IMG/VR virus record: IMGVR_UViG_3300045988_117466 | Span: 64,001 to 128,000 of that record | Reading direction: 5' to 3' (one strand) | Source of the DNA: a virus | Length of the DNA stretch: 64,000 bases | Shown: positions 1 to 64,000 of the stretch, piece after piece | Numbering within the stretch: the first letter of the stretch is position 1 | How the letters are laid out: every line of letters begins with the position of its first letter | Program-made: the position numbers and the translations under genes | The notes under the pieces: model-generated | Told to the model about the DNA's origin: nothing | Databases searched by the model: none | The model's input: the letters and a program-made list of their open reading frames with translations, nothing else

Positions 1-1980
1 TTTTGCTTGTAGTACATATTTTTTGCCAGCTTCGAGTTCAATGGAAGTGATAATATCTTGGTATACAATCCACCCATCGGCTCTTGAATCAGTCTTTTCA
101 AAAGGGGTATCTTTAGTATAAGAAGAAACTCCAGTTAGTAAATTCCTACCATCACCAATATCACTCACATCATAAATCTTAGCAATACTACATGTATCAT
201 AAAAACTACTATCATTAGCAACAGCTCGGAAAGTAACCATAGTAACTGCATCACTATATAAGCTACTATCTTTGCTAACACTCAATACATTGTTACTGAT
301 CGTTAATCCTTTCTGTCCACTTACAACATCTGCGAAGCTAACTCCGCCATCAATGCTGTATTGCCATTTGCCAAAGCTGATTTCTCCTTGAATTGTAGGT
401 TTGATTGTAATTGTGTTCGGTGCGAATGTTTTGCCACCGTCCGTAGACTTAAAGTATTGAGATGAAGGTGTGATAGAGAGGTTTTTGGCATTGTCACCTT
501 TTTGTCCTTTATCACCATATACACCAATAACCTTAGGTGTACTAATAGGTTCACTTGTACCATCACTATACTTGGTCTGATAACAATTCCATAAATATTT
601 TTTATCAGTAGTGAGTTTTTGAGTAGTGATATCTATACTCCAACCAGAAGTAGAAGAAGTTACTCCCGAAGCTTGAGATGTTGCTAAGTAATACTGAACT
701 GTTTCGGAAACTCCACGACCTTCTAAGTCTTCTGGATGAGGTGCATATGGAACTTCTACATTGTTCCTTGATAACATTGGACATGCGACATAGAAAACAG
801 CAGGAGAGTTATTAGTCTGCAACATAAAAGTACAAGTTGTAGCAGTTTCATCTGTGCAATTACCAGAAATACTTACCTTAAACCAATTTCCATTGCCAGC
901 AGCTTCAAAATCTGCTTTTGTAATTTGTTTATTGATTGAAGCGACAGGTTTATAGTCGTGACCTTGTCTAAATCCAATCCATGTGTCCACATTATTGGTT
1001 GTAATTTTACTAACATCGGGGCACATAACCCAGAATGTTAAATATAGATCTTCTCCAATGTTATAATCCGCAAAGTATATAGGTGGAACATCTAATCTTA
1101 CTGAGCTTTGGTTTGCAATTTTAATTGAATTATATCCATTGTATTTGTTTTCTGTATCAACACTAAAACCACTAGCAAGATTCCATTTTTTTGTACCAAC
1201 GGGGAATGAGCTATCTTGAAGAAGATTCCAACTAAACTTCTCACCATCAATTCCCTTGTCGCCAGTTGCTCCCTTTGTCAATACCCACGTATATTTAGAC
1301 GGATCACTTGAGTTGCTTTCTATAAAATCTGCATATTGTCCCATGTGCGTTTTGTTTGTACTATCAACAATAGAAAAATCAATAATTTTATCTACCTGTT
1401 TAACAGTTCCAACCAATGGATCACTACCAAAAGTTGTTGAGTTTGCAGTATAAGTTCCTACTTCAAGAGTTTTGTAAACCCATTTATCATTTTTCCCAAA
1501 TCTAACCAATGTGCTTTCTGTTAATGTAAAACGATAATTTTCACTACAAAGAAACGTAATATTTGCGTAGGCAATATGTACATGTGGGGTCTGTCCGTCT
1601 TGTCCCTTAACACCTTGAGGTCCTTGTTTCCCACAACTCCAAGAAAACTGTTTCTTAACAGTCTGCCCATCAAGCGTAATAGGAATCTCAATTACTCCTG
1701 CATCGGCACCGATAGTAGTACCAGCACTCACACTAAATGTAACTCTTTTACTGTTTTTACTGACAGTAATCCCACTGCCAGAAGTAATATTTCCAATCGT
1801 GTAATCAGTCCGTTCCTGGCTACCACGAATAACAATAATGTCTGTATAGTAACTTTGTGCGGAAGTTACTTTTCTATTTGAATCTGTGGCAAATTGCTGT
1901 GCTTCGTTTGTTAACATGACTGTAAATGGTTCTGTCATATTAGCAACAGTAATCTCACCATAGCCTAAAGTTTTACCCAT
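1..1980 (-). CDS. Tail fibre / receptor-binding protein, C-terminus cut by window edge
   Basis: Open minus-strand frame from ATG 1980-1978 (GGAGG at 1995-1991) running off the window. N-terminus MGKTLGYGEITV parallels the next fibre gene. Collagen-like G-X-Y runs (GKQGPQGVKGQDGQ, GATGDKGIDGEK, GDKGQKGDN). Confidence 0.7.
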   Translation of the reverse strand, partial: MGKTLGYGEITVANMTEPFTVMLTNEAQQFATDSNRKVTSAQSYYTDIIVIRGSQERTDYTIGNITSGSGITVSKNSKRVTFSVSAGTTIGADAGVIEIPITLDGQTVKKQFSWSCGKQGPQGVKGQDGQTPHVHIAYANITFLCSENYRFTLTESTLVRFGKNDKWVYKTLEVGTYTANSTTFGSDPLVGTVKQVDKIIDFSIVDSTNKTHMGQYADFIESNSSDPSKYTWVLTKGATGDKGIDGEKFSWNLLQDSSFPVGTKKWNLASGFSVDTENKYNGYNSIKIANQSSVRLDVPPIYFADYNIGEDLYLTFWVMCPDVSKITTNNVDTWIGFRQGHDYKPVASINKQITKADFEAAGNGNWFKVSISGNCTDETATTCTFMLQTNNSPAVFYVACPMLSRNNVEVPYAPHPEDLEGRGVSETVQYYLATSQASGVTSSTSGWSIDITTQKLTTDKKYLWNCYQTKYSDGTSEPISTPKVIGVYGDKGQKGDNAKNLSITPSSQYFKSTDGGKTFAPNTITIKPTIQGEISFGKWQYSIDGGVSFADVVSGQKGLTISNNVLSVSKDSSLYSDAVTMVTFRAVANDSSFYDTCSIAKIYDVSDIGDGRNLLTGVSSYTKDTPFEKTDSRADGWIVYQDIITSIELEAGKKYVLQAK

Positions 1981-2053
1981 TCAAATATTTCCTCCTTAAC
2001 GATAATTAGGCGTACATTAAAAAAGACAATAATGTACGCCCTGACATTATTGC

Positions 2054-4516
2054 CTATTCACTATCATCAACGACTTCGCAGCCGAAGATCATTTTCCCAT
2101 TTACGACAGATGAATCTAAGAAAATTGCTTTTCCAGATGCATAATTAGAAGCTGTGTCCAATTCCACTCCTTTTTTATCTCTTCGAGTCCAGTTGTAAGT
2201 ATATTTTGGAAGATCGTTACCAGCAGCTGCTGACCAAGCTGTTCCATTATATTTCATTAAAGTAACTGTTTTAGCAGAAGCATCTACCTTATAATAAAAA
2301 TCCCCACTCGCAGGCTTTGCAGGAGCAGAAGTAGAGAATGTTGTAGATTTCAATGTATCAATTTCTTTTCCGTTTCTTGTAACGATTACATATAAAGCAC
2401 CTGCACCCTGTCCATTAATCAATTGATCCCCTAAAGAACTCAATACATTAATTGAACATGGATCACTCTGATCAATAACACTGACATATGCAGAATATGT
2501 CTTACCACCATAAACAGCATTGCATCTGAACGAAGCAACAGAATCTACCATGCTGGGCGTTACTGTTAAATTCGCAGATGTAGCATTTGCGATATTTTGG
2601 TATGCTCCGCTAACATATTTGCTCCATTGATATGTAACACCAGAAGTGACAGTAGTTGTACCATTTGTTAATGTCGTTTGTAGTAAAACGGTGTTACTGT
2701 CATTAATGATATGGCTTCCATTAGGAGCATAAGCCTGAAACAATACAGCATTTACACCATTCGTAGCTTTCGTATTTTTGCTCCAATTAAATTTATGCGT
2801 AGATGTTAATCCTGCTGCAACTATAGAAATAGTAATATCTCCACTCATGGCATTTGCTAAAGAAGCTCCATTCGCAACAGTTAAAATAATTGATCCTTCA
2901 GCAGAAGCAGTTGCATCTGTATTGGATTTTACAGTTATTCCACTTGGTAATGTTCCTACAGTAGCCTTACCTGCAATTCTTGTTGTCCCTTTATAGCAAG
3001 AATATGGAATTGTAATATCTTTAGCTGCACTGGCAGTTCCATTAGGGTTGCAAGGAATTACTTCGCTGTAATTTCCAAGAACTGTACTTACAGCAGAAGT
3101 ACCATCTTTACCATTCCCACCATTTTTACCATCCGCAATAATTGTTACGGTCTGAGTATCCAATAATGTAGTTGTACCGCCAGAAGCATATAATTCTGCT
3201 TTGATTGTCTTAATAGCCGTACTAGAAGGTGTATAGTCAACTCTAGTTTGATCAGAACTTGATGTGTATTTCACTGTATACGTATTTCCATCTGTGCTTT
3301 CAGAGATTTTAAATCTACCAGAATAAGCTGTTGCAGCTGTAGTATTTCCAATTCTCTTATAGGCACTGAACTTAGCCTGTGCTGGGCTAAGTACATTAGA
3401 AGCATTTAGTTTAAGAATATTACTTTCAGCTGTTACCTGATAAATAGTTGCATCACTACCAGATCTGTCTTTATTTAAAGAAAATCTTTTTGTAATATTT
3501 GCCTGACCTGATTTAGTACATACAAATTCAACATAGCCAGAATCAACAGTAATTCCTGTAACAGTATATTTTCTTGTGTCTCCATCCCATGTACCTGTGA
3601 TACCATTACTTGGAGTAGCTTTGATAGTCCAGTTTGCTGAGTCGTCAACTCCACCTTTGTAGATAGTAATTGTAGTATCAGCACCTGTAAGAGATGAACT
3701 ATATAATCCGCCATTGGCGTTACAAGGCACAGATTGTGTATCATTGCTTAACACACAACTATAAACATCTTTACCCGCAGCTCCATCTCTTAGTTTAACA
3801 ATCTGATGAATATCATATACATTATCGTCATTGGTAAGTAATCTAATGACTGCTACATCGTTTACAAACACTGCATCATTATGGTTCACAGTAAGAGTAG
3901 TAGTTGTACTAGCACTAGGGTAAGCAGCAAATGACCCATCTGATTTTTTATACTGCCATTGCTTTACAGAAGTGTTCGTCAATACAGCAGTTAATGTAAT
4001 AGAAGAAGCAGAGGTAATTGCTCCATCTCCATTGTATTTAAATGTAGTATCTCCAGTAATACTACAATCGGATAATTCGGTAGCTTGTTTTACTAGAGAA
4101 AATGACATCTGACATCTTGTTTCTGCTTTGATCTGAGTGTCTGGATCAGTATAAGCAATACTACAAATATAAGTGATCATCTCTGAGCTATTTGGTACCA
4201 ACATACTCTTGCTAACGCTTAACACTCCACTGGATACACTTTCTCCTGTAACAATGTCTGTAGATGCAGCAGATCCAACTTTTCTCTGCCAAGTAATACT
4301 TAAACCAGTCTGAGTAAGTGATACCTGTTTATTGTCAATAAAAATGACTGGAGTAAGTGTTAATTTACTTACTGACCAATCAGGATTATATTTTGTAGTT
4401 GCATTGGGATCATATGATACAAAATTTGGTTGATTTGATGTCACATATGCTTGTATCTGCTTCCCATCTGTCAGGTCTGTAATTGTAATCTCGCCATAGG
4501 CAAGCACTTTTCCCAT
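2054..4516 (-). CDS. Tail fibre / host-specificity protein with tandem Ig-like modules
   Basis: 820-aa ORF with GGAGG SD. N-terminus MGKVLAYGEITITD is paralogous to the 1-1980 gene. Repeated beta-rich Trp-containing modules and a short GKNGGNGKDG run. The C-terminal module (YNWTRR...MIFGCEVV) resembles the Tal C-terminus. Confidence 0.65.
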   Translation of the reverse strand: MGKVLAYGEITITDLTDGKQIQAYVTSNQPNFVSYDPNATTKYNPDWSVSKLTLTPVIFIDNKQVSLTQTGLSITWQRKVGSAASTDIVTGESVSSGVLSVSKSMLVPNSSEMITYICSIAYTDPDTQIKAETRCQMSFSLVKQATELSDCSITGDTTFKYNGDGAITSASSITLTAVLTNTSVKQWQYKKSDGSFAAYPSASTTTTLTVNHNDAVFVNDVAVIRLLTNDDNVYDIHQIVKLRDGAAGKDVYSCVLSNDTQSVPCNANGGLYSSSLTGADTTITIYKGGVDDSANWTIKATPSNGITGTWDGDTRKYTVTGITVDSGYVEFVCTKSGQANITKRFSLNKDRSGSDATIYQVTAESNILKLNASNVLSPAQAKFSAYKRIGNTTAATAYSGRFKISESTDGNTYTVKYTSSSDQTRVDYTPSSTAIKTIKAELYASGGTTTLLDTQTVTIIADGKNGGNGKDGTSAVSTVLGNYSEVIPCNPNGTASAAKDITIPYSCYKGTTRIAGKATVGTLPSGITVKSNTDATASAEGSIILTVANGASLANAMSGDITISIVAAGLTSTHKFNWSKNTKATNGVNAVLFQAYAPNGSHIINDSNTVLLQTTLTNGTTTVTSGVTYQWSKYVSGAYQNIANATSANLTVTPSMVDSVASFRCNAVYGGKTYSAYVSVIDQSDPCSINVLSSLGDQLINGQGAGALYVIVTRNGKEIDTLKSTTFSTSAPAKPASGDFYYKVDASAKTVTLMKYNGTAWSAAAGNDLPKYTYNWTRRDKKGVELDTASNYASGKAIFLDSSVVNGKMIFGCEVVDDSE

Positions 4517-4529
4517 ATAATTTTCCTCC

Positions 4530-7500
4530 TTAATCTAAAGTAGTTGCTAATGTTTCTCCATCAACAACAAAAGAGCAACCAAAAGTCGCTCCATTCATAA
4601 TATCTTGTCTATTTACAACAACACTTTTCATACCAGAGTGTTGTTCATTCCAATAAGTATCTCCGTCTGTATCAGATGATTTTCTACACCATTCAAAGTG
4701 ATCTTCTGACCAATCGTTTGTTACATCCGTACCATTTTTGGTGAGTGTGATGCTTAATGTAGATGTTCCGTCTACACCAAGTCTTGCTCCTGTAGAAGAA
4801 GTAAGAATGATGTTATAACCCATCTCAGTCATTTGAGAATCAAAATCATCCAGTGTGCTGTTCACACTTTCCTTAAAGGTCGTATACTCAACTCCCCACA
4901 AACCGCCTTTACCATCATAAATCTGTGTAATATCAATACCGCCTTGTGCGTTCGCCTCAACAGTAGAAAAGCTTAATTTATCTTTTGAAACCGATTTATC
5001 TCCAAGCATATTATTTACAATCAAACCATCAGCAATCGCATCTTTCGTAATACCTTGGCTTGTCATGATCGTTGCACCTTTATCGTCTTTGATAATAATG
5101 CTTGGATTTTTCTCTGTATCATAACCAATCTGGATGCCTACATTTCCTTCTTTATCTAAGAATTGCATAGCACTTCCATTCATAATGAAGTTGCCGTTCT
5201 CTGAAAGAATACGCATGGTATCAGAGATTGTAATATCGCCTGCGGCTAAGTCACCGATAGTCATTTTGCCTGCAATACCATTAATGATCCATGCGGAGTC
5301 GAACTTTGCGTTTGCTGAGGATAGATTGAATACAATACCTGTTTCTGTGGAAGAAGCACCGATGATTGCACTTTTAATGTTTGCTACTTCAGTTGTTAAA
5401 TTCTTAAACTCACCAACATTAGCAATAACAACTCTTGCGTTAATATAATCGGCATCAATATACTTTGAAAAGAACTTCTCAAACTCAGCTTCAGTACCAA
5501 CAATTTTCTTAACATTTGTTTGATTTGCTGTAATATTTAAAACACTGTTAGGTTGACTATTAATATACTCAACCATATTTCCAACAGCATTACCAAAACC
5601 AACAGATGTAGTTAATTGTCCCGTGATTGCTTTAAGAAGCTCTGGAGTAAGAATTGCATTGATACTTTCATCAACTCCAGTGTAAGCAGTAGAAGTGATA
5701 GAATTTCTGTTATTCTTTGTAGAAGAGTTTAATAAGAATACTTCATCATCTCGTTTTGCTTGAGATTTGATCATATTGGTAAATGAAATTTCAAACTTTT
5801 CAGATGGGTCTTTAGGATTGAAACTAAAAGTGTACAATCTGAATTTCTCTAAATTACCATGACCACCGAATTCATTTCCATCGTCAATTTCTAACCAGAT
5901 ATAATCCCCAAGAACCAATTGATCTAAATAAGGAGAGAAGTTCTCATCACACAATAAATTCTCAATCTGAGGAGAGTAGATATATTGTGGCTGGGCCTGT
6001 GAAGATAATTCCTTAACTGCAGCCTGATATAAATCTTCAGCTCGATCAACATAAGTTTCGATATCATCAAGAGTTGTGATCAAATAATTCTCATTTACAT
6101 AATCAGTTGATACATATAATTTGAGAATTGTCTGGCCCTCTGAGTTAAGATTTCCATCTTTGTCAATAAAATTAAAGTCTGGATTCTTCTTTAGGCTACA
6201 ATCATCATGTGCTTCAGTTCGTTTATCTAAGTATCCCTGAACTTTATCACTTGCCTCTTTATATTCTTTTTCCCTTTCTTCAAGAGCGGCTTTTGCATCA
6301 GCTAATTTCTGAACATACTCCTGATATTCTTTATAGTAATCTGTCTTATTATCAGAAACATCATATGGCTTGTCATATCCTTCTTTTACAAGAGTGTCAA
6401 TAGAATTCTGATACATCTTGATACGAACTTTCAGCTCGTCAACACCAAACAATTCCCATGTAGTTTCCCACTTATCAATTGGCTTTATTTTGTCTTCATC
6501 TTGCTTAGGAATATTAGCTATTGCAATCTTAATATTTGGAATGACATTGTCCACATAAGCAGTATAAGAATACCAGCACATATCTTTGATCATTTGGGCT
6601 TTCAGATCATCTCCAGTTAAGATCGTTTCATATGTTCCATCTTCTTTCTTAATCGGCTCACCATTCTCATTCTTTTTAGCATATCCATACTCTAGTAAAA
6701 TGAAATTAACAGCATCTATATAGATGTCAAGTTGCTTCTGAAGTTCATCTTCCTTGAATGTATCCCAATCAGTTTTTAAACCATCATTAGGAACACGATT
6801 CTTAATTTCATCAGCAACTTTCTTATATTTGCCCCACATTCTAGTGAGATAAGAATAATACTCTCTACGAGTCATTTCTTTTGAAGTTCCATCGTCAAGA
6901 GTATAAGTTACTTTTTCATTCTTGGTGCTATCCCAATGTGTTCCTCTATATTTCAAATAAGCTTCATATTTGTCAATTAGATCCTTAGAAACCAATGGTT
7001 CTTTAAGAACGTATGATAAATTATCAATGGTAATTTCACCAAAGTTTACATATTTAATATCAAGATTCTCTCCACCGGCCACATTAAACTGTGTATAGAC
7101 ATCATTTGTTGCACCGGTTACACTTAAAGAATCAATATAGTTTGTTGTACTTAAAGAAATACCCGTGTCCTTACCAAGTTGACTGATATGATAACAATTG
7201 ATCTTCCTATTTAATATGTCAAATGTGAACACGCATCTATAAGCCTGTGCTACTTTCTGAGTTAAGAAAGCATAAACATTAATAGACTCTTCTTCAAATG
7301 TACCTCTTACGAAAAACCATTCATCTTCTCCGTTCTCATTTTGTCTCTTATAAGGAATAAGCCATTTGGTATTTCCCTCTTCATCAATATAAGATTCATC
7401 GACATGTCCAACAGACCACCCCGGCAAGTTTTCAAGAACTAAATCTAATAAACTTAACTGACGATTATTGGGATCATATAAAGCAACATAGCGCTTTAAG

Positions 7501-7955
7501 ATTTTATTACCTGTTAATTTATCTTCGATAACATTCCCATCAGCAGTATATTCTTTACTTCCTGTTTTTCCTGTATTAACATAGAAAGTAACTAAATCTT
7601 TATTCTCGAGCTCAACATCACAAGACTCAGCTTTGACAGTCTTCATCTCTGAATATCCATCAAACTGAACACTTGAGACCTCAGTGATCACAAAGTATCC
7701 GATACGATCTATATAAATTTCCATTCCCTTATCTAAATATCCATATCCATTTGATAAGACAAAATTTGCATCATTATTAACATCAATATACTTTTCTACA
7801 CTAAAACTCAATTCCCATCTGTCATTAAGAGTAGCAGTGAGAGAAGTAGTAGAAGTGTCAATGCTATTCAAGGCGCAAATTGCCTTGCCTTCTGGATTCA
7901 CCAGATAAAAATCATAGGGCTCTGTATGATTGAAAATGTCTTTTATAAATTCCAA
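4530..7955 (-). CDS. Tail-associated protein (Tal / baseplate hub, minor structural protein)
   Basis: 1141-aa ORF immediately downstream of Dit, the canonical TMP-Dit-Tal order. The N-terminal ~380 aa look like prophage-tail/gp27-like Tal. Central coiled coil and C-terminal Ig-like module (FEWCRK...ATFGCSFVV). Confidence 0.65.
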   Translation of the reverse strand: MEFIKDIFNHTEPYDFYLVNPEGKAICALNSIDTSTTSLTATLNDRWELSFSVEKYIDVNNDANFVLSNGYGYLDKGMEIYIDRIGYFVITEVSSVQFDGYSEMKTVKAESCDVELENKDLVTFYVNTGKTGSKEYTADGNVIEDKLTGNKILKRYVALYDPNNRQLSLLDLVLENLPGWSVGHVDESYIDEEGNTKWLIPYKRQNENGEDEWFFVRGTFEEESINVYAFLTQKVAQAYRCVFTFDILNRKINCYHISQLGKDTGISLSTTNYIDSLSVTGATNDVYTQFNVAGGENLDIKYVNFGEITIDNLSYVLKEPLVSKDLIDKYEAYLKYRGTHWDSTKNEKVTYTLDDGTSKEMTRREYYSYLTRMWGKYKKVADEIKNRVPNDGLKTDWDTFKEDELQKQLDIYIDAVNFILLEYGYAKKNENGEPIKKEDGTYETILTGDDLKAQMIKDMCWYSYTAYVDNVIPNIKIAIANIPKQDEDKIKPIDKWETTWELFGVDELKVRIKMYQNSIDTLVKEGYDKPYDVSDNKTDYYKEYQEYVQKLADAKAALEEREKEYKEASDKVQGYLDKRTEAHDDCSLKKNPDFNFIDKDGNLNSEGQTILKLYVSTDYVNENYLITTLDDIETYVDRAEDLYQAAVKELSSQAQPQYIYSPQIENLLCDENFSPYLDQLVLGDYIWLEIDDGNEFGGHGNLEKFRLYTFSFNPKDPSEKFEISFTNMIKSQAKRDDEVFLLNSSTKNNRNSITSTAYTGVDESINAILTPELLKAITGQLTTSVGFGNAVGNMVEYINSQPNSVLNITANQTNVKKIVGTEAEFEKFFSKYIDADYINARVVIANVGEFKNLTTEVANIKSAIIGASSTETGIVFNLSSANAKFDSAWIINGIAGKMTIGDLAAGDITISDTMRILSENGNFIMNGSAMQFLDKEGNVGIQIGYDTEKNPSIIIKDDKGATIMTSQGITKDAIADGLIVNNMLGDKSVSKDKLSFSTVEANAQGGIDITQIYDGKGGLWGVEYTTFKESVNSTLDDFDSQMTEMGYNIILTSSTGARLGVDGTSTLSITLTKNGTDVTNDWSEDHFEWCRKSSDTDGDTYWNEQHSGMKSVVVNRQDIMNGATFGCSFVVDGETLATTLD

Positions 7956-7981
7956 TTCACTCTCACGCCTCCTTTCTGAAT

Positions 7982-8815
7982 TTAAAAAGCTCCAACCTTC
8001 TTAGGTTCGAGCCACTTGATTTTTATTTTGCAACGACCTGTAATTTCAATCCGATTTTCTCCCGGGACAAGTCGTAGCCAATATAATTTTTGTACAGTGT
8101 CCATCTTGAACACATTTGATAATACAATTCCTTTTCCATTCAGCTTAATAACTTGATGCTGACAATTGATCTCATAAGTACCTTTCGTATCCCATAAGTG
8201 CATTGTACTGTTATTGTCTGAATGATTTGTGATTTGAAGATCTGTCCAAAGCTCAGGGCTTTCAACTTCAATAATAGGATAAACATATTGTTCCAGCTCA
8301 TCTGATCCACAATCAAGAACTAAAGATCCATTATGATTAGGTGTTTCTAGTTTGTTTGTTAGGTCAAATAAATTACTTTCTTTTTCTACAAATCCATATG
8401 GTGCATTACACTCGAAGTCAACTTTTAAACCAGCAATTCCTCCAGCAAGAGCAGGAGTGACCTTAGTAACAATGGCATAATAAATGACATCATTCTTGCT
8501 ACCATCACAACCATAGAACTCTAATTTTCTATAGCTCTTAGGACTTGTTAACCACCTAGTAACTTCAGATACTTCATTTTCAGTAAATCGTTTCTGATCT
8601 TCATGAAGAAGAGTAATCTGGAATCCAAGTTTTCCTGAATATTTTGTATTATAGGCATGATAGATGTTACGATTCATAGTAGTTGAACCGTTTACGATCT
8701 CTCTATCAAGACTGAATGAATCTTCGGATTTGTCAAGATATCCAATGATCATTTTATGTGAAAAGTCCGATAGACTTTTATTGTTATAAGTAAAACTTAC
8801 TGCATTTGAATACAT
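7982..8815 (-). CDS. Distal tail protein (Dit)
   Basis: 277 aa, located between TMP and Tal. N-terminus ..VSFTYNNKSLSDF.. and ..VTRWLTSPKSYRKLEF.. fit siphovirus Dit proteins as I recall them. Confidence 0.6.
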   Translation of the reverse strand: MYSNAVSFTYNNKSLSDFSHKMIIGYLDKSEDSFSLDREIVNGSTTMNRNIYHAYNTKYSGKLGFQITLLHEDQKRFTENEVSEVTRWLTSPKSYRKLEFYGCDGSKNDVIYYAIVTKVTPALAGGIAGLKVDFECNAPYGFVEKESNLFDLTNKLETPNHNGSLVLDCGSDELEQYVYPIIEVESPELWTDLQITNHSDNNSTMHLWDTKGTYEINCQHQVIKLNGKGIVLSNVFKMDTVQKLYWLRLVPGENRIEITGRCKIKIKWLEPKKVGAF

Positions 8816-8890
8816 AAAGTCTCCTTTCTAAAAAATTATCCTGTAAGATGTACAAACTTGTTTTTTAACCTTTACTTTTGGAAGTTATTG

Positions 8891-9097
8891 TCATATAATG
8901 ACATTATTCGTATTTATATACGATGCCTTGAAGGATATGTGGTAGGAAGGGGCATGTCGAGTGCTAAGAACATTACTTGTCGTGATTAGTGTGGCTGCGG
9001 ATATTGCTAGCATAGCCTCACTCGTATTAACTGTACTCCAGTAACAAAAGATGATACATAGTTGTACGGAAGCAAAAGATTTTTGTATTTGACTCAT
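8891..9097 (-). CDS. Hypothetical small hydrophobic protein
   Basis: 68-aa ORF with a weak SD (AAAGG). No recognisable motif. Confidence 0.25.
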   Translation of the reverse strand: MSQIQKSFASVQLCIIFCYWSTVNTSEAMLAISAATLITTSNVLSTRHAPSYHISFKASYINTNNVII

Positions 9098-9450
9098 AAT
9101 ATCTACATACCTTTTTTGCCCAATTGGTGTGCCGGATACTAGAAAGAAAACCCACGTAATAGATTAGGCGAAGATAATACAAAACCTGCTGCTTTAAAAA
9201 ATAATTGAATCAATTCACGATATGTGCTATGATGATATTGACAAGTAAAGTTAAGACATGAGCTTAGCCACTTCAAACCAAATTCAGTAAGAATGGGCAT
9301 CTTACAGGAATTTGAATGATGATTAAAGGATAGTAAAAGGAGGTTACAAGGAGATTAATACTTTGCACTTATCCCGATTGGGAATCTTCCCTTTAACGGG
9401 TTAATCCAATCATCACTGTGAATTTAATTAAACAAATTCACCCATGAGAG

Positions 9451-9485
9451 AAGACACTCACTATTTACAGTGGGTGTCTTTTTCT
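9451..9485. terminator. Bidirectional intrinsic terminator hairpin
   Basis: AAGACACTCAC-loop-GTGGGTGTCTT flanked by A-run and T-run. Confidence 0.5.
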
Positions 9486-9491
9486 TTACTT

Positions 9492-9710
9492 TTATAATAA
9501 ATTTCCATCCCTCATAGAAGCAATTTCTTCCTTAATGTACATAGACTTCATTTTAGGAGTCAGCTCATCAAAAGGAGTTAATCCTTCATCATCCATATAG
9601 TTCATCAGAGCTCCCAGTGAAATTGAATACAGTCTATTCCTGTATTTCATTCGCATAACTCCGATTAATAAAATTCCAATAACAAGTAATAATAATAAAT
9701 TAATTTCCAT
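9492..9710 (-). CDS. Small single-pass membrane protein
   Basis: ATG at 9710 preceded by GGAGG. N-terminus MEINLLLLLVIGILLIGV is a transmembrane helix. Confidence 0.45.
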   Translation of the reverse strand: MEINLLLLLVIGILLIGVMRMKYRNRLYSISLGALMNYMDDEGLTPFDELTPKMKSMYIKEEIASMRDGNLL

Positions 9711-9724
9711 AATTTCCTCCAATT

Positions 9725-9756
9725 TTAAAAAGAGCCCATGCTTTCACATAGGCTCT
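9725..9756 (-). terminator. Intrinsic terminator after the tape-measure gene (GAAA-loop hairpin)
   Basis: AGAGCCTATG-TGAAAG-CATGGGCTCT followed by TTTTT on the minus strand. Confidence 0.6.
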
Positions 9757-9759
9757 ACA

Positions 9760-12700
9760 TTATTTACCGATCGTAGGTTTACGACCAATTTTGTGATATT
9801 CTTTTAGTTTGTTAGCTTGCTCTTGATCATAAACCTGTTTTGCAACAACCTTAAGATCATTCAGAACACTCTTATCAACCATGCCTCCAGATTCTACTTT
9901 GATCAATGCATCATAATAAGAAGAGAAGTCTCCAGTACCAGTCATAATATCTTTTGTCTTAGAGGCTTTAACAACTGATTCAGAAATCTTAACAGCTTGT
10001 TTTAGCACATCAGATGTTTCTGGCTTCAGTAAGATTTCGTCTCTACGGACAGTAGCAATACCGTGATCATGATTACTTTGGATTACACCATTAAGTTTAG
10101 AAATTGGTATTACATCATCAATGACACCACCGTTTCTTACACCTGCATTTTTCAGAGCTTTTAAGATTTTATTTGATTGAGCTTGAGTATATGTTTTCCC
10201 CTTAGCTAAATAAAATTCTTTACCCTTCTTAGAGTTTTTGCTAGTAATTACTCCGAGTTTTCTACCAAGGTCTCCCATTGGGCCTGGATTGTGTACAACA
10301 TCATAACCCTTACTGGCTAAATAATTATTTAGAGGAGACCAGCTTTTAAGCTGAGCTTGAGTATAAGGAGTTCCTGTGTGGAATTTTAATCCTAATGACT
10401 TAGCTTTCTTTTGAGCAGGAGAAAGTTGAATTGTAACACTGAAACTTACTACAATTCCATTAGCCGATCTACACGTTGGAGTAATTGTTCCCTCATTGTC
10501 GCCTTTTGTGGCTGTAATAGTACATGAACTACCAGAGCCTGACATTGTTACATATCCAAGGCTGTTAGGATACCAAGAAAATGATTGTCCAGCTCCATCT
10601 GGAGGAACAATATCAGAAACAGTAACAGTCTTACTTTCTCCAGGGGCTAAAGTAATAGATGCTGGGCTAACACTGAAAGACATAAGATTATGTGCCTGTT
10701 GTTCGGGTGTTTTCATAGAACCACTAACACCACTAGCATTTCCAGTTTCAACTTTTGAAGAATCAACCTTAGAACCCGTAATACCAGTTGTACCAGTTAC
10801 ATTGGTATCAGGATTTGCAACATTATTAGTCACAGAGCTGTTCTTGTTCTGAGTATCTTTTGCGTTCTGTTCAGGTGTCTTGCCATTAGCAGAGCTATTG
10901 TATTCAGAATGATATAACTCACTTAGACCATTAATAAGTCCAGAATTAATAGCAGTGTCATTAATCTTCTTAAAGACATCAGAATAAGAATCTCCAACCT
11001 GTTTTAAGAACTTGCTAATAAGCTTAGATTGTTCATCCAGAGAACCGCTTAAAGATTTAAGCTGTTTATCCAAAGACTCTTGTAATTTTTCAGTCAGATC
11101 ATCGTATCCTTGGGATTCCATAGAATATTGATGTTCTTTCTTAGTGTCATCCATCTGTTCCTGGGCATCAGCAATTTGAGCATCTAATTTAGCTCTTTGT
11201 GCTTTTGCAGCTTCTCCTTCGACACCCTCTAAAGCAGCACGCTGAGCTTCAAGTGCTTGCAAATCTTTTGTCTGACTCTTGATGTTTTTGTCGTAATCGT
11301 AGTATTCTTTCTTACGACTCAATGCCTCTTTACGTTTATTAATGACTTTGACGAGAGCATCAACTTCAGCTTGCATCGTTGTCTTACCAAGTTCTACAAT
11401 TTGATTCTTATAGTCATTGGTATTTGTTGCAGCCTCACGAAGTTGTTTGTTGATTTCAGCTAACTTACTTTCAAAAGTGGCATCGCCAACCATTCGTTTA
11501 CCATTCTCGTCAAAAGTATCATGTAATTTATAGAGAGCATTTCTTTGCTCCATAAGATCAGCCATGTTTTGTTGGCCTTGACGAACATTATCGCTCAAAA
11601 GAGCAATTTTAGCTTTACCGTCTGTAGTCAACTTACCTGTGTCAGGATCGTTTAAGTAATCCTGATTCAGCATATTCATAAGATCGTTATTCTCATCGAT
11701 ACGAGTATTTCTCTTATCAATCTTACGACTGCTTTCATCAAGAGGGATCATAATAGCTTCTTGACGTAACTGTTCATTCTTTTCATCTAAAGAATAATTC
11801 TCTTCACGCCTTGAATACCAATCATCATAAAGCTCTTTGTATCTTTCAGAATCCTTAGCAACCTTATTCATCAGTTCCTGATCAGTTTTCATGATCTCAG
11901 CATTGACAGCAGCTCTGTCATTATTTCTAGCAATCTGATCAGTTTTTGACTGTTTAGTAGCATAGTCGCCATGAGCTTCAGCCATAGAAGCAGTATGTTC
12001 TAAAGCAGTAGCAGCATGTTCAGCTTCATCTGCAAGTCTTGTCAATCTATCAATTTTGATCTGATCAATTTCTTTTCTCACATTTGCAATAGCAGTATCA
12101 GTATCAACAATATTATTCTTAAAAGTTTGAATCTGAGCTTCATATGTATTCTTTTGTTCATCTGTTAAGATTCCCTTTTTCTTAGCCTTATCATACTCTG
12201 CCTGATATTTATTCAATTCTTGTAGCTGAATATTTTTCTGATTCTGATATTGCTGAATCTGATTGTTTAAATTAGCTGTTTTATTATCAAAAGTATCTGT
12301 CCCTTGAGCAATATTAAGATCATTGATCTTTTGATAGTTCTCTAGGATAGCAGACGTTTTAGATGCCATAGCATCATAATAACTAACAACCTTTTCAAGT
12401 TTGGTTTGTACCAGTTCTTGTTGTTGTTTCCTAAGCTCTTCAACTTGCTGTTTGCATTGTTTAGCTTTATCATACCAGTTCTTATATTCTTCAACAGCGC
12501 TACGAATCTTATCATTACTAATAGTTTTGATATCAATAGACCCGTTACGTACTTTCTTGAAATAAGATTTTAAAGCTTTTTGGTTCTTAGCTTTTGAAGC
12601 TTTTTTTGTTTTAGGAGCTTTCTTAACTGCTTGTTTCTCAAAGCTTTCATAGAATTTCTTATATTTCTTATAGCCTTGATTATTAGCAGTGATAGAAGAA

Positions 12701-13177
12701 CCAACACTCTTTAAAGCTTCATCGTAATCATTAACAGCAGAAGTAAGATCATGAACATTTTCTGCTTTAGCTGTCCAAAGATCAGTAGCAGCAGAAAGAT
12801 TTTCAATCTTTACTTCAATGAAATCAAAAGCTTTACCTATCTTATTAAGATAATTTTCAAGAGCTGATTTCTTAGATTTGGTTTTCTTCTTACCATTCCC
12901 AGAACCAGACTTACCAGAACCGGTTTTAGATTTACTAGAAGAAGTAGTTTTCTTCTTTTTACCTACAGTAGTTTTACTACCATTAGATTTAATTTTAATT
13001 CCAGCAGAGTTAGCATGAGCAGATCCATGAGCAAATGCTCCTTCACCACCAACAATCTTAGCTCTACTTCCAGTTTTTCCTTTGTTTAGGAGTTCCTTTG
13101 TTTGTAGGTGATTAAATACTATATCACCACGTTTGAGGTTCACAAATTCTGGGCCTTGAGACCCTACTGTAAACCAT
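9760..13177 (-). CDS. Tape measure protein, exon 3 (5' end is a best guess)
   Basis: Frame is open from 13188. It has no SD and only a GTG at 13143. It opens ..GSQGPEFVNLKRGDIVFNHLQT.., a TMP motif. Long coiled coil, Big_2-like Ig segment (SVSPASITLAPGESKTVTV). Confidence 0.6.
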
Positions 13178-13320
13178 CTATTACCACGTCAATTATGTTT
13201 TCATCGGTTCGCAACACCGACAAGAGTTTTCACTCCTCATGCTTTCACATGAGTTCAGACTATATCTTTTACCTGATTTTATTGTATGTATGTTTTGTTT
13301 GTTTTTTATTTGTGGGTATT

Positions 13321-13355
13321 AAAAAAGAGCAGAAGTAAAATTACTTTTGCTCTTC
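13321..13355 (-). terminator. Intrinsic terminator after the intron A cargo genes
   Basis: GAAGAGCAAAAGTA-loop-TACTTCTGCTCTTTTTT on the minus strand. Confidence 0.6.
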
Positions 13356-13380
13356 GGTAGAGGTTAAATTAATTTGTTTA

Positions 13381-14268
13381 TTATGCTCCTATACTTCGCC
13401 ATTTGCCTTTTGACCATTTGCAAATTTCTTCATCATCTATACAAAGGACATATTTTTTATTCCCGATTTTACAATTACAATGAATCTCTTCATCTCGGAT
13501 ATCCCACCATGTTAAAGATCCTTTGATTTTAAAATTTACCTTAGTCCATGTGCCAGGTTTGAGATCGATGTATTTTTTATTCCCTGTTAGTTTTAAGTTT
13601 CTGTCATATTTTTTGTAATCACAATCTAAAGAATAAGCACCTTTAGAATAAATACGAATTTTTTTATTACTTGCGTTAAAAAGCTTTGTTTTAAAAATAT
13701 TTGATCGAGTATCGTATTTATGCAACCAGCCGTTCATATGAATGCTTTTATATGGTTTTACAATTACGGAAATTGTTTTTTTAAAAGTTGTTGTTTTGTC
13801 CCAGGCGTTTTTAATTATATGATTGTTTAAGTCATCATCATAGTTCCCATTTTCTCCATAGCGATAATCATCATATACAGCAAAATGGTCTTCATAACAA
13901 TCAACACTTAATGTTATTTTGGATTTACCAAATTTCTTTGCATCAACATATGTATATAAATCTTCAACTCCAATTCCTTCATAAGAGTCTAAGGATATAT
14001 TTTTATTAGATCTTGACCATGAAATTGAATTAACATCCAAAGTGTATCCACCCTCTTCATCACCATAGTGCTTCCATAGCGTAGCATCATTTTTCATAAA
14101 TTCCCCATTATAGTATAGCTTAGGAGTAATTTTTTTCATCTGTCCATAATACATTGTAATAGTTTTAGGGACAGAGATACTGAAACCTGCTTGAGCGCTT
14201 TTGGTGTTAATAATCCATAAAAAACTAAACACTAATATAAAGGACATTAATTTTAAAAATTTTTTCAC
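13381..14268 (-). CDS. Secreted protein (intron A cargo)
   Basis: GTG at 14268 after GGAGGAGGG. Signal peptide VKKFLKLMSFILVFSFLWIINTKSAQA. Cys-rich C-terminus. No nuclease motif. Confidence 0.55.
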   Translation of the reverse strand: MKKFLKLMSFILVFSFLWIINTKSAQAGFSISVPKTITMYYGQMKKITPKLYYNGEFMKNDATLWKHYGDEEGGYTLDVNSISWSRSNKNISLDSYEGIGVEDLYTYVDAKKFGKSKITLSVDCYEDHFAVYDDYRYGENGNYDDDLNNHIIKNAWDKTTTFKKTISVIVKPYKSIHMNGWLHKYDTRSNIFKTKLFNASNKKIRIYSKGAYSLDCDYKKYDRNLKLTGNKKYIDLKPGTWTKVNFKIKGSLTWWDIRDEEIHCNCKIGNKKYVLCIDDEEICKWSKGKWRSIGA

Positions 14269-14284
14269 AATAGCACCCTCCTCC

Positions 14285-15154
14285 TTAAAATTCCTTTGTA
14301 ATCGGTTTTGTGAATGGTGTTTCACTTTCATAATAAGTATATTGCCCAGGGGATACCTTATCAGAATTTCCATAAGAAACTATTTCCATTTTGACAATCT
14401 TGTCCTTTGTTTCAAAACTGCTTTCTTCCCACATAGATTGATATGCTTTTAAATTATAGTAGTATAGAGATTGATCGCTTACTACGGTTCCATTTTTATC
14501 ATAAAAACGAATATCAATATTGGCCATATCATAATCATAGTCTGTTAGATTTTTGATTTTTATTCTATATGTCCGATATCCGTATGTAGATGCTTTGACT
14601 TCAATTTTTTCAATTTTATACGTGTCATCTATAAGCGTGGCTCCTTTCGGACAATATCCATTCTCTTTTATAAGTTCGTCATATGATTTCTTATCCCCTT
14701 TGGTTGTAAAAGAAAGATGTGTCTGATCAACTAACTTTTTTAGAATTTCCGCACGCTGGCTATTGTATACATAATAATTGTATTGTATCTTAGTCGGAGC
14801 ACTGGTGTAATCATCAAATAAATCATTTTGTGTATTTAAGGTTTTAATATATTCAGAAATTAAATTTTGTGTATTCTTGTTTTCGAATTGGATTTTAGTT
14901 TCTGAATATTTGTTTAGTGGTTTTAATTCAGTAGCGATATACTTTTGCATCATAGCTGCGTAGTCAGATTGAGATTGATTACTATCATCGGTCTTATCAC
15001 TAATCTCCCATCTTTTTTCGAGCCCAGTTTTTAAATCATTTGCTACTTGTTTGTCTGTGATTTTGGCTTCTTTTTGAGGAGCATCTTTCCCACAAGCACA
15101 AAATAAACATAAACTTGTAAGAAGCATACATCCAATTAAAATTTTCTTTTTCAT
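14285..15154 (-). CDS. Lipoprotein (intron A cargo)
   Basis: ATG at 15154, 7 nt after GGAGGG. MKKKILIGCMLLTSLCLFCAC-GKD is a lipobox-like signal. TATAAT lies at 15192-15187 on the minus strand. Confidence 0.65.
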   Translation of the reverse strand: MKKKILIGCMLLTSLCLFCACGKDAPQKEAKITDKQVANDLKTGLEKRWEISDKTDDSNQSQSDYAAMMQKYIATELKPLNKYSETKIQFENKNTQNLISEYIKTLNTQNDLFDDYTSAPTKIQYNYYVYNSQRAEILKKLVDQTHLSFTTKGDKKSYDELIKENGYCPKGATLIDDTYKIEKIEVKASTYGYRTYRIKIKNLTDYDYDMANIDIRFYDKNGTVVSDQSLYYYNLKAYQSMWEESSFETKDKIVKMEIVSYGNSDKVSPGQYTYYESETPFTKPITKEF

Positions 15155-15542
15155 ACATTTTCCCTCCATAATTTATTTATAAAGCAATTATACATTATTT
15201 GACATGTTTTTCATAGAGAGAATATTTGTTTATCATATTTATCAGGTAATTTATCATTTCGATTTAAACATTACTGTACCGCCATTAGCTTGCGGCTCTA
15301 CTCCTCATAAGAGGATAGTCGTTGAACCTTATCCTATTCGGATCTTGGCTGCTGATTGTCCATTGTAGCAGAAGCAGGGGATTTAACCTCGCTTCCATAT
15401 AATTAATTCTTTTTACTTTCGTAGCGTTCACATCTAGGCATATTTCATCCTTCTGTTGTAGCTTAATTATCTTTAAGACTTTCCAGCAATTAGATAAATT
15501 TTCACATATGTATTACTACATAAGGTCGCATATGTGGTTTAT

Positions 15543-18500
15543 ACGACAAGTTCGTCTCCTAATTCTCCTGTAAGAGCTCGTTCATCTTGTTTTAATCCCC
15601 AATCGCCACCATTAGCATGAGCATCTCCAGCAGATGATTTGAGCTTATCCGTTTTCTCTTGTAAATATTTGTTCTTTTCAGCCTGCACAACAGGATTAAT
15701 TTCTGATAAATCAGAGATTTTTGTTGTTCCCATCGCAAGAGCACGGCTTCCAAGCTTCTTAATTGTTCCGTGAGCAAAAGCACCAAATTCTTCAATATCA
15801 TCAAGCTCATTGTCGTACCAGTCTGTTAAGTCATCAACAGTACCTTGAGCGAAAGCATTTGAATATGGAATGAAAGATCCGTGTGCATTTGCTGTACCAT
15901 GGGCTTTGCCTTTCTTTTTTTTCTTTCCTGAGCTTTTCTTACCTCCTGAGGGCTCAGAAGGAGTACTACCAGTAACGAAATCAACAATTCGAGTGATATG
16001 TTTTGCTGCCCATCCTGCGATTGTTCCATCAGCAAGAGAGGTGTCCGCCTTAAGTTGTGCAGTGTTTGTAACTTTTTGGCTTTTCCATTCCTGAACTTTT
16101 TGATTCGCTTCAGTAATATCTCCTTTAAGATGTCCGGTTTTATCAACCTCAATCCCAAGGTATTCTAAAAGCTTTTGATTAGCTTTAGAAGCATCTACGT
16201 CTAATTTTCCTTCTTTGTCAATTGGAATATTTAAAAAATCAGCTATTTCTTTGGTGGCTTTTTTAGTATCTGCATCAACTTTAACGGTTGTAGACTTCTT
16301 TCCGCCTTTGCCAAGATTATCAATATCTTGTTTTGCCTTTTTGGTATTAGCCTTTACTTCAATAGTAACTTGACCTTTTTTCTTATGTTTATTGTATTCA
16401 TCAACAAGACGTTTAATCTCTTTATCAATCTTATCATTGCCAGTTTTTTCTACGGTATTATCTTTGCCAACCTTAAGTCCAGATTTTAACTTATTAAGTT
16501 GAGTGTTTAATCCAGATTTTGTTTTGATTTGCTTTCTAAAAACACCATTATCACTTTTGCCACTGACCATATTGGCAGTTTCTTTTTCAAGTTTAGATAC
16601 AGTTGTGTTTAAATTTTTGATTCTGCTTTTTAATTTACTTTGAGCTTCATTAAGTTTTTTCTTTGCACTTGCTTTATCATCGTCAGTTTTAGCATCTTTC
16701 CAAGTATCATAAGCATTGCTATAATCCTTTTGAGCTTTCTGTACAGAATCTCTAGCAGATTTAACTTTTTGATAAGAATTTTTCTTCCAGGATTCATATT
16801 TTTCGGTAGAATCTATAGCGTAATGGTTTTTGTCAGCTGTTGATTTAGCATTTGTAATAATTGAGTTACCATATTCAAACGCCTCTTCAGAATACTTATT
16901 ACCATATTTGTTTACAAGCTTTTTATCATTGGAATCAACAGCTCCTTCAAATTTGCTTTCTGCATCTTTAAATTCAGCCTTATCCTGAGCAATCTCAATC
17001 TCAAACTTTAACTTCTTGACCATCTCATCTGGGATATCTTCGCCAGCGTTTTTCAGTTTAAGAATCTGCTGTCTGTAATCCTCAATCTGTTCTCCTAATG
17101 CTGTTTTACCAGCACCATCTTTCATATTTTTCCATTTATCAACCAGTTGGTCAACATAACTTTCAGCTTTTTCGTACTGTTCTGTAACAGATTTAAAATC
17201 AATCTTACCACCATAATCTTTTAAACGATTCAGTACAGCTTCGAAAGGTTCAATACCCATACCCATTGCTTTAGCGGCAGTAGCAGTATTAGTGATCTTT
17301 CCAGAATATGTACCTTCAGCAGTTTTCTTTAAAGTACCAAAATCAGTATTAGCTTTTTGGGATTTGGCAGATAAATCATCTAAGAATTTAACCAGACCGC
17401 TATCATCAGAAGTAAAATACTTAGTAGTCTTAGCCCATGTCTTATCAAAAGTAGCAGCATCAGTCTTACCAGATGAACTCATAACACTTGTCAATGTTTT
17501 GAAATCATCTGTTCCAATAAGTCCTTTGTCACGTTCTTTCTTCTGAGCATTGAATGCTTCACGCATTGCTAAGTAAGTATCACCAGAGTCAGCTGTTTCT
17601 TTTGCTTGAAGATAATCACTCCAAGTAGACTGAGAGTTTGCCTGATTGATTAATTTAAGACGCTCTTTCAACTGATCAAGACTACCTGTCCATTTCTCAG
17701 TTTTAGAATTTAAGATATCAAAGGCTTGAGATGCTTCAGTAAGATTCAAACCATCAATGAAAGATTGAGTATCTTTATTATCACCAAGCTTTTCCTTGAT
17801 ATCTTCAATCATTGATTGAACATCTTTACCATCTTTTAAAAATCCTTCAAAATTTCCTTTATCGTCTAATTTGAAATCAACATTAAAAGAATCAGCCAAA
17901 GATTTGTTTAATTGCTCAATACTAACCCCATCATCTGTGGCAGCCTCTTTAAGCTTATCATAAGCATCTTTGGTATTATTGAGCCAATTCTGAACACCCT
18001 TGTTACTAGATTTATCATAGCTTTTAATAAACTTATCAAGAGCTCCTTGTGCTTTATCATCTTTAGCAAATTTCTTTGCTGCAGCAATAGTATTTTCTCG
18101 TTGTTCCTTGACCCAATCTTTATCTTTTAGATTATCTCTAGTCGCAGTATCTATGTTATAAGTATTAGATCCTAATCCTGTAAGGAAGCTTTGAGCACGA
18201 CTACCCAATTTATTATAATCAGTAATACTACCTGGCAATGAAGTGGCAATATCTTGATTGTATTGATCAAGAGCCTTTTGGGTTTTAGTAAGCCCAATTT
18301 TATATTTTTGAGCATAACCTGAGATTTTAGCGATTTCTTCACTAAGATCAGTTCCCTTAGGTAAATAGTCTTCAGTTTTATCCAAGATCTGCTTATATGA
18401 ACCAATAAATTTGTTCATGTCAGCTTGTTTGTATAAATCGAAGGTTTGATCCTTTGGTAATTTCAACACATCTTTGGCAGCCTTGTTGAAAGCAGTAGTT

Positions 18501-19531
18501 AACTGGCTGGTTTTATCGCCTTGCAGACCGTTTCTTAACTGAGTAGTTAAGGTGTCCATGTCGTTGCCCCAGAACTTATCAACACCAGTTCCAGAAGCTT
18601 TCTTAACATTCTCTATGTTACCTTCAACTAACTTGTCCCAAGTTTCATCAGAAGCATATTTCTTTTGTGCGCTTTCTTGTTTCTTCTCCTGAGATTCAAT
18701 CGCTTTGTCCATCAATCCAGATGTTTTAGCAATTGCATTTCCTTCTGCATCATATCCTGAAATAAGAGAAGGAGTAGTATCTAAAATTTCCTTGCGGATA
18801 CTTAAGAATCTCTCATAAGAAGAAGTATCTAAACTGATGTTATTACCGTATTCGTCTACACCTTTGGATAAAGATTCAAATTCTACTTTATTCCCTTTGA
18901 GAGTGGAAATATTACTTTGGACATCAGACATTTTGTCCTGATAAGTGCTACGGGTTTTATCAGCTTTTTCTACCTTATCTTTGTCATAAGTAGCAGCTTT
19001 CTTAATGTTTTCAATTCCTTTAGAAAGAGCACTTCCTGCAAATTCCATGATTAGACTTGCACCTAATCCTAATAACACATTTGCGGCAAAAGCACCAGCC
19101 TTAGCAGCTATGCCAGAAGCTTTAACATTTTCCACGAAACCTGCTAATCCACCTGCGGCAGATTGAGCAATGCTACCAGATTTTTCAACCTCTTTGTTGA
19201 ATTCTTCAAGACCTTTTCCATAACTATTTTTCTTATCACTAAGATCATAATTATTTTGCTTAGCTTGACCGTAAAGAGTACTAGCTGTATCACGACCTTT
19301 TTCAGTCTTCATTTCATCCTGAAGTCGCTTAAACATGTCCTCTTTTTCTTTGGTAGACTTATTACCAAAGATTTCAGGAACCATGCTGTTACTAAAGAAA
19401 TCCTGCAATCTACTTTGATCAGACTGCATATTCTCATAATTAGCCTTACGTCTTGTAGGACTAAGTGCATTCAGAATAGCACTACCAATTGGAAATTCAT
19501 TTTTACCAGTTTCTTTATTGTACTGTACAAG
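15543..19531 (-). CDS. Tape measure protein, exon 2 (ends are best guesses)
   Basis: Opens at TTG 19534 with no SD. K/E/D-rich coiled coil. Ends ..DAHANGGDWGLKQDERALTGELGDELVV and then stops. Confidence 0.6.
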
Positions 19532-19901
19532 CAAACTGTTTACTCAAGGGCAGGGAAATACCCTATTTTCACACTGGTAAAATATGTATTTGACAATCAC
19601 TAATGCAATATTCTATACTAATTATGTAACAAGAAATATGTATCATATCTCAAAGTAATAACACACATGGGGCTCACAATTCAGTGAGCCTTTTGTGTAT
19701 CTGAAATTAAAGGAGAAGAGAGGTTCATAAAGATACCTCTTTTTCGCAATTAACCTTGCAATATTTGGAAACATAAGTTATAATTAGAAACATCATGGAA
19801 TAATTAGTTCCCCAATTAATTATTTTCATACTAAAGGCATTCCTAGGAGGTAGGGATGCCTTTTCTCCATTTATGGGGTAACGATTCGTTCACCCATCAA
19901 A

Positions 19902-20708
19902 TTAACTTTCTAACTGATCTTCCAGATCCTTAATCTTAGAATCTCTAAATGCAATTTTCTTTCCAGTACTACGATGATTTGTTTCTATGTATCTACGTTT
20001 CAGATTGTTTAGTACATACTCTGCAGTCATTCTGTACATTGGATTTAGAGAACCAGAAGTTTCAATAATCGATTCAAGTTTATCATCGATCATTGTTACG
20101 ATTTTCTGCTTATACTCAGTTGCATTTAGTTTTCTATGATACTCATAGCGGTCTTTCTTTTTTAAATGAACGTGAACATCAATGATCTTATCAACAGTGG
20201 CTTCCAGATTTGTGTAATCAGATTCTAAAAGAACACGATCAATGTTGCGTACAGAATATTTAATTTTATCTGCATCATACTGTCTCTGAAGCTGACATTC
20301 ATCTGAAACTGCTACATCATATAGATCGTTATTATCTTGCTGAAGTTGTGTGATCAGCTCAATCATTCTCTCAAAAGCATCTGTGTATCTAGCTGTAAAG
20401 ATAAGAGCTTTGTTACCAGTAAACTTGTTTACCAGCATTGCAAATCCTTTACGATCAATATAATACATAGGACGCTCCTGGTTATTTAAATCAAGATAAG
20501 AGCCGAGGGAAAAATTTCCGGCGGCTAATTCAGGGATAACTTCTATAAAATGACGAATCTTTTTCATTACATCTGCATGGTCTTTCCCATAAGTCTCAGC
20601 CACATTGAGAGAAGTGGTGTACACATCACCATTGATCTCTTCAAGACCAAATTCCTCATTAATTTCTGCGATTTCACATTCAATAGCTTTCTTTGTTTCT
20701 TTTAACAT
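19902..20708 (-). CDS. Rha-family phage regulatory protein (intron B cargo)
   Basis: ..TSLNVAETYGKDHADVMKKIRHF..NFSLGSYLDLNNQERPMYYIDRKGFAMLVNKFTGNKALIFTARY.. matches the Rha/pRha pattern. Confidence 0.7.
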   Translation of the reverse strand: MLKETKKAIECEIAEINEEFGLEEINGDVYTTSLNVAETYGKDHADVMKKIRHFIEVIPELAAGNFSLGSYLDLNNQERPMYYIDRKGFAMLVNKFTGNKALIFTARYTDAFERMIELITQLQQDNNDLYDVAVSDECQLQRQYDADKIKYSVRNIDRVLLESDYTNLEATVDKIIDVHVHLKKKDRYEYHRKLNATEYKQKIVTMIDDKLESIIETSGSLNPMYRMTAEYVLNNLKRRYIETNHRSTGKKIAFRDSKIKDLEDQLES

Positions 20709-20743
20709 AATTCAATTTCTCCTTTTAATATAAACTTAATTTC

Positions 20744-20769
20744 AAAAGGGGTCGCATTTCACGACCCCC
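20744..20769 (-). terminator. Hairpin terminator between the Bro and Rha genes
   Basis: GGGGTCG-TGAAATG-CGACCCC followed by TTTT on the minus strand. Confidence 0.5.
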
Positions 20770-20793
20770 TATCAACAACAATCTCACCAAACT

Positions 20794-21600
20794 TTAATCT
20801 TCAAGATCCCCAACAACTCTGTAAACAAGTTTCTGACCTTTACCAGTTACATAAGTCTGTGGAACAATCACATTGCAAATCACATGTTCACCAACTTCAA
20901 AACATCCGTTCTCAACGTATCTCTGATATGGCATGTTGTCCCGCATCAGGATTCCATTACTTCTCAGAATCTCAAAAAGACGATTCCTTCCAATGTCATA
21001 TCCATCATTCTGCAACAATTTGGCCATTGTGTTCATGTCGATCGTATCAGAAGAAGCAGTAACACATCTTGCAAAATCTACATCTTCTTTGGAAGCTTCA
21101 AGTTCTCCACGAAGCTCTGCGATTGTAGCTTGCTGAATTTCTAATGCTTTGAGTACAAACTCAGCTTCAGACAGATTTTTATATGGAATGTATCCACCTG
21201 TACGTCTGATCTGTGGAAGAACTTCAGATGTTACCCATCTTTTGAAACGATGTAATTTTTCAATTCTCTCTTCAATAAGGGGGTCATTTTGTGACACCCC
21301 CTTTGCTTTAGCAGGTTGCATTAAGAATAATAATGAATATAGTCCTGATTCATTAAGAACTGTGATGTTTTGCATTCCTCCAGCGGTTTGAATTTTTGCC
21401 ATTGTTTTGTCAGCTTTGTCAATTCTACGCAAGCTACGCTTGTGATTTGTATCTCCAAAAGCTATGCATACATCTTTTCCAACAAACCAAGGTTCATTGT
21501 CAATCTCAACGCATCTGATTGATCCAAATTCGTCATTTACGAAGTTCATGATCTGATTGTTATTTCCTACTTCATTTTCTGCTTTTGTTAAATTTGCCAT
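20794..21600 (-). CDS. Bro-N / KilAC antirepressor-type protein (intron B cargo)
   Basis: ..FGSIRCVEIDNEPWFVGKDVCIAFG..TAGGMQNITVLNESGLYSLLF..FKRWVTSEVLPQIRRTGGY.. is classic Bro-N. The C-terminal half is KilAC-like. Confidence 0.8.
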   Translation of the reverse strand: MANLTKAENEVGNNNQIMNFVNDEFGSIRCVEIDNEPWFVGKDVCIAFGDTNHKRSLRRIDKADKTMAKIQTAGGMQNITVLNESGLYSLLFLMQPAKAKGVSQNDPLIEERIEKLHRFKRWVTSEVLPQIRRTGGYIPYKNLSEAEFVLKALEIQQATIAELRGELEASKEDVDFARCVTASSDTIDMNTMAKLLQNDGYDIGRNRLFEILRSNGILMRDNMPYQRYVENGCFEVGEHVICNVIVPQTYVTGKGQKLVYRVVGDLED

Positions 21601-21670
21601 ATTAAATTCTCCTTTTCTTCAGAAAGGTGCACCAAATGGCATAGAACAGATGGTGCTGATGATTTGCTTA

Positions 21671-21759
21671 TCCTTCTATGCATATATGGCTAATTTACTA
21701 CCCCTTTAAAACACCAGGCTCTACCTAATGTTTTAAGACTCAATTAATGTGGTAAGTCT
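21671..21759 (-). promoter_or_regulatory. Conserved hairpin cassette, copy 1 (upstream of the Bro gene)
   Basis: TTACCACATTAATTGAG, a long imperfect hairpin, then GGGGTAGTAAATTAGCCATATATGCATAGAAGGATAAG. Two more copies lie at 48054-48144 and 48238-48330. Confidence 0.5.
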
Positions 21760-22233
21760 GCTAGAGCAGTATAAAAAGAGTATTAAATTATGTTAATGAG
21801 TATTTATAATATATCATATAAAATTCATTTCCCTATGTGCAAGCATGTTTCCATGCTGATAATTTTCTAGCGGCACATTCGCATACAGTTCTGATCATCC
21901 CTTTCTGATGTCACTCGTAAGGTGAGTTAACCAGATTCCCATTATGATCGATGGACGTTCCTCTAATATAGAGGCTTCGCTGCGGATTCTGTATAAATAT
22001 TGATCTTATTACTATATCTTAGGAATTACCCCTTGCCCTTAATACATCACTGTACTAAGTTAGTAATCAATATCGTTTAACAGTTCCCGTACATAAATTA
22101 TCAAAAAGTATTTCAGTTTCGGTTGTTTTCTAAGCAATCTCTTATTTGTATCACCATTTCGATACAAACTCGTTCTGTGTTACCACTAGATTGCTCTGGG
22201 CATTGTACATGAGGACAACTGATAATTTGCCCT

Positions 22234-25200
22234 ACCCAGCTTTCCTTTCGCTCCTGCGACTCCTAAAGCACCCATAAAGGCTGTTCTAAGAAGCCCAGCT
22301 TTAGTTACTAAATTTGTTATTTGAGTTCCAGCATCTACAAGTCCTTTGATAAAATCAGAAGAAATAGAAGTGTTCCACATTTCTTGGAAACTTGCTGTCA
22401 GCTGATCAACTTTACCTTGGATGGAATCAAGTTGAGTTTCGTTTTCACGAAGAGCTGATCCTTCTGAGTTTTGTGTTTCGTTGTAGACTTTTTCAAGCAT
22501 CTCTGGCTTCTGTAAAATACTGGCAACAATATTAGCTCTATTTTTTCCTGCAATTTTCTCTAAAATAGAAGCTTGTTTAAGGTCACCACCATCGGTAGAA
22601 CCAATTTCGCTCCAGATCTTACCCAATCCAAGTAAAAATTCATATGGATTTTTATAAGATCCATCATCTTTTAATAAATCAAAGCCTTTGTAGTCGTTTG
22701 ATGCTACTTTAGTTTGATTTTTAATGAGATCTCTCAACTGAGATGTGTTCTGAATGTAACCATCAACATCTTCACCTGCTTCTTGAAGCACATTCATATC
22801 AGTGCCTCGAATTCTTAAGGATACTGTTTTTAAACCAGCTCCAACGCTCTCAGGATTTTGCACGACGGAATTCCCAACTGTAGTAAGAGCAACTGACTGT
22901 TCATAGTTAGCACCTGCCGCCTGTAAAGCACTAGCAGATCTCTGTAATGAACTAGCAATCTCATCTGATGAAATAGGCTCTAAGTTACCGATATTATTCA
23001 AAACATCAACAACATTCTCTACATCATCAGCACCCTTATCGAATCCCTGCATAATAGAAATCAATGCATTAGTAGCATCATCTACCTGCTCAAATTCTGA
23101 TACATTCATGAGAATACCTGTCCACTTAGACATCTTCTCAGAATCTTGTGTGTTATAACCTAATCTAGCCCAGTCAGCAGTAGATTTGGTTAATTCCACA
23201 GCATCTCTACCGATATCTTTACCAGTAGCATACATATCTTTTTCGACAGTAGCATAAACATCACTCGTATCACTTGTGACTTTCTTTAACTCTGTCATTG
23301 CAGCATCCATTTCTTTGATGCTTTCAATTCCTTGTTGGAATCCTTGCCATACGACATCGATTCCACCCATTGAGATCAAGTACTTACTTAACTTAGTAAC
23401 TTCTTGACCCATATCTCCAACAATTTGTCCGAACAAACTCTTATATTCAGAACGACTCTTAAGCTGTGATCTAGCAATACCAGTATCCTGATTAAAATTA
23501 ATAGCATACTTTTCAAGCTTTCCATCATCTCTTGATCTTGCTTTGATATAAGCAGCCATTCCATTTCTACCCATACTGGTTTCAAGAATGTTACTGTTTA
23601 CACCAGAAGCTCTAAATAATTCTTCAGCTTTAGCTTCATTGAAATCATTTAAGGATAATCCTTCTCCGATAACAGTTCCCTGATTGTTCTGGAGCTTAAA
23701 TTGGTTTCTAAGTCTACCATGTTCAGTAAGCTCAGCGTTCAGTCTATTAAGCTCTCTAATATCTTCCTCAATTTCTTTATTGTCAAAGAAAACATCTCCA
23801 CTATGTTTTTCTTTTAAATCTCTAATTCGGTTAACTGTAGCTTCAACCTTAGTCGCAAATTCTGTTGTATATTGTTCAAGATCTTGACTAACAATGGTCT
23901 TTGATAAAGCTCTGTCAGCAGCATTTTTAACACGATCAGATTTAGGATTAGTATTCCCTAATGCTGTACCATCGTTTGCTCCACCAACATTTCCACCGGC
24001 TAAAACCTTGTTCATGTTCTTCAAGCCAGTAGCAATCTCACCAGTAAGATTAAATTTCTTATTTAAGTTATCAACCAGTCTTGTAACTTCACGAATTGAA
24101 CTACCAATACCAGCAAAAGCACCTGCGATCTTAGCAGAATAAGCAGTAGACTTGTCAGCTAGATTAGCAATCTTATTTGTCATAGTCTCAATATCAGAAG
24201 CTTTCTTGTCTGTAAAAGACTGTCCTGTATTGAATTTAACTTTTAAATCAAGATTCTTTTTCAGATCATTGATAATCTTCTCAACAGTAACTAAATCGTC
24301 TAATACAGCATCAGTATTGATACCAACTTTAATAGGCTCAGAAGCTTTTTCTCTTAAAGAAGTAAGCTTGCTTTCGGCTTGTGTTAACTCTTCATCATTA
24401 ACATTGATGTCAATTTTTGTGTCTCCGCTGTTAGAATCCTCTTTAAATTTTTGAGTTGAAGTAATAGCTTTCTCAAGATCTTCAACATTGCCTTTAAAAT
24501 TAACCGCAACGTCAATAGCATCCTTAGAGCGAAGTTCATTTACTTGTTGAAGAATGTTATCAATATTCTCTGTATTAGCTTTAAAATTAATAGTAATATC
24601 TATATTTTCTTTTGATCTTAGTTCATTAATTTCTTGTAAAATTGTATTGAACTCGGAATCGTTTGCTTTAAGATTAACAACGATATCTTTGCCTTCGTAA
24701 GAAGCAATCTTTTCATCAACCTTAGCCAATGCAGATTCTAACTGAGAAGTGTCAGCAGTAACTTTTACAGAAGATTCTTTAGGGTGTTCACTTTCTGTAA
24801 CACTGTTTGTCTTAGTTTCAGTAACATTTCTGCTTGGAAATTCACGAATTGCATCTTTGTTTTTGCTTAACCATTCACGGCTTTCTTGAGACCAAGGAGT
24901 TTCAATAGTAGCTCCTTTTTCAGCTTTAATAGATGTGTATGTATCAACAGTTTTAACAGCTTCTTGAAGACCTTTGGCTTCCTCGGCATAGATATTTTCT
25001 CCGTTCTTAATCTTTTCATTGAATTTCTGGATATATTCTCTAGCGCTTTGGAAAGTACTGATCAGGTCTTTGTTACTCATGTCTTTCATGTCAGCAGGCA
25101 TTTCAAAATCTTTATCAACTTCCCTTTGATGGAGTTCTAATTTTTTAACTGCTTCAGATAAGAATTGTGTAATATTTTTATCAACAGCATGAGTAGTAGA

Positions 25201-26307
25201 ACCTTCTTCTGGCTGATAATTGCTTAGTATTTTACTGTAATACTCGGCTTTCTGTAATTCCTCATCGGTAAGAGTTTCACCTTTGGATTGTTTTTCCATC
25301 AGGTTCTTACTGCCGGCTTTTGCACCGTTGTATTGTTGAGGACTAATTGCTTGTCCTTCTTGAAATTTATATGGTTTACTAGAGTCAAACCCAGAAATCA
25401 AAATACCTTCTTGGGCTAAAATATCACTCCATTGTTTATTGAATTGGTTTTTAAGTTTATTGGTTACTCCTGTAGTCTTTTTGATATTTCTATCAGTGCT
25501 AGTCATAGCCTGAGTAAGAGCCTTATTAACCTGTTTAACAACATCCTCTTCGATCGGAGATAAAATATTTTTTAAGTCGATTCCCTGGGCTTGGAACAGG
25601 CTTTTATAACCTTCTGTACCTGCAAAATCAGTTTGTCCTGTTAGCAATTCTTTTATAAACTTTTGCCTAGAAGTAATAGTATTTCTTAACTCACCAGCCT
25701 GTTTGAGCATTTCATCGTTCTTACTCCAATCAGAATTTGACATTAAACCATGCAGTTCTTCAAAAGCTTTTCCAATATCTTCTTGAGCTAGCATTCCAGC
25801 CATTGCATATTCTTTAAAATCATTTAAAGAGATACCATTTTTAGAATTACCATGTAATTCGTTATATTGTGTTTTAGATTCGTTGTAAAAATCTTTATAT
25901 TTATCTTGCTTATAAGTCTTTTTTTGTACTTCGTGTACCTTAGAAGCAGCTCTTGTGGCAAGATCACTGTCCTCGTAGCTACGTTTAGAAACCTTGCTTA
26001 AATTGTCGTTCTTAATTTTTTCAAGATCATTGTAAGTAGTTTTAAGATTCTTTAACTTCTTTTCTGCATCGGCCAAATCTTTAGATTCATATACAAATTG
26101 AAAATTTGTTAATCCAGTTTTATCAATATAACTTCTGATGCTTTTAGCAACTTTATCCATAGAGGATTTATTGATATTAGCACCAATAGGTACTTGGACT
26201 TGTTTAAAACCATTTACTACTTCGCTTTTAGCTTTTTCTAAAGAGGCTTGATCAACGTCAACCCCCATAGAGGCAGTAAAAGAAATTACTTGTGTAGTTT
26301 CTGCCAT
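22234..26307 (-). CDS. Tape measure protein, exon 1
   Basis: ATG at 26307 with GGGGGTG SD. TP901-type TMP core (..KSTADWARLGYNT..LQAAGANYEQSVALTTVGNS..GAGLKTVSLRIRG..). The 15 codons after 22234 (RANYQLSSCTMPRAI-stop) are read as intronic. Confidence 0.8.
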
Positions 26308-26310
26308 TTA

Positions 26311-26808
26311 TTATTTCACCCCCTGTGATTTAAAGTCAGCTATCATTGCAGCTTTTAATTCGTTCATATATTGCCCTTGTACGATCGCCATAGCTTCTTG
26401 GGCACAACTAGCTTCCAACTCAGCTCTTCGGCTGTTAACATCGTTCTCTATAGTCTGCATAGGACTAGGAGAAGAAGTAGGAGTTCCAACATTGTATCCA
26501 CCATGTTCTCCACCAATAAAGTCCCATTCAAATACTGTTTCAGGACTCTGATTATAATGCCCACCTATAGAAGCAGAAGAGATAGTAATTCCACCTTCCG
26601 CTGTTCCAGGCCCACTGATAGTTTTAACCAAAGGCTGACTAGCTTCATATAGTCCATAGCTTCGTCCATATTGCTTAGGACTGTAATCTCCATAAAAGCT
26701 GGCTGCAGCCAATTCACCAATTTCTTTCAATTTTTCTGATGCTAATTGAGCAGCCAAATTAGCTGCAGCAACATTCATTTTCGTTAACACTTCCTGTGCT
26801 TTGCTCAT
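26311..26808 (-). CDS. Hypothetical protein in the tail-assembly-chaperone position
   Basis: 165-aa ORF directly upstream of the TMP. No motif recognised. Confidence 0.3.
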   Translation of the reverse strand: MSKAQEVLTKMNVAAANLAAQLASEKLKEIGELAAASFYGDYSPKQYGRSYGLYEASQPLVKTISGPGTAEGGITISSASIGGHYNQSPETVFEWDFIGGEHGGYNVGTPTSSPSPMQTIENDVNSRRAELEASCAQEAMAIVQGQYMNELKAAMIADFKSQGVK

Positions 26809-26857
26809 GTAATTCTCCTTCCACTAAAAAAGAGCCTCACATGAGACTCTTTTAAAA

Positions 26858-27394
26858 TTATTCTACTTTTAATTTTTCAATCATTGTTTTCATAACTTCA
26901 GTACTATCAATTCCTTTAGCACCTTCTACAATAGCTTCCTGAATGCTTAGATTAATAAATCTTAATTCCCTTGAAACAATGGCTTCTAAAGAATTATGAT
27001 TTCTCATATGGTCTTCCCAAGCTAATTTATATAGCTTTTTAAATTCTTCAAAATCCTTTCCAATTTCCTCTAAGATTCTGTCAATCAATCCAGCTTTAGC
27101 AAGAGAATCTAATACCTCGTAAGTGCTTTCTCCTTCAAACTCAATATTTGTATAAAGCTGTAGAGCAGTAGTGATCAATACATGATAAGCACTGATTGAA
27201 TTTACAGTAACTGTATAGCTTTCGCTTTCTTTCCCCAACGCCTTAACGATTTCTTCAATTGCAGTAATTTTTATTGCAATTGGAACATAATGACCAATTT
27301 TTAAGCTTGGGATAGCATGTTCTAATGTAGCTCCCTCTACAGAGTTATTAAATTCCTCAATAATAGTGTCTAAATTTACTGTATTTTCTCCCAT
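26858..27394 (-). CDS. Acidic protein in the tail-assembly-chaperone position
   Basis: 178 aa, acidic, located between the major tail protein region and the TMP. Confidence 0.35.
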   Translation of the reverse strand: MGENTVNLDTIIEEFNNSVEGATLEHAIPSLKIGHYVPIAIKITAIEEIVKALGKESESYTVTVNSISAYHVLITTALQLYTNIEFEGESTYEVLDSLAKAGLIDRILEEIGKDFEEFKKLYKLAWEDHMRNHNSLEAIVSRELRFINLSIQEAIVEGAKGIDSTEVMKTMIEKLKVE

Positions 27395-27396
27395 AG

Positions 27397-27867
27397 TTAT
27401 TTCTCCTTTTCTTTTTTCTGTTTCTCTTTTTCTTTGCGTCTCTTTCTTCTTTGAGACTGAATATATTCATAAGTTTTCCATCCACCATCAATCTTTGAGT
27501 ATGCTACCCAATAAAAGTTGATATGAGGATATTTATATAGAAGTAATTTTCTTTTCATAGGTGCCACATGATCTGGCATACCTTTTACATCAATGACATC
27601 TTCATGTCCGTCTTTATATGTAAGTACAAAATCTGCCACATATTTAATAGGAAGATATTTTTTATCTTGATGTTCAAATCCTTCCTGTAATAAATATTCT
27701 TTCTGCCGTTCACAATAGGTGATTTCCCCTGAAAGAATACCCGGAAGAACAGCATCTCTGTAAAATCTCATCTCAAGAGCAGAGTCAAATACGATTCCAT
27801 CACACATACGATTATCAGTTCGCTTACTAACATTGTACTTACTGTCTCTTTGTTTCTTTTCGCTCAT
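27397..27867 (-). CDS. DUF1064-like PD-(D/E)XK nuclease
   Basis: ..FDSALEMRFYRDAVLP..KYVADFVLTYKDGHEDVIDVKG..KRKLLL.. fits the DUF1064 pattern from memory. Lys/Glu-rich tail. Confidence 0.5.
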   Translation of the reverse strand: MSEKKQRDSKYNVSKRTDNRMCDGIVFDSALEMRFYRDAVLPGILSGEITYCERQKEYLLQEGFEHQDKKYLPIKYVADFVLTYKDGHEDVIDVKGMPDHVAPMKRKLLLYKYPHINFYWVAYSKIDGGWKTYEYIQSQRRKRRKEKEKQKKEKEK

Positions 27868-27926
27868 AGTCCTCCTTATAAAATCCGTATACTAAAAACA
27901 GCAGAAGTACCTGCTGCCATAATGTT

Positions 27927-28145
27927 CTAAATTAATTCATGTTTACACCAAGCATCATACAGGTGCTTAGTGTCTTCTCTGTTCCAAACAAATAAAATTT
28001 TATTCTGATCGAATCTATTGTCTGGAATGATATCCAAAAGTTCAGCTCCATAACTTAAGTATTTAAAATTCTGAAGCATATTTGGAATAAATACACACTC
28101 ATCCGGTTCATAAGTCTTCCCGGTAATTCCACTTGTAGTTTTCAT
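27927..28145 (-). CDS. Hypothetical protein
   Basis: 72-aa ORF with SD. Confidence 0.35.
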   Translation of the reverse strand: MKTTSGITGKTYEPDECVFIPNMLQNFKYLSYGAELLDIIPDNRFDQNKILFVWNREDTKHLYDAWCKHELI

Positions 28146-28243
28146 AGTTCCTCCTGTTTATAATTAAAAAAAGAGAGACACATAAAACCTAATGGCTATG
28201 TGTCTCTCAGTGATCATTTCTTTTCACTAAGAGATCCGCAAAC

Positions 28244-28582
28244 CTATCTCCATTTCTTCTTACTTCGAGAGTAAGAAGAAGGAGAAGAGGAAGGGGATTG
28301 AGCCGTTTTGTTGGTCTCAGCGAAAACTTTCTCAATAACGCCTAAAACGTCAGGGAGAAAGTCAGATTTGTTAGTTAAATCACACTTGTCCAGTTTTTGT
28401 CTTGTTTGTTCAGCATTGCATTCGCCTGTAGAATATCTCTGACAAGCATCAAATACTTTTCTACAATTGTCTGAATCAAAGATAAAATACCAAGATGGTT
28501 TATCTCTATCGACATCACAATGAGGACAGTAGTGATATGCCTTCCCACAACAAAAACAGGTTCTCTGTTTCGTTTCTCCCAT
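28244..28582 (-). CDS. Zinc-ribbon protein
   Basis: CFCCGKAYHYCPHC motif, SD present. Confidence 0.45.
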   Translation of the reverse strand: MGETKQRTCFCCGKAYHYCPHCDVDRDKPSWYFIFDSDNCRKVFDACQRYSTGECNAEQTRQKLDKCDLTNKSDFLPDVLGVIEKVFAETNKTAQSPSSSPSSYSRSKKKWR

Positions 28583-28657
28583 GATATTCCTCCATTTCTA
28601 AATCGTTTCCAATCAAATAGCTGCCTTATCATTTGACAAGACAGCTTTTAAATTTGA

Positions 28658-29461
28658 TTATTCTGTAGGCATTTTTGGTACGATGATATCGAAAAGTTTC
28701 TTTTCTTTATCACAGTACTGTTGCATACACTGGATTTCAAATGGATGTTTACCATCAGTAGAGAATGTTAAGTCTACATTAGAGCTTAACTTAGCCTGTG
28801 GGAATACAAGATAAGCATTGTACAGTGTACTTACGTTACATACGTCAGCACCTAAAATCTGTACAATCAGTTTTCCAGCTTTAGGGAATTTTGTAGCACT
28901 GTTAGTTACTTTAACAGCTTCATCTGTCTCATATTCGTATTCAACGAATAACTGAGAACCTTTAGATAAACCAGTTGGTAATGTTACACTATCTGTTCCT
29001 TTAGCATGAACAAATTTATCATCACTAGCAGCTGCACCATTAGTGTATTTCTTTCCTAATGTGCTATCACCTTTTAATTCATAGATGTATTTAATCTGCT
29101 CTGTAGGTGTGTGTTTTAATGTAACAGCAGTACCAGCTGTAATATCAATTGTTTCGAAAGCTGTAGCAATTACTTTAGACTCAGCATCAGCAACTTGTTT
29201 CTTTGTACCAAACTGAGCAGCAGCTAATCCTAAATCGAATAAAGAGTTAGTTGCAGAGAAAGTAGCTTTCTTAGCTCTATCGAATTCCATAATAGGAACT
29301 TCAAGAGCATCAGTAGCCTGAGTTGTGTCAGACTCGCATTTGATAGATGGCTCTGTAATCTGATTAATAGACCATAAGATTTCTCCTGTGTCTGTATCTA
29401 CCATGATTGCACGTAAGCATCTATCGATGACAAAGTTATTAATGTCGAATGTACTTGCCAT
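28658..29461 (-). CDS. Major tail protein (positional call)
   Basis: 267 aa with a strong SD, the last large gene before the chaperone-position genes. No sheath-sized gene is present, so a non-contractile tail is inferred. Confidence 0.5.
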   Translation of the reverse strand: MASTFDINNFVIDRCLRAIMVDTDTGEILWSINQITEPSIKCESDTTQATDALEVPIMEFDRAKKATFSATNSLFDLGLAAAQFGTKKQVADAESKVIATAFETIDITAGTAVTLKHTPTEQIKYIYELKGDSTLGKKYTNGAAASDDKFVHAKGTDSVTLPTGLSKGSQLFVEYEYETDEAVKVTNSATKFPKAGKLIVQILGADVCNVSTLYNAYLVFPQAKLSSNVDLTFSTDGKHPFEIQCMQQYCDKEKKLFDIIVPKMPTE

Positions 29462-29519
29462 GTTTAATCCTCCTTGAAATATTTAAAAATTTGTATAAAA
29501 AAAAGCAGCTCCATAAGAG

Positions 29520-30236
29520 CTACTTAATCCAATTAAGGTCTTCGGTTTTAATTTTTGAGGTATCTATCATACCTGAATAGCATCCTTGTAAAAGTGCAAC
29601 AGCTTGTTTCTTTTTCTGAATCTGTTCAACGCTAGACATAAAAGCTGAGATATTTAAATCTTGAACAGATTGATAATCATACTTGAACTCTTCAGTATTT
29701 ACCATTGAGATAACAAGAGGAAGAAGTATTGGTTCAAACTCTTTGTTTTGGTTCATTTCATATTTCATCTTGTCTTCTTCAATAAGGATTTTTTTAGTTT
29801 CTTCGTTACCAGCGATTTCTACTTTAGGTTTGAGGCCGTGCAAAGATCTAAAATAATCACATATTTTGATATAGGCTAGCTTGTCAATCATGATGTCGTC
29901 TTCCATATCAACAAGAACAAGGTCTCCATTTACTTGATTTTGAGCCATCTCAAATTTACTGAGATCAACTCCCATGAATAATCGTTGAGATATGTCAGTT
30001 TCAAGAGTTGGAGCCATGAGCATAAATAAATCAAAGTCTTCAACTTCTTCGTAGTCTAATCCCAATTTAAAAAGCCTGTATTTCATATCACTAGGAATAC
30101 AGGTTAATGTAAATACAGCTTGAAAGTATTTGTCTTCACCCATCTCTTTTATGTCTCTAAGAGTAGGCTGATGAATACTTATTGCATCATTGATATAATA
30201 ATCATCTCCGAAAATGATAGACAGGTCTTTATCCAT
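29520..30236 (-). CDS. Hypothetical neck/tail-completion region protein
   Basis: 238-aa ORF overlapping the upstream gene end. Confidence 0.3.
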   Translation of the reverse strand: MDKDLSIIFGDDYYINDAISIHQPTLRDIKEMGEDKYFQAVFTLTCIPSDMKYRLFKLGLDYEEVEDFDLFMLMAPTLETDISQRLFMGVDLSKFEMAQNQVNGDLVLVDMEDDIMIDKLAYIKICDYFRSLHGLKPKVEIAGNEETKKILIEEDKMKYEMNQNKEFEPILLPLVISMVNTEEFKYDYQSVQDLNISAFMSSVEQIQKKKQAVALLQGCYSGMIDTSKIKTEDLNWIK

Positions 30237-30792
30237 GGTCTACCGTATTGTTAGGAATTTCCTCATGTGAGACATTGTTATGGGCATTATTTCTATTGTC
30301 CATTCGTCCCTGATAAGGATTACTTGGAGTGATCACTCGGAATTTCAATGTCCTGCAAACATATCTGGTATCAGTAGTTCCTGACACATCGTATGTAAGT
30401 TTCATTTGAAATCCTAAATTGTTACTCCACTGAAAATTATCTCTGATGCAATATCCTAAAAGATCATGTCTTTCAGCTCCATAAGGAGTAGCGAGATTAT
30501 CTTCGTGGCAAAATACTCTAAAAGTACATACCTGTTCTTTCATCATCCCATTTCTGTCATTGATATCTACATCATCAATGTCGAAACAAATGAAATTCTG
30601 GACTTCAGATTGTACTGGTTCAATATGAACTGCGGGGAATATGTTTACTCCCAAATATTCATCTGGAGAGTTTGAATCAAGTTTTGGGTTATCCAAAAGC
30701 TCGATAATATCAGAATCATTGTAAAGAATTTCTTTAATAATCCTTTTCTTGTAGATAATATCATCATCTATGTTCTGAAAATCTCTTATCAT
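30229..30792 (-). CDS. Hypothetical neck region protein
   Basis: 187-aa ORF with a 4-nt overlap with the upstream gene. Confidence 0.3.
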   Translation of the reverse strand: MIRDFQNIDDDIIYKKRIIKEILYNDSDIIELLDNPKLDSNSPDEYLGVNIFPAVHIEPVQSEVQNFICFDIDDVDINDRNGMMKEQVCTFRVFCHEDNLATPYGAERHDLLGYCIRDNFQWSNNLGFQMKLTYDVSGTTDTRYVCRTLKFRVITPSNPYQGRMDNRNNAHNNVSHEEIPNNTVDHG

Positions 30793-31412
30793 AATCCAAT
30801 CACCTCCGTCTGAAATTCAGCTGTTAAATCATGTACAAATGCTTGGATGGTGATCGTCTCACCAATTAGAGAGTACACCTTATGACATTTGATATTCACT
30901 GTTGTGTCATCACAAACAATGTCAAAGTCATCTAAGTGACCCTGTGGTACTATAACATTCCACTCCACTTTTTCAGGAGAAGAAGTAGTACCATCTCCAC
31001 GTTTAATAATAGTAGAGAATTTTTTAGCACTACCGCCACATTTAATCTGTGGTTTAGCACCAGCAAAGTTGATCACCAATTTATCATCTGGAAGATCAGG
31101 CAACGTAGGCTTGTCTTCATCAGTTTCAATAGTTGGTGGAACTTCGGTTTTATAATAGTCAGCAATCAACTCGTCCACATTGTCTGTGTGACCATTGAAA
31201 GCATCTTGTTTTAATGTAATTTTTGTAATCCCAAGAGGAACTGCATCCTCTCGTTTTGTAACTTTCCATGCCACTGGATGTAATGGATTACGTGTAATTA
31301 AGAATCGTGTATCGTAGTCTATGGTGTTAACCGTGTCATTGGTTGGAACCCAAAACTGTATCTGATTTTCCACAGAAGTCACGAGATAATCAGTCCAAGT
31401 TCCTTGATTGTT
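30789..31412 (-). CDS. Neck-region structural gene, exon 2 (5' end uncertain by about 20-40 nt)
   Basis: The frame is open upstream of GTG 31382 with no SD. It continues the 32794-33198 ORF across intron N. Confidence 0.45.
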   Translation of the reverse strand, partial: NNQGTWTDYLVTSVENQIQFWVPTNDTVNTIDYDTRFLITRNPLHPVAWKVTKREDAVPLGITKITLKQDAFNGHTDNVDELIADYYKTEVPPTIETDEDKPTLPDLPDDKLVINFAGAKPQIKCGGSAKKFSTIIKRGDGTTSSPEKVEWNVIVPQGHLDDFDIVCDDTTVNIKCHKVYSLIGETITIQAFVHDLTAEFQTEVIGL

Positions 31413-32793
31413 CTTTGATTTTTTGTCTAGTCTCGTAAGGACTAGGCGATTTTGTTTACAAAAGAAGATAAGTATTTATCATATTTACGCTGTAAATAAA
31501 TAGTTGCGTCATTGTACATCCAATGCGCCATATATGTAGCATTTTTACCAGAGAAGTTTATAACTCCAGTAAAATCATTTCCTTTTTTGGCATTTCGAAT
31601 ATTGTATTTAACATCAGTAAAATTCTGGGTAAAATAGTTAATAAATCCCTCACAAAATGTTTTTGTTGATACAATTGAAAGATAATGGCCATGCGCCATA
31701 GTCCCATTTCCGTCAAAATAACCTCTAATAAAATGAGAATGTAAATCTTTTCTAAGCCATGTTGGGTATTCTAAGCAATAACTTTTTCTTGGGACCATCC
31801 CAAGTGATTGTAATTGGCGACACATGTGAGCACTAAAAATTAACATTCTATATTGATTTTGATAAGAATATCCAAAATCATGCTTATTTGAATAATCTAT
31901 AAATTCCAATGGATGTTCATTATCCATCTCCTTACAAATTCTTTCAAGGATAGGGCGATCTCCTTCTTGCAAAGACATGGAGATAGTTTATTTAGGCATA
32001 TAATTACAACCATCTGCATCTAAAAAGCCTAAAATATAAGCTTTTTCTGGGGTATCAATCTCATCAAAATAATGTTCATTTACACTATAAGATCTTCGAC
32101 CATTACCAATTCTTGCAATTCCATAGGTGTCCAGAATTCTTCCAACTAATTTGTGACTTATACCATATTTTTTACCAATTGCAACAGAAGAGGCTCCATC
32201 TTTATACATTTGAGCCATATCATCTTTATGTTTTTGTGAAATGTCTTTATGGGTAAAACGTCCACCCTTTAAATCTTTTATAATTTTATGAATTTCAGGA
32301 TATCCATCTCCTGTAATGTCTACAATTTCTGATAAAGTTTTTCCTTCTTTAAATAAATTTCTATAATAATCTGTTTCGTATTTCATTGAATTTCCTCCTA
32401 AAAATTTCAATATAAAAAAGACAGTAATTGTTGTGTTAGGAGCACAACAAAAGAGGAGCTACCTCCTGTCCTGTCTTAATTAACTATTTATGTAAACTAA
32501 AATCCTTATGCTTTCACATAAGAGAAGAGCACATCAACACCATATTGTGAATACAACTTAGGTGGCTCCCGTTTTCAGGCACTTGCCTTACTTTGCTCGT
32601 TGAAGGTTTCTCTGTTCGAGACTTCCCGGCTGATTGTCCAATTTATTTTTTTTCAAACATTCACGCTCGCCCATATTTCATGACCACGTTGTAGTAAAAT
32701 AACTTTAAGGAGTTTCCAGCAAAAAGAGAGCTTTTTCACTAACAAGTTTCCCTGATAGTGCGCACAAATTTACGAATTTCGGCTGCGGATTGC
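31413..32793 (-). mobile_element. Group I intron N with a LAGLIDADG endonuclease gene (boundaries approximate)
   Basis: Candidate P1 TTGGT|/GCCGA. TTGCTGGAAACTCCTTAAAG..CTACAAC..ATGAAATATG (32671-32722) is near-identical to intron A. Core GGACAATCAGCCGGGAAG at 32617-32639. GAAA hairpin at 32506-32523. Confidence 0.65.
31442..32386 (-). pseudogene. LAGLIDADG homing endonuclease interrupted by one in-frame TAA (31990-31988)
   Basis: ATG at 32386 after AGGAGG. First motif ILGFLDADG, second motif IRGYFDGNG. The two ORFs are in the same frame, separated by a single TAA. Confidence 0.7.
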
Positions 32794-33198
32794 ACCAAGA
32801 CATGAATACACTTTCCCATTTGCAACCCACTTAAAAGTCCAATTGCAAAGAAGAATATTGTACCGATAGAAAAGAGGATGATTATCATGATCAACAATTA
32901 ACCAAGTACTAAATTCCTCATCATCATTGACAGGAATATCTACATAAGTTCCTAAAGGATACTTAACCCCTGGTCTAAACTGCAGATGATAATCAATCGC
33001 ATCTTTACTGATACTGTTTTTTGTATACGCTAAAAACTTTGCGTCAACATCTTCACCTAATATCCTACATTCCCGAAAGGCGGGGTCCTTTGTGAATGTG
33101 ACATCCATAGCTTTCAGCGAATGGGCTCTGTACTTTTTAGAAGCAGCAGTACTATGAGCACCATTATTTAACCTATTTCTATAACTCTCTAGACTCAT
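32794..33198 (-). CDS. Neck-region structural gene, exon 1 (3' end uncertain)
   Basis: The ORF stops at 32770, immediately before the conserved intron arm. It is the only gene here whose downstream partner lacks a start signal. Confidence 0.45.
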
Positions 33199-33514
33199 CT
33201 ACATCATCCTCCTTGATATGGTCAACAAGTGATGTAGCATCGAGAATAGCTTTTCTATAAGCTGCATGATCGTAATCTTCTTTTAATGCTTCATCTCTAG
33301 CCTGAGCTAAGATAGCAAGAAGATCTAATACGACTGTCTGATTAGAAAAGATTTTATTGTATCCAGATAATTTCCATAATAATCCTGCAAAGTATCTATC
33401 CAAATTAGGATCTTTTTCTTCACGCATATATAACAGCTTGAAGATGGAATTCTGAATAGTTTTTTTATGAGCATGGATCTGCTCCTTTGGAAAATTTCCA
33501 TATTTGCTATTCAT
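33179..33514 (-). CDS. Hypothetical head-tail region protein
   Basis: 111-aa ORF. Confidence 0.3.
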   Translation of the reverse strand: MNSKYGNFPKEQIHAHKKTIQNSIFKLLYMREEKDPNLDRYFAGLLWKLSGYNKIFSNQTVVLDLLAILAQARDEALKEDYDHAAYRKAILDATSLVDHIKEDDVDESREL

Positions 33515-33523
33515 ACATTTCTC

Positions 33524-33946
33524 CTAACTATTGTTCTGTCTAAATTTTTCTGTTTGATAATCTCTGTAAGCTTTTTGTTTTTCTACTCTGATCTGATCTC
33601 TCAAGGCCATTACCTTATCTAATTGATTTGATTGAGCATAAAATTTTTCTTCAGCTCCACCAAAAATCTGTTTAGTAAGAAGAGTAGAGTTCACCTGAGG
33701 GCGAATCCATTCTTCTACCATAGACAAGGCTAAGATTTCAATTTCAATATCTGAAAGATCATCTTCAAAGACCCCTTCAGTATCATCTCTCTTGGAAAGA
33801 TCAGAAGTACATTTGCTAAACTTAGAAATGCTTGCAATTAAATAACCTAACATCATTTCATTAGCATCTTTATCAGATAGATCAGCAAAATTATAATCTT
33901 CGATCTTTAATAAGAAAACAGAGTAGATGCGTTCGTAAGAGGTCAT
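33524..33946 (-). CDS. Putative head-tail connector/adaptor protein
   Basis: 140 aa, acidic, positioned after the capsid gene. Call is positional only. Confidence 0.3.
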   Translation of the reverse strand: MTSYERIYSVFLLKIEDYNFADLSDKDANEMMLGYLIASISKFSKCTSDLSKRDDTEGVFEDDLSDIEIEILALSMVEEWIRPQVNSTLLTKQIFGGAEEKFYAQSNQLDKVMALRDQIRVEKQKAYRDYQTEKFRQNNS

Positions 33947-33956
33947 AATACACCTC

Positions 33957-34532
33957 CTAGAGCACTAACTTAGCAAACTCAGTTCCCAGTGATTTGTCGA
34001 TTGTTTTCACAATACGAATACTATCCAGCTGTCCATCTTTAATAAGTTTTGCAGCAGCTGTTCTAGCAGCATCTTTTACTCCTTCTGGAGCATTGTTTAA
34101 GAATGACTCTAAGGCATCTGGTGTCTTATCAAAGAAGCTTCTAGGATCATCTAATCCATAGAACTGATTTGTAATTTCCTGTAACTGAGGGTTTTCTTTT
34201 AAGAAATCTTCATCCATAACAATAAAATAAGGATAAAACAGGTAATCGGATTTTCTGGCTAACATTGCTTTTAAGTCCTGATACTCAACATCAGTAATTT
34301 CTCCATACTGGAGCCACTCATATCGAGTACGAGATTTTGCGAATGTTTCGTGATAAATTAATTCTCCTGTTGTTACTGACATACAAGGAATTAATTCCTC
34401 CTTGTCAAACACACGAGCTTTTGGCTCTGGTTTAGGAGTAGCTTTTTTTGTTCTAGTTCTTTTCGCTGTGGACTTAGCAGCAGCTTTTTCCTCGACTGCA
34501 TTTTCTGTGTTAGTTTTATTAGTTTCTGGCAT
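33957..34532 (-). CDS. Hypothetical protein with a Lys/Ala-rich N-terminus
   Basis: ATG at 34532 after AAGGAG. Confidence 0.3.
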   Translation of the reverse strand: MPETNKTNTENAVEEKAAAKSTAKRTRTKKATPKPEPKARVFDKEELIPCMSVTTGELIYHETFAKSRTRYEWLQYGEITDVEYQDLKAMLARKSDYLFYPYFIVMDEDFLKENPQLQEITNQFYGLDDPRSFFDKTPDALESFLNNAPEGVKDAARTAAAKLIKDGQLDSIRIVKTIDKSLGTEFAKLVL

Positions 34533-34584
34533 TTTATATCTCCTTTTTAATATCAAAAGAGCCAGCATTTAACTGGCTCAGATT

Positions 34585-35694
34585 TTATCCTACTGTAAAT
34601 TTGTAAGTTCCGAATAACTGGTTGATAACAACATTGATACCAAGTTTCTGCATTAACTCGTACTCATATGTCATATCCTGGTTTGTTGCGCCATCATTGA
34701 CCTGTTTAACGATAGCTTCACCTTCGTTAACAAGTTTGATAGGTTTGTTATCAGCATCAATAGGCATTAACAGTAATTTCTTATTGTCAAGCTTTTTGTT
34801 TCTTGTTCCCTGTTCATTAACCTGAGGGATAGCCATTAATCTGATTCCTTCAAACTGCCCTAATGTACCAGTTGTATGTCTTTCATTTCTCATATCATCT
34901 GAAATCCAAGCAGAAGGAGAAAGAGCGATAACTTGAGAAATAGCAGATCTTGTACCACAGATAACAACTTCTTTACCTGTATCTGTTTCAAGATTCTGAA
35001 CAGCTTCAATTAATTTATCAGCCTCTAATTTACCTGTGATTTTTAAGTCTGTAGGTAATTTTTCATCAGCTCCCATGAAAGCTTCATAGATCATGTCATT
35101 GATCTTTCTGTCAAAAGCTTCATATACTTTTGTGATCATAGCAGCAAAGTCACGTCTACCAGCCATGAAAAGTTCAAACTCTTCATAGATCTTAATTCCA
35201 TACCAGTCTGTAGTAACAGAGAAGCTTTCTCCGATTCCTAATTTCTGGCGGATTAAGTTGTGATGATTACCAGAGAATCTACTAACTGTTAATACAGCCT
35301 GCTCTTCAACATAGAATACATTCTGATCTCCATCAGCTAAGTTTCTCTGATCAACCCATTCCATGAAGAAAGGATTGTCTCCCCAACCGCTTACAAGTAA
35401 GTTCTCTAATGTTTCCTCTAACAGTTCGAAAACTTCTGTCTGATGTCTACGGATAGCTTTTCTAAGGACTTTACGATTCTTTTCATCTTCAGCAACTCCA
35501 AGAACCTGGGCAAATTTCTTTCTGATAACAGTATTAGCAGCACCTTTAGCATCTGCAACACCGTCAATTTTCTTCATTTTATCGTTAGCTGTGTCTAACA
35601 TTAAAGCAGAGAAGTCCATATATTCCTGCTCACCTTGTTCAAAAACAGCCTGAACTGTTTCAGCCAGTTCGCTAAATTTCATAAGTCTTAACAT
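34585..35694 (-). CDS. Major capsid protein (positional call)
   Basis: 369 aa with a strong SD GAGGAGGGGAG, in the order portal / 511-aa protein / 177-aa protein / this gene. Confidence 0.55.
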   Translation of the reverse strand: MLRLMKFSELAETVQAVFEQGEQEYMDFSALMLDTANDKMKKIDGVADAKGAANTVIRKKFAQVLGVAEDEKNRKVLRKAIRRHQTEVFELLEETLENLLVSGWGDNPFFMEWVDQRNLADGDQNVFYVEEQAVLTVSRFSGNHHNLIRQKLGIGESFSVTTDWYGIKIYEEFELFMAGRRDFAAMITKVYEAFDRKINDMIYEAFMGADEKLPTDLKITGKLEADKLIEAVQNLETDTGKEVVICGTRSAISQVIALSPSAWISDDMRNERHTTGTLGQFEGIRLMAIPQVNEQGTRNKKLDNKKLLLMPIDADNKPIKLVNEGEAIVKQVNDGATNQDMTYEYELMQKLGINVVINQLFGTYKFTVG

Positions 35695-35712
35695 ATATTT
35701 CTCCCCTCCTCA

Positions 35713-36246
35713 TTACGCACTAACTTCTGTGTTTTTCATTACTTCAAGCATGACCATAGTTACACCAGATTTGATGTATGTATAACGAATTTTCGCTACA
35801 AATCCATAATCTGTAACAGCTGTTGCCTTAGCAATTTCCTGATATTTACGATCTTTTGCAACAACTAAGTTACCAACTGTAACTTTTTCTCCAGTAGCTT
35901 TTGTGATCAGATAATCAGAAATTCCATACATATCTCTTGGGACAAGAGTATAAGCACGAGCACCTTTACCTGCTTCGATCACATAGTTGTATTCAGCCTG
36001 TCCAACTGTTGTAGACTGATCATAAATTAATGCTGGATTAGCAATTAAAACAACCTGACTACCTTTTGTAGGTGTAGCCACTTTGTATTCTTCATTCCCA
36101 CTTGTTTCTACTGGATCACCCAGAGCAACAATCATTCCGTTTTCCATAGCAGCAGCATCGTCAACTACAGAAAAAATGTGTCCACCACCGAGATAAGTAG
36201 CATTGATTTTACTTGTCTCGACAACACCGTATTTTGTATTTGCCAT
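35713..36246 (-). CDS. Head scaffold or decoration candidate
   Basis: ATG at 36246 after AAGGAGG. 177 aa. Confidence 0.3.
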   Translation of the reverse strand: MANTKYGVVETSKINATYLGGGHIFSVVDDAAAMENGMIVALGDPVETSGNEEYKVATPTKGSQVVLIANPALIYDQSTTVGQAEYNYVIEAGKGARAYTLVPRDMYGISDYLITKATGEKVTVGNLVVAKDRKYQEIAKATAVTDYGFVAKIRYTYIKSGVTMVMLEVMKNTEVSA

Positions 36247-36314
36247 TAAATTTTCCTCCTTGTTTTTAGACATTAAAAAAAGACACCACATAGGCATCCT
36301 TTAAAATTCATGTA

Positions 36315-37850
36315 TTATTTTTCGAAATCATCAAATAATGAACCATATGGTTTATTTGCTGTAGATTCAGGTGATTTTCCGCCAACGCTCATACCAAACT
36401 TATGTTTAGCAGGGTTTTTGTAAGCAAATTCACCACTGATAGCAGCTTTTCCAATGATTTTTAAACATTCGTTTTCTAATTCTCCAACAGAGAATTTTTC
36501 GATCTGTTCATATAGAGCAGAATATTCTTCAGAACCTTTTAATTTTTCTTGGAAAGAATCTAACATGGCTGTCTTTTCTTTCTTATCAGCCTCTTTCTTA
36601 AACTCTCTAAGAGTTTCTAATTCAGGTTCCATTGCTTCATAATCAGCAACCTTTGATGTTAATTCACCAATTTTAGCTGTATATTTTTCTTCAACTGTCT
36701 TTTCAGTTGCTTTTTCAGCTTCATATTTAGCTTTATCAATCTCAGGTTGTACAATATCAGCAAGAGAGAAGTCTTCAGCTGGTTCCTCAGAACCTTCGAA
36801 ATCTACAATTGTATATTTCTTTCTTTTCTTAGAGTCAAAATCAATTTTAACTTCATCGCCTGCAACATCAAAGCTGAATCCAAATAATTTGTATCCATCT
36901 TCTCTGTCGTAAGCATAAACTTCTCTGCTGTCTAGATCATAGTCCACTACAAAATATTTAGAATAGCTTCCCCAGTCAGTTTCAATTTTCTGATCAGCAA
37001 AAGCTTCACTCATAGCTTCTCCGAGATTACTAGACAGTAAGAATTCTTTTGTCTCTTTCATCTGTGTTAATTTTTCAGTCAGGGCTTTTTCGTCCATGTC
37101 TGCATATTCAAAATCAAGAGACTCTGGATCAAATCCAAAAGATTTGATAAGTTCTTTCTTATTCAAGTCATGTTCCTCCTTTTTCTTTGTGATTTCTGTG
37201 TTTTTCATTTCAAAACAGTACTGTTTAAAGTCTTCAAACATTTCATTCATTGATTCTTTGAAAGTATCTGCACTATATGTTTCTAAACATGCTGATTCAA
37301 AACATGGTGGAGCACTCTCTAACAATGTGAACGCCTGAAATTCAAAATCAGTAACATGACACACACCATCAACCATTTCATATGAATTAACACCAATCTC
37401 CATGGATTGATCTGTAATGCCATTTTCTTTGATGTGGTCATAAACTGCCTGACGTTTCCACAGAAGGACCTCACAACAAAAATAAGTCTTCACACGGCCA
37501 TCATCTTCAGTAACATTTTCCCAATACCACTGTGGAGATTCAGGAATTACACCTAATGGATCAGTCAGATTGTATTCTTTCAAAACCCCGTTCTTATCTT
37601 TTCTAAATGTCGAGTCGTGAGAACCAATCTTGTCTTCATCAATTGAATAATTTGCTACAAGAGGTACGTAAGCAAGAGAAGAAGTAGCTTTTTCAAATGA
37701 TTTTGTACTAATATAGCTACCATTTCTGTTTTTGCCCTCATAAGCAATGTGTAACATTCCTTTATCAAAAGTGCTATTTGCAGACACAATGTCCTCAATA
37801 TAGGCACTGTATTTTAAACTCATTTTTGTTTTTTGTTTGTTTTTAGCCAA
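36315..37850 (-). CDS. Putative prohead protease/scaffold-like head morphogenesis protein
   Basis: 511 aa following the portal, with an acidic coiled-coil C-terminal half. Confidence 0.35.
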   Translation of the reverse strand: MAKNKQKTKMSLKYSAYIEDIVSANSTFDKGMLHIAYEGKNRNGSYISTKSFEKATSSLAYVPLVANYSIDEDKIGSHDSTFRKDKNGVLKEYNLTDPLGVIPESPQWYWENVTEDDGRVKTYFCCEVLLWKRQAVYDHIKENGITDQSMEIGVNSYEMVDGVCHVTDFEFQAFTLLESAPPCFESACLETYSADTFKESMNEMFEDFKQYCFEMKNTEITKKKEEHDLNKKELIKSFGFDPESLDFEYADMDEKALTEKLTQMKETKEFLLSSNLGEAMSEAFADQKIETDWGSYSKYFVVDYDLDSREVYAYDREDGYKLFGFSFDVAGDEVKIDFDSKKRKKYTIVDFEGSEEPAEDFSLADIVQPEIDKAKYEAEKATEKTVEEKYTAKIGELTSKVADYEAMEPELETLREFKKEADKKEKTAMLDSFQEKLKGSEEYSALYEQIEKFSVGELENECLKIIGKAAISGEFAYKNPAKHKFGMSVGGKSPESTANKPYGSLFDDFEK

Positions 37851-37908
37851 ATTTCATCTTCACCGCCTTTCTTTTTGTTTTTTACAACTAAAAAAAGACC
37901 TCAGCGGT

Positions 37909-38106
37909 CTAGAATGTCATTTTATTTGTGAAAACCATCTTCATACGGTCATCCAGCGAAAATTCCATATCTACGGCTTCCAATTTATTTTCAAAAATAT
38001 AAACCGTATGATCTTTACATTTTTCAACTTTTAACAGCTTACATTTTTGTTCTAATTTTTCTTTTAGTTGCTCATCTATACAAAAGATGAATGGTTTATT
38101 CTCCAT
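37909..38106 (-). CDS. Hypothetical small protein
   Basis: The ATG at 38106 overlaps the portal stop. A terminator hairpin follows. Confidence 0.35.
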   Translation of the reverse strand: MENKPFIFCIDEQLKEKLEQKCKLLKVEKCKDHTVYIFENKLEAVDMEFSLDDRMKMVFTNKMTF

Positions 38107-39643
38107 TTTTATTCTCCTCTCTGGTTGCAATACCTTCCTCAGTCATATCATCAAGATTCTTTTCTTCAGCACCGCCTTTAGAGTCAGTTGTACCTGTATT
38201 AGATGTATAAGAAGAGTTAAGAGGCTTCCATAATTCATCTAATCCCAGTGCATTTTCCAAACCAGTATTCTGCATAACTTCATAAGGCGTATAACCCAAA
38301 GAAGTAGCAAGTTCCATTTTTACTGGAACACCTAAGGCAGCAGCATCTTTTCTCACGTTGATATAATCTTCTTGTGTGAAATATGTATATCTGTGGAACT
38401 TGATAATATAATTTTCATCAATATTGTTTTTGATGTACATCTGAGCCCATCTCTCAATCTTAACTAAGAAATCTATGGCTACAGTTTCATCAACTTCTAT
38501 AGAATGTTTCAATCCAACAGATCCACCTTTGTCAGAATTGAATAACATTTCAGATACACCAACTTTGCTCATTAAATTAGATAAAGAATTAGCAAAGATA
38601 TCGGTGTCAGACGTGTCATTTGTTTTAAAAGGAACGACTTCAAGATCACATGGGCTGTAAGCAGTTGCAACCAAAGAAGGAACAGCTTCACTTAAAAGTC
38701 CATCCATAGCTTGTACAAGATCTAAATCAACAGCAAAATCATTGATTTCTTTTGTACCAGATAATAATGGGATTTTTTGAAGTAATAAGACACTTGCTTC
38801 CAACTCTGTCTTAGCTTTGATTAAATTTTCATAGTCTAAAAGATCAATCAAAGACACAAAGAGTGGAAGTAGATATGGAAGCGGAAGAAGTGGATCGTTT
38901 CCAGAAATGATACAAATAGAGGTTTCCATAGGAATTTGAAACCATTTGTAATCCTGACCATTACTTTTGTAAGCATTGTAGCCAGTGCTAAATATAGAAT
39001 CCCACTCTTCAAGATAAATACTATTATTTCCCTGATCAAAGAAGCTTGCATCAAAGTCAAATCCATAAACACCATTGTCTACCTGAGTAACTTTGCAGTA
39101 TTTAGCTTCTAACTGGTATAAAAAGCATTCATCATCTCCATTGTCATAAACAAATCCAAAATAAGCACCATCTCTAAGTGCTGCTGCAATAACACCGGGC
39201 ATATCGGCTTTAAAATTAATTCGTTGAACACCTTTCACAGCTTCTGTATAAGAAGTAATGAAATCAGTCTGTCCACTACTCAATAGGTCCTCTTTGGGGA
39301 CTAGCTGATAGTTATATAACAACATAGAAGAGTAGTATTCGATCAGTTTCCGATATGGCATACTTACTCTGTATAACCATTCAGAAACAGCTCTGATATT
39401 GTTAATGTTCGATTGTGGATTCTGAATATATTGTTGTAGTTTTGCTTTTGTGTAACGAGTATAACTACGACTCGTTTCTTTATTAGCTTTTTGTAAAATT
39501 AAACTATTGACCTGGCTTTGACTGAAAGTAGAAGCAAAAGGTCTTGAATAATTTCCTGATTGCATTTGTGTAACTTTACGTTTTATGGGTTGATTCTTAC
39601 GCACGGGTTTCCCAGTATTTTGTTTTTTCGCCACATTATCCAA
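38096..39643 (-). CDS. Portal protein (positional call)
   Basis: 515 aa. TTG at 39643 lies 9 nt after AGGAGG, directly downstream of the terminase large subunit. Confidence 0.6.
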   Translation of the reverse strand: MDNVAKKQNTGKPVRKNQPIKRKVTQMQSGNYSRPFASTFSQSQVNSLILQKANKETSRSYTRYTKAKLQQYIQNPQSNINNIRAVSEWLYRVSMPYRKLIEYYSSMLLYNYQLVPKEDLLSSGQTDFITSYTEAVKGVQRINFKADMPGVIAAALRDGAYFGFVYDNGDDECFLYQLEAKYCKVTQVDNGVYGFDFDASFFDQGNNSIYLEEWDSIFSTGYNAYKSNGQDYKWFQIPMETSICIISGNDPLLPLPYLLPLFVSLIDLLDYENLIKAKTELEASVLLLQKIPLLSGTKEINDFAVDLDLVQAMDGLLSEAVPSLVATAYSPCDLEVVPFKTNDTSDTDIFANSLSNLMSKVGVSEMLFNSDKGGSVGLKHSIEVDETVAIDFLVKIERWAQMYIKNNIDENYIIKFHRYTYFTQEDYINVRKDAAALGVPVKMELATSLGYTPYEVMQNTGLENALGLDELWKPLNSSYTSNTGTTDSKGGAEEKNLDDMTEEGIATREENKNGE

Positions 39644-39656
39644 GTTCTTTCACCTC

Positions 39657-39790
39657 CTAGTATTGCTTCCAGTTAAATTTGGCCGGACGAATATTAATAA
39701 ATTGTTGTGTATAATCAGTTTTCTTTGGTTTACGCTTAGTAATATGCTCACGTCTTCTCTGAGCTAACTCCCAAGCGAGCATGGCGATTA
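39657..39790 (-). CDS. terL: Terminase large subunit, exon 2
   Basis: After G 39791 the frame reads (L)IAMLAWELAQRRREH... This completes the C-terminal HDD..A...A.W nuclease block begun in exon 1. No start signal of its own. Confidence 0.7.
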
Positions 39791-41036
39791 CATCGTTCTG
39801 TTACTTTTTTTGACCTGTATATCAAACACTATATTTCCAAATAAAACCTCCTGATGTTTTACAATGACCAGAACAGCAATATTGAATATTTTCTTTTTTA
39901 ATTCCAGTTTGCTTTTCAGCAATAAGGGCAGATTCGAACTGACGTAAGAAATCACCTTTTTTTGAATATTGCAAAACACTTTTCCGTTTTATTGAAGTGG
40001 TTTTAGAATGTTTAAAATCAGTCAACAGATCTTCTTGATGATCGGAGACTGAGTATTTGTCTACATATCTAAAAATAAATCCTTTACAAGTTTTTCTTTT
40101 TTTGTTACATACGGAAGAAATTTGTCCACCAGTAGCATTAATGCTTTCCCCCGCTTCTGTGGCACTTTTATATATACCAAGTAGATTAAAATCTAAATCA
40201 TATTTGACGACCATTTTTGGCATTTGAGATACTTTGAGATAAGAAAAGTCAAAATCAGGTGAGTTATAATCATTTTCATATACCCAAAAAAACCCACCAA
40301 TAGTTTTTTGATAATTTTGGCGTTCACAACATGATCGTATCCCTCGAATGTACAATCCTAAAGTTTTACCAGCATGTGAACAGCTATCCCATTTATGTAC
40401 TATTTGTAAATCTTTATCTAATTGCAATACAGATTTGGGATTTTGAATATGTCGCATTTTAAATATCTCATTTTCTGAATGCTCGTACCCAACGATCCCT
40501 TTGCCTCCAATACATTGATTGTAAACATGATTTTTTGAGCTAAAAAATTTAATCCATTTTTGCTCTCTGTCATCAAGTGTTGCTACATCACAAGTTTCAA
40601 CAGATTTAAACTCAAAATTATCTTCACCATATTTATTCCAGTCTCTTTGAAGTAGACAATTATGATGGCGGTTATTGTTTAAATCTGACTTATGGTGACG
40701 CCATCTTTTGTTTAATTGGGAGGTTTGTCCAATATAATAAGTGTCATTAATTTTATTTTTTATGTAGTATATATTTCCATTCATTTTCCATTTACTTCTT
40801 GGTATCTATACAGGCGAATAAGACGTTAATCTTATTTCTCATATTTCATTTGTTATAGTATGAGTCCAGACTATCGCATCTCCATATAATTGCCGATGGA
40901 GTTCTTTCACTTAGTCGTTGCAGCTGCACGGTTTTCCTGCTTGCTGTGGGTTATCCTCTACAGGACTTTCCCAAATTGATCAGAAAGAATTGAAAATACA
41001 GTTTATGGATTATGCTGTATTTGCCCTATGCGATTA
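39791..41036 (-). mobile_element. Group I intron T in terL with a GIY-YIG endonuclease gene
   Basis: P1 GCCT|/GGGC (41040-41037 / 41026-41023), terminal G at 39791. Core-like GGATAACCCACAGCAAGCAGG at 40936-40956. Spliced ORF is in frame (662 codons). Confidence 0.75.
39822..40784 (-). CDS. GIY-YIG homing endonuclease
   Basis: N-terminus NIYYIKNKINDTYYIGQTSQLNKRWRHHKSDLNNNRHHNCLLQRDWNKYG is the GIY-YIG module. Repeated ..GGF.W.Y.. DNA-binding modules follow. Confidence 0.85.
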   Translation of the reverse strand: MNGNIYYIKNKINDTYYIGQTSQLNKRWRHHKSDLNNNRHHNCLLQRDWNKYGEDNFEFKSVETCDVATLDDREQKWIKFFSSKNHVYNQCIGGKGIVGYEHSENEIFKMRHIQNPKSVLQLDKDLQIVHKWDSCSHAGKTLGLYIRGIRSCCERQNYQKTIGGFFWVYENDYNSPDFDFSYLKVSQMPKMVVKYDLDFNLLGIYKSATEAGESINATGGQISSVCNKKRKTCKGFIFRYVDKYSVSDHQEDLLTDFKHSKTTSIKRKSVLQYSKKGDFLRQFESALIAEKQTGIKKENIQYCCSGHCKTSGGFIWKYSV

Positions 41037-42888
41037 AGGCTCTATCGTCATGCATTTTATTAGCTTTCTGGGGATCAAGATCAAATCTGTCCTTGCCAGA
41101 AGCCTGTTTGAATCGATAAATATTAACCAATTCAGTTTTTGCGTGATCAATTTGTTTCAAAGCAATCTCTTCATAAGTGGTTAACTTGTGAATTTGAGTA
41201 TCAACAGTGATTTCTTTTTTGCTTAATATTTTTTCCTCGTCCTCGGATGGGAAATAATCACGCAGAGTACGATTACCATTTTTATCAATCTCATAAATTA
41301 AGTTGATGAATCCCTTTCCGTCATACTCATTCGGAAATTCAATCAGACCTAAATCCATCATTTGAATCAAAGATTCAAACATTTCAGACTTATATTTCAA
41401 TGGGGACATCAGTTTTACGATGTCTGGGATAGCATTAGGGAAGTTTCTAGCTTCCTCGGCAGAATATTCCTTATCAATCAATCCTCGATGCATTAATCCG
41501 TCTGAATCTTCCCAATCCTCCAGAAAGAAGTCAGTAATAGGTACGCCAGCTCCACCAGAACCTGCATCAACTAAAAATCTCTTGATATTTTGGTAATCAG
41601 CAACGCCATCACCGTTATAATCTAATAGTAATTGTTTGATTGCTTTAATCTGATTTGGGGTATTCATAGGAGTTTTATTAGCTTTGAAATAATCTTGAAG
41701 ACATACAAGATTGACAATTTTCATTTTTAATCCCTGTGTAGGATCTTCATAAAGTTCTCCTATGGCAAGAGCAGAATTATCGTGTGATCTAGCAGGGTCA
41801 TATGCAAAAACATACTTTCTGCGACCATCTGGATTCTTAAGAACTGGAATTCTGTTGTAAGAGTTCTTAATGATCCTTGCTCTTTTAATGATCTGACCAT
41901 CTCCACCTTCATTTGTGAAGATGTTATAATATTCACGCAATGCGGCTTCCTTATCTGTTCGCATAGCACTGTCTACAGTACTTTGACTTAACAGAGGTTT
42001 AGGTAGTCCAATGCCTCTTTTTGTTGCTTTAATAATGACATCACAGCTAATATCAGCACAAAAATAGTTTTTATCTCCTGCATCCATTCGTAGGCTACAT
42101 TCTCTGTACTTTTTATAAAAATACTGGTCAGTACGACCTGCAGAAGAGCAGTAGAGTAACTGATTTTCGAACATAGGTGGTTTCATAAGCATTTCAGAAC
42201 CATCTCCATTTGTTCCTAATGCAAAATCAGCGTTCTGAGTTGTAAATGGTTCAGAAGTATCAAATAATTCATCTGGACTGTTCATTGCTTCATCATATAC
42301 ATTGCAATTGCTACGCTTGGAGCGGTTGTTGTTATATGCACCGTTCAAAGTAAAAATCTGTGCATCATTGTACAATTGATGATGATATGAAGCAGGATTG
42401 TGAACAAATCCATCTTTATTTGCATGAGATTTAATAATTTCACTTGCATAAACACTTGTAAGTGTTGTAAATGAAGGAACTTCATTCTTTGTGATCTTTT
42501 CAAGCTTTGAATACATTTCAATAGACTGTGATCCAACACCGCATAGAATATAAGCGGTGAAGTTTGGTACTAACAGCGATTTAGTCATCAAATAGATAGA
42601 TGCCAATGCACTTTTACCACCATTTCGACTCATAGCCCATACTGCAACCTTAGAAGTCCAAGTATTCATGAATATATAGGTCTGATAGTCCATTAATTCA
42701 ACACCGAATATCTCTGATGCGAATCTGGTAGGATTCCTTCGGCCCCATTGAATGAACTCAGCAGTCTCTTTGTATTGCTCATACTGACGATTTGTAATGT
42801 CATATAGACTAGGTTTTTTGAAGATTTGATAATTCTTTGGGAGATATACACCAGATTCGTGTAATTCGTATTTCTTACTTTCTCTCAA
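41037..42888 (-). CDS. terL: Terminase large subunit, exon 1
   Basis: Walker-A-like MSRNGGKS, Walker-B-like CNVYDEAMN. Ends ..KMHDDRA. Located upstream of the portal. Confidence 0.8.
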
Positions 42889-44063
42889 TAATCAATCACC
42901 TCACCATCTTCAGTCATGAGGCGCTTTTCAATTAGAAAATCTTTAAGATCTCTGTTTTCTACGAGAAGGATTCTTGCCCTTTCAAGAGCTTCATCACGTT
43001 CTCTACTATATTGTTCAACTAACTCAACTTTAATATCTTTGATTTCTGATGCAATGTTCTCATCATAGCCAATCTGTTTATGACGAGCTTCTTCTGAAAT
43101 CTCTGCAACCTGGCGCATTCCTTCACAAGTACCAATATCAAAGGTGTTAATTTCTGCCTCTCGGAACCCAATATCTCGTAAATGCTTTTCTTTCCCGGAC
43201 AGAGTGAATGCACCTTTGGATTTATTATTGTTATTTGTGATAGAAATACCATTTTCTTTAGCTAATGAGTTAATATTATTGACCAGTTTTGAAACTGTTT
43301 CAGATAAGTTTTTGACAACAGCATTGTTCTGTACAGCAGTTGTAACATCAATCGTGTACGCATCAATAGCTGCGTTAAGATTTGTGATCTGAGCTTGTGA
43401 CTTAACAATTTGGATTGCAGCAATCATCTTCATTGCATCATTTTTAGTTTCTTCATCCAAAAAGTTAACAAGCTGAGAGTAGAGTAGAGGCATGTCTTTT
43501 TCACTTGGGTATTCATCAAATGGATCATACCCAATGATTTTAATGACATCCTTCCTATTTTGTTCATATGCTTCTTTAAGAGCTTCAGCATCAGTATAAA
43601 TGGATTCTGTTTTTACTTTGGATACATGAGTCATATCTTTAAAAATATCACTATCACGCCAACGCTTACCATGATACTGATTCAAACCAAGACTTGTTAG
43701 ATAAACACCCCATATAGTTTTATTTTCTTTCTTTTTACCTCTTTCTGGAGGCTTGTTTGCACTGAATACAGCAGTTTCCCATAAATCTTCATAGAATGGC
43801 TTATCTAAATACTCTAAAGCATCTTGAACGCTTTCTCTTGTCTCTCCAAGAAATTCTCCAGCATCAGTTTTTCTACGAGCAACAGCAGTAGAACAATCTT
43901 TACAGATTCTTGTAATACCTGTTAAAACTCTAGGATCTGAACTACTATAGAATTTTGTCTTTGGAAGATCTTTGTTGCAAAAAGGACAGCGAAATGTTTC
44001 TTCTTTTTGCGCTTGTACCTTTTTAGCAGAGGATTGTGTACGGCGCATTGCAGTTTTCGCCAT
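42885..44063 (-). CDS. Putative terminase small subunit with N-terminal zinc ribbon
   Basis: Overlaps the terL start. CPFC..CKDC motif and a coiled-coil C-terminus. Positional call. Confidence 0.4.
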   Translation of the reverse strand: MAKTAMRRTQSSAKKVQAQKEETFRCPFCNKDLPKTKFYSSSDPRVLTGITRICKDCSTAVARRKTDAGEFLGETRESVQDALEYLDKPFYEDLWETAVFSANKPPERGKKKENKTIWGVYLTSLGLNQYHGKRWRDSDIFKDMTHVSKVKTESIYTDAEALKEAYEQNRKDVIKIIGYDPFDEYPSEKDMPLLYSQLVNFLDEETKNDAMKMIAAIQIVKSQAQITNLNAAIDAYTIDVTTAVQNNAVVKNLSETVSKLVNNINSLAKENGISITNNNNKSKGAFTLSGKEKHLRDIGFREAEINTFDIGTCEGMRQVAEISEEARHKQIGYDENIASEIKDIKVELVEQYSRERDEALERARILLVENRDLKDFLIEKRLMTEDGEVIDY

Positions 44064-44072
44064 ATCTTACTC

Positions 44073-45275
44073 CTAACTTAAATATATTTTTTCAGAAGCG
44101 GTTCTACCCTTACCTTCTTCAAAGATCGTAAAGTAGGCAGCAGAATCGCTTGATTGTAAAATTTTCTCAGCGAATGGATCAACACCCATTACACTTGGAA
44201 CATTAATAACTTCAGCATGACGACCAACATCAGAGCTTTCTAGATGATGTATGTGACCTGCAACCAAGTAGTCTAACTTTACACCATAGAAGTTCTGAAA
44301 TTTACCATACGCATCTTTAATGTTCTTTTTATCACCATGAAAAGCCAGAACATTGAAACCACAGATGTTTTCATAGATCAATCCAGTGGGATTCTCAATT
44401 ACCTCAATGTTCGGGTTATTCTCTAATAATATTTTTAACATTGCTCTTACTACGATACCAAGATTTTCATGACTGAAAGTACCCTTAGGCTGTCCAAGCA
44501 TTCTCAATTCACTATGGTTACCATCAGTCATGTGGAATTTGATTCGTACGTATTGAGACAATTCATTTAACCAATTTGCAAGAAAATATCCATATCTTAC
44601 AGAGCTATCAATAACTCCATATCGCAATATGAATAATTGTCCAACTCTCAGAAGACCATCAATAAAGTCTCCAAGAGAGAAGATGTGTAGCTCTGATAGA
44701 TTATGTTCATCAATCAGGCCAATTGTGTAGCTTAAAAGTTTATACATTCGATTTTCAAAGATTTCTGGATTATATGAATTGATAATCTCACCTGAAAGGC
44801 CTTTAATTTCAAATTCAACACCATAGTGCTCATCTCCGAAGAACAAACAACCAGCTTCTCGATTATGAGTTACCGGCAATAAATCTGGAATTATAAAAGG
44901 TTCAAGATCTTTCATTGCCGATCCAATCTTTTCAAAGATCAGATCATCTCGACCAATCTCACGTTTCCATCTGTTTAATTCAAGTTTTTCTGTTTGAACC
45001 TGTGTCTTCAAAAGCTCTAACTCTCTAGTTTTAGCTTTCACGGCAATAAGTTCACTGCTCTGAGTCATATCAGAAAATACATTTTCATAATATTTCTGAG
45101 CGTTTTGATATTCTTTACGATACTTAGACTCCCCATAGTTGTAACCAAGTTCTTTATTAAGATGTTTGGCTAATTCTTCCCAACTATTGCCTATAATACC
45201 GTTACTCTTCATGTCACACAGTCTCCATATGTACTGTTTTTCGTTTTCGTTTTCCTGTCTGCTTAAATCTACCAA
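44073..45275 (-). CDS. Calcineurin-like metallophosphoesterase
   Basis: GDEHYG, GDFIDG, GNHS and GHIHH motifs appear in the canonical order. Confidence 0.75.
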   Translation of the reverse strand: MVDLSRQENENEKQYIWRLCDMKSNGIIGNSWEELAKHLNKELGYNYGESKYRKEYQNAQKYYENVFSDMTQSSELIAVKAKTRELELLKTQVQTEKLELNRWKREIGRDDLIFEKIGSAMKDLEPFIIPDLLPVTHNREAGCLFFGDEHYGVEFEIKGLSGEIINSYNPEIFENRMYKLLSYTIGLIDEHNLSELHIFSLGDFIDGLLRVGQLFILRYGVIDSSVRYGYFLANWLNELSQYVRIKFHMTDGNHSELRMLGQPKGTFSHENLGIVVRAMLKILLENNPNIEVIENPTGLIYENICGFNVLAFHGDKKNIKDAYGKFQNFYGVKLDYLVAGHIHHLESSDVGRHAEVINVPSVMGVDPFAEKILQSSDSAAYFTIFEEGKGRTASEKIYLS

Positions 45276-45281
45276 TGTGTC

Positions 45282-45692
45282 TTAACCCTCCCAATCTTCG
45301 TTTACCAGTTCCTTAAATCTATCAGTGAATTTACCATATGGTTGTAGTTTTGCAGGAACTGTAATAGGTTCTCTGTTCCTTGGATCAACCAATTCCTTTT
45401 CAGGAATATACCGAGATCCCAGTACAATACCAGAAGCGAGAGAAATCTCAGTGTCTTCAGCATCATTAGTTTCTTTCATAATCTTCATAACACAATCAGG
45501 AATAGCATCTAACACGATTTTACAATCACCCTTAGTGAAACCTGTTGCATCAGAAACCATTGAAACAAGATCACGTTGTTTGTGTTTAAAATAATCTCTT
45601 TTTTTCTTTTTCAATTTTCCAGCACCATCCTTTTTATCATTTCTCCGAGTTACAGTCCGTGCTTGCTGCTCATAAAGAGTCAGCGTACACAT
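45282..45692 (-). CDS. HU/IHF-like DNA-binding protein with a Lys-rich N-terminal extension
   Basis: ..DLVSMVSDATGFTKGDCKIVLDAIPDCVMKIM..VDPRNREPITVPAKLQPYGKF.. fits the HU fold pattern. Confidence 0.65.
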   Translation of the reverse strand: MCTLTLYEQQARTVTRRNDKKDGAGKLKKKKRDYFKHKQRDLVSMVSDATGFTKGDCKIVLDAIPDCVMKIMKETNDAEDTEISLASGIVLGSRYIPEKELVDPRNREPITVPAKLQPYGKFTDRFKELVNEDWEG

Positions 45693-45702
45693 TTGGACAT
45701 AG

Positions 45703-45775
<73 letters not shown>

Positions 45776-45959
45776 ACAAAAAGAGTACATTGTAACTACC
45801 AACAATGTACTCAAATTTAGAAAAGAGGTATAAATTATGATTCCTACAAGAAATCTTAATAGCTTTGTAAATCTTTCTGAGGTATGAAACAACAATAGAA
45901 AAGCGCAATAATCAAAACTTCACAAGAAAGGAGATAATATGATTCCTCAGAAAGATTAA

Positions 45960-46031
45960 CAGGGATAACTGGATTTGAACCAGTGAATACAGCAGTCAAA
46001 GTGCTGTGCCTTACCGCTTGGCGATATCCCT
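45960..46031 (-). tRNA. tRNA-Gln (UUG)
   Basis: Acceptor AGGGATA/TATCCCT, anticodon loop CTTTGAC, T-loop TTCAAAT. Confidence 0.85.
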
Positions 46032-46644
46032 ATATGTATTTTAATTTTAAAGCAGGTCTTCACCTTACAGTCATTTGTGGAATAGTTTGTTCTGCAACAT
46101 AGTAGATAAGTCTGAGCTTTGAGGAGCGACCTCTAACTTCTTACCTAAGTCTAAAAGACCAGTTCTATGACATGATCAATACATGCAATGTCAACCCGCC
46201 ATTCAGAATTAAGTTTTATTGTTATATACTCTATTAGCATATATATTCATTTTGAATTTGAACTTACCCTTAACTGACTTGAGCGACATACCAGCGACTT
46301 TTCTTATACACTGTCTTTTGAACAGCTTCACATCAAACTACATTATTTGGCTTTTCCACCTTTTACGTACCTGCCAGAGTACGCATTGAAGTGGATTATT
46401 CTCCACAGGAGCGTCTATTGTTGTAGCGAAAAGTTCTGTGCGTTAACCAGACCAAAATGCTGCACAATATCCATTTGCTTGAGAGTTTCTCTCTTGTCCA
46501 TATCAAATCACTCCGACATAAAAAGAGACACAAAGAACGTATCCGTACAATGTATCTCTCCAATTCGACATATGTGCCTAGAATATTTCTCGGACTCATG
46601 GCATTGAGTTTTATAACCGAGTTGCTTATGTTTTAAAATACAAA
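46032..46644 (-). ncRNA. ORF-free 613-nt insert in the tRNA array; candidate large structured RNA (strand assumed)
   Basis: No credible ORF on either strand. Flanked directly by tRNA-Gln and tRNA-Trp. Several local hairpins (GTGGA..TCCAC, ACGTAC..GTACGT). Confidence 0.3.
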
Positions 46645-46716
46645 CACCCTAAGCTGGATTTGAACCAGCACGAACGGTTTTGGAGACCGTCATTCTACCA
46701 ACTAAATTATTAGGGC
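46645..46716 (-). tRNA. tRNA-Trp (CCA)
   Basis: Acceptor GCCCTAA/TTAGGGT, anticodon loop CTCCAAA, T-loop TTCAAAT. Confidence 0.85.
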
Positions 46717-46723
46717 GATATTA

Positions 46724-46797
46724 CTGACATGACAGGACTCGAACCTGCAACACCAACGTCCGTAGCGTTGTGCTCTGTCCAGTTGAGCTACATGTCA
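46724..46797 (-). tRNA. tRNA-Arg (ACG)
   Basis: Acceptor TGACATG/CATGTCA, anticodon loop CTACGGA, T-loop TTCGAGT. Confidence 0.85.
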
Positions 46798-46841
46798 TTA
46801 AAATTCGACCTCAATCCACATAGGATTTTGAGGTACTTTCG

Positions 46842-46925
46842 TCCCTGTTGAGGGAATCGAACCCACTCGTGACCGAAGCCATCTGATTTACAGTCAGATC
46901 CGCCTCCTTAGCGGGATAAACAGGG
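46842..46925 (-). tRNA. tRNA-Tyr (GUA), long variable arm
   Basis: Acceptor CCCTGTT/AACAGGG, anticodon loop CTGTAAA, variable arm TGGCTTCGGTCA. Confidence 0.8.
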
Positions 46926-46968
46926 ATATAAGCCCGTGAGCTCGAAAGACATCACAGGACAACCTAAA

Positions 46969-47054
46969 CGCTGCGACAAGGATTCGAACCTTGAGGTCAC
47001 TAGGACACAATAGTTTTCAAGACTACGCCGTTATAACCATTTCGGTACCGCAGC
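46969..47054 (-). tRNA. tRNA-Ser (UGA), long variable arm
   Basis: Acceptor GCTGCGG/TCGCAGC, anticodon loop CTTGAAA, T-loop TTCGAAT. Confidence 0.85.
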
Positions 47055-47059
47055 AAAAG

Positions 47060-47151
47060 CGTACAGAGTGGGCTACGACCCCACGTTACATGTATTCGCA
47101 TGTAAACCCAATTAGCAGTCGGGCGCCTTAAACCAACTCAGCCATCTGTAC
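47060..47151 (-). tRNA. tRNA-Ser (GCU), long variable arm, atypical T-loop
   Basis: Acceptor GTACAGA/TCTGTAC, anticodon loop CTGCTAA. T-loop is GTCGTAG rather than TTCRANN. Confidence 0.7.
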
Positions 47152-47335
47152 ATAATTTTTGTAGACCACTTGAAGTAAAGATTCACAAATCACATTGAAC
47201 CAAGTTATCGAAAGCTTCTACATGTCTTCGTCCGTGCGCATCAGACTAATCATTTTACGATGTGTGATTTATTTATACTGCCTTAGCAGTTGGTTCACCA
47301 AAATCTGTTCGCAAACAGTCTGGATCTCTCGTCAA

Positions 47336-47719
47336 TTACTTGACTAAGTATACTTTTCGGTATTTCTTCCCAAATTTTCTAACTTGGCTGTGAGAAGAGA
47401 AGTACATGTCGATGTGTTTTCCTTTTACGCCGCCTCCGACATCTTCGGCTACCAGTGTCTTACCACCAATTCTCACTTTGCTACCGAGTTTAATTTTTCT
47501 TCGATCGACTGAGATAGTTCTACCGGCTTTTGCTCTGCGTCCAGAAGCAGTACGATTTCCCCATCCACCAGAACAACTACGACAACCACAGTAAGCTGTG
47601 ATTTTGTATGTTCCTAAACATTTGACTTTTTTGCTCTTTGCTGGAACAGAAGAAGTAAGTCCTCTAACTGTGATCAACAAGGCCATTAACAGTGCGATCA
47701 TTGAAATTCTCTTTTTCAT
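47336..47719 (-). CDS. 3D-domain (MltA/RlpA-like barrel) exported cell-wall-active protein
   Basis: Signal/TM MKKRISMIALLMALLITV. ..TAYCGC..GNRTASGRRAKAGRTISVDRRKIKLGSKVRIGGKTLVAEDVGGGVKGKHIDMYF.. matches the 3D-domain pattern. Confidence 0.7.
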   Translation of the reverse strand: MKKRISMIALLMALLITVRGLTSSVPAKSKKVKCLGTYKITAYCGCRSCSGGWGNRTASGRRAKAGRTISVDRRKIKLGSKVRIGGKTLVAEDVGGGVKGKHIDMYFSSHSQVRKFGKKYRKVYLVK

Positions 47720-47924
47720 GTTTGTCTCCTTTGGTTGCTTTTACAAGTTTCCTCTGGAGGTCTATATATGTTATGGACAGTTGCAAGTCTCGGATGTCAT
47801 CTCTGATTTTTTGTTTTTAGCATAGACCTCGGAACCTACGAAGCGAATATTCTTTGTTGAAACAGCGTAGGCGTGAATCTTTGATCCACTGACATTTTGA
47901 GATTTTATCTGCCCTAATAACCAA

Positions 47925-48047
47925 TTATTTACTCTTGGAATCTTTTTTGATCTGCTGGCGTTTCTTGAATGGAACTGGTTTCAATCCCCATGCAGTTCTT
48001 AAATCTTCCAGTGAGTTGTAATGTTCAGTTACTGTATTCCTTTTCAT
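47925..48047 (-). CDS. Hypothetical 40-aa basic peptide downstream of hairpin cassette copy 3
   Basis: ATG at 48047 follows GAAAGGAAGGATATAGACA. MKRNTVTEHYNSLEDLRTAWGLKPVPFKKRQQIKKDSKSK. Confidence 0.3.
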   Translation of the reverse strand: MKRNTVTEHYNSLEDLRTAWGLKPVPFKKRQQIKKDSKSK

Positions 48048-48053
48048 TGTCTA

Positions 48054-48144
48054 TATCCTTCCTTTCATATATCACTATTTTACCACCCCTTCAAAACACT
48101 AGGTTTTACCTGGGTTTCTGAGGGGTATTTAATGTGGTAATTCT
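48054..48144 (-). promoter_or_regulatory. Conserved hairpin cassette, copy 3
   Basis: TTACCACATTAAATAC, hairpin, GGGGTGGTAAAATAGTGATATATGAAAGGAAGGATA. Confidence 0.5.
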
Positions 48145-48237
48145 GCTCACCACTCAAAAATTTGTCTTAAAATACACTTTTTAGTATATATAATTAACTT
48201 TATTTTCTTTTTGAAAATCTGATCTTTTGAGCATTTC

Positions 48238-48330
48238 CTTATCCTTCCTTCCATATATCACTATTTTACCACCCCCTGAAAAACGTAGGTAGAACCTAGC
48301 GTTTTCAGGGTCAATTAATGTGGTAATTCT
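48238..48330 (-). promoter_or_regulatory. Conserved hairpin cassette, copy 2
   Basis: TTACCACATTAATTGAC, hairpin CCCTGAAAACGCTAGG/CCTACGTTTTTCAGGG, GGTGGTAAAATAGTGATATATGGAAGGAAGGATAAGG. Confidence 0.5.
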
Positions 48331-48341
48331 TTTTGCTGGCC

Positions 48342-49196
48342 TTATTTTTTGTCAGAATTATAGTATTTAGTATATCTATTTAACTGCATTTCATTCTTAC
48401 AAGAAATACAATACTGTCTAAGCCGTCCTTTACGATGCTTTTTCTTTTTTGAGATGTCTCTAAAAGGTTCTCCACAACAAGAGCATACAGAAATCTCAGG
48501 ATATCCAATAAAGTGAAGATATCTGTTCCCAAGATTCTTGAAGTCTGTAATTTCAAGAGCGACATCTCCTGAATCAGCAAGAATATCTACAGAGAAGTTT
48601 AAGCTATTAACTTTCTTGCTCATTGTTATACAATCGCTTCTGAACAGTCTGCCGATTATTTGGCATCTACGTTCTCTTGTACCTACTGTATTACCCAATG
48701 AGAATAAATCTTTGTAGTCTGTATTCACCCAGCTGTTATTTTGAGGATTCAGAGCATTATAATACTTGGCCAAACAAAGAGCAGTGAAGAGGATCTTTTG
48801 ATCTCTAAGATTCTCTAACCCATTTATAGTTTCCATTTCAGATTCATAGATCGGCAGTGAATCAATTTCTACAAGAGGATACTTTTTAGCTTTATGAATT
48901 ATCTCATCAATGCATGAATACCATTTGGCTTCTCTGTAGCTCTCACAGGACTCTTTTAAGAACTCATTGATAGTTTTATATACCTCTGCAGGTTCTAAGC
49001 CTTCCTCGTGGATATAATACTTTGCAAGCAGGGTAGCAGTATATGGGATACTGCCTTCCAGCTCTTTTGTTTCTAAAATTTTTTCTACCAGTTTTTTTTC
49101 ATTTAGTACGATATTAATAACAATCAGCCTCCTCAAACATAGATGATTCAATTTGTTTAATAGTTTCAATGACGAAAGAATCTCCGTCATATTCAA
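48342..49196 (-). CDS. Hypothetical protein with C-terminal zinc ribbon (start uncertain)
   Basis: CSCCGEPF..YCISCKNE motif. Overlaps the RNAP stop. The only SD (GAGGAGG) is followed by ATT/ATC codons rather than ATG. Confidence 0.4.
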   Translation of the reverse strand: MNMTEILSSLKLLNKLNHLCLRRLIVINIVLNEKKLVEKILETKELEGSIPYTATLLAKYYIHEEGLEPAEVYKTINEFLKESCESYREAKWYSCIDEIIHKAKKYPLVEIDSLPIYESEMETINGLENLRDQKILFTALCLAKYYNALNPQNNSWVNTDYKDLFSLGNTVGTRERRCQIIGRLFRSDCITMSKKVNSLNFSVDILADSGDVALEITDFKNLGNRYLHFIGYPEISVCSCCGEPFRDISKKKKHRKGRLRQYCISCKNEMQLNRYTKYYNSDKK

Positions 49197-50256
49197 AATC
49201 TCCTGATTCAGCTCTTACAGGATAAGAGATCTGGTGATAGTTTCTCTCTAAGAGTCTTTGGACAAGAATGTCTCCAAACATGTCCCATACAAACTGCTTA
49301 CTCTTACCATTGGTGTAGCAGAGATCAAGAAGAATGTCACAAGCTTTCTCAGGATCAGGAACAGCAGTAGCAACAGCTTCTCTGAACAACATGACTCGAT
49401 TATTGATAATGTCTGTTACATTTAGACCAAAACCACCCTTACCGTTGATCAGAGCATTTAAGGTTTTCATTTTCTTTGAATATTCACTGTACAGCTTCTT
49501 AAGAGCATAATAATCATTCTTGTTGTACTCATGATCTCTTTTGAGAATGGAGTAATCAAAATCTGTTTGTGTGTTCAACTTCTTTAAGTATCCATCAAAC
49601 TCATCCTCAAAGAGCTTACAGATTCGATTCATTACACAAGGCCCTGTACCTACAGGCAAGAACTTATAGTAGTGGTCTAAGAATTCCGCTTCATCCTCTG
49701 TGATAGGTTCTGTATCAGCTTTCTTGAGCAATTCATCAATCGTACACCCAAACCAGATGATGCATTTGTCATTTGAAGCTTTCACATAATTTGTATAATC
49801 CTTTCTCAGATGAGAGTAGATGTAGATCATGAAGTATGGCTTCTTGTCAGCTACGATTCTCTGGTTGAATTCTTTCCGCTTACGATCCTTTGGTGAGTCT
49901 TCAGGATGGATGTTATTTTCCTTGCGATTGTACCAGTAAGATGGTATTGGTTTACACACGATGCCTTTTAGACGATCAATACTTCCTTGTTGATATAGCT
50001 GACCACAAATGATTCTGTAATCTAGTTCTTTAAACTCATCACTGTCAGGGGAGTAATGAGACTGTACTTCAAACTGAGAAGTGATGATGTTTGTTGTGAA
50101 GCCAATTTCGTCTCCAAAGGCATCCTTGTAAGCTTTTAGGATGTCTTTCTTTTTGGGAACAATCTTATTAGCCTTACGCTGCACACAAATGATTGATGGA
50201 AGAGGACGATTGTTCTCAACAAGTATTCTGTTGTTAGTTGTGAAGAAGAGGTCTCC
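49114..50256 (-). CDS. Two-barrel (YonO/QDE-1-like) RNA polymerase, exon 2
   Basis: The frame opens GDLFFTTNNRILVEN.. right after G 50257. No SD. Contains SIDRLKG. Confidence 0.65.
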   Translation of the reverse strand, partial: GDLFFTTNNRILVENNRPLPSIICVQRKANKIVPKKKDILKAYKDAFGDEIGFTTNIITSQFEVQSHYSPDSDEFKELDYRIICGQLYQQGSIDRLKGIVCKPIPSYWYNRKENNIHPEDSPKDRKRKEFNQRIVADKKPYFMIYIYSHLRKDYTNYVKASNDKCIIWFGCTIDELLKKADTEPITEDEAEFLDHYYKFLPVGTGPCVMNRICKLFEDEFDGYLKKLNTQTDFDYSILKRDHEYNKNDYYALKKLYSEYSKKMKTLNALINGKGGFGLNVTDIINNRVMLFREAVATAVPDPEKACDILLDLCYTNGKSKQFVWDMFGDILVQRLLERNYHQISYPVRAESGDFEYDGDSFVIETIKQIESSMFEEADCY

Positions 50257-50599
50257 CGATGTACCCTCGGTTTCCCGATATTTATGGAGAAAGGGGACTA
50301 GACTATATCATTACACAGCATAGGTCTTACACTGTGATGCTCGGCACTTCCCTTGGGGAGTTTCACCCTTTTGGTACTCTACTTGCTACCGATACCGTAT
50401 TCCTCGAATATCAGTGCTTTGGTTAGTCGTTTAACTTTCAATTTCTTGCTTAGCACAGGATTACCACCGACTCTACTCGCTGAGGCTTCCCTGTTAGCAC
50501 ATGTGTTAACTTCCATTTCCTGAAGCTACTGTATGTCACATGTACACCTTACATTTGTAAGTTCACCGAGTTTTACTTCGACAAATGGTATGCTCAGAT
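50257..50599 (-). mobile_element. ORF-less group I intron R (343 nt) in the RNA polymerase gene
   Basis: 7-bp P1 CTTCGAT|/GTCGAAG (50606-50600 / 50582-50576) with U.G at the splice site, terminal G at 50257. Core-like AATCCTGTGCTAAGC at 50448-50462. Splicing restores DFDGD in frame. Confidence 0.85.
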
Positions 50600-52330
50600 A
50601 TCGAAGTCGCAGCCGTTAAGTGATTCACATGTATTGTCCCAATTGTTGATCACACAAATGGATGGGAGATACTGGAACCAATATGAAAGCTGCTCATTGT
50701 TCTTCACTTTAAGATTGACGATATTGTAATGGCTTGTCATTGGAGCTCTGAAACAAGCTACTTCATCAACCTGTCTATCAACCCAATGCTTGTGATACAT
50801 TTCTCCTGCTTTAAGTAATCCTGTGACTTCAAGCCCAAACATAGACTGCATGAGAGCATATGGATCACCAGCAACGATTGAATAATTACCTTTCACTTTG
50901 ATGCGTCCAATCTTAGCATCTTGGATTCGTTTCTTAATGAGCGAATGAATCTTAGATCGAATGAAAGGATCTTTGATCATCTCAGGTTCAGCTATGAGTG
51001 CCTGGATGTATGTAAAAGCATCTGACTGTAAGATGTTCTTCTCAGTCATATTCTTACCTCGTAGGAAGAGCAGAGTCTTTCTGTAATCCATTCCAAGAAT
51101 GTCTTTGATCTCTTTTATGGTTGGCTCACAAAGCTCTCTTATTTGGGCGTCTGTGAGGTGATAGCTCTGTAAGAACTGATAGTTAAGATTTCTTTCAGTA
51201 TCACATTCTTGTTCAGCTGTCTTGGCAAGAGCAAAGTGATAATCATACTTCTCAATGTTCTCTAAGTAGTCTTCCATGGAATCATATGCGTCCCAGAGTT
51301 TAAACATAGATGTTGTAAGTATCACCTGAGCGTCTCTAACGTCCCTAGGATGGCCCCAAGCATCAATAATGGTATAAGTGTTGGCTACGTTCTCTGCAAA
51401 GGCTCTAAAGTCCATACAGTGAAGCATACCTTTACAGAATGGCCAACCTCTCATGTTGCCAGATGGAAGAGGAGTATCATAATCTCCATTCAGTTCACCA
51501 TTCCATTGCTTTGCAAGTTCTGGAAGAACTAATCCTTCTCCATCAGATCCATTGTGCACAAACTCTTGGTTATCAAGAAGAGTTACTTCTGGTTCATCTG
51601 AGTTTGTATCATCCACATAAAGAGCTTGTCCCTTAAAGACCGTCTCACAATCTTGTACAACAATCACTCCTGATGGTGGAGTAACAACTGTAGAAGAAGA
51701 GCAGAAGAGTGCTTTGTATGCTCCAAGCTTGTGAGTTATGATCGGAACCTCTTTGTTCCTTCCTGCATCTACTTTCTCACAGAGAGTATCGTACACGTTG
51801 TCACTGACAAAGATTACAACACTGTTCTTTAATCCTCCTGTAGTTCCTAAGAAGAGATTGTAGTGAAGATCGTTTACAATGAATCCATGCTTGCTACAGT
51901 AGTCATAATCTTTCTTTGTGTCGAAGACCACTGTGAGGTAGTCTGTTTGGAATCGACATTTGTACAAGTCATTGTAGAGTAGTGAGATAAGTTCTTTGCT
52001 TCCTCTGTTGGCTGAAAGCTCTTTGATCTTCTTTCGGATTCTTTTTGCTCTTATGTCTGAATCATAGTCATGGATTAATGAGTCGATTGTTCTTAATGCT
52101 TCAGAGCTTGAAAGAGTAATAATGTCATCTCCATTCTCCCTCGCTTCATTGAGTGGTAGAGAAAGTTTCCACTTCGCCTTTCTTAACCGGCTGCTGTGTA
52201 GTTTGTAAATATATTTCTGACTCGTCTTTTGCTTAGAAATAATGATCACTCCTTTTTTGATTTTTGTGTATGTTTTTACAGTAAATTGGAAAAATATGGA
52301 AAGCGAGTATATTTTCATATAAATACTCAT
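50600..52330 (-). CDS. Two-barrel (YonO/QDE-1-like) RNA polymerase, exon 1 (start uncertain)
   Basis: Ends ..ACFRAPMTSHYNIVNLKV..NWDNTCESLNGCDFD|. The only SD (AGGAG 52253-52249) is followed by ATC/ATT/ATT at 52246-52238. The upstream ATGs lack an SD. Confidence 0.6.
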
Positions 52331-52443
52331 TGTTACTACGTAACAACAAGTATTTTATAAAAATAGGATAATTAAATATTATATAATACTTAATTTTAGT
52401 AATGTATTAATAGTTTCAGACTTATCTTGAAACAAATGTCGAT

Positions 52444-52463
52444 TTTATGCGGGTTTAAGAACC
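52444..52463 (+). repeat. Direct repeat TTTATGCGGGTTTAAGAACC (partner at 54420-54438)
   Basis: 13-nt exact core TTTATGCGGGTTT plus similar flanks. Overlaps the stop of ORF 52455-53585. Confidence 0.5.
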
Positions 52464-53585
52464 TATTCGAGGTTTACAGCCGGCCATCATTGTCCAATGA
52501 TTTTGGCCCCCTTTGTAAAGAAAATCGACAACCTTTCGAACATCCGTTCCATACCTTGAAAATTTCTTTTTCCAGTAATCTATGGTAGATAAAGTATATA
52601 CATGAACTAATTCTTCATCGATTTCAAGTTCTGTTGACTGAGGAAGAAATTGATGAAATTTGAATTTCATTGACATATCGTTGATTAATTTATCCTTCCT
52701 GGACTGAGCAAGTTTGAGAACTTTTGGTTTCAAATTGTGCTGCAGTCTTTTTTGATACATATAAAAATCAAACTCTTTTAGGTATGAATGTTCATCTGGA
52801 TAAAGATATTCTGGCTCGATCACAAACCTATAATATAAACCTTGGAACTCAGGATAAGATGTAAGTATTTCCCGAAACTTTGGATATACTTCTGGATAAA
52901 TCTTAGCCGTTTCGATCTCAATGGAGCGTGCCGTATTAAAGGTTTTTCGTAAAGCCTGTTCATACAAGTACCGTTCTCGTTTGGTAAATTCTCTTAGAGG
53001 TTCATCTATAGTTCTTCTACACACAATACGTGTTCTTCTTTTAATGATTCCTCTTTTTTCCATATTTACCAAAGTGTCATGCAATCTTGTATGTGCGATT
53101 TGTTTCATACAGTCATATGCCACCTCAAAATAAGATGGAGAATATTTAAATTCACTCAGATCATAATCTTTTCTGTTTGCCACCAAGAGACCAAGTACTT
53201 CACACCATTTGTTTTTATCCCAGTTTTCATTGATGTGATTATCTAAGATATGAATGATCATCATTTCCAACATATATCCTGTACTCATAAATGGCTTCCT
53301 AAGTTCCCAAGAGAATGGGTTCTCAACCAACTCACCTTTGACCTTTGTGATTTTAATTTGTCCATCTTTTTGTTTCTGAGTGCATAAGAAGTAATCGAGC
53401 TTTTCTTTATAATACGCATATTTGTTTTTCCTTGCTTCTTTACTAATGCCAGCCATTTGAAGAATTTCGCCGTAATTTTTGTACTTTGTACCCTTTTTAA
53501 ATCCTGACATATCGAACAAGTGCTGTCTTTCTTGCTGGAACCATGATTGTTCTGTTAGATATTCGTTTCTTTCTTGTATCGTCAT
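52455..53585 (-). CDS. Hypothetical protein with a wHTH-like segment; first gene of the minus-strand block
   Basis: 376-aa ORF with AAGGAGG SD. ..LHDTLVNMEKRGIIKRRTRIV.. looks winged-helix-like (weak). Confidence 0.35.
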   Translation of the reverse strand: MTIQERNEYLTEQSWFQQERQHLFDMSGFKKGTKYKNYGEILQMAGISKEARKNKYAYYKEKLDYFLCTQKQKDGQIKITKVKGELVENPFSWELRKPFMSTGYMLEMMIIHILDNHINENWDKNKWCEVLGLLVANRKDYDLSEFKYSPSYFEVAYDCMKQIAHTRLHDTLVNMEKRGIIKRRTRIVCRRTIDEPLREFTKRERYLYEQALRKTFNTARSIEIETAKIYPEVYPKFREILTSYPEFQGLYYRFVIEPEYLYPDEHSYLKEFDFYMYQKRLQHNLKPKVLKLAQSRKDKLINDMSMKFKFHQFLPQSTELEIDEELVHVYTLSTIDYWKKKFSRYGTDVRKVVDFLYKGGQNHWTMMAGCKPRIGS

Positions 53586-54120
53586 TTTTTGACCTCCTTT
53601 GTGTTGTTTGCTTTTGTTAATTCAATGAAAAAGTGCATTTGTCTGAGCAATGACACTTTTCTTTCGATGAATTCACATTACCATAGATGTAGAGTAAAAT
53701 CAATAGTTTTTTGAAGAAAAAATAAAATTGTGTGAGTAATGACACTTTTTATTTCATTTAAGTACGTTTAAGGAGGCTTAGACTAGGATTTTTGTGTCAA
53801 GTGTTTTTTGAAAATTTCTTAAAATAATGTTTTCTTTGGCTGTTTTACTGGGCTTGTTCTGGATTTTTCTTTAACTCATTGTACTTATATAGGTAGAAAT
53901 ATGGCTGTTTTATGCGATTGTACAAAAATAAAATAAATTAATTTTTTATACGCTAAAGTATTGACTTTTGAAAAATCAAGTGTTTTTTGAAAGAAATTTA
54001 AAAAAATTTTTACCGTGTGGATTTCTCAGAGAGGGTGTTTGCATTTATATAAGAAGAGCCTGGTTTTTGAAAAAATTTCAGAAAAGTGGGTTTAAAGCAG
54101 AACAGGTGTTCTATATTTTA

Positions 54121-54270
54121 GAGTGTGTTAAGAGGTGCGTTTCTGGGGAAAGTTTTTATGAGGGGGGAGGGGTGTATGTGTGGTGTTCGGAAAGAAATGT
54201 GGAGGATGTTTTTAGAGGGTTTTGAGGGGTTAAGTGGCGTAGATGTGGGGTGGAGAAACGTCTGGCTGAA
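54121..54270 (+). other. G/T-rich, nearly C-free island with six G3-G6 tracts
   Basis: ..CTGGGGAAAG..ATGAGGGGGGAGGGGTG..AGAGGGTTTTGAGGGGTT..GATGTGGGGTGGAG.. in an otherwise AT-rich genome. Confidence 0.6.
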
Positions 54271-54419
54271 CTTGTGGTATAGAATTACCAGCTATACGAA
54301 TATCAGCAAAACTGCGATTTAAAAATAGTTTTAAGTAGCCCCCTAAACACTTTTAAAAGTCTGTAAATAACTATTTACTTGCGTTTTTGATCAGAAATAG
54401 ATAGTCAAAAAAGCACGTA

Positions 54420-54438
54420 TTTATGCGGGTTTGAGACC
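54420..54438 (+). repeat. Direct repeat TTTATGCGGGTTTGAGACC (partner at 52444-52463)
   Basis: See partner. A shorter TTTTATGCG lies near 53906. Confidence 0.5.
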
Positions 54439-54946
54439 GTTTGAAAAGATTTTTAAAAATATTTTTTTTAGGGTATTGCAAAATTTTGGTGGGCATGGTC
54501 TTATACAGTTGTTCCAAGGGACAAGGAACTAAAACAAAAGTTCAAAAATTTAAAAAGAAAGAAGATGATAAAAGCCCAGTGCGTGGGCAGAACGCACGAA
54601 CAAACGAAAAATTGAAAATCTTTCCTAAAGTAGGCGTTCCCTACCACTAAGAAAGTAGTCATAGGTACAGCGACTATAAACCAGTACCCGCACTTTGACA
54701 AAATAATACTCTTTTCAAGTCTTTGGCGGTTAGTCCGTCAATCACATGGTTAGTCCATGCCCCAAAAGACCTGAATCGTTAGGTATCGACATACGCAAAA
54801 ACTCTACTTTGCTACAAGTGGACTTTGCCAAAAAATCGGTTTTGATTCTATATCGGGAAAATACAGTAGCAGGAAATTTGCCCTTTGACGTTGGAACGTA
54901 TTACGTCCAACTCATAAACAATTATTTTAGTTTGTTGAGTCTTGAA

Positions 54947-55034
54947 CTCAATTAGCCAACAGGTGGCAATCCTACGCAATAACTCTATCCTTTTTTAGAG
55001 TTTGGGTTAATCGGTTCGACTCCGATAGTTGAGA
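54947..55034 (+). ncRNA. tRNA-like element 1 (acceptor + D-arm + T-arm, no standard anticodon arm)
   Basis: CTCAATT/AGTTGAG acceptor, GCCA-ACAGG-TGGC, ATCGG-TTCGACT-CCGAT. The middle is a 7-bp hairpin with an 8-nt loop plus a 15-nt spacer. Confidence 0.4.
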
Positions 55035-55092
55035 TTTAACCAATAACAATGTTTTTAGCTGACACACTTAGTCAGCAGATAGGAGAATTATT

Positions 55093-55968
55093 ATGTTAAA
55101 TATCAAAACTTACAACAAAACAACAGCTTCTTTTGACAGCACAATCAACATGGTTGAACCTAAGAACCTTATCAAAGAAGAGTCAGACAACTTTGCTACA
55201 GCTGTACAGGTACAGGCTATGCACTGGACTTTTTGCAACGCTCGCAACAAGTGTGATGATATTCGTAAAGAATACCCACAGTTTGATACTTTAAAAGATG
55301 ATGATATTTCTAAGTTATCAGCAGAAGAAGTATCTGCTTACAGTAAATATCTTGAGAATAAAGCTGTTGTCACAGCTTATGAAAACTATAGCTTCACAGA
55401 AGAAGAACAGGAACTACTCAAAAGACACGACAAACTGCCAACCATGGTAAGATTTTACGCAAGCTTTCTGTCTAGTGACGAGGGTATTTGTATGAATGGA
55501 TTCGACAGCATTTACAAGAAATGCCGTAGTTTATTCAATGATTACATTCTTACAGACACAACAGACGCTATGAATTCTGACGAGAGCTTCAAAGCTCTGC
55601 GTAAAGAAATTGTTACATGGTATAACAATCTGTTCAAACTCGCAGAAGACAACGAGTATCTTACAGCACGTGGTTCATCTATCAGCAAAGTGTCAGCTTC
55701 TTTTGTAAAGCTCTTAGTATCTGACTTTAAAGTCCCTGCTAAGCTCAATAGAAAAACTGGAAAAGCTGAGATTGGTTCATACAGACAGATGAAAACTTGC
55801 AAGAAAATTTTCCGTACATACATTCTTGCAAAAGTACAGAATCTGTCTTTAGACGAAGCAAAGAAAGCTATTCAGGACGCAATCAGCAAAGAAACAAACA
55901 AAGTGGAATCAGAGTCTAAAAAAGACGAAGTAGTTAAAGATGCAGACACAACAGAAGAAACAAAATAG
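55093..55968 (+). CDS. Hypothetical early protein
   Basis: 291-aa ORF with AGGAG SD. Confidence 0.5.
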   Translation: MLNIKTYNKTTASFDSTINMVEPKNLIKEESDNFATAVQVQAMHWTFCNARNKCDDIRKEYPQFDTLKDDDISKLSAEEVSAYSKYLENKAVVTAYENYSFTEEEQELLKRHDKLPTMVRFYASFLSSDEGICMNGFDSIYKKCRSLFNDYILTDTTDAMNSDESFKALRKEIVTWYNNLFKLAEDNEYLTARGSSISKVSASFVKLLVSDFKVPAKLNRKTGKAEIGSYRQMKTCKKIFRTYILAKVQNLSLDEAKKAIQDAISKETNKVESESKKDEVVKDADTTEETK

Positions 55969-55991
55969 ATACCTCCAAAATTGTAATAGAC

Positions 55992-56041
55992 AGCACGACC
56001 GATAGGCGGTATAGGCAGAGTTCGACTCTCTGCCCGTGCTT
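55992..56041 (+). ncRNA. tRNA-like element 2 (about 50 nt, lacks an anticodon arm)
   Basis: AGCACG/CGTGCT acceptor, ACCG-ATAGG-CGGT, GGCAGAG-TTCGACT-CTCTGCC. Confidence 0.4.
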
Positions 56042-56097
56042 TGAAACCAACAAACTACTATCCTACGACCGTAGGACTAAAGAACAGGAGTGAAATT

Positions 56098-56526
56098 ATG
56101 AGACAATTTAGAACTGTCAAGTCATTCAATGAACAACTCCACGGACGAAAACTCCCAAAAGGTGCAGTCTGTGGATGTTACAAGGGTACAACATACTATT
56201 GTACTAACCTTAGCACCTATTGGCTTTATGTACACGTCCGTATCTGGAATGATGATTTTCAGATGTGGGAAGAACTCGACAACAAAGACAATGAATCTAT
56301 TTGTAAGTTCATAGCATCTAAAATCAGACGCTTCCACTTATCAAACAGTGACATTGAGTATCCTTTAGAGTATAAGTCTGCAGACGTATTGCCACGTCAG
56401 AAGATGCCACAAACTTATAGTGGTTATCAATTTAGAGCTGGCAATATGCACAATCGCACCATGACCGACTCAGACGCCATGAGACCGTACCGTTTTAATG
56501 ACGAATACGGTATCAAACCAACATAG
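56098..56526 (+). CDS. Hypothetical early protein
   Basis: ATG at 56098 after CAGGAG. The listed upstream extension lacks an SD and overlaps tRNA-like element 2. Confidence 0.5.
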   Translation: MRQFRTVKSFNEQLHGRKLPKGAVCGCYKGTTYYCTNLSTYWLYVHVRIWNDDFQMWEELDNKDNESICKFIASKIRRFHLSNSDIEYPLEYKSADVLPRQKMPQTYSGYQFRAGNMHNRTMTDSDAMRPYRFNDEYGIKPT

Positions 56527-56539
56527 ACACCTCCAAACT

Positions 56540-56596
56540 CACACTCCTGTGCGTATTCTATGCACATAGTATAGTTGTAAATCGGACAGGAGTGTG
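56540..56596 (+). promoter_or_regulatory. Long hairpin sequestering the SD of the next gene
   Basis: CACACTCCTGT (56540-56550) pairs perfectly with ACAGGAGTGTG (56586-56596). The ATG is at 56600. Confidence 0.5.
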
Positions 56597-56599
56597 ATT

Positions 56600-56803
56600 A
56601 TGACTATATACTACTTGACCTATACGATGGGTATTGACATGACTCCGTTGTCAAACCAGTATACAGTGTATTTTAATTCCAAAGATGCACTGGACACGTT
56701 TATTAATGGGTTTATGAAAAATACCTATCAAGAGGGTTACAACGAGATAATCAGCAAGGGAAAAGCCCACTGGAACTCTTATGGAATCCTCATACCAAAG
56801 TAG
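56600..56803 (+). CDS. Hypothetical small protein
   Basis: 67-aa ORF from ATG 56600. Confidence 0.4.
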   Translation: MTIYYLTYTMGIDMTPLSNQYTVYFNSKDALDTFINGFMKNTYQEGYNEIISKGKAHWNSYGILIPK

Positions 56804-56898
56804 TACTTAGACAGGATGGGATAGTATATCTATCTCATTCTGTGTGAGCAACAAAGGAAATCAATTCTCTGTGACCACAGGGAGAAAGGAAATGAAAC

Positions 56899-57204
56899 AT
56901 GAAAACGAAAAGAGATAACACGTCAACAATACTAGGAATGGTAGCAATGGTGTTTTTGAGTATAGTTCTAATATTAACATTAGTATTTCCATATGTAAGA
57001 AATAAGACAGCTAAGGTAAACACTCGCACAATCAATGGAACTTACAACAACGGAACTATTGTAACTACAGACAACAACGTCTGGAAAGTAACCAACTACA
57101 ATGGAATCAACACAAAAGGAAATCATAAGGTATCTGTCAAGTTTGATACAAAAGGAACTGACAGCGTACTTGATGACGAAATTGTAGAAATTAAAGAGAA
57201 ATAG
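56899..57204 (+). CDS. Single-pass membrane protein
   Basis: GAAAGGAAA box upstream. TM segment ILGMVAMVFLSIVLILTLVF. Confidence 0.5.
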   Translation: MKTKRDNTSTILGMVAMVFLSIVLILTLVFPYVRNKTAKVNTRTINGTYNNGTIVTTDNNVWKVTNYNGINTKGNHKVSVKFDTKGTDSVLDDEIVEIKEK

Positions 57205-57220
57205 AAAGGAAATCAAAGCC

Positions 57221-57406
57221 ATGATGAGCCAAAGATGTAAACAAGAACACTATAAACATATGAAAGGAAGAAAGCGTAAACATAAATACTATATTGTGGA
57301 TACTGGGTGTGAAGCTGGATTCTTTAGGAAGTATAAAGATGCACGCAGATATGCAAGAAAAAACAGAATAGGAATACTTGTACCTAAAATATACAAAGAC
57401 AGATAA
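57221..57406 (+). CDS. Small highly basic protein
   Basis: GAAAGGAAA box upstream. 61 aa, Lys/Arg-rich. Confidence 0.45.
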   Translation: MMSQRCKQEHYKHMKGRKRKHKYYIVDTGCEAGFFRKYKDARRYARKNRIGILVPKIYKDR

Positions 57407-57423
57407 GAAAGGAAACTAAAACC

Positions 57424-58146
57424 ATGACAAAACAGGAAATAGAAATTATCAAAGCAAAAGCAATCACAACTCTTGCAACTTCACTAAATCGAGTTGAACT
57501 AAAAGATAGCCACAAAACAGTTACAAGATGTGAACATAAATGGAAATTTAAATGTAAATCAGATACAGAACACTTCTATGTAGAAAGTATCTTTGATGCT
57601 GTAGATTGGCTGTATGAAGATTTAATTGCGGATGACGAAGAAGAGAAATGGAAACTCAGATTCACAACAAGGGTAGAGCCAAAGATTGTAAGAGATATTT
57701 TGGAGAGTCTAAGTGAATACAGTGAGATTCTTACAGATATGTCAGACACGGCTTGGGGTCTATATCGAGAAAATGGAAATGAAATCCATCTCGGAGAAAA
57801 TAGTGCATATATAGCTGGAGCAGATTTGTTTGACCAGATGCGAGAGAACCTAGAAAATGACTTAAAAGAACAGAGCACTGAAAAGAAAGATAGAATTCAG
57901 GAATCACAGGCAAAAAGCGATATAGGACAATCAGTGCTTACGCAGACTATAGAAGAAGCGAAAAGAGAAGGGGAATATGATGCACTAAGAGAGGTGAATG
58001 GTTTTTGTGCTGTAAAGTTGGCATTCGAAACCAGTTCAGATGCTCAATTAGCATACTTGTATGTGCAAAAACATATTGAAGAGCTAAAAACAAAAAATAG
58101 AAGACAATCAATAAGTCAATACATAGAAAGGAAACTAAGACCATGA
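57424..58146 (+). CDS. Hypothetical acidic early protein
   Basis: GAAAGGAAA box upstream. Shares the IEEAKRE motif with the next gene. Confidence 0.5.
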   Translation: MTKQEIEIIKAKAITTLATSLNRVELKDSHKTVTRCEHKWKFKCKSDTEHFYVESIFDAVDWLYEDLIADDEEEKWKLRFTTRVEPKIVRDILESLSEYSEILTDMSDTAWGLYRENGNEIHLGENSAYIAGADLFDQMRENLENDLKEQSTEKKDRIQESQAKSDIGQSVLTQTIEEAKREGEYDALREVNGFCAVKLAFETSSDAQLAYLYVQKHIEELKTKNRRQSISQYIERKLRP

Positions 58147-58694
58147 GAACAAAAAGAGAATTAATGACAGAAATTTTAGAAACAGCTGTAATCGAATCTG
58201 TAAAATCAGATTGTGAAGTTGTCCATTACGATGTAGAAGTACACGGGGAGATGCACAGATTACAAGTAATTACAGGTCAATTTTTTGTTGAGTTTCATCA
58301 TCTGGAAGATGGAGAGTATGACTACAATTGTCCACACTTAGTCTATACTTTCGATCCATGGGAAATCGAAGAAGCGTTGGATACTTTCTTTATGATGGAT
58401 GGAGAAACAGGAGAACTTCATGTTGACGAAAGCAAAATCGAACTTGGTATTGACTCTGATTTTACACCAGAAGCGAAACCAGAAATCACACGAGAAGATA
58501 TCGAGGAAGCGAAAAGAGAAGCACAGATTGAGATGCTTCATCGTATTAAAACCTATAGCCTTTCTGTAAGTTTTGAAAACGCAAAAAACCTCAACAAAAC
58601 AGGGAACTGCTTTTATGATGGTAAAATAGAAGCATATAAAGACATTAATGAAACGTGTGAAGCTTTGCTATACCGATTAGGAGAAGAAGACTAA
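58143..58694 (+). CDS. Hypothetical acidic early protein
   Basis: GAAAGGAAA box upstream, 4-nt overlap with the upstream gene. IEEAKREAQIEML. Confidence 0.5.
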   Translation: MRTKRELMTEILETAVIESVKSDCEVVHYDVEVHGEMHRLQVITGQFFVEFHHLEDGEYDYNCPHLVYTFDPWEIEEALDTFFMMDGETGELHVDESKIELGIDSDFTPEAKPEITREDIEEAKREAQIEMLHRIKTYSLSVSFENAKNLNKTGNCFYDGKIEAYKDINETCEALLYRLGEED

Positions 58695-58770
58695 AGCAAA
58701 TCAATACATAGAGGGGTAGTGATTTGATATATATCTAGTACAAACTGTATATATTTGTAGCTAGAAAATC

Positions 58771-58810
58771 AGCCTTAGATAGCCAGTAAAGGAAATCTAA
58801 GGCTCTTTTT
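58771..58810 (+). terminator. Intrinsic terminator
   Basis: AGCCTTAGAT..ATCTAAGGCT followed by CTTTTT. Confidence 0.6.
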
Positions 58811-58862
58811 GTATCTATAAATATATTAATTCTTGTGGATGCACAAGAGAAAGGAAGAGCTT

Positions 58863-59135
58863 ATGGGATTAACAAAAAAAGAAATCTGCGAACGCTCAGA
58901 AACCATTGCATATTACAGTGGTTTATGTGGCGTAGAAGTGAAACAAATTACCTATGGAATAGAAGACTACATGTACTGTGAGTCTGGAGCTTGGGGTGGT
59001 GGCAAGAGCTATCACAAACTAAAAATCCAGACAGACAACAAAGGAAATATGTTCGTGAAATTACACGGATATAGACTATTCTTAGATGAATTCATTCGCA
59101 CAGGAAAGGAACAGACAGAGCTATGGGAACAATAA
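58863..59135 (+). CDS. Hypothetical protein
   Basis: ATG at 58863 after GAAAGGAAG. Confidence 0.45.
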   Translation: MGLTKKEICERSETIAYYSGLCGVEVKQITYGIEDYMYCESGAWGGGKSYHKLKIQTDNKGNMFVKLHGYRLFLDEFIRTGKEQTELWEQ

Positions 59136-59410
59136 CATCTTTAACATTGTTTGAACAACAATGCATGGAACAAAAGACATTCAAACTGAAAACACTAAAA
59201 GATTTTGGTCATGCAACTTACAAAGGATTTACACTTCGCAATGGATACAGATATGGAGTCACAGAGGAAGACGGAATCCATGTTGCGACTTCAAACTGGC
59301 AGCAAGGGAACTTCATTTATATGTACTTCTACAATGAATTAACAAGCCAGTGGGAAGGATTATGGATTGACTTAGAAGACGTAGAGATTGTGGAAGAGAA
59401 AGGAAATTAA
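59123..59410 (+). CDS. Hypothetical protein
   Basis: GAAAGGAAC box upstream. 95 aa. Confidence 0.45.
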   Translation: MGTITSLTLFEQQCMEQKTFKLKTLKDFGHATYKGFTLRNGYRYGVTEEDGIHVATSNWQQGNFIYMYFYNELTSQWEGLWIDLEDVEIVEEKGN

Positions 59411-59411
59411 G

Positions 59412-59819
59412 ATGGAAATTATACAATCTGTAATGTATATGGTAGCTGTGTGGTTTGGAATGTGGATGGAAAGATTTTTACTCAAAAAGCAAGGTAAAAC
59501 CTATGAAAAAGTAAAAGAAGAAAATCTTGAATTAAAAGATATGTTATATTCTATTGAGGAAAATAGAAACTATTATAAAATGTTAAGTGATAATTATTAT
59601 GATCTAAATACAAGATTAAAAAGACTAAATTATATACTAGAAGAGGAAGTTAAGATACTAAAAACTCAACCAGAGGCAACAACACAGCACATAAACCCAG
59701 CAGACCAAGAAATCATAGAAGCTGTCAAGTATGCTATGAAAATGTCTCATCCAGACAACAATGGAAACGCAGAAGACTTTATGAAGTTCAGAAAGCTTTA
59801 TAAAGAAATAACAGAATAG
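59412..59819 (+). CDS. Membrane-anchored protein with a J-domain-like C-terminus
   Basis: TM segment MEIIQSVMYMVAVWFGMW. C-terminus ..IIEAVKYAMKMSHPDNNGNAEDFMKFRKLYKEI carries the HPD tripeptide in the helix II/III context. Confidence 0.45.
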   Translation: MEIIQSVMYMVAVWFGMWMERFLLKKQGKTYEKVKEENLELKDMLYSIEENRNYYKMLSDNYYDLNTRLKRLNYILEEEVKILKTQPEATTQHINPADQEIIEAVKYAMKMSHPDNNGNAEDFMKFRKLYKEITE

Positions 59820-59831
59820 GAAGTGAAACAT

Positions 59832-60122
59832 ATGTGGAAAATTGGAGATAGAGTAATTGTTGTTGAGGCTCCAGAAGAAAAGAATATTTGGAGATTAAAT
59901 ATTTCAGCAGGCGACAAGGGAACCATTATAGCCAAAAGAGATGGTCAGTATTTAATCCAATTTGATAAGGATATTGGTGGGCATGATGGAGCTTTTGAAA
60001 AACCACTAGGTAAAGATGGTCATTGTTGGTGGTTGTATGAAGAACATTCTTACCTTGTAAGTTGTGCCTTAGAGCTTAAGTGTAAGTGGATTCCAAAGAA
60101 AAGAAACAACAACTTCTACTAA
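59832..60122 (+). CDS. Small paralog family member A (GDRV type), tail KKRNNNFY
   Basis: MWKIGDRVIVVEAPEE..GTIIAKRDGQYLIQFD.. Ends IPKKRNNNFY. Confidence 0.55.
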   Translation: MWKIGDRVIVVEAPEEKNIWRLNISAGDKGTIIAKRDGQYLIQFDKDIGGHDGAFEKPLGKDGHCWWLYEEHSYLVSCALELKCKWIPKKRNNNFY

Positions 60123-60140
60123 AAGAAAGGCAAGGTAAAC

Positions 60141-60440
60141 ATGAGAGAACTTAAACTTGAAGATTGTAAGGTTGGGATGACTCTTAAGCTAAAGGAAGAT
60201 TGTCCTTTTAGAGAGTATTGGGAAATAGATCCTAAGGAACCGGTAAAGTGCATTGTCCTAGAGGTGATCGGGAGTCAAATAGATAGCATTTTTGTAGATA
60301 TCTACTATAAAAATGGGCGAAAATGTGTCCCGAGGAATTGGTATTTCTATACAGAAGATTCAATAATAGAGGCTAACGGTTATGAACTAATCTCAAAGAA
60401 CTTAGAGTATCCGAACAAGCGAAAGAACAATTACTATTGA
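60141..60440 (+). CDS. Small paralog family member B (EDC.VG type), tail KRKNNYY
   Basis: ..LEDCKVGMTLKLKEDCPF.. Ends PNKRKNNYY. Confidence 0.55.
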   Translation: MRELKLEDCKVGMTLKLKEDCPFREYWEIDPKEPVKCIVLEVIGSQIDSIFVDIYYKNGRKCVPRNWYFYTEDSIIEANGYELISKNLEYPNKRKNNYY

Positions 60441-60451
60441 GAGGTGCAAAT

Positions 60452-60757
60452 ATGCAAAAAGAAAAGGGAATTCGATTCGAAGATTGCCATGTTGGAGATG
60501 TATTTAGGTTAAAAACAAGGTGTCCTTTTGTGTACTATTACCTTATATCTGAGGGGATTGCTGTAGCAATAGAAGATAAAGTTACTGCAAGAGTAGTTCA
60601 TAAAGAAAGAGATACTCTTGATGTAATGGTATATGTAAATGGGAAAAGATGTGCAACAGATTGGGATTGTTGGCTTGCAAGCAGTTCGATCTATCGTGAA
60701 CATAGTTTTTACCTTAATGTCGATTCAAAGATTAATCGAAAGAACAACTATTATTAG
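60452..60757 (+). CDS. Small paralog family member C (EDC.VG type), tail NRKNNYY
   Basis: ..FEDCHVGDVFRLKTRCPF.. Ends KINRKNNYY. Confidence 0.55.
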   Translation: MQKEKGIRFEDCHVGDVFRLKTRCPFVYYYLISEGIAVAIEDKVTARVVHKERDTLDVMVYVNGKRCATDWDCWLASSSIYREHSFYLNVDSKINRKNNYY

Positions 60758-60782
60758 ATATAAGAGAAAGGAAAATAAGGCT

Positions 60783-61298
60783 ATGGGATATTTTAAAGTA
60801 GGAGATAGAGTAGAAGTAATAGGCATCTATGGGCAACTTCCTGCCTATTATGAAGAACAAATAGAGATAGGTTCAAAGGGAACTATAATTACTGTAGATT
60901 GGTATGGTATTGACGTAATATTTGACGATCTTAAACCTTATAAAGAGCCATCAAAGAACTCTTTGAATTTTGCTCCAATGTGGGATGATGATAAGGATAG
61001 TGAAGAATTTATTGATTCTGATATCCAAGGGACTGTTATTTTGGGCAAGGAAAACGCACCAAAAGCAGAGGTTCAAGTGAAATCTATTAAAATCAAAGAT
61101 CGGACTGTTATAAGAGACAATAACGGAGACCGCTTAGATGTAGAAATTATTACAGATCAGGGAAAGATTTTGGGAAGCACTTGTAGATGCTACAAAGGTT
61201 GCCACAATACTTGGGACATAACCAATTTAATAGGCAGAAAATTTCAAGGTATGAATGGTTTACTTCGTTATTTAATTGTGGAACAGAAAGGAAAATAA
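60783..61298 (+). CDS. Small paralog family member D (GDRV type), longer and without the tail
   Basis: MGYFKVGDRVEVIGIYG..GTIITVDWYGIDVIFD.. Ends EQKGK. Confidence 0.5.
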   Translation: MGYFKVGDRVEVIGIYGQLPAYYEEQIEIGSKGTIITVDWYGIDVIFDDLKPYKEPSKNSLNFAPMWDDDKDSEEFIDSDIQGTVILGKENAPKAEVQVKSIKIKDRTVIRDNNGDRLDVEIITDQGKILGSTCRCYKGCHNTWDITNLIGRKFQGMNGLLRYLIVEQKGK

Positions 61299-61300
61299 AA

Positions 61301-61600
61301 GTGAAAGATAGAGAAATTCGGACAGGAGATAGAGTAGAAGTTATTAAAAGTCATAACGAGGATTCATGTATTGATCACTATGCTCCTGTAGGGCTTAAAG
61401 GAACTGTAGTTTATGCAGAACCGAGACATTTGACAAAGCAAATAGCTGTTGAGTTTGATAAGTCTTTTAAAGAAGGACACGGTTGTAGTGGAAAAGTAAG
61501 AGGTAAGCGAGGGCAGTGGTATGAATATGATCCACATTCCAATATATATTGGAAAAATTGCTTAAAAATCTTATCCAAAAAGAAAAACAACTATTACTAA
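61301..61600 (+). CDS. Small paralog family member E (GDRV type), tail KKKNNYY
   Basis: GTG at 61301 after GAAAGGAAA. ..IRTGDRVEVIKSH..GTVVYAEP.. Ends LSKKKNNYY. Confidence 0.5.
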   Translation: MKDREIRTGDRVEVIKSHNEDSCIDHYAPVGLKGTVVYAEPRHLTKQIAVEFDKSFKEGHGCSGKVRGKRGQWYEYDPHSNIYWKNCLKILSKKKNNYY

Positions 61601-61647
61601 AGGTATTTCAAAATCAGTGGAGTGATTTTTGTTAATACATGAAGAAA

Positions 61648-61674
61648 GGCGGGATTTATTCCCGTCTTTTTTTA
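61648..61674 (+). terminator. Intrinsic terminator
   Basis: GGCGGGA-TTTA-TTCCCGTC followed by TTTTTTT. Confidence 0.6.
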
Positions 61675-61693
61675 AAACAGAAAGGAAATTAAG

Positions 61694-62074
61694 ATGAGTA
61701 AATTTAGATATTTAAATGAAGAAGAAACAAAAGTGTTATTACAGGTAACAGAATGGTTAGATAATCATTTCTTTAATCCAGAAAATAAATTCGATGAAGA
61801 ATATTTTGAGAAATACATGAGAGCAATCATTGACAACACAAGGGAAATGTACGAAGCGGTATACATCTGTGTGAACACAAAACCTGTAACTGTAATGATT
61901 TATGACTATGTACTTGACATTATTATTACCGATGCACGAGTTGACAAAGAAGCTAGAGAGATTGTAGAGATTGCTTTTACAACTTGGTTAATAAACATGA
62001 CAGATAAACCATTTGAAAAGATTTTTGAATGGATGATTAGGCTCGCAATCCAATCACGTAAAGCTGATGAGTAA
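61694..62074 (+). CDS. Hypothetical protein
   Basis: GAAAGGAAA box upstream. 126 aa. Confidence 0.45.
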   Translation: MSKFRYLNEEETKVLLQVTEWLDNHFFNPENKFDEEYFEKYMRAIIDNTREMYEAVYICVNTKPVTVMIYDYVLDIIITDARVDKEAREIVEIAFTTWLINMTDKPFEKIFEWMIRLAIQSRKADE

Positions 62075-62124
62075 AGAGTCATACAAAACAGAGAATATAC
62101 AAATAAAAGTGAGGCGATAAATAA

Positions 62125-63234
62125 ATGTTAAAAGCCTATAAATATAGATTATATCCAAACAGACAACAAATAAAACAAATTCAAAAAACTTTTGGGTGTT
62201 GTAGATTTGTATATAATCAAACTCTCGCATATAGGAAAGCAATGTATGAAACGAAAAAAGAATCTATGAATAAAACTTCTTGTAACAACTATGTTAATCA
62301 AGTTCTAAAAAAAAAATACGAATGGTTAAAGGAAGTGGATAAATTTGCTCTTACGAATGCAATTTATGATATGGATTTCGCATATCAGAAATTTTTCAAA
62401 GAGCATACAGGTTTTCCAAAGTTCAAATCTAAACGAGATAATAAAAAGTCATATTCTACTAATTTTACAAACAACAATATCGGAGTATCGTTTGAGAATA
62501 ATAGGATTAAACTTCCGAAACTTAAATGGATTAAAGCAAAGATTCATAGAGAATTTATAGGGAAGATAAAATCCGCAACAATTTCACAAGTACCGTCTGG
62601 CAAATATTTTGTATCAATTCTTGTAGAAACAGAGCATATTCCAATGGAGTCTACCGGTTGTATGATTGGTATTGACTTAGGTGTTAAAGATTTACTTATC
62701 ACTTCCGATGGAGCAAAATTTGATAATATTCGCACCACTAAAAAATATGAAGATAAACTAGCAAAAGAACAAAGAAAATTGTCTCATAAAGTAAAAGGTA
62801 GTATGAATTGGAATAAACAGAGAATAAAAGTAGCAAGAATACATGAAAAGATTCACAATACCAGAATTGATAACTTACATAAAATTTCTCATAAACTTGT
62901 CAGCGAAAACCAAGTGATAGTTTCTGAGGACTTATCTGTAAGTAATATGGTGAAGAATCGTAATCTTGCGAAGGCGATTTTAGATTGTGGATGGTATGAA
63001 TTAACAAGACAGATAAGTTATAAGTCTGATTGGAATAATCGTCAGTATATCAAGATTGGAAGATTTACAAAATCAAGCCAACCTTGTAATATATGTGGTT
63101 ACATTAATAAAAACACAAAAGATTTATCTGTTAGAGAATGGATATGTCCTCAATGTGGAACTATCCATGATAGAGATATCAATGCTGCAATTAATATTCT
63201 TAATGAAGGATTGAGATTATTAGATGTAGTATAA
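62125..63234 (+). mobile_element. tnpB: TnpB (IS200/IS605-family OrfB, RNA-guided nuclease type), with no TnpA nearby
   Basis: MLKAYKYRLYPN..FGCCRFVYNQ N-terminus. RuvC triad context IGIDLGVKD, VSEDLSV, HDRDINAAINI. Zinc finger CNICG..CPQCG. Confidence 0.85.
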
Positions 63235-63345
63235 ATAATACTTAGTACGACAGGGACTGTCGGAATTTACGCTTGTGGAGTTAGTAGGTTACGAGGACGA
63301 TGAAACAAGAAGCCCAACGAGCTTTAGCTCGTGGGTAGTTCAAGA
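63235..63345 (+). ncRNA. Candidate TnpB omega/right-end RNA scaffold (extent uncertain)
   Basis: Directly 3' of tnpB. Hairpins CGACAG-GGA-CTGTCG (63248-63262) and CCCAACGAGC-TTT-AGCTCGTGGG (63313-63335). Confidence 0.4.
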
Positions 63346-63383
63346 AAGTTACAGGATAAGACAAAGAAGAGAGGATGAAGACG

Positions 63384-63527
63384 ATGAATAGATTTGAAAC
63401 AGTAATGAAGTTAATTTGTTGGATTGCAGCAGTGACATTGGCATGGATGCACGTTTCAATTGTTGCAGTGATTGCACTTGCATTGGTTGGAACTTTTGGA
63501 AGTGAGGTTGATTTGGGTGCAAAGTAG
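63384..63527 (+). CDS. 47-aa membrane peptide
   Basis: ATG after AGAGAGGA. MNRFETVMKLICWIAAVTLAWMHVSIVAVIALALVGTFGSEVDLGAK. Below the ORF-track cutoff. Confidence 0.35.
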   Translation: MNRFETVMKLICWIAAVTLAWMHVSIVAVIALALVGTFGSEVDLGAK

Positions 63528-63867
63528 ACAATTAGGAAGGCAAGTATGTTTTAAAGATTGTCATGTTGGAGATGTTTTTGGAATAGATAAAGACAGTCCT
63601 TATATGCGTAGAAGTAGAAGCAGATTGGTTGTAGATAATTTATACGATCTTGAACCATCAGACATATTAAAAGCAAAAGTTATATCTGTAGAGGAAGAAG
63701 ATTCTACCATTTGCATAGATGTTTATGTAAATAATGAAGAGTATCCAAGGGTTTCAGGCTGGCTTTACTCCTGGATATACAATTCAGAAACACCACTGCA
63801 TGGTTCAGATTTGTGGATTGAGAATAATCTCAGATTCTTGTCAAAGAGAAAGAATAACTACTGGTAA
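63517..63867 (+). CDS. Small paralog family member F (EDC.VG type), tail KRKNNYW
   Basis: GTG at 63517. ..FKDCHVGDVFGIDKDSPY.. Ends LSKRKNNYW. Confidence 0.5.
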   Translation: MQSRQLGRQVCFKDCHVGDVFGIDKDSPYMRRSRSRLVVDNLYDLEPSDILKAKVISVEEEDSTICIDVYVNNEEYPRVSGWLYSWIYNSETPLHGSDLWIENNLRFLSKRKNNYW

Positions 63868-63881
63868 AGAGAGGTGTGAGA

Positions 63882-64000
63882 ATGGAGTTAAAAGTTGGGA
63901 TGAAACTCTACGACAAAAAACACAATATTGTATTAGTAATTGTGGATTTAGACATAGACAAAATATGTGTTTATAGTAAATCTTTTACCGGCAATAGAAA
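63882..64000 (+). CDS. Further small family-like gene, cut by window end
   Basis: ATG after GAGAGG. MELKVGMKLYDKKHNIVLVIVDLD.. Confidence 0.4.
   Translation, partial: MELKVGMKLYDKKHNIVLVIVDLDIDKICVYSKSFTGNR

What the first reader, a model, noticed from the sequence alone, without database searches (positions are those of the whole stretch)
9760..26307. Tape-measure gene split into three exons by two >2.3-kb group I introns (predicted 3,826-aa product)
Seen in sequence:
- Three consecutive minus-strand ORFs (26307-22186, 19534-15539, 13143-9760) are all long Lys/Glu/Gln-rich coiled-coil sequence of TMP type.
- Piece 1 has the TP901-like TMP core. Piece 2 ends AHANGG...GELGDELVV. Piece 3 opens ..GPEFVNLKRGDIVFNHLQT, so the usual TMP GE.GPE.V / L..G..V.N block straddles the break.
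- Only piece 1 has ATG plus SD. Pieces 2 and 3 open at TTG/GTG with no SD.
- Break 1 can be drawn as a group I splice site: CTGGGT| (22239-22234) pairs with GCCCAG (22201-22196), giving U.G at the splice site. The adjacent TACAA pairs with TTGTA at the start of piece 2 (P10), with a G at 19532.
- Break 2: GTCGT| (15547-15543) pairs with GCGAC (15529-15525), AAACCA (15540-15535) pairs with TGGTTT (13176-13171), with a G at 13178.
- With these sites the exons are 4074+3989+3418 nt = 3827 codons, in frame.

Inference: a single 3,826-aa tape measure. At the usual ~0.15 nm per residue that implies a tail of roughly 0.55-0.6 micrometre.
Basis: partly seen in the sequence, partly recalled or inferred. 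Interest (0 to 1): 0.8.

Follow-up and report, generated by a model that had tools for sequence, protein, structure and literature searches.

The report
Tape-measure gene split by two introns
A gut-phage tail tape-measure gene is interrupted by two large self-splicing-type (group I) introns, a known kind of arrangement, and these introns carry regulator and secreted-protein genes instead of the usual homing nuclease.

Summary

- **One gene in three pieces.** The three minus-strand ORFs are pieces of a single tape-measure gene. Uninterrupted homologues (P0331, P0342, P0254, P0247-P0249) align collinearly straight across both breaks.
- **Both gaps are group I introns.**
  - A covariance model built from 25 unrelated viral group I introns scores 106 bits (E 3e-21) in gap 1 and 59 bits (E 7e-11) in gap 2.
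  - Rfam's Intron_gpI model gives 41 bits (E 3e-9) for the 5' half of gap 2.
  - P1 keeps its U.G pair and covaries with divergent copies of the same introns at the same sites (L021, L155). So do P2, P7, P8 and P10.
- **Correction.** The 3' splice site of intron 2 is most likely G13190|A13189, not 13178|13177. The predicted product is then 3,830 aa.
- **Translation evidence.** Relatives show 8 synonymous and 0 non-synonymous changes upstream of piece 3's "GTG start". One of these changes destroys that start codon.
- **Not new in kind.** Group I introns in prophage tape-measure genes were described in 2008.
- **Unusual features.**
  - Both introns are present in every relative found.
  - Neither carries a recognisable homing endonuclease.
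  - They hold exchangeable cargo genes: Ant plus Rha in one, a lipoprotein plus a secreted protein in the other.
- **Caveat.** Splicing itself is inferred, not shown.

The parts
22234..26307 (-). TMP exon 1 (4074 nt, 1358 codons). It contains the PhageMin_Tail core at aa 1027-1195.
   Evidence: ORF with ATG and Shine-Dalgarno sequence. PF10145 at 61.8 bits and TMP PHROGs. The 5' splice site after U22234 follows from P1 and its covariation.
19532..22233 (-). Group I intron 1 (2702 nt), ending in omega-G at 19532.
   Evidence: The R1 covariance model hits 21943-22106 at 106.2 bits, E 2.9e-21. P1, P2 and P7 covary with L021. The exon junction matches unsplit P0331 and P0342.
22196..22201 (-). Intron 1 internal guide sequence GCCCAG. 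It pairs with exon CUGGGU 22239-22234 (P1, with U.G at the splice site).
   Evidence: L021 has AGCGGU/GCCGCU at the same place: three compensatory pairs, U.G kept.
22203..22209 (-). Intron 1 P10 strand UGUACAA. It pairs with exon 2 UUGUACA 19530-19524.
   Evidence: 7 bp complementarity.
21943..22106 (-). Intron 1 core: P3 5' region, P4 (UACGGG/UCCGCA), P5, P5a, P5b, P6 (CCUCUA/UAGAGG) and the R element GUCCAUCGAUCA.
   Evidence: Full-length match (positions 1-165) to model R1, which was built from unrelated viral group I introns.
21893..21949 (-). Intron 1 P7 5' strand GAUCA 21949-21945, P8 hairpin 21934-21905, J8/7 AAAGGGA 21904-21898 and P7 3' strand UGAUC 21897-21893.
   Evidence: Read from the sequence. 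L021 has GAGUA/UACUC with AAGGUG before it, and the family has GACUA/UAGUC. The P3 3' strand is not settled.
20794..21600 (-). Intron 1 cargo ORF 1: anti-repressor (Bro-N + KilAC/ANT), 268 aa.
   Evidence: PF02498 and PF03374, plus phrog_130. It is 99.6% identical in L003.
19902..20708 (-). Intron 1 cargo ORF 2: Rha-family regulator, 268 aa.
   Evidence: PF09669 and TIGR02681. Relatives carry a different 153-aa Rha here.
15543..19531 (-). TMP exon 2 (3989 nt). It ends with the first two bases of a Val codon.
   Evidence: More than 120 homologues of 1322-1343 aa. Its N-terminal 300 aa match internal stretches of large contiguous TMPs.
13190..15542 (-). Group I intron 2 (2353 nt, IA-type with P7.1/P7.2).
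   Evidence: RF00028 at 41.2 bits, E 2.8e-9, over 15249-15548. R1 at 58.8 bits over 15314-15503. Helices were checked. They covary with L155. The 3' splice site follows.
15525..15547 (-). Intron 2 P1: GUCGU|AUA 15547-15540 pairs with UAUGCGAC 15532-15525, with U.G at U15543. The loop holds the P10 strand ACCAC 15538-15534.
   Evidence: Rfam alignment. L155 has GUGGU|AU / AUGCCAC and P10 UUACG x CGUAA.
15241..15320 (-). Intron 2 P7 5' strand GACUA 15320-15316, P7.1 and P7.2 hairpins 15318-15278, P3 3' strand GAUAAAU 15255-15249 (pairs with 15499-15493) and P8 5' strand UUACCUGAU 15249-15241.
14285..15154 (-). Intron 2 cargo ORF 1: predicted lipoprotein (MKKKILIGCMLLTSLCLFCAC|G). It lies in the P8 loop.
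   Evidence: ORF and lipobox. phrog_34415 and a weak FxLYD domain. It is 98% identical in L006. L003 has a different lipoprotein.
13381..14268 (-). Intron 2 cargo ORF 2: secreted protein of unknown function. It has a GTG start after GGAGGG and a signal peptide.
   Evidence: No family match. It is replaced by other genes in L003 and L006.
13318..13355 (-). Intrinsic-terminator-like hairpin followed by U6, inside intron 2 between the cargo and the P8 3' strand.
   Evidence: dG -13.9 kcal/mol, z -6.4. It lies in the 3' flank that is conserved in relatives.
13190..13277 (-). Intron 2 3' part: P8 3' strand AUCAGGUAA 13277-13269, J8/7 plus P7 3' strand AAAGAUA-UAGUC (13262-13258), P9 13253-13236, P9.1 13235-13224, P9.2 13220-13204 and omega-G 13190.
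   Evidence: This stretch is nearly invariant in 20 relatives, while the codons that follow change synonymously.
9760..13189 (-). TMP exon 3 (3430 nt). It starts A-CGU-GGU-AAU-AGA (…V RGNR WFTVG…). The P10 exon strand GUGGU is at 13187-13183.
   Evidence: Unsplit homologues P0247, P0248, P0249 and P0254. L155 has the same boundary at UUG|ACGU. There are 8 synonymous and 0 non-synonymous changes in 13189-13141.

Best explanation
The region 26307-9760 (minus strand) is one tail tape-measure gene of an SPbeta-like phage of gut Firmicutes. The host is probably a member of the Lachnospiraceae.

**Proposed mechanism**
- The primary transcript carries two group I introns, 22233-19532 and 15542-13190.
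- Each intron folds into a ribozyme. Its internal guide sequence pairs with the last 5-6 exon bases (P1, with U.G at the cut).
- An external guanosine bound in P7 attacks the 5' splice site.
- After the terminal G of the intron enters the same site, the freed exon end attacks the 3' splice site, which is aligned by P10.
- Ligation of the three exons gives an 11,493-nt reading frame for a 3,830-aa tape-measure protein.
- The long loops of the introns hold accessory genes instead of a homing endonuclease. These loops are the region 3' of P7 in intron 1 and the P8 loop in intron 2. Intron 1 holds an Ant anti-repressor and a Rha regulator. Intron 2 holds a lipoprotein and a secreted protein.

**Shown versus inferred**
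- Shown: the ribozyme-type cores, the covarying helices, collinearity with unsplit homologues, and coding-type evolution upstream of the apparent start of piece 3.
- Inferred: that the introns actually splice, the exact 3' site of intron 2, and how and when the cargo genes are expressed.
For: **One gene**
- Contiguous homologues cover the pieces in order.
  - P0331 aligns to spliced aa 1255-2220 in a single HSP across junction 1 (E 3e-91), and to aa 2660-2947 across junction 2.
  - P0342 aligns to aa 1143-1636 across junction 1.
  - P0254 has collinear HSPs in all three exons.
- At junction 1, AKGKLG|LVQYN aligns with AKSNLGLFTSN and FKNIGFFQL without an indel.
- At junction 2, P0247, P0248 and P0249 read GELGREILV-RGSR-FVTIGDNGPEF, ELVV-YGNR-WWTVGDNGAEF and ELIV-RDGR-WFTV.

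**Ribozymes**
- RF00028 scores 41.2 bits (E 2.8e-9) with P1, P2, P3, P4, P5, P6 and R aligned for intron 2.
- Model R1, built from 25 viral group I introns outside this phage family, scores 106.2 and 58.8 bits.
- 8 of 19 loci sharing the P5b-Q motif have full-length RF00028 hits of 59-108 bits.

**Covariation**
- Intron 1 against L021:
  - P1 CUGGGU/GCCCAG becomes AGCGGU/GCCGCU.
  - P2 GCAAUCU/AGAUUGC becomes GAGAGU/ACUCUC.
  - P7 GAUCA/UGAUC becomes GAGUA/UACUC.
  - Sources.
- Intron 2 against L155:
  - P1 GUCGU/GCGAC becomes GUGGU/GCCAC.
  - P3, P8 and P10 differ entirely in sequence but remain complementary.
  - Sources.

**Translation across the junction**
- There is no Shine-Dalgarno sequence before pieces 2 and 3.
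- In relatives, the 16 codons from 13189 show 8 synonymous and 0 non-synonymous changes. One is GTG to GTA at the supposed start.

**Precedent within the family**
- Relatives carry a third group I intron exactly between SVG and AGLKT of the PhageMin_Tail core, where the window is continuous.
- Group I introns in prophage TMP genes are documented (PMC2504315).
Against: - No RNA or protein data exist, so splicing is inferred.
- Rfam's own gathering score is not reached. Intron 2 scores 41.2 against a cut-off of 50. Intron 1 gives no RF00028 hit even at E up to 10.
- The P3 helix of intron 1 could not be assigned canonically.
- Intron 2 contains a strong terminator-like hairpin with a U6 tail on the coding strand, upstream of exon 3. 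This could stop TMP transcription.
- No intron-less allele of either intron was found among close relatives. No spliced junction sequence was found in JGI metagenome contigs.
- No homing endonuclease is present, so the usual explanation for intron persistence does not apply.
Confidence: 0.85

Rival explanations
1. The ribozymes are dead relics. The tape measure is made as three separate polypeptides, translated from ATG 26307, TTG 19534 and GTG 13143, which assemble non-covalently in the tail.
For: - Every relative has the same split, with piece 2 always 1322-1343 aa.
- No intron-less close relative and no spliced junction were found.
- Terminator-like hairpins lie inside both introns.
- Rfam's gathering score is not reached.
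Against: - There is no Shine-Dalgarno sequence before the TTG or GTG.
- GTG 13143 is GTA in L142, L151 and L156. The 15 codons upstream of it, which contain no start codon, evolve only synonymously.
- The noncoding intron parts are 95-99.8% identical while exon 2 proteins are 75-93% identical. This is not expected for dead spacers.
- The helices covary in divergent copies.
Confidence: 0.07
2. Only one of the two gaps is a working intron. The other remains a true gene boundary, so the phage makes two tape-measure-like proteins.
For: - Intron 1 has no RF00028 hit and its P3 is unresolved.
- Intron 2 has an internal terminator-like element.
Against: - Intron 1 has the strongest model score, 106 bits. 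It also has three covarying helices and an indel-free junction match to unsplit proteins.
- Intron 2 has complete P1-P10 and coding evidence across its 3' junction.
Confidence: 0.05
3. This is a decaying prophage whose tape-measure gene was broken by two insertions of moron cassettes. It is a pseudogene, and no full-length product is needed.
For: - The inserts carry typical moron-type genes: Ant, Rha, a lipoprotein and a secreted protein. They have promoter-like and terminator-like signals.
Against: - The same architecture is seen on many long viral contigs of up to 284 kb.
- The exons stay open over 11.5 kb and change synonymously.
- The inserts are flanked by ribozyme elements that bridge them, with the P8 strands on either side of the cargo.
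Confidence: 0.03

Closest known systems
Group I introns TMP-IVS1, IVS2 and IVS3 in tape-measure genes of Bacillus cereus-group prophages (Tourasse and Kolsto 2008, PMC2504315)
   Same: - Group I introns of subclasses IA1/IA2 interrupt a prophage TMP gene at up to three sites.
- P1 and P10 are adapted to each site.
- Introns are shared between related phages.
- Some lack a complete homing endonuclease gene.
   Different: - Here the introns are 2.35 and 2.7 kb.
- Each carries two non-nuclease genes.
- They are present in every relative found.
- The assembled TMP is about three times longer (3,830 aa against more than 1,200 aa).
Classical phage group I introns: T4 td, nrdB and nrdD; Twort orf142 with three introns; SPO1 and SPbeta introns. 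This entry rests on my own knowledge.
   Same: - IA-type core with P7.1/P7.2.
- The ORF sits in a peripheral loop.
- Several introns can occur in one gene.
- Insertion is at conserved sites of essential genes.
   Different: - The classical introns carry GIY-YIG, HNH or similar homing endonucleases, or no ORF at all.
- The window's two TMP introns carry Ant, Rha and secreted proteins, with no nuclease domain detected.
Divergent copies of the same two introns: L021 at junction 1 with an NYN-domain ORF, and L155 at junction 2 with a Zn-ribbon/PD-(D/E)XK-like ORF
   Same: - Same insertion sites in homologous TMP genes.
- Homologous cores: R1 scores 53 bits in L021, and L155 has identical S/P9 elements.
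- The ORFs lie in the same loop.
   Different: - Their ORFs look like nucleases, that is, possible homing enzymes.
- In the window's clade these positions hold accessory genes.
Cluster J mycobacteriophage introns in capsid and tail genes (PMC3706429)
   Same: Self-splicing introns in phage virion structural genes. The title reports splicing.
   Different: A different phage group and different genes. I did not read the details.
Fungal mitochondrial group I intron carrying rps3, and Clostridioides IStrons. This entry rests on my own knowledge.
   Same: Group I introns whose loops hold a gene other than a homing endonuclease.
   Different: - They are organellar or bacterial chromosomal elements, not phage introns.
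- Their cargo is a ribosomal protein or an IS transposase, not regulator or surface-protein cassettes.

Membership tests
Group I intron | P1 helix between the internal guide sequence and the 5' exon end, with a U.G pair at the 5' splice site | tested here: met
   - Intron 1: CUGGGU/GCCCAG.
- Intron 2: GUCGU/GCGAC.
- The Rfam alignment places P1 there.
- There are compensatory changes in L021 (three pairs) and L155 (one pair), with U.G kept.
Group I intron | Conserved P4-P6 domain and the R element (J6/7 plus P7 5' strand) | tested here: met
   - Model R1, built from independent viral group I introns, scores 106.2 bits (intron 1) and 58.8 bits (intron 2). Both matches are full length.
- RF00028 aligns P3-P6 and R of intron 2.
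Group I intron | P7 with a G-C pair (G on the 5' strand) forming the guanosine site, preceded by a J8/7 of 6-7 nt and by P8 | tested here: met
   - Intron 2: GACUA/UAGUC after AAAGAUA, with a 9-bp P8 that bridges the cargo.
- Intron 1: GAUCA/UGAUC after AAAGGGA, with P8 at 21934-21905.
- P7 covaries across the family as GACUA, GGCCA, GAGUA and GAUCA.
- These assignments were made by inspection, not by a model.
Group I intron | P3 helix forming the P3-P7 pseudoknot | tested here: inconclusive
   - Intron 2 is met: AUUUAUC/GAUAAAU.
- Intron 1 is not settled. The canonical slot has no good partner, and a 9-bp helix lies 3' of the P7 3' strand.
Group I intron | Terminal guanosine (omega-G) and P10 pairing with the 3' exon | tested here: met
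   - Intron 1: G19532 with a 7-bp P10.
- Intron 2: G13190 with a 5-bp P10 (GUGGU/ACCAC), which covaries in L155 (CGUAA/UUACG).
Group I intron | Score at or above Rfam RF00028's gathering threshold (50 bits) | tested here: not met
   - The whole-window search gives no hit.
- The 5' half of intron 2 scores 41.2 bits.
- Intron 1 gives none at E up to 10.
- The ORF-interrupted cores cannot be scored as a whole with the tools available.
Group I intron | Self-splicing with guanosine and Mg2+ | not testable with these tools
   This needs in vitro transcription or RNA-seq.
Mobile (homing) group I intron | Intron-encoded homing endonuclease | tested here: not met
   - The window's intron ORFs are Bro-N/ANT, Rha, a lipoprotein and a secreted protein. 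No nuclease family matched in Pfam, PHROGs, NCBIfam or PADLOC.
- Divergent copies (L155, L021) and the third intron of L003 do carry nuclease-like ORFs.
Mobile (homing) group I intron | Sporadic presence or absence among close relatives | tested here: not met
   - Both introns are present in all relatives found.
- The third intron, in exon 1, is sporadic: present in L003-L005 and absent from the window, L006 and L007.
Phage tail tape-measure protein (TP901/PhageMin_Tail type) | PhageMin_Tail domain, a hydrophobic Gly/Ala segment after it, a long coil, and a gene position between the tail chaperones and Dit | tested here: met
   - PF10145.
- Exon 2 aa 100-300 match internal parts of hundreds of large TMP-like proteins.
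- Dit (phrog_33) lies at 8815-7982 and a minor tail protein at 7955-4530.
- The pieces are collinear with P0254, P0331 and P0342.

The most novel reading that the evidence does not exclude
In this phage lineage the two tape-measure introns may no longer be selfish homing elements. They may have become fixed "cargo bays".

- They would be highly conserved ribozyme scaffolds whose long loops hold exchangeable, independently expressed accessory-gene cassettes.
  - Intron 1 holds Ant plus a swappable Rha.
  - The P8 loop of intron 2 holds a lipoprotein plus a variable second gene.
- Splicing would let the phage park moron-type genes inside an essential late gene at no cost.
- The conserved terminator inside intron 2 may additionally gate synthesis of the full-length tape measure.
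Probability: 0.35. Interest if true: 0.65.

Novelty: new variant of a known kind. Interest (0 to 1): 0.5.

Why it matters
**Annotation**
- Gene callers report this family's tape measure as three or four unrelated "hypothetical" proteins. Searches show hundreds of such fragments in public data.
- Recognising the introns restores a single protein of about 3,830 aa. It also predicts an unusually long tail, near 0.57 micrometre if all of the protein acts as a ruler.

**Biology**
- The introns have lost nuclease genes and instead carry regulators and surface proteins that differ between close relatives.
- If these genes are expressed, group I introns would be a route for adding accessory genes inside essential phage genes. 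This would be a safe insertion site that RNA splicing repairs.
- The window has at least five group I introns in 64 kb. That makes this phage family a good system for studying intron fixation and cargo exchange.

Tried and rejected
**Searches that found nothing**
- Rfam on the whole window (gathering threshold) and on 9.6 kb (E-value mode) found no group I hit. Only a 421-nt search recovered intron 2. Intron 1 and its L021 copy were never seen by RF00028.
- Megablast of the 16.5-kb region against GenBank phages found no relative.
- tblastn of the junction 2 peptide against phages found no match.
- A GTDB genome scan with piece 2 found no relative, so no host genome was identified.
- Exact scans of JGI metagenome contigs for spliced or intron-less junctions found none.
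- PADLOC and NCBIfam gave no function for the cargo ORFs.
- An Rfam search of the 8780-9500 spacer between the TMP and Dit found nothing.

**Leads that turned out false**
- The apparent 48-nt deletion in L007 is a run of N from scaffolding.
- L017 shares a 17-mer by chance, inside a coding region.

**Readings tried and dropped**
- I first took AAGAUAUAGU at 22020 for the S element of intron 1. It is part of P5b, as in the whole intron family.
- I first took CUUACGAGUGAC for the R element. The model places R at GUCCAUCGAUCA.
- MFE folding and duplex searches did not resolve P3 of intron 1.
- The promoter scan is not above the shuffled expectation: 40 sites found against 35.6 expected.

**Mechanisms considered and rejected**
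- An intein, because stop codons and separate ORFs lie in the gaps.
- Translational bypass, because the gaps are 2.3-2.7 kb.
- A group II intron, because there is no reverse transcriptase ORF and no Rfam hit.
- DNA-level excision, because there is no recombinase in or next to the gaps.

Full report
**1. What is there**

On the minus strand the window has three long ORFs: 26307-22186 (ATG, 1373 aa), 19534-15539 (TTG, 1331 aa) and 13143-9760 (GTG, 1127 aa).

- Piece 1 has PF10145 PhageMin_Tail (61.8 bits) and matches TMP PHROGs.
- Only piece 1 has a Shine-Dalgarno sequence.
- Downstream lie Dit (8815-7982) and a minor tail protein. Upstream lie small chaperone-sized ORFs. This is the tape-measure position of a siphovirus tail module.
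- Gap 1 holds an Ant anti-repressor (Bro-N + KilAC, 21600-20794) and a Rha regulator (20708-19902).
- Gap 2 holds a lipoprotein (15154-14285) and a secreted protein (14268-13381).

**2. Are the three pieces one protein?**

Yes, by comparison with uninterrupted homologues.

- A search of 1.8 billion representative proteins with the first 300 aa of exon 2 found hundreds of large proteins in which this stretch is internal.
- BLASTP of the spliced product against six of them gives collinear matches:
  - P0331 (2131 aa) aligns to spliced residues 1255-2220 in one HSP (E 3e-91) across junction 1 at residue 1358, and to 2660-2947 across junction 2 at residue 2688.
  - P0342 (3309 aa) aligns to 1143-1636 across junction 1.
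  - P0254 (2501 aa) has ordered HSPs in exon 1, in exon 2, across junction 2 (50% identity) and in exon 3.
- At junction 1, AKGKLG|LVQYN lines up with AKSNLGLFTSN (P0331) and FKNIGFFQL (P0342) without an indel. P0231 also runs across it.
- At junction 2, three short contiguous proteins read GELGREILV-RGSR-FVTIGDNGPEFVNLKRGDIIFNH, ELVV-YGNR-WWTVGDNGAEF and ELIV-RDGR-WFTVKGGAQF.

**3. Are the gaps group I introns?**

Rfam at its default settings says nothing.

*Intron 2*
- A search restricted to 15150-15570 gives RF00028 Intron_gpI at 41.2 bits, E 2.8e-9. This is below the 50-bit gathering score.
It also aligns P2, P3, P4 (AAUUGCUGGAAA), the Q element, P6 and R (GGUUCAACGACUA), then a 57-nt insertion (P7.1/P7.2, typical of subgroup IA), then the P3 3' strand.
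- The rest of the core lies beyond the cargo:
  - The P8 5' strand UUACCUGAU (15249-15241) pairs with AUCAGGUAA (13277-13269).
  - This is followed by AAAGAUA-UAGUC, which is J8/7 plus the P7 3' strand. It pairs with GACUA 15320-15316.
  - P9, P9.1 and P9.2 follow.
- So the two cargo genes sit in the P8 loop.

*Intron 1*
- Rfam found nothing.
- Its motif UAUAGUAA-N-AUCCGCAG-NN-AAG occurs in more than 120 viral contigs. In 8 of 19 loci tested, the motif lies inside full-length RF00028 hits of 59-108 bits.
- I aligned the P3-to-R region of 25 such introns, none from this phage family. I built a covariance model R1 from them and searched the window with filters off.
  - Intron 1 scores 106.2 bits (E 2.9e-21, 22106-21943).
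  - Intron 2 scores 58.8 bits (E 7e-11).
- After R (GUCCAUCGAUCA), intron 1 has a P8 hairpin, then J8/7 AAAGGGA, then UGAUC, which pairs with GAUCA.
- The P3 helix of intron 1 remains unresolved.

**4. Covariation**

The close relatives are too similar to help. Their intron flanks are 95-99.8% identical. Two divergent copies at the same sites are informative.

- **L021** is a TMP about 43% identical that is broken at junction 1, with an NYN-domain ORF in the intron. R1 scores 53.4 bits there. Its helices are:
  - P1 AGCGGU|/GCCGCU against CUGGGU|/GCCCAG. That is three compensatory pairs with U.G kept.
  - P2 GAGAGU/ACUCUC against GCAAUCU/AGAUUGC.
  - P7 GAGUA/UACUC against GAUCA/UGAUC.
- **L155** is a divergent copy of intron 2 with a 415-aa Zn-ribbon/PD-(D/E)XK-like ORF in P8. 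Its helices are:
  - P1 GUGGU|/GCCAC against GUCGU|/GCGAC.
  - P3 AUCUAU/GUAGAU against AUUUAUC/GAUAAAU.
  - P8 of 10+6 bp with an entirely different sequence.
  - P10 UUACG with exon CGUAA.

**5. The 3' splice site of intron 2**

In the same phase there are also G13187 and G13190.
- In L155, nucleotide similarity to the window's intron ends at ...UUG|ACGU. After that, L155 encodes RNGKYFTIG where the window encodes RGNRWFTVG.
- With G13190 the exon starts A-CGU-GGU. GUGGU (13187-13183) then pairs with ACCAC (15538-15534) as P10.
- Relatives L142, L151 and L156 differ from the window at 8 third-codon positions between 13189 and 13141. All 8 changes are synonymous. One turns the "start" GTG 13143 into GTA. 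The 77 intron bases just upstream are almost invariant.
- I therefore place the site at 13190|13189. Exon 3 is then 3430 nt and the product is 3,830 aa. This is an inference from comparison.

**6. Distribution**

- More than 120 homologues of piece 2 (75-93% identical) are all 1322-1343 aa. Searches with junction peptides found no fused protein among close relatives. Both introns therefore appear fixed in this lineage.
- By contrast, L003, L004, L005 and many other relatives carry a third 1.6-kb group I intron.
  - Its P1 is UGGGU|/GCCCA and its P7 is GACUG/CAGUC.
  - It lies between ...SVG and AGLKTVS... of the PhageMin_Tail core, where the window is continuous.
  - Its 382-aa ORF is homologous to the ORF of L155.
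- Cargo is exchanged between relatives:
  - Ant is 99.6% identical between the window and L003, but Rha is only 42% identical.
  - The first gene of intron 2 is always a lipoprotein, in two unrelated versions.
  - The second gene of intron 2 differs in all three genomes compared.
- Names attached to relatives by NCBI point to Lachnospiraceae and Anaerostipes hadrus metagenome bins. No GTDB genome carries the phage.

**7. Open points**

- Intron 2 has a conserved terminator-like hairpin with a U6 tail (13355-13318; dG -13.9) on the coding strand, before the P8 3' strand. Intron 1 has strong hairpins after Rha. How late transcription passes them is unknown.
- The promoter-like sites before the cargo genes are not more frequent than in shuffled sequence.
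- No spliced junction was found in JGI contigs. This is uninformative if that collection holds no transcripts.

**8. Comparison with what is known**

- Group I introns of subclasses IA1/IA2 at three sites of prophage TMP genes were described in the Bacillus cereus group. That work also reported site-adapted P1/P10 and HEG-less copies (PMC2504315).
- Introns in phage terminase, polymerase, capsid and tail genes are also known.
- The finding is therefore of a known kind. It differs in three ways:
  - Intron size and cargo: two non-nuclease genes each.
  - Apparent fixation in the lineage.
  - The length of the assembled protein. Contiguous TMP-like proteins of 3,256-5,652 aa do exist in metagenomes, however.

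**9. Verdict**

- Novelty: a new variant of a known kind.
- Interest: 0.5.

Noticed in passing
window 46034-46645 (-), with tRNAs at 45702-47151 (-): A ROOL RNA (RF03087, 303.7 bits) is embedded in an array of seven tRNA genes (Thr, Gln, Trp, Arg, Tyr, Ser, Ser).
   Followed up: no
window about 31380-32770 (-): A third group I intron.
- R1 scores 57.7 bits at 32592-32736.
- It splits a phrog_5251 gene. Exon A is 33198-32770 and exon B lies within 31382-30789.
- It carries a frameshifted phrog_4645 endonuclease as two ORFs, 32410-31988 and 31978-31442.
   Followed up: partly
window 50185-50593 (-): A probable ORF-less group I intron. R1 scores 27 bits (E 7e-4) at 50422-50509, with R-like GTTAAACGACTA and S-like ATGATATAGT. 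It lies in the 409-nt gap between ORFs 52330-50594 and 50184-49114.
   Followed up: partly
window 39643-41025 (-): A weak R1 hit (20 bits, E 0.02) at 40910-40989. It lies directly after the terminase large-subunit ORF (42888-41026) and before a GIY-YIG/NUMOD homing endonuclease (40784-39822). This is probably an intron near the 3' end of the terminase gene.
   Followed up: partly
L003 5459-7095 (also in L004 and L005); the corresponding window site is about 22933-22840, which is uninterrupted: Relatives carry an extra 1.6-kb group I intron in the PhageMin_Tail core of the TMP, between SVG and AGLKTVS. It holds a 382-aa Zn-ribbon/PD-(D/E)XK-like ORF that is homologous to the ORF in the L155 copy of intron 2.
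   Followed up: yes
window 13318-13355 (-), 19833-19863 (-) and 19661-19700 (-): Strong terminator-like hairpins lie inside both introns, on the TMP coding strand. The one in intron 2 is followed by U6 and is conserved in relatives.
   Followed up: partly
window 22219-22228 and 21856-21865 (-): A 10-nt repeat, AAAUUAUCAG, occurs in the P1 loop of intron 1 and again 3' of P7. Both copies are complementary to UGAUAAUUU at 22103-22095. L021 has an analogous CUGUU/AACAG pairing. This may be an alternative or peripheral helix.
   Followed up: partly
L043 and L104 (IMG/VR contigs): Other viral contigs also have group I introns inside PhageMin_Tail-type tape-measure genes. Intron-split TMP genes therefore seem common in metagenomic phages.
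   Followed up: no
window 27397-27867 (-): A Holliday-junction-resolvase-like ORF (phrog_190) lies just upstream of the tail chaperone-sized ORFs. A RuvC-like endonuclease sits at the same place in Enterocloster phage PMBT24.
   Followed up: no

What the first reader, a model, noticed from the sequence alone, without database searches (positions are those of the whole stretch)
13178..15542. Intron A carries a lipoprotein + secreted-protein cassette instead of a homing endonuclease
Seen in sequence:
- The cargo sits between the conserved intron 5' arm (15542-15170) and the GAAA-tetraloop hairpin CTCATGTGAAAGCATGAG (13253-13236). The 5' arm shares blocks with the LAGLIDADG-bearing intron N, where the same hairpin lies before the endonuclease ORF.
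- Gene 1 (15154-14285) has a lipobox-like signal, MKKKILIGCMLLTSLCLFCAC-G.
- Gene 2 (14268-13381) has a cleavable signal ending SAQA.
- The cassette has its own TATAAT (15192-15187), SD sites and an intrinsic terminator (13355-13321).
- Neither ORF has a nuclease motif.

Established knowledge: ORFs inside group I introns are normally homing endonucleases. Phage-encoded membrane lipoproteins (for example Ltp-type) can block DNA injection by other phages through the incoming tape measure (from memory).

Inference: a moron-like, possibly superinfection-exclusion cassette is riding inside a self-splicing intron of the tape-measure gene itself.
Basis: partly seen in the sequence, partly recalled or inferred. 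Interest (0 to 1): 0.85.

Follow-up and report, generated by a model that had tools for sequence, protein, structure and literature searches.

The report
Phage intron carrying swappable envelope-protein genes
A self-splicing group I intron in the tail tape-measure gene of a large gut phage carries a two-gene cassette for cell-envelope proteins, with its own promoter and terminator, where a homing endonuclease would normally sit; related phages carry different cassettes at the same spot, and host bacteria hold a ribozyme-dead copy in their chromosome.

Summary
Window 15542-13187 (minus strand) is a group I intron. Its two halves match Rfam RF00028 on either side of helix P8. Removing it restores a tape-measure (TMP) motif that is continuous in uninterrupted homologues. 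The 1,963-nt P8 loop holds a lipoprotein gene (15154-14285) and a secreted two-domain Ig-like protein gene (14268-13381). They lie behind a perfect TATAAT and in front of a strong intrinsic terminator. No nuclease or maturase signal appeared in Pfam, PHROGs, NCBIfam, PADLOC, AlphaFold2 or Foldseek.

Comparison with other sequences adds three points:
- 25 related phage loci have the same intron at the same codon. The ribozyme arms are 91-100% identical, against 77-96% for the exons.
- These loci carry at least nine cargo combinations, nearly all envelope proteins and none an endonuclease. The exchange points sit just after the start codon and at the terminator.
- Chromosomal contigs attributed to Anaerostipes hadrus carry the cassette together with intron-derived flanks. 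The 5' core there is lost, and ORF1 has dN/dS 0.09.

Best reading: a moron-type accessory cassette sits in an intron loop that acts as an exchange site. Splicing, expression and function are untested. Superinfection exclusion is plausible, but there is no resemblance to Ltp. The 3' splice site is ambiguous (13187 preferred, 13178 possible).

The parts
15543..19534 (-). TMP segment 2 (upstream exon); last exon base is T15543
   Evidence: ORF ends ...GELGDELVV with TAA one codon into the intron. The junction motif is continuous in uninterrupted TMPs.
13187..15542 (-). Group I intron, IA-like with P7.1/P7.2, 2,356 nt (alternative 3' end at 13178 gives 2,365 nt)
   Evidence: RF00028 matches to both halves. 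105 proposed pairs are 99.8% paired across 13 distinct sequences, with 5 compensatory pairs. Arms are more conserved than exons.
15241..15542 (-). Ribozyme 5' half. P1 15547-15540/15532-15525. P2 15522-15507 (GUAA loop). P3 15500-15493. P4 15489-15483 and 15355-15349. P5 extension between the P4 strands. P6 15348-15327. P7 5' strand 15320-15316. P7.1 15315-15302. P7.2 15296-15278. P3' 15255-15248. P8 5' strand 15247-15241.
   Evidence: Rfam alignment; helices placed by sequence; pair counts.
13278..15240 (-). L8 loop, the cargo bay (1,963 nt)
   Evidence: Lies between the P8 strands ACCUGAU and AUCAGGU. The RF00028 model breaks at position 158/159, the start of P8.
15187..15214 (-). Cassette promoter-like site (-35 ATGAAA, 16-nt spacer, -10 TATAAT)
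   Evidence: 10 of 12 consensus matches. Nearly invariant in the phage and bacterial copies aligned. In the bacterial copies it is the only plausible promoter, because the neighbouring genes are on the other strand.
14285..15154 (-). ORF1: predicted lipoprotein, 289 aa, 4-helix bundle plus beta-sandwich
   Evidence: Lipobox LFCAC|G. phrog_34415 E 9e-13. 72 homologues. AF2 pLDDT 80. dN/dS 0.09 against bacterial copies.
13381..14268 (-). ORF2: secreted protein, 295 aa, two Ig-like beta domains; GTG start behind GGAGGAGGG
   Evidence: Signal ...SAQA|G. Homologues include Big_2 proteins. AF2 pLDDT 76. Foldseek hits to intimin D00-D0, phage N4 capsid chains (9e99) and Hoc.
13318..13355 (-). Intrinsic terminator of the cassette (hairpin 13355-13324 plus U6)
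   Evidence: -13.9 kcal/mol, z -6.4. Its core is invariant in the phage and bacterial copies aligned. Homology between different cargo types resumes here or, for related ORF2s, upstream of here.
13187..13277 (-). Ribozyme 3' half. P8 3' strand 13277-13271. J8/7 and P7 3' strand AAGAUAUAGUC 13268-13258. P9 13253-13236 (GAAA loop). P9.1 13235-13224 (GAAA loop). P9.2 13220-13204. Terminal G 13187 (or 13178).
   Evidence: RF00028 model positions 159-253, with high posterior over J8/7, P7' and P9. The AAGATATAGTC motif occurs once exactly in the window.
9760..13186 (-). TMP segment 3 (downstream exon), beginning ...GNRWFTVGSQGPEF...
   Evidence: The spliced product reads through without a stop. No start codon or Shine-Dalgarno sequence is visible for independent translation. 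Dit (DUF6558) follows at 8815-7982.

Best explanation
This is a group I (IA-like) self-splicing intron in the tape-measure gene of a large gut phage, about 177-212 kb, probably infecting Anaerostipes. Its P8 loop serves as a harbour for an autonomous accessory-gene cassette (a moron) rather than a homing endonuclease.

Shown:
- The ribozyme is split by the cargo exactly at P8. Both halves are recognisable and more conserved than the flanking exons.
- Removing the intron restores a conserved TMP motif.
- The cargo is a bicistronic unit: TATAAT promoter, Shine-Dalgarno sequence, lipoprotein gene, secreted Ig-like protein gene, strong terminator.
- In 25 related phage loci the same intron at the same codon holds at least nine other combinations. 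These include four lipoprotein families, two related secreted-protein families, Zn-ribbon single-pass membrane proteins and a DUF4177 pair. Recombination breakpoints lie just after the start codon and at the terminator, and the two gene slots reassort independently.
- Chromosomes attributed to A. hadrus hold the cassette with intron-derived flanks. The 5' core there is lost, and ORF1 is under strong purifying selection.

Inferred:
- Late transcripts of the tail operon read through the cassette terminator, fold P8/P7 across 2 kb, and splice to give one TMP.
- Transcripts from the internal promoter stop at the terminator and express only the cargo, independently of TMP.
- The conserved arms, promoter and terminator act as homology arms for cassette exchange among phages and with the chromosomal copy.
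- The envelope proteins most likely alter the infected or carrier cell surface, blocking adsorption or DNA entry of competing or related phages. This function is the weakest step.
For: Intron:
- RF00028 matches of 41.2 bits and 23.7 bits to complementary model halves.
- P1 with a U.G pair and an immediate in-frame stop.
- 99.8% of cells paired, and 5 compensatory pairs in P6, P7.2 and the P5 extension, reached by 0 of 500 shuffles.
- Arms 91-100% identical against exons 77-96%.
- The junction motif is uninterrupted in L001, BK5-T and L030-L033.

Cargo:
- No Pfam, PADLOC or NCBIfam nuclease hit, and only generic folds.

Cassette autonomy:
- Promoter and terminator are conserved.
- Bacterial copies sit between genes on the opposite strand.
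- ORF1 dN/dS is 0.09.

Exchange:
- Cargo types and breakpoints.

Bacterial remnant:
- DNA homology covers window 15458-13176.
- The 5' region gives no RF00028 hit.
- The species name comes from a cluster member.
Against: - There are no RNA data, so splicing, promoter use and terminator read-through are all inferred.
- A strong terminator upstream of the ribozyme's 3' half would abort TMP transcripts unless it is read through.
- Each Rfam half-match is below the family's gathering score of 50 bits. Summing them to 64.9 is only a rough argument.
- Promoter-like sites are not enriched over shuffles (20 found against 14.4 expected).
- The lower G+C of the cargo (29.8% against 35-36%) lies within local variation of the TMP gene.
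- Arm conservation could also reflect recent spread by recombination.
- Nothing identifies the cargo's function.
- No integrase was found in the window, so the phage lifestyle is unknown.
- The 3' splice site is ambiguous.
Confidence: 0.72

Rival explanations
1. Relic intron. The ribozyme no longer splices, the TMP is made as separate polypeptides (or segment 3 is not made), and the cassette is an ordinary moron lying between two genes.
For: Each Rfam half-match is below the gathering score. A strong terminator sits upstream of the 3' half. The TMP is also interrupted at 22185-19535, where no Rfam intron match was found.
Against: The arms are more conserved than the coding exons. Compensatory changes keep the helices. 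The break falls inside a short motif that is continuous in five independent uninterrupted homologues. Segment 3 has no visible start codon or Shine-Dalgarno sequence at the junction. The stop codon lies one codon into the intron, as in active phage introns (from memory).
Confidence: 0.1
2. The cargo proteins serve the phage's own lytic cycle, for example envelope remodelling, lysis or release, or protection of progeny from receptor debris as with T5 Llp. They would not be a dispensable moron or exclusion system.
For: No integrase was seen in the window. Every one of the 25 related phage loci examined carries some cargo and none is empty. The location is in the late tail operon.
Against: The cargo families are non-homologous between close relatives, and one gene alone is enough in L016 and L022. 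This argues against a fixed essential role. The same cassette is kept under purifying selection in bacterial chromosomes with no phage around it.
Confidence: 0.12
3. The cassette is a bacterial surface-protein operon of host origin, and the phage copy is a passenger with no selected function in the phage.
For: ORF1 relatives include Clostridia cell-wall proteins with PG_binding_1. Chromosomal copies are common, with clusters of 12 and 55 members on many contigs.
Against: The chromosomal copies carry intron-derived sequence (P7.1, P7.2, P3', P8, J8/7, P7', P9-P9.2) and up to 11 nt of TMP exon. For that segment the transfer therefore ran from phage to bacterium. The phage ORFs are intact across many contigs, and dN/dS is 0.09.
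Confidence: 0.05

Closest known systems
Phage group I introns with a homing endonuclease gene in a peripheral loop (T4 td/I-TevI, nrdB, sunY; SPO1 DNA polymerase/I-HmuI; Twort; Streptococcus thermophilus lysin introns) - from memory
   Same: An IA-type ribozyme in an essential phage gene. An ORF-bearing loop is extruded from the core. A stop codon follows just after the 5' splice site. The loop ORFs can have their own expression signals.
   Different: The cargo here is not a nuclease. It is a two-gene, exchangeable envelope-protein cassette with a terminator. No variant with an endonuclease or with an empty loop was found in 25 phage loci.
Morons of lambdoid and other phages (for example HK97 gp15, lambda bor/lom): promoter, gene and terminator units inserted between late genes - from memory
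   Same: An autonomous promoter and terminator. Presence varies among close relatives. The products are often envelope proteins. The unit sits inside the late structural operon, so late transcription must read through.
   Different: This unit lies inside a gene, within an intron loop, rather than between genes. The flanking intron, promoter and terminator form a fixed exchange site shared by many phages and by a host chromosomal copy.
IStron (CdISt1) of Clostridioides difficile: a group I intron fused to an IS200/IS605 element (PMC10690162, found, abstract only)
   Same: A group I intron in Clostridia that carries non-endonuclease cargo and is found in chromosomes.
   Different: IStron cargo is transposase and TnpB, which mobilise the element. 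Here the cargo has no mobility genes, and the chromosomal copy has lost the ribozyme's 5' core.
Ltp-type and other phage lipoproteins for superinfection exclusion (TP-J34 Ltp, PMC3952083; T5 Llp and phi80 Cor from memory)
   Same: A phage-encoded, lipobox-anchored surface protein. Ltp is said (from memory) to act against the incoming TMP, which would fit the location.
   Different: No sequence or fold similarity to Ltp was detected. The function is untested.
rps3 inside the fungal mitochondrial rnl group I intron - from memory
   Same: A cellular-function gene housed in a group I intron loop.
   Different: That is a single conserved housekeeping gene in organelles. It is not a variable accessory cassette with its own promoter and terminator.

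Membership tests
Group I intron (Rfam RF00028) | Conserved core helices P3-P8 with the J8/7 and P7 guanosine-binding region | tested here: met
   Model positions 5-158 at 41.2 bits and 159-253 at 23.7 bits. Each half is below the 50-bit gathering score because 2 kb of cargo splits the match. The AAGAUAUAGUC consensus is exact.
Group I intron (Rfam RF00028) | P1 pairs the 5' exon end with an internal guide, with a U.G pair at the splice site; the intron ends in G | tested here: met
   GUCGU|AUA pairs with UAUGCGAC, with the U.G pair at 15543/15529. There is a G at both candidate 3' ends (13187, 13178).
Group I intron (Rfam RF00028) | Removal restores an uninterrupted host gene | tested here: met
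   The spliced product reads ...GELGDELVV(GNR)WFTVGSQGPEF... and aligns with uninterrupted TMPs.
Group I intron (Rfam RF00028) | Helices maintained in evolution | tested here: met
   5 compensatory pairs, reached by 0 of 500 shuffles. The sequences are 98% alike, so the evidence is thin but consistent.
Group I intron (Rfam RF00028) | GTP-dependent self-splicing | not testable with these tools
   Needs an in vitro assay or RNA reads.
Mobile intron with a homing endonuclease | The loop ORF encodes a LAGLIDADG, GIY-YIG, HNH, His-Cys or PD-(D/E)XK nuclease | tested here: not met
   No such domain in ORF1, ORF2 or the seven other cargo proteins scanned. The predicted folds are a helical bundle with a beta-sandwich and Ig-like domains.
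Moron | Own promoter and own terminator flanking the gene(s) | tested here: inconclusive
   The sequence signals are present and conserved. The bacterial copy has no co-oriented upstream gene. Their activity has not been measured.
Moron | Present, absent or different among otherwise collinear relatives | tested here: met
   At least nine cargo combinations at one site.
Moron | Expressed from the repressed prophage, or independently of the neighbouring genes | not testable with these tools
   No transcript data, and the phage lifestyle is unknown.
Ltp-type superinfection-exclusion lipoprotein | Lipobox signal | tested here: met
   LFCAC|G fits the PROSITE rule when read by eye. The Cys is conserved in the alignment.
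Ltp-type superinfection-exclusion lipoprotein | Homology to the Ltp helical repeat domains | tested here: not met
   No Pfam or PHROG link to Ltp. Ltp is not among the PDB or BFVD Foldseek hits.
Ltp-type superinfection-exclusion lipoprotein | Blocks DNA injection of incoming phage | not testable with these tools
   Needs a phage challenge of cells expressing the protein.
IStron | A group I intron joined to IS200/IS605 tnpA/tnpB | tested here: not met
   No transposase in the cargo. The TnpB gene at 62125-63234 is elsewhere in the window.

The most novel reading that the evidence does not exclude
The P8 loop of this intron is a dedicated exchange site. The conserved ribozyme arms, promoter, start codon and terminator act as homology arms. 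Through them, diversifying cell-surface (anti-phage or exclusion) cassettes shuttle among phages and between phage and host chromosome. The host copies would then be captured exclusion genes that protect the bacterium against this phage lineage. An intron would be working as a safe harbour and gene-exchange platform inside an essential gene.
Probability: 0.3. Interest if true: 0.9.

Novelty: new variant of a known kind. Interest (0 to 1): 0.8.

Why it matters
Group I introns in phages are viewed as selfish elements whose loop ORFs are homing endonucleases. Here the loop holds host-interaction genes, and the cargo is swapped repeatedly while the ribozyme stays nearly invariant.

If this holds, three things follow:
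- Splicing can make the interior of an essential gene a neutral landing site for accessory genes.
- Introns without endonucleases could persist because of their cargo.
- Intron sequence can mediate gene flow between a phage and its host.

It also supplies a set of uncharacterised envelope proteins from an abundant human-gut Firmicute and its phages that can be tested directly for phage exclusion.

Tried and rejected
- Whole-window and 18-kb Rfam scans found no intron. Only short sub-windows did, because the cargo splits the model.
- The INPHARED phage collection has no relative of either cargo protein and no close relative of the region.
- PADLOC, Pfam and NCBIfam gave no function. ORF1 had only a sub-threshold FxLYD hit.
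- Foldseek against PDB and BFVD gave only generic beta-sandwich and Ig-like matches.
- The GTDB species representatives hold only two distant ORF1 relatives, both in Blautia, so the chromosomal element appears not to be fixed in any represented species.
- The terminator scanner missed the hairpin; folding showed it.
It gives contiguous P1-P10 pairing (AUG/UAU, or UGGUUU/AAACCA) and lies 2 nt from the end of the bacterial homology. It would delete GNR, however, where all uninterrupted homologues have 4-6 residues. I could not settle this.
- I considered that the bacterial copy might be a live intron with a new P1. This was rejected: P4' and P6 are deleted and there is no RF00028 hit.
- I tried to define the first TMP interruption (22185-19535) as an intron. 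Motifs are present, but there is no Rfam hit and no clear junction.
- Literature searches found no report of a moron or envelope-gene cargo in a phage group I intron. The library is incomplete.
Full report
**Context**

The window's minus strand carries the structural module of a large low-G+C phage. A tape-measure protein (TMP) is read in three long ORFs: 26307-22186, 19534-15539 and 13143-9760. The first ORF hits tape-measure PHROGs (phrog_4211, E 3.6e-55). A Dit-like tail protein (DUF6558) follows at 8815-7982. The finding concerns the gap between the second and third ORFs.

**The intron is real**

Scans of the whole window and of an 18-kb stretch against Rfam found no intron. Short sub-windows did.
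- 15548-15249 matches RF00028 model positions 5-158 (41.2 bits, E 2.8e-9).
- 13330-13236 matches model positions 159-253 (23.7 bits, E 2.2e-4).
- The two matches meet at the start of P8, so 2 kb of inserted sequence splits the model there.

The sequence shows the following helices directly.
- P1 is GUCGU|AUA with UAUGCGAC, with the U.G pair at the splice site (T15543).
- P2 has a GUAA loop.
- P3, P4 and P6 are present.
- P7 is GACUA with UAGUC.
- P7.1 and P7.2 lie between P7 and P3', which is typical of subgroup IA (from memory).
- P8 is ACCUGAU (15247-15241) with AUCAGGU (13277-13271).
- The J8/7-P7' consensus AAGAUAUAGUC is present.
- Three 3' hairpins follow, two of them with GAAA loops.

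A TAA stops the exon-1 reading frame one codon into the intron.

**Removal restores the gene**

Joining 15543 to 13186 gives ...GELGDELVV-GNRWFTVGSQGPEFVNLKRGDIVFNHLQTKELL.... This motif is continuous in several uninterrupted TMPs:
- the 2,722-aa TMP of MT835469;
- the TMPs of Lactococcus phage BK5-T and its relatives;
- four uninterrupted IMG/VR homologues (ELVVRNGEYFTVG, ELLVRGGKFTTIG).

That site gives a P10 contiguous with P1 and lies 2 nt from the end of the bacterial homology. I therefore put 13187 at about 75% and 13178 at about 25%.

**The ribozyme is under selection**

I found 25 related phage loci. Of the 20 found first, 13 give distinct cargo-deleted sequences.
- On those 13, 105 proposed pairs are 99.8% paired. 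Five pairs have compensatory changes (P6 x2, P7.2 x2, P5 extension x1).
- None of 500 shuffles reached that, and slid controls pair at 33-40%.
- The structure was derived from these sequences, so the pairing percentage is partly circular. The compensatory changes are not.
- Measured on ten of these loci, the arms are 91-100% identical to the window. The adjacent 600 nt of exon are 77-96% identical.

**The cargo**

L8 (15240-13278, 1,963 nt) contains, in order:
- a -35/-10 pair with a perfect TATAAT (15214-15187);
- a GGAGGG Shine-Dalgarno sequence;
- ORF1 (15154-14285), followed after 16 nt that contain GGAGGAGGG by ORF2 (14268-13381, GTG start);
- a hairpin of -13.9 kcal/mol (z -6.4) followed by U6 (13355-13318).

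ORF1 has a lipobox (LFCAC|G) and matches phrog_34415 (E 9e-13). AF2 predicts a four-helix bundle plus a beta-sandwich at pLDDT 80. It has a sub-threshold FxLYD hit and only generic beta-sandwich neighbours in PDB and BFVD.

ORF2 has an ...SAQA|G signal. AF2 predicts two Ig-like domains at pLDDT 76. Its neighbours are intimin D00-D0, phage N4 capsid chains (9e99) and Hoc, and its distant relatives carry Big_2.

Neither protein shows any nuclease, maturase or defence-system signal.

**The loop is an exchange site**

All 25 related phage loci have the intron at the same codon, and none has an endonuclease or an empty loop. The cargo combinations are as follows.

| First gene | Second gene |
|---|---|
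| lipoprotein-289 | secreted-295 (this window) |
| lipoprotein-289 | secreted-269 |
| lipoprotein-293 | secreted-269 |
| lipoprotein-293 | Zn-ribbon single-pass membrane protein |
| lipoprotein-380 | Zn-ribbon membrane protein |
| lipoprotein-365 | secreted-280 |
| lipoprotein-365 | Zn-ribbon membrane protein |
| lipoprotein-365 | none |
| DUF4177 protein | 430-450-aa Zn-ribbon membrane protein |

Pfam gave only Zn-ribbon and DUF4177 domains for these proteins. Homology to the window stops 5-17 nt after the ATG (about 15149-15137). It resumes at the terminator (13354), or inside ORF2 where the second gene is related. The promoter, Shine-Dalgarno and start block and the core of the terminator are nearly invariant. 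The two gene slots reassort independently.

**A copy in the host chromosome**

ORF1 homologues at 85-92% identity lie on bacterial contigs of up to 240 kb.
- They sit between the mannitol PTS operon, an ABC-ATPase gene or amt on one side, and cysN/APS-reductase or adh/LytR genes on the other.
- A member of the same 90% cluster is named Anaerostipes hadrus by NCBI. That same member also carries a Caudoviricetes accession.

The DNA homology is not limited to the genes.
- It runs from window 15458, inside the P5 extension, to 13176.
- It includes P7.1, P7.2, P3', P8, the promoter, the terminator, J8/7, P7', P9-P9.2 and up to 11 nt of TMP exon.
- P1 to P4 are replaced and P4' and P6 are deleted. 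The region gives no RF00028 hit under the conditions that gave 41 bits for the phage arm.
- So this is a ribozyme-dead remnant derived from phage DNA.

The coding status of the remnant varies.
- ORF1 has dN/dS 0.09 at dS 0.43-0.83 against the phage copy.
- ORF2 is intact in one type (281 aa) and broken in another.
- Some loci keep only the flanks around about 400 nt of debris.

The roughly 2.8-kb bacterial element has different neighbours in different contigs. It is bounded by an imperfect 49-nt inverted repeat and a roughly 62-nt direct repeat. The GTDB species representatives hold only two distant ORF1 relatives, both in Blautia.

**Interpretation**

The intron loop is a conserved docking site for varied envelope-protein cassettes.

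The mechanism I propose is inference:
- late read-through and long-range folding for splicing;
- internal promoter to terminator for cargo expression;
- homologous exchange through the conserved flanks.

The terminator upstream of the ribozyme's 3' half is the main difficulty. It would need read-through, as for morons inside lambdoid late operons (from memory).

Function is unknown.
- Envelope location, rapid turnover of cargo and retention by the host fit a role in phage exclusion or surface modification.
- There is no similarity to Ltp, and no integrase was seen in the window.
- Phage contigs that carry the cassette reach 177-212 kb with TMP flanks, which says nothing about lysogeny.

**Novelty**

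Searches of the paper library found phage introns with endonucleases, IStrons and Ltp-type exclusion proteins. They found nothing describing accessory envelope genes housed in, and exchanged through, a group I intron loop. The library is incomplete, so this is absence of evidence only. I class the finding as a new variant of known kinds (group I intron and moron).

Noticed in passing
window 19535-22185 (minus strand): The TMP has a second interruption, carrying a Bro-N/KilAC antirepressor-like ORF (21600-20794) and a Rha ORF (20708-19902). The cargo differs in relatives (L007 has Bro-N, ANT and a 96-aa ORF; L009 has Rha). Group-I-like motifs are visible: AAUCCGCAGC near 21985, AAGAUAUAGUA at 22020-22010, and 8-nt complementarity between the exon end and about 22140. 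There is no Rfam hit, and I could not define the junction.
   Followed up: partly
window 32505-32781 and 31988-32410 (minus strand): 'Intron N' matches the full RF00028 model (38.6 bits, E 3.9e-8) and shares blocks with intron A. Its downstream ORF has only weak HTH hits and ends in ...YILGFLDADG followed by a stop 7 codons later. It looks like a truncated or split LAGLIDADG gene.
   Followed up: partly
window 45703-47151 (minus strand): A ROOL RNA (46034-46645, 303.7 bits) sits inside an array of seven tRNA genes in this phage.
   Followed up: no
window 62125-63234 (plus strand): A TnpB/IS605 OrfB-type gene (OrfB_IS605, Cas12f1-like TNB and HTH domains) lies in the phage genome.
   Followed up: no
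L013 5590-8385; also L003, L012, L014, L056, L073: The bacterial element that holds the intron remnant is about 2.8 kb. It has an imperfect 49-nt inverted repeat (5605-5653 with 8068-8116) and a roughly 62-nt direct repeat flanking the intron-derived part. Large perfect palindromes lie beside it, one of them with 47-nt arms. It occurs with at least three different sets of neighbouring genes, so it may itself be mobile or sit in a recombination hotspot.
   Followed up: partly
L001 (MT835469.1) 2502-4400 and 7891-16059: In the 176-kb gut phage MT835469 the junction studied here is uninterrupted. The PhageMin_Tail-like part matches a separate upstream region (3987-4259), so its TMP may be split at a different place.
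   Followed up: no
window 9492-9722 (minus strand): A 76-aa ORF with one hydrophobic segment directly follows the TMP. ORFs of 63-72 aa lie at the same position in L007 and L009; their similarity to it was not checked.
   Followed up: no

Follow-up and report, generated by a model that had tools for sequence, protein, structure and literature searches.

Bacillus phage SPbeta (bnrdE/bnrdF) and phages of its type carry group I introns, and introns of the small, self-splicing type occupy conserved motifs of essential phage genes in T4 (td, nrdB, sunY), Twort and the Bastillevirinae. Phage genes can also be split around endonuclease genes, as in Aeh1 nrdA/mobE, and accessory gene cassettes inserted between essential genes are known as morons (Hendrix and colleagues). 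In the Bastillevirinae, introns reside in DNA polymerase, TerL, thymidylate synthase and ribonucleotide reductase genes, several may share one gene (TerL included), every intron ORF is an endonuclease, and the non-coding part measures 350 ± 108 nt (PMC11878797). The only bacterial precedent we found for intron cargo other than an endonuclease is the Clostridioides difficile IStron (CdISt1), an IA-type group I intron with non-homing-endonuclease cargo near the 3' part of the ribozyme (PMC3984707).

The window analyzed here (a stretch of 64,000 nt) is best explained as part of a ~130-kb phage of human-gut Lachnospiraceae related to SPbeta, with a homologue of the YonO polymerase and a late-gene order that mirrors SPbeta (yonO-yonN-yonJ-yonF-yonE). 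The SPbeta annotation gives yonO, the terminase gene yonF and the rest of the listed late-region genes as uninterrupted, and the known introns lie in ribonucleotide reductase genes. In contrast, the following interruptions are seen here:

49114..52330, minus strand, YonO-type RNA polymerase gene (exon 1 52330-50600, exon 2 50256-49114)
50257..50599, minus strand, intron R, 343 nt, no ORF, in the YonO-like RNA polymerase gene, with DFD before it and GD after it
39794..41036, minus strand, intron T, 1243 nt, in TerL after HDDRA
31412..32771, minus strand, intron N, 1360 nt, in a gene for a 349-aa protein (exons 33198-32772 and 31411-30789)
9760..26307, minus strand, tape-measure gene, TMP (exons 26307-22234, 19531-15543 and 13189-9760)
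13190..15542, minus strand, intron A, 2353 nt, in the tape-measure gene (5' RNA half 15542-15243, 3' half 13275-13190)
19532..22233, minus strand, intron B, 2702 nt, in the tape-measure gene (RNA parts 22233 to ~21830 and ~19890 to 19532)

The joint best explanation, to which we assign a probability of about 0.8, is that group I introns break up five genes or gene segments and are spliced from the late transcript. Four of the five intervening sequences (R, T, N and A) are well-supported group I introns, A being IA-like, and B is a probable one, in line with the initial annotation, which had called all five group I introns; intergenic gaps they are not. Splicing of all five is predicted from sequence, and the introns would leave the transcript by standard two-step, guanosine-initiated transesterification. 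The predicted exon-exon junctions are:

R, CGACTTCGAT joined to GGAGACCTCT
T, GATAGAGCCT joined to ATGTAATCGC
N, GAAATTCGT joined to ACAATCAAGG
B, AAAGCTGGGT joined to CTTGTACAGT
A, AACTTGTCGT joined to ACGTGGTAAT

Like the T4, Twort and Bastillevirinae introns of subgroup IA, this set includes GIY-YIG, LAGLIDADG or HNH genes in peripheral loops and ORF-less forms, and has candidate extra helices of the P7.1/P7.2 type. Unlike in the Bastillevirinae, the hosts here include genes for an RNA polymerase of the YonO type, for the tape-measure protein and for a head-tail structural protein, A and B carry ~2 kb of genes that are not endonucleases, and in relatives as many as eight introns lie within ~40 kb. 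At least nine insertion sites exist in the lineage, up to eight of which are occupied in one genome, and the mobility that can be observed is of introns found in some genomes and missing from others, the genomes being ~93-99% identical over this region.

Exact empty sites in near-identical relatives define precisely where R, T and N begin and end. A survey of relatives, which the initial annotation had proposed for every site, succeeded for these three and returned no empty site for A or B in any collection searched. A U·G wobble in P1 marks the 5' splice site of all five introns and in R, T and N coincides with the empty-site boundary, with U(-1) in the pair. The last nucleotide is G in R, T, A and B, confirmed by empty sites at R and T, but not in N. 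Removal yields uninterrupted, collinear products in each of the three host genes, as judged by YonO for the polymerase, by the seven intron-less alleles for TerL, and by relative L013 and gp027 of the SPbeta-like phage Sundance for the structural protein.

Intron R indeed sits inside the catalytic DFDGD motif of the polymerase. The empty site in relative L010 reads GAT^GGG GAC (the caret marks the junction), P1 is CUUCGAU/GUCGAAG with the U·G pair, and the intron ends in G50257. The spliced polymerase of 957 aa shares 28% identity with SPbeta YonO over 506 aa (E 3e-28), and the alignment is contiguous through the junction (DFDGD versus DNDGD). The two exon products match phrog_25339 and phrog_35857, the full-length family being phrog_8308. 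In relatives L001 and L013, a 171-aa HNH ORF lies within this intron.

Intron T was likewise placed correctly in the HDD region, five codons after the HDD motif of the large terminase. Seven relatives have the empty site GAC GAT AGA GCT T^AT GTT ATC, and splicing after U41037 and G39794, the last intron nucleotide, gives the same protein as these alleles (HDDRAYVIAML). P3 to P9 were identified by inspection, including P7 (GACUA/UAGUC) and P8 (CUCCAU/AUGGAG); P1 is GCCU/GGGC with the U·G pair. Three states are found among genomes, namely no intron, an ORF-less intron (eight relatives, window 40808-39818 missing) and an ORF-bearing intron, as here:

39822..40784, minus strand, GIY-YIG homing endonuclease gene in intron T, downstream of P9, intact (Pfam domains GIY-YIG, NUMOD1 and I-HmuI NUMOD-like)

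A 7-nt direct repeat, TAATCGC, occurs at both borders of intron T.

Intron N interrupts a structural gene that has the head module on one side and the tail module on the other. The label "neck gene" is not supported, the matched family, PHROG 5251, being of unknown function; one exon product matches the N-terminal and the other the C-terminal portion of phrog_5251, and the spliced protein aligns contiguously through the junction to Sundance gp027. The empty site in L013 reads TCG T^AC AAT, and P1 (CGU/GCG with the U·G pair) has only 3 bp. The intron carries one endonuclease gene:

31442..32410, minus strand, LAGLIDADG endonuclease gene in intron N, with an in-frame TAA at 31990-31988

The two resulting ORFs carry LGFLDADG and FIRGYFDGNG, the second matching phrog_4645 (endonuclease). 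Relative L001 has CAA at the stop position and an intact 318-aa LAGLIDADG ORF. R, T and N would be ordinary mobile phage introns, each at another stage of the homing cycle: the endonuclease gene is intact in T, nonsense-mutated in N, and absent from R here, with an HNH gene in relatives.

Covariance models gave a weaker picture. The gathering threshold of RF00028 is 50 bits, and whole-window scans returned no match. In smaller searches the full model aligned to N (38.6 bits, the best score; E 6e-8) and to R (26.8 bits, E 6e-5 in a 441-nt search), T matched in part (11.9 bits), and no match was obtained for A (small-window search) or for B, even in a 416-nt search. In A and B an insertion of ~2 kb lies within or beside the core, too long for the model to span. 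The initial annotation had regarded failing covariance models as evidence against its reading; although no intron reaches the threshold, the other evidence overrides this outcome. Core elements align to the full RF00028 model in R and N, are supported by RNAalifold in A, run from P3 to P9 in T, and could be placed from P3 to P6 only in B.

As first described, intron A lies at the GE.GPE block of the tape-measure protein, between GELGDELVV and GSQGPE, and B at a second site in the same gene. Insertion in a conserved block was not supported for B or N. Removal of A and B at the predicted sites restores a single tape-measure ORF of 3830 aa, whose first exon aligns to the contiguous 2528-aa tape-measure protein of Sundance; no intron-less tape-measure homologue closely spanning either junction was found. 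Intron A forms P1 (GUCGU/GCGAC with the U·G pair), P3 (UUUAUC/GAUAAA), P7 (GACUA, 15320-15316, with UAGUC, 13262-13258), P8 (UUACCUG, 15249-15243, with CAGGUAA, 13275-13269) and P9 (13253-13236), and its last nucleotide is placed at G13190 by homology to the CAUAAUGG end of an ORF-less relative. RNAalifold applied to cargo-deleted A, the ORF-less relative and N recovered P2 and P4-P9 as a common fold, across the cargo-deletion junction of A, with compensatory change in 28 of the 70 base pairs. P7 is kept with both strands changed (GAGCA/UGCUC in N versus GACUA/UAGUC in A), and P6 and P8 also show compensatory changes. The P7-P3' interval of A and the ORF-less relative contains two hairpins (CCUC/GAGG and GCCGC/GGCGGU) that are candidates for P7.1 and P7.2, the second of which RNAalifold predicts; N has one. 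The downstream exon is coding before any start codon, because substitutions there fall at third codon positions: this holds for all nine in 13183-13144, with no start codon upstream of them, and for every change in the 45 nt preceding the first possible start codon of exon 3.

Both tape-measure introns contain genes in place of an endonuclease:

13318..15242, minus strand, cargo cassette of intron A in the P8 loop, ORFs 15169-14285 (lipoprotein signal) and 14373-13381
~13355-13318, minus strand, terminator of the A cargo, a hairpin then a U-run (-13.9 kcal/mol, z = -5.5)
19902..21600, minus strand, cargo of intron B, Ant-type anti-repressor (21600-20794) and Rha-type regulator (20708-19902)

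For intron B, P1 is CUGGGU (22239-22234) with GCCCAG (22201-22196), including the U·G pair, P10 is UUGUAC with GUACAA (22208-22203), P2 pairs 22195-22188 with 22140-22133, and P3 pairs UGAUAAUU (22103-22096) with AAUUAUCA (21864-21857). P4, P5 and P6 are as in canonical introns, and the intron ends in G19532. P3 to P6 could be placed, with no assignable P7 or J8/7, and the catalytic core of B is presumed; the cargo would lie either in P8 or downstream of the core. One P7 candidate was rejected for uncompensated variation among relatives. In a sequence-only profile of the Q-R region, B ranked first among non-members, but at no better than E = 0.49.

B might alternatively be group I-derived and no longer an autonomous ribozyme, needing a protein cofactor or other factor, or splicing inefficiently. 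Its P7 is weak in every model, either 3 bp (UCC/GGG) or 5 bp (UCCAU/AUGGA), the latter having a G·G where the guanosine-binding pair should be, and both RF00028 and the family HMM fail on it. A precedent also counts for this reading, since of eight spliced Bastillevirinae genes four underwent splicing in infected cells alone, with none in vitro (PMC11878797). We nevertheless consider it unlikely: the helices P1, P10, P2, P3 and P4-P6 are all intact, and 14 relatives among the viral contigs conserve them and have nearly invariant RNA parts of B (further near-identical copies occur in metagenome contigs), and the tape-measure gene is essential, with B present in every copy retrieved.

Loss of splicing of A, B or both would instead leave three separate tape-measure polypeptides, the intervening islands of accessory genes retaining old intron relics. 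This would fit the lack of an empty-site allele for either intron in any collection searched (both are in every copy retrieved), the lack of an Rfam match, the strong terminator hairpin on the coding strand within A, the unassignable core of B, and the Aeh1 precedent of split genes. We judge it very improbable, however. Exon 3 shows codon-level constraint over 45 nt without an available start codon, and exon 2 could start only at a TTG that has no ribosome-binding site. The intron RNA halves are nearly invariant, whereas the middle tape-measure exon has 61-64% protein identity in most relatives. Moreover, P1 with its U·G pair, P10 and the terminal G are placed exactly where the tape-measure frame is restored, and compensatory pairs span the cargo of A.

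The five introns were initially described as related, with a shared core block and recent spread within this genome. All five reported core strings were found on the minus strand and start at the positions listed here:

15361-15344, minus strand, core 18-mer of intron A
32639-32622, minus strand, core 18-mer of intron N
40956-40939, minus strand, core 18-mer of intron T
21991-21974, minus strand, core 18-mer of intron B
50465-50448, minus strand, core 18-mer of intron R

The consensus given in that annotation (AAyC-N5/6-GC-N-AAG) was mis-spaced and matches none of the five blocks. With the true spacing, AAYC-N4-GC-N-AAG, there are four matches versus 0.91 expected (0/100 shuffles reach four), three of which are introns A, B and R; the T block lacks the single N and the N block deviates. 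Nor is the block J6/7-P7-P3: the RF00028 alignment sets GGUAAUCCUGUGCUAAG against GguAAuCCGCAGCCAAa, placing it in the P5'/P4'(Q)-P6 segment. Introns A, T and R contain the R and S elements of group I (CAACGACUA ... GAUAUAGUC). The long runs common to A and N were confirmed at 15489-15439 and 32722-32672. The 12-mer ATGTGAAAGCAT occurs exactly three times versus 0.03 expected, at 13239-13250 and 32508-32519 in the P9 hairpins of A and N, and at 9738-9749 in the terminator stem-loop after the tape-measure stop codon (-17.4 kcal/mol).

Of the five, only A and N are specifically related, and their identical runs and common P9 hairpin, together with an ORF-less intron of the same type at a third site (window 43071) in relatives, would suit five recent copies of one element. 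Even so, A and N share only 57% identity overall, rising to 64% in the P3-P7 core, and what T, R and B have in common with them is limited to generic core elements. Endonuclease genes of three different families, or none, are found in the introns, and site occupancy varies between genomes, pointing to exchange between co-infecting relatives. Recent intragenomic spread is not supported and is very improbable. Group II introns, inteins or insertion sequences, to which the direct repeat at the borders of T might be ascribed, can practically be dismissed, given stop codons in all interruptions (therefore not inteins), no reverse transcriptase or transposase found in them (Pfam, PHROG), the R and S elements noted above, and RF00028 as the only intron family matched.

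Within the group I reading, what is new is that A and B hold ~2 kb of genes other than endonucleases, coding in A for lipoproteins and membrane proteins and in B for the Ant and Rha regulators. Searches of Pfam and PHROG found no endonuclease domain in the two A cargo ORFs or in the B cargo, where they identified Bro-N plus KilAC (ANT) and Phage_pRha (Pfam) and anti-repressor families (PHROG). In 12 relatives the fixed P8 anchors of A enclose 1412-2110 nt of differing content, with further lipoproteins, a membrane protein with a zinc ribbon, and DUF4177 and DUF4179 among the products; the B cargo varies by exchange or absence of entire genes and measures 1.0-1.9 kb in metagenome copies. As in the IStron, the cargo is not a homing endonuclease; unlike the IStron, whose IS605-family transposase moves the element, A and B carry no mobility function and are each fixed at one site, with only the cargo varying. 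The cassettes resemble morons in looking autonomous (promoter-like site, ribosome-binding site, gene or genes, and in A a terminator), in content that varies between close relatives, and in their typical surface lipoproteins and anti-repressors; whereas morons lie between genes, this cargo lies within a gene, in an intron loop.

We tentatively propose, at somewhat short of even odds, that A and B act as safe harbours: ribozyme halves fixed in an essential late gene would hold a peripheral loop open to the exchange of accessory genes, among them surface lipoproteins and anti-repressors, that are expressed on their own. The P8 loop of A carries promoter-like sites, ribosome-binding sites, genes and a terminator. 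Lysogeny- or early-expressed genes could in this way be placed within a packed tail operon at no coding cost, and the lipoproteins could mediate superinfection exclusion. YonO-type polymerases do not possess the flap domain used in hairpin termination, and the phage polymerase may read through the A cargo terminator. Confirmed splicing of A and B would add group I introns to the means by which phages are known to carry accessory genes.

These introns also widen the range of phage genes known to host group I introns, for instance with an insertion in the catalytic DxDGD motif of YonO, a single-chain polymerase, and indicate that a common gut-phage lineage is mis-annotated, with RNA polymerase, TerL, tape-measure and structural genes called as fragments. 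PHROGs holds separate families for the two polymerase halves. The cultured relatives CB457P1 and CB473P3, phages of Enterocloster bolteae, have a split polymerase gene and CB457P1 also a split tape-measure gene; a comparison of Enterocloster phages read a split tape-measure gene as a possible difference in tail length (PMC11035940).

One anomaly remains. Intron N appears to end in A instead of the universal G: empty sites, P1 and P10 put the junction after A31412, and eight relatives agree on it. If true, this would be a second, smaller novelty, exon ligation behind a terminal A by a group I intron found in nature.

The genes of interest all lie on the minus strand, and mechanical ORF calling in the window reveals stop-containing gaps that interrupt four of them:

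Polymerase gene (-): pair of 578 and 356 aa, the first ending ...GCDFD and the second starting GDLFF...; intron R
TerL (-): 620 aa ending ...KMHDDRALIA (stop), then a GIY-YIG ORF and a short tail; intron T
Gene hosting intron N (-): pair of 142 and 197 aa with a two-piece LAGLIDADG gene between
Tape-measure protein (TMP) (-): three very large ORFs of 1373, 1331 and 1127 aa, together laid out like one TMP; introns B and A

The TMP ORFs run from a TP901-type core region through hydrophobic glycine-rich segments to a GE.G.E block, and deleting 22233-19532 (B) and 15542-13190 (A) results in one 3830-aa ORF. The spliced 957-aa polymerase aligns with YonO (28% identity over 506 aa, E 3e-28), unbroken through the splice junction (DFDGD versus DNDGD), and is a homologue of it; by sequence, it had zero matches in the PDB. 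In SPbeta, late genes are transcribed by YonO, a single-chain RNA polymerase (PMC5467207), and the SPbeta order yonO-yonN-yonJ-yonF-yonE is mirrored by the window gene order. Among homologues of the polymerase gene, those of Enterocloster phage PMBT24 and of Bacillus phage BUCT082 are intact; the ones of Clostridium phage c-st and of the Enterocloster phages CB457P1 and CB473P3 are split. The two halves of the gene hosting N correspond to both ends of PHROG 5251, and the alignment of the spliced product with Sundance gp027 runs through the junction. A DNA search of GenBank phages gave tRNA matches only, without a close relative. For the bacterial host, MAG labels of identical TMP fragments suggest Anaerostipes hadrus and Lachnospiraceae.

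Site occupancy was determined from BLAST maps and junction read-outs of two sets of IMG/VR relatives, namely fifteen contigs with a TerL at 96-100% protein identity and fourteen more in which the middle TMP exon is 61-92% identical. Intron R is missing exactly in relative L010 (TGT GAC TTC GAT/GGG GAC, slash at the insertion point) and therefore spans 50599-50257; it is also missing in L002 and L004, which bear a DHDGD allele. Intron T is missing in seven relatives (GAT AGA GCT T/AT GTT ATC), therefore spans 41036-39794, and has silent changes flanking its site (GCT to GCC, GTT to GTA). Likewise, the empty site of L013 (TCG T/AC AAT) therefore sets intron N at 32771-31412. Both group I rules hold for R and T: their 5' sites follow a U that pairs with G in P1, and both introns end in G. 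The first 7 nt of T, TAATCGC (41036-41030, -), recur as a direct repeat at exon-2 positions 4-10 (39790-39784), where the intron-less allele reads TTATCGC.

For N, the 3' junction is placed after A31412 by the empty-site alleles, by P1 and by a P10 of 4 bp (ACAA/UUGU) that fits the register exactly. The end reads ..AUCAAAGA/ACAAUC (-), with A where group I introns have G, and the junction also follows A in eight relatives (L001 and seven other loci) whose 3' tails have diverged. N would either ligate its exons behind a terminal A or splice in a way that departs from the standard scheme.

Gain and loss at the R, T and N sites are ongoing between close relatives, and five of them have, instead of N, a different intron 27 nt downstream in the same gene. 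Further sites are filled in relatives and empty in the window:

Window 42325/42318: TerL; insertion of 320 nt, or of 1316 nt including a LAGLIDADG ORF
Window 43071: gene 42885-44063; 366 nt, ORF-less
Near window 22877: TMP exon 1; 589-1580 nt

In total, the lineage has at least nine insertion sites, eight of them filled in each of two contigs (L015+L024; L012+L018). As for endonuclease cargo, the GIY-YIG/NUMOD gene of T is intact and present only in the window, eight relatives having T without it. The LAGLIDADG gene of N has an in-frame TAA at 31988-31990 (-) in place of the CAA of relative L001; the window copy is thus a nonsense-mutated endonuclease gene in decay. Intron ORFs of relatives include a 171-aa HNH ORF in R (L001:1564-2138), a 315-aa LAGLIDADG ORF in the second TerL intron (L008:8746-10060), and a 382-aa zinc-ribbon ORF in the additional TMP intron (L016:5107-6686). 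At L014:19380-20880, an N-type core precedes another, N-like core (75% identical), an intact 327-aa LAGLIDADG ORF and the 3' end of the neighbouring N2-type intron, an arrangement that suggests tandem or nested introns.

When the window was scanned with Rfam, at the gathering threshold (50 bits for the group I model RF00028) and at E <= 10, the latter in a 44-kb search, no group I match was obtained. The Rfam speed filters, which are laxer in small searches, discard even the 38.6-bit match of N in large ones, and small windows were therefore needed:

Intron N: RF00028, 38.6 bits, full model, E 6e-8
Intron R: RF00028, 26.8 bits, full model, E 6e-5
Intron T: RF00028, 11.9 bits, positions 55-152
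Intron A: no RF00028 match
Intron B: no RF00028 match, a 416-nt search included

All five fall below 50 bits which, taken alone, is the outcome that the initial annotation had named as refuting its group I reading, namely failure of covariance models on most candidates. We do not apply this rule mechanically because of the evidence from empty sites, homology and coding constraint; the group I reading was right in kind, solid for four introns and probable for the fifth. The five 18-mers and the runs shared by A and N that had been quoted in its favor are found where they were placed, and the quoted 12-mer AUGUGAAAGCAU occurs three times (0.03 expected). The consensus drawn from the 18-mers was mis-spaced, N4 in place of N5/6 giving four matches versus 0.91 expected, and RF00028 alignments assign the shared block to P4' and P6, which form the Q element, and not to J6/7-P7-P3 as initially proposed.

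Among the relatives retrieved, none lacks A. Three independent lines, namely homology, fixed anchors and coding constraint, argue for an intron at this site. First, both RNA halves of A are homologous to N and to the 366-nt ORF-less intron at 43071. RNAalifold, run after MAFFT alignment of these two with cargo-deleted A, predicts P2, P4, P5 with extensions, P6, a long-range P7, P7.2, P8 and P9. Changes on both sides preserve 28 of the 70 pairs, including P7 (GACUA/UAGUC in A versus GAGCA/UGCUC in N) and P8, the latter compensated across the A deletion junction. Second, the cargo is bounded by fixed P8 strands (UUACCUG 15249-15243, CAGGUAA 13275-13269), kept in 12 relatives despite differing cargo of 1412-2110 nt. 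Third, downstream of the predicted 3' site, all nine substitutions found in three relatives hit third codon positions (13183-13144). This stretch comes after a TGA and has no ATG, GTG or TTG; its translation therefore requires joining to coding RNA from upstream. P1 is GUCGU/GCGAC, and the terminal G is placed at 13190 because ...CAUAAUUG/ aligns with ...CAUAAUGG/ of the ORF-less relative.

Intron B, present in every copy retrieved from viral and metagenome contigs, is probably a spliced group I intron as well. P1 is CUGGGU/GCCCAG with U·G at 22234; P10 pairs GUACAA with exon-2 UUGUAC and adjoins P1 on the same guide sequence; the terminal G is 19532. P2 is an 8-bp helix around a hairpin whose variants remain paired, and P3 is an 8-bp helix (UGAUAAUU/AAUUAUCA) directly before P4, its 3' strand directly preceding a GAAA-capped hairpin. 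P4, P5 and P6 match the canonical intron of an unrelated phage (L039), with an exact 17-mer common to both. These RNA parts are nearly invariant, and the middle TMP exon shows only 61-64% protein identity in most relatives. Minimum-free-energy folding of cargo-deleted B recovered P1, P2 and P6, not P3 and P7, and a Q-R sequence profile made without B ranked it as the top non-member match in the window, at only E = 0.49.

No convincing P7 and J8/7 were found in B. UCC/GGG after the hairpin has only 3 bp, and GAUCAU/AUGAUC has the wrong topology. UCCAU/AUGGA across the cargo is invariant, but G·G would replace the guanosine-binding G-C closing pair; AUGGA (19870-19866) was the best partner candidate from complement scans, none of which gave a partner at once conserved, non-coding and with a canonical G-C closing pair. 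The S-like element GAGAUAUGAUAC (19651-19640) was discarded, since it varies in 10 of 14 relatives, uncompensated.

Cargo-free B-type introns did not appear: a pattern scan of viral contigs returned only the same lineage and the unrelated canonical L039, and among the hits of a metagenome 18-mer scan, 13 were copies of B, none with less than 1 kb of cargo, and 31 were chance matches. Intron-less TMP alleles were likewise absent from the genome contigs searched, and when proteins were searched with the B junction in spliced form, none of the 113 matches crossed it. The Sundance and PMBT24 TMPs are too diverged past the TP901 core region for this comparison. In cultured Enterocloster phage CB457P1 (OP172753.1), a 1.1-kb gap between two annotated TMP ORFs (L090:2964-4081) contains a group I-like Q/P6/R block (CAATCCGCAACGAAAC...CTCAACGCATA) and zinc-ribbon ORF fragments; the published comparison does not call it an intron (PMC11035940).

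The recent intragenomic spread proposed initially is not supported by the divergence of the introns. Overall identity between A and N is only 57%, and that of their P3-P7 core 64%; A is 63% identical to the ORF-less intron. These three form one lineage, to which T, R and B are related only at class level. Such identities and class-level kinship do not support recent copying within the genome. A and B sit in islands of similarity, the exon DNA beside them being highly similar in otherwise diverged TMP genes: 15904-15543 and 19531-18633 stay 88-96% identical in L018-L029, and BLASTN matching to the window is lost in their distal TMP exon DNA. Such islands could reflect co-conversion, or recombination with the introns at its centre.

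Of the two ORFs in A, one has a lipoprotein signal and the other a hydrophobic segment at its N terminus, and no nuclease domain was found in either. Relatives hold other lipoproteins, a zinc-ribbon membrane protein, DUF4177 or DUF4179 instead. Within the A cassette are a promoter-like site of TATAAT type, a ribosome-binding site (GGAGG), and a hairpin (-13.9 kcal/mol) followed by U6; promoter scans gave no enrichment over shuffles. The cargo of B comprises an anti-repressor of Bro-N/KilAC type and a Rha-type regulator, each swapped or missing in some relatives. In a Bastillevirinae survey, all intron ORFs were endonucleases (PMC11878797), and a review of bacterial group I introns gives only endonucleases and IStron transposases as cargo (PMC3984707). 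Our literature search for introns with accessory gene cassettes found no relevant report. The exchangeable non-endonuclease cargo of A, and probably of B, together with the site density sets this lineage apart and makes an RNA-level test worthwhile.

The terminator hairpin after the TMP stop (9731-9756, -) contains the 12-mer that is also in P9 of A and N, which may be due to shared origin or to chance. The fourth match to the corrected motif, AACCAACTGCTAAG (47282-47295, -), lies between a tRNA cluster and ORF 47336-47719 and is probably due to chance, because no other group I element is nearby. The cluster, located between the polymerase and terminase modules, comprises seven tRNAs (Thr, Gln, Trp, Arg, Tyr, Ser, Ser; 45702-47151, -) and has within it a full-length ROOL RNA (46034-46645, -; 303.7 bits versus a gathering score of 99.1).

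Follow-up and report, generated by a model that had tools for sequence, protein, structure and literature searches.

The window, that is, the whole stretch of 64,000 nt of phage DNA that we analyzed, carries on its minus strand a tape-measure gene in two parts, separated by a segment that we call intron B (Table 1). The annotated ORF of exon 1 runs on to a stop codon at positions 22186–22188, inside intron B, and the frame of exon 2 opens four codons ahead of the splice site. The fusion of exon 1 with exon 2 is in frame.

Table 1. Features of intron B, of its flanking exons and of the related cassette copies (positions are those of the window)
Feature	Positions	Strand	Basis or remark
Tape-measure exon 1	22234–26307	–	PhageMin_Tail domain
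Intron B, 2,702 nt, group I type (IA-like)	19532–22233	–	P1, P10, terminal G; continuous homologs; covariation
Tape-measure exon 2	15539–19531	–	Without credible start codon or SD of its own
Complete ribozyme core	21885–22233	–	P1-loop hairpin, P2 three-way junction, P4, extended P5, P6, P7, P8, P9.0 5΄ strand
Internal guide sequence UACAAU-GCCCAG	22196–22207	–	Pairs with both exons
Q element (P4 3΄ strand UCCGCA), then P6 hairpin GCCUCU/AGAGG	21959–21988	–	'Core-like block' of the original prediction
P7, enclosing P8 and a short candidate P3 3΄ strand (UGG)	21893–21949	–	Helix table, covariation
P9-region hairpin GCAUG-GAAA-CAUGC, GNRA loop	21843–21856	–	Read from sequence; stem also found in plus-strand scan
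Sigma-70-like promoter TTAACA-17-TATACT	21768–21796	–	10/12 matches; directly upstream of cassette
Hairpin cassette, intron copy (~100 nt)	21660–21755	–	Repeat comparison
Cargo gene 1, Bro-N + KilAC (Ant-type antirepressor-like), 268 aa	20794–21600	–	Pfam, PHROGs
Inter-ORF hairpin GGGGUCG/CGACCCC, weak terminator-like	20741–20769	–	Read from sequence
Cargo gene 2, Rha-family protein, 268 aa	19902–20708	–	Pfam, PHROGs, structure model
3΄ non-coding part of cargo loop, stable terminator-like hairpins in series	19540–19901	–	Folding versus shuffles
Vestigial antisense unit, without ORF	19575–19692	+	Promoter and terminator signals
P9.0 3΄ strand ACAGUU (19539–19534) and terminal G (19532)	19532–19539	–	Pairs with AACUGU, 21890–21885
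Two tandem cassette copies	48050–48326	–	Each followed by SD and tiny ORF (16 and 40 codons)

We compared the insertion site with those of related phages, a comparison that the original prediction had proposed. The junction given in that prediction, CTGGGT/CTTGTA, is in frame, and it is backed by P1, P10 and a terminal G. Uninterrupted tape-measure homologs of 3,600–4,900 aa (L054, L058, L109, L073 and L072) gave single BLASTP HSPs across residue 1358 of the fused protein and read ...K(R/K)LG up to the junction. At least eight intron lineages occupy the same tape-measure site, each with a P1 (including the U·G pair), an adjacent P10 and a terminal G that fit its own exons, and the guide sequence is altered to fit these exons in L001, L050, L055, L056, L059/L060, L002/L088 and others; all intron junctions in the lineages compared are in phase 0. 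A Megablast search of GenBank phages with the 10.9-kb tape-measure region detected no relative. Gene callers ended nearly all exon 1 homologs at this insertion point, and the read-through tails of these 'truncated' tape-measure proteins (RAN.., RAK.., RDK..) are encoded by the conserved P1-loop hairpin. The behavior of the gene callers, together with the failure of Rfam to detect an intron and the promoter- and terminator-like signals within the segment, would suit an alternative in which the tape measure consists of two separate proteins and positions 19532–22233 form an ordinary intergenic accessory-gene island. However, we regard this alternative as extremely improbable, because exon 2 has no start site, the intron-less relatives are continuous across the insertion point, the complementarity of the guide to both exons is kept by compensatory change in the intron lineages, the read-through tails translate an RNA hairpin, and a conserved, covarying RNA of 350 nt has group I core motifs. 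At the level of sequence comparison, the unbroken homologs, the compensatory changes in guide/exon pairing and the covariation confirm that one tape-measure gene is interrupted by a group I intron at positions 19532–22233 (minus strand).

In P1 of the ribozyme core, the guide segment GCCCAG pairs with CUGGGU of exon 1, with a U·G pair at the splice site; directly 5΄ of this segment, UACAA pairs with UUGUA of exon 2 to form P10, and the last base of intron B is G (19532). P1 covaries in seven other ribozymes (95.8% paired; U·G in 8/8), and in L001, L050, L055, L056 and L060 the P10 deduced from the guide correctly located the 3΄ splice site. The P2 three-way junction carries a GUAA tetraloop hairpin. 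Among eight related ribozymes, P4, P6, P7 and P8 were paired at 83–100%, with compensatory changes; the P7 strands (GAUCAU, 21949–21944; AUGAUC, 21898–21893) were 100% paired, with three compensatory pairs, and P8 lies at positions 21934–21905. Across the same eight ribozymes, 84.7% of cells were paired, compared with 35–45% in slid controls, and compensatory changes occurred in 31 of 68 pairs, compared with 6–11 when the partners were slid. These pairing and compensation values were reached by 0 of 500 shuffles. For P3, which is weak, only a 3-bp candidate (CCG/UGG) could be assigned in the window, L059 and L220; the candidate has 6 bp in L001 (UCAUCG/UGGUGA) and 5 bp in L050 and L146 (AAGCG/CGCUU). 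Two other P3 candidates, AACCG/UGGUU, which overlaps P8, and UUUAU/AUGGG, which consists of wobble pairs throughout, were rejected, neither being conserved across lineages.

The block previously described as resembling a group I core proved to be a genuine core element. The sequence ATCCGCAGCGAAGCC occurs once (21973–21987, minus strand), against 0.01 occurrences expected by chance, and the 17-mer ATCCGCAGCGAAGCCTC constitutes the P4 3΄ strand and P6 5΄ strand in bona fide group I introns recognized by Rfam. The Rfam model RF00028 gave no match at E ≤ 10 on 3.8 kb or on a 481-nt sub-window, and no match at gathering score in 10 related loci; it did match other introns having the shared 17-mer. 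An assignment of AAGAUAUAGU (about position 22020) as the S element, with UUACUA/UAGUAA as P7, was discarded because the RF00028 alignment of L025 gives the order Q-P6-R; the UUACUA/UAGUAA pairing is part of the extended P5. Rfam matches to FMN and snoRNA families in the region were at chance level and were dismissed. Of the 14 cluster representatives from an R-element pattern scan, 9 were chance matches in coding DNA and were also discarded.

The closing helix P9.0 also covaries (GGACUGU/ACAGUCC in L050; GGACU/AGUUC in L001 and L056). Because the core lies in the first ~350 nt and P9.0 ties it to the last ~8 nt, the intervening 2.35 kb constitutes a cargo loop, or 'cargo bay'. Pfam recovered in this loop the two ORFs of 268 aa and the Bro-N/KilAC and Rha domains that had been predicted: the first has Bro-N (PF02498, E = 9e-17) and ANT/KilAC (PF03374, E = 4e-21) and matched phrog_130 in PHROGs (E = 9e-65), and the second has Phage_pRha (PF09669, E = 7e-22). 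We collected 73 homologs of the Rha protein, nearly all with PF09669, and its structure model combines a winged-helix-like domain at the N end with an all-helical C half. Both ORFs are preceded, again as expected, by an SD of AAAGGAG type, 7–8 nt ahead of the ATG. The terminator hairpin proposed between them is present at positions 20769–20741 (a GGGGTCG/CGACCCC stem, then TTTTGAAATT; RNA form UUUUGAAAUU), but it did not pass the terminator scan because it is too T-poor. Sense-oriented terminator-like hairpins in the cargo would, if efficient, block transcription of exon 2.

The cassette ahead of the first ORF contains TTACCACATTAA and a long hairpin with imperfect pairing, together with degenerate forms of an extended –10-like box and of an SD/ATG. 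It had been predicted to occur twice more near 48.1–48.3 kb, and we found three copies per genome (at about 21755–21660, 48326–48235 and 48140–48050), with a mean identity of 75% and a conserved hairpin. In a scan of our collection, the cassette was confined to the phage species of the window; Pfam was uninformative on the genes around the 48-kb copies. The promoter-like site upstream of the cassette is only suggestive, because promoter-like matches are no commoner than in shuffled sequence. The intron thus holds, as originally proposed, DNA-binding antirepressor-type genes in the usual place of a homing endonuclease; these genes have translation signals of their own, and their transcription signals are plausible.

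Downstream of the cargo, 370 nt fold much better than shuffles (z = –4.7), and this 3΄ non-coding part of the loop is missing or different in other lineages. The claim that about 360 nt of structured RNA lie here is correct as regards structure, but not as regards a ribozyme, since the hairpins are independent and terminator-like and the core lies upstream. The antisense unit within this part comprises an extended –10 TGGTAAAAT (19575–19583), TTGACA-18-TATACT (19590–19619) and an intrinsic terminator (19669–19692 plus a T run). In other lineages, an antisense Zn-ribbon gene is driven from this position, and a PHROGs search of the Zn-ribbon proteins returned nothing. The antisense extended –10 promoter, at 10–50 nt from the 3΄ splice site, is kept in all lineages examined and is gene-less in the window. 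Its retention, the several terminator-like hairpins between core and 3΄ end, and the location of the whole core in the 5΄ 350 nt, with a 3΄ end that needs only ~8 nt, could indicate a group I-derived intron with poor cis splicing: either sense terminators in the cargo would divide the precursor into halves that splice in trans via P9.0/P10, or an antisense transcript starting beside the 3΄ splice site would control splicing and exon 2 expression. This is unlikely in our view: the argument is purely structural, P9.0 and P10 have 5–7 bp each and are weak for trans association, the inter-ORF hairpin fails the terminator scan, and cis splicing is known for IStrons, which share the core-then-cargo layout (PMC4227781).

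We further compared the cargo among relatives. The Bro-N core is 35–40% identical between phages, with a leader that is 88–100% and a C part that is 97–99% identical, and in those same phages 0–2 of 45 nt differ at the exon junction. The intron is in place in L027, where the Bro-N gene is absent, and in L028 and L004, which have a different, 155-aa-type Rha gene. Judging from these sequences, near-identical phages can differ by the loss or exchange of cargo genes. Relatives have, at the same tape-measure site, GmrSD_N, NYN, HEPN, DUF2513, ToxN, KwaA and IS605 tnpA/tnpB, the last in the bay of L001; no IS200/605- or IS607-type transposase/TnpB ORF was found in the window intron, and a 500-nt insertion in L016 contained no convincing ORF. 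In L220, whose ribozyme is 75% identical, the cargo includes Rha, KwaA and Bro-N/ANT, and this recurrence of Rha with Bro-N/KilAC in another intron lineage shows that their association is durable. In other prophages, free-standing Rha homologs (55% identity) occur between the tube gene and the tape-measure gene.

The original prediction offered two roles for the cargo proteins, namely, regulators or the DNA-targeting part of a homing machinery. In the latter case, Bro-N/KilAC and Rha would recognize the intron-less tape-measure site on behalf of a non-canonical homing system, as its targeting subunit(s), and another factor would cleave the DNA; this would agree with the position of the cargo where a homing endonuclease gene is usual, with the DNA-binding domains of both proteins and with the return of the pair in the diverged lineage L220. 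However, neither cargo protein has a nuclease domain (LAGLIDADG, GIY-YIG, HNH, His-Cys, PD-(D/E)XK or EDxHD) detectable by Pfam, PHROGs or PADLOC, with Bro-N, ANT and Phage_pRha as the sole Pfam and PHROGs assignments, a PDB sequence search with them gave no match, and the model of the Rha protein, the one protein modelled, has no nuclease-like fold and yielded nothing in Foldseek at E ≤ 0.001. Moreover, variation is highest in the presumed recognition domain and the target site is nearly invariant, the intron persists where Bro-N is missing or Rha replaced, unrelated cargo occupies the same site in other lineages, and homologs of the cargo genes also occur outside introns. These observations speak against the homing role, which we consider highly improbable, and the putative regulator role remains the better of the two.

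Our preferred explanation, to which as a whole we assign a probability of about 0.7, is a group I (IA-like) intron with a cargo bay of exchanging accessory regulators, not a homing apparatus. The host gene would be a giant multi-exon tail tape-measure gene in a phage of ~120 kb from gut Clostridia, with the insertion after a conserved ...K-x-L-G. Splicing would take the usual two-step pathway initiated by guanosine and fuse ...GAKGKLG with LVQYNKETG..., and the predicted spliced polypeptide would include ...GAKGKLGLVQYNK.... P9.0 (AACUGU/ACAGUU) pairs the last part of the core with a 6-nt strand located 2 nt upstream of the terminal G, and the 2.35 kb between them form a single large peripheral loop. 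The order in this bay is the promoter-like site, the hairpin/leader cassette, the Bro-N/KilAC gene, the weak terminator-like hairpin, the Rha gene, more terminator-like hairpins and a leftover antisense promoter–terminator pair. The cargo proteins may be ordinary, fast-exchanging, moron-like accessory regulators that act elsewhere than on the tape-measure gene; their expression would depend on signals of their own, on the intron RNA or on both. The intron may represent a phenotypically neutral safe harbour through which such genes can sit in an essential late gene. More tentatively, and at odds somewhat below even, we propose an unrecognized family of group I introns invisible to Rfam at one tape-measure site in large phages of gut Clostridia, with a heritable P9.0-closed bay for independently transcribed conflict or regulatory genes and, at the 3΄ splice site, a conserved antisense promoter (usually of a novel Zn-ribbon gene). 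Such introns would be kept because they turn an essential late gene into a safe hot spot for insertion, and cargo expression may be coupled to splicing through the antisense unit.

Classical phage group I introns (T4 td/nrdB/nrdD, SPO1 and Twort) carry homing endonuclease ORFs in a peripheral loop, with their own SD. Intron B resembles them in the U·G pair, the guide sequence, the terminal G and the location of ORFs with an SD in a peripheral loop, and it shares R- and S-like core elements with the td type (GACUAU/AUAGUC in relatives), but its cargo comprises two non-nuclease DNA-binding proteins plus regulatory cassettes, that is, more than one gene, and is exchanged between near-identical phages. 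IS200/605 elements insert beside a TTGAT-type target, whereas the 5΄ exon of intron B ends in GGGU, which is one of several differences from IStrons (CdISt1 and relatives): the cargo of intron B includes no IS element, transposase or TnpB, intron B is found at one fixed homologous site whereas IStrons are scattered in many copies, and its core has one hairpin between the P7 strands, not P7.1/P7.2. Like intron B, IStrons have their complete group I ribozyme at the 5΄ end, then a large coding insert downstream of the core and only a short segment at the 3΄ splice site (PMC4227781).

The tape-measure introns TMP-IVS1/2/3 of Bacillus cereus-group prophages are group I introns of IA type (Tourasse & Kolsto 2008, PMC2504315). 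According to the available part of that paper, they are likewise located in phage tape-measure genes, different introns fit P1/P10 to the same site, and several copies lack a complete homing endonuclease gene (PMC2504315). They are small and caught by standard models, whereas intron B is missed by RF00028, and the same part of the paper (PMC2504315) names no non-endonuclease cargo, whereas intron B carries a 2.35-kb multi-gene module; in addition, the intron B site is occupied in most sampled relatives. In vibriophage ICP1, interchangeable Rha-domain and Bro-N/KilAC genes lie beside the anti-PLE locus; the same two protein types are thus swappable accessory genes in a hot spot by conflict-related genes, but these genes are not in an intron (PMC8263062). 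Intron B is an unusual yet recognizable form of a known element type.

The usual view of phage group I introns is that each carries one homing endonuclease gene. In intron B, the same architecture shelters a multi-gene, fast-exchanging accessory module in an essential structural gene, and in relatives the bay accommodates defence-type genes. If this arrangement is general, the lineages gathered (the window type, L220, L001, L059/L060, L050, L146 and others) would covary enough for a proper model. Many 'truncated' tape-measure genes of gut phages and prophages would then really be intron-split and missed by standard RNA models, and introns would represent an overlooked class of phage accessory-gene hot spot.

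All genes in the part of the window holding the tape-measure gene and Intron B lie on the minus strand, and two 268-aa ORFs sit between the exon 1 and exon 2 ORFs (see the table). In agreement with the original prediction, these ORFs matched Bro-N/KilAC and Rha signatures in Pfam and PHROGs (the former PHROG 130 'anti-repressor Ant', 9e-65), an AAAGGAG-type SD precedes each, and a hairpin (GGGGTCG/CGACCCC, then TTTTGAAATT) separates them. We compared the fused exon 1+2 protein with five uninterrupted homologs of 3,600-4,900 aa from related contigs (L054, L058, L109, L073 and L072); all gave single BLASTP HSPs extending 270-630 residues beyond the junction (fused residue 1358), and at the exact break point the homologs show ...K(R/K)LG|. 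By this comparison, the two exon ORFs were shown to be parts of one predicted gene. An intergenic cargo module between separate tape-measure-like genes is contradicted by these homologs, which cross the junction.

Features of the locus and of related contigs (L handles); coordinates without a handle are window positions
Feature	Position	Strand	Basis
Exon 1 ORF, 1,373 aa, PhageMin_Tail domain	22186-26307	-	ORF + Pfam
Complete ribozyme core, intron positions 1-350	22233-21885	-	helix assignment
Cassette copy 1 (Intron B)	21755-21660	-	repeat comparison
Bro-N (E 9e-17) + KilAC/ANT (E 4e-21) ORF, 268 aa	20794-21600	-	Pfam
Phage_pRha ORF (E 7e-22), 268 aa	19902-20708	-	Pfam
Canonical terminator	19669-19692	+	sequence scan
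Predicted promoter TTGACA-18-TATACT	19590-19619	+	sequence scan
Extended -10 box TGGTAAAAT	19575-19583	+	sequence scan
Exon 2 ORF, 1,331 aa, TTG start, without SD	15539-19534	-	ORF call + sequence reading
Intron A ORF, lipoprotein-like, between R and S elements	14285-15169
Intron A ORF, signal peptide, between R and S elements	13381-14373
Cassette copies 2, 3 (tandem)	48326-48235, 48140-48050	-	repeat comparison
Cargo, IS605 tnpA + tnpB	L001:11388-12928
Cargo, GmrSD_N + NYN	L002:9199-11072
Cargo, ToxN	L219:11254-11781
Cargo, KwaA	L220:7054-7662
Cargo, HEPN (pEK499_p136)	L060:8482-9033
Zn-ribbon genes	L060:9038-9535; L055:11108-11563; L056:10828-11331; L088:11861-12319; L001:13178-13987; L002:12218-12700	antisense to tape-measure gene

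Rfam did not detect a group I intron at Intron B, even with 481 nt and E<=10, nor in ten related loci; despite this silence, four independent lines of evidence support the intron. P1 is formed by the exon 1 end CUGGGU and the GCCCAG of intron positions 33-38, the final U forming U.G; P10 joins UACAA, directly 5' of this guide segment, to (C)UUGUA at the start of exon 2. The last intron base is G and the exon junction is in frame. Among comparison phages with 33-55% tape-measure identity, an insert follows the corresponding GGU codon, and its guide is altered to match the phage's own exons (exon/guide GUGGGU/GCCCAC in L001, UGGGGU/GCCCCA in L059, GCGGGU/GCCCGC in L050, GUAGGU/GCCUAC in L056 and GUCGGU/GCCGAC in L080, besides others). 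Each 3' splice site was predicted from the hexamer lying 5' of the guide and then located beside a G in phase 0 (AUAUUC in L001 and L056, AUUUUU in L050, GUUUUU in L060, CUUGCAC in L055). At L002:8478-8560 and in its relatives L082-L096, the exon ends in GGC instead of GGU; a C opposite A (AUGUCGG(C)/(A)CCGACAU) would replace U.G at this 5' splice site, and P10 is AUAUUC/GAACGU. The core-like block upstream of the cargo was correctly taken for a group I element: its 17-mer ATCCGCAGCGAAGCCTC is found a single time in the window (0.01 expected), is present in 35 viral contigs, falls inside a match to RF00028, the Rfam group I intron model, in 7 of 20 scanned loci, and in RF00028-matched introns makes up the 3' strand of P4 (Q) and the start of P6, directly upstream of the R element.

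The structure derived from the window sequence (P1, P1-loop hairpin, P2, GNRA hairpin, P2b, P4, P5/5a/5b, P6, P7 and P8) was tested on eight aligned ribozymes (window, L047, L220, L001, L059, L060, L050 and L146). Paired cells amounted to 84.7%, against 35-45% when partners were slid by 1-3 columns; compensatory change was found in 31 of 68 pairs (6-11 in slid controls), and none of 500 shuffles reached the observed pairing and compensation. For P7, three compensated forms occur (GAUCAU/AUGAUC, GACUAU/AUAGUC and GACUUU/AAAGUC). The RNA has the helices conserved in group I introns and their splice-site pairings. P3 is the weak point of the group I reading, a 3-bp CCG/UGG being the sole assignable candidate in the window lineage.

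AACUGU (21890-21885), which comes immediately behind the 3' strand of P7, can pair with ACAGUU (19539-19534), which ends two bases ahead of the terminal G, and this P9.0-type helix covaries (GGACUGU/ACAGUCC in L050, GGACU/AGUUC in L001 and L056). Since its strands pair across the intron, the intervening 2.35 kb is one peripheral loop; IStrons have the same layout, a 5' ribozyme followed by downstream cargo (PMC4227781). About 360 nt of structured RNA had been described after the cargo: a 370-nt stretch there is indeed much more stably folded than its shuffles (z = -4.7), but it is a set of separate terminator-like hairpins, the whole core lying upstream of the cargo. Sense-strand hairpins within the intron raise the question of read-through to exon 2.

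The original prediction allowed that the cargo proteins might be the DNA-targeting part of a homing machinery. No nuclease family was detected in either protein with Pfam or PHROGs, and neither had a PDB sequence match or a PADLOC hit. The AlphaFold model of Rha (37-sequence alignment, mean pLDDT 86) predicts a winged-helix-like beta/alpha N domain and a wholly helical C half, with no Foldseek match in the PDB at E<=0.001. In fourteen contigs the ribozyme is 97.5-99.8% identical, and cargo varies among the nine of these with both intron ends: one (L027) is without the Bro-N gene and has Rha directly after the cassette, two (L028 and L004) have a different, short Rha-domain gene, and L016 has an additional 500 nt. 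The three Bro-N/KilAC alleles share 88-100% identity in the leader and 97-99% in the KilAC part but 35-40% in the Bro-N core, with 0-2 base differences in the 45-nt exon flanks on each side. Targeting of the insertion site by this protein is therefore unlikely, because its recognition domain is replaced while the site stays fixed. Full-length Rha homologs (~55% identity) are also free-standing in SPbeta-like prophages, between tube and tape-measure genes.

We propose that guanosine-initiated splicing would join ...GAKGKLG to LVQYNKETG..., and that the cargo would be translated from its own SDs. Its transcript may start at a promoter-like TTAACA-17-TATACT site (21796-21768) upstream of the cassette; alternatively, the precursor or excised intron RNA could serve as message. 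The proteins may be accessory regulators acting elsewhere; phage ICP1 has antirepressor-type and Rha-type genes that substitute for one another as accessory genes beside a conflict locus (PMC8263062).

The repeated hairpin cassette claimed upstream of the first cargo ORF is real, with three ~100-nt copies (mean identity 75%, long hairpin conserved). A collection scan found it restricted to contigs of the window's own phage species, each genome having the intron copy and a tandem pair elsewhere. Both tandem copies have an intact extended -10-like TGGTAAAAT and a GGAAGGA SD and precede tiny ORFs (16 and 40 codons), with a 3D-domain gene (47336-47719) and a tRNA/ROOL cluster downstream; in the intron copy these signals are degraded (TAGTAAATT) and ATG is ATC. 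The cluster (45702-47151) comprises seven tRNA genes (Thr, Gln, Trp, Arg, Tyr, Ser, Ser) and a full-length ROOL RNA (RF03087, 303.7 bits; 46034-46645, minus strand).

Other lineages hold GmrSD_N/DUF262, NYN, HEPN, DUF2513, IS605 tnpA/tnpB, ToxN, KwaA or lipoprotein genes at the same intron site; the cargo genes listed in the table are of defence or conflict type and lie within a structural-gene intron. L220, whose ribozyme is 75% identical to that of the window, has a cargo bay of >7 kb with Rha, KwaA, an HTH protein and Bro-N/ANT; the Rha and Bro-N/ANT pair is therefore an old but non-exclusive tenant of the lineage. An extended -10 box is located 10-50 nt away from the intron's 3' splice site in seven further lineages, where it drives a conserved antisense double Zn-ribbon gene (150-270 aa) in six and precedes a lipoprotein-like gene in L050. 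The Zn-ribbon gene abuts the intron 3' splice site in most other lineages, and its protein has N-terminal CxxC..CxxC and C-terminal CPxCGS..I.KIS...CxxCGY.W motifs; it has no counterpart in PHROGs, and Pfam gives it just a sub-threshold match (Zn_ribbon_IS1595). The gene was not found in the window, where the promoter-terminator pair looks like a remnant of this unit.

Non-endonuclease inserts are generally known in group I introns, and Intron B itself is ordinary in principle. Group I introns have been described in tape-measure genes of Bacillus cereus-group prophages (PMC2504315), where distinct introns have adapted to a single site and some copies are without a complete endonuclease gene. 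Bro-N/KilAC, Rha, GmrSD-, HEPN- or NYN-type genes as group I intron cargo were not reported in the literature that we searched. The unusual features of Intron B are a cargo of several exchangeable genes, a conserved antisense unit and its escape from Rfam detection.

Most relatives of the tape measure are in MAGs of Clostridia (Lachnospiraceae, Kineothrix, Ruminococcus) and in viral contigs of 70-170 kb. With L039 (IMGVR_UViG_3300045988_099687, 121.7 kb), the window shares the final 290 exon 1 codons and the initial 420 nt of Intron B without any difference. The same tape-measure gene also contains a second intron, Intron A (13150-15541, minus strand), after ...GELGDELV, with a td-like R element UUCAACGACUAUCC (~15325) and an S element AGAUAUAGUCUG (~13265). 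Homologs run on through the exon 2 end and exon 3 extends to 9760; the tape measure would total ~3,800 aa. Nearly all of the 120 database homologs of exon 1 (P0005-P0120; identity 33-98%) are called as ending 0-66 residues past a KN[VLF][GD]-type junction, and many of their tails (RAK.., RDKMYSLSF, KDKMF) are the translated conserved P1-loop hairpin. Tape-measure genes split by introns thus seem to be widely mislabelled as complete 'TP901 family' proteins.
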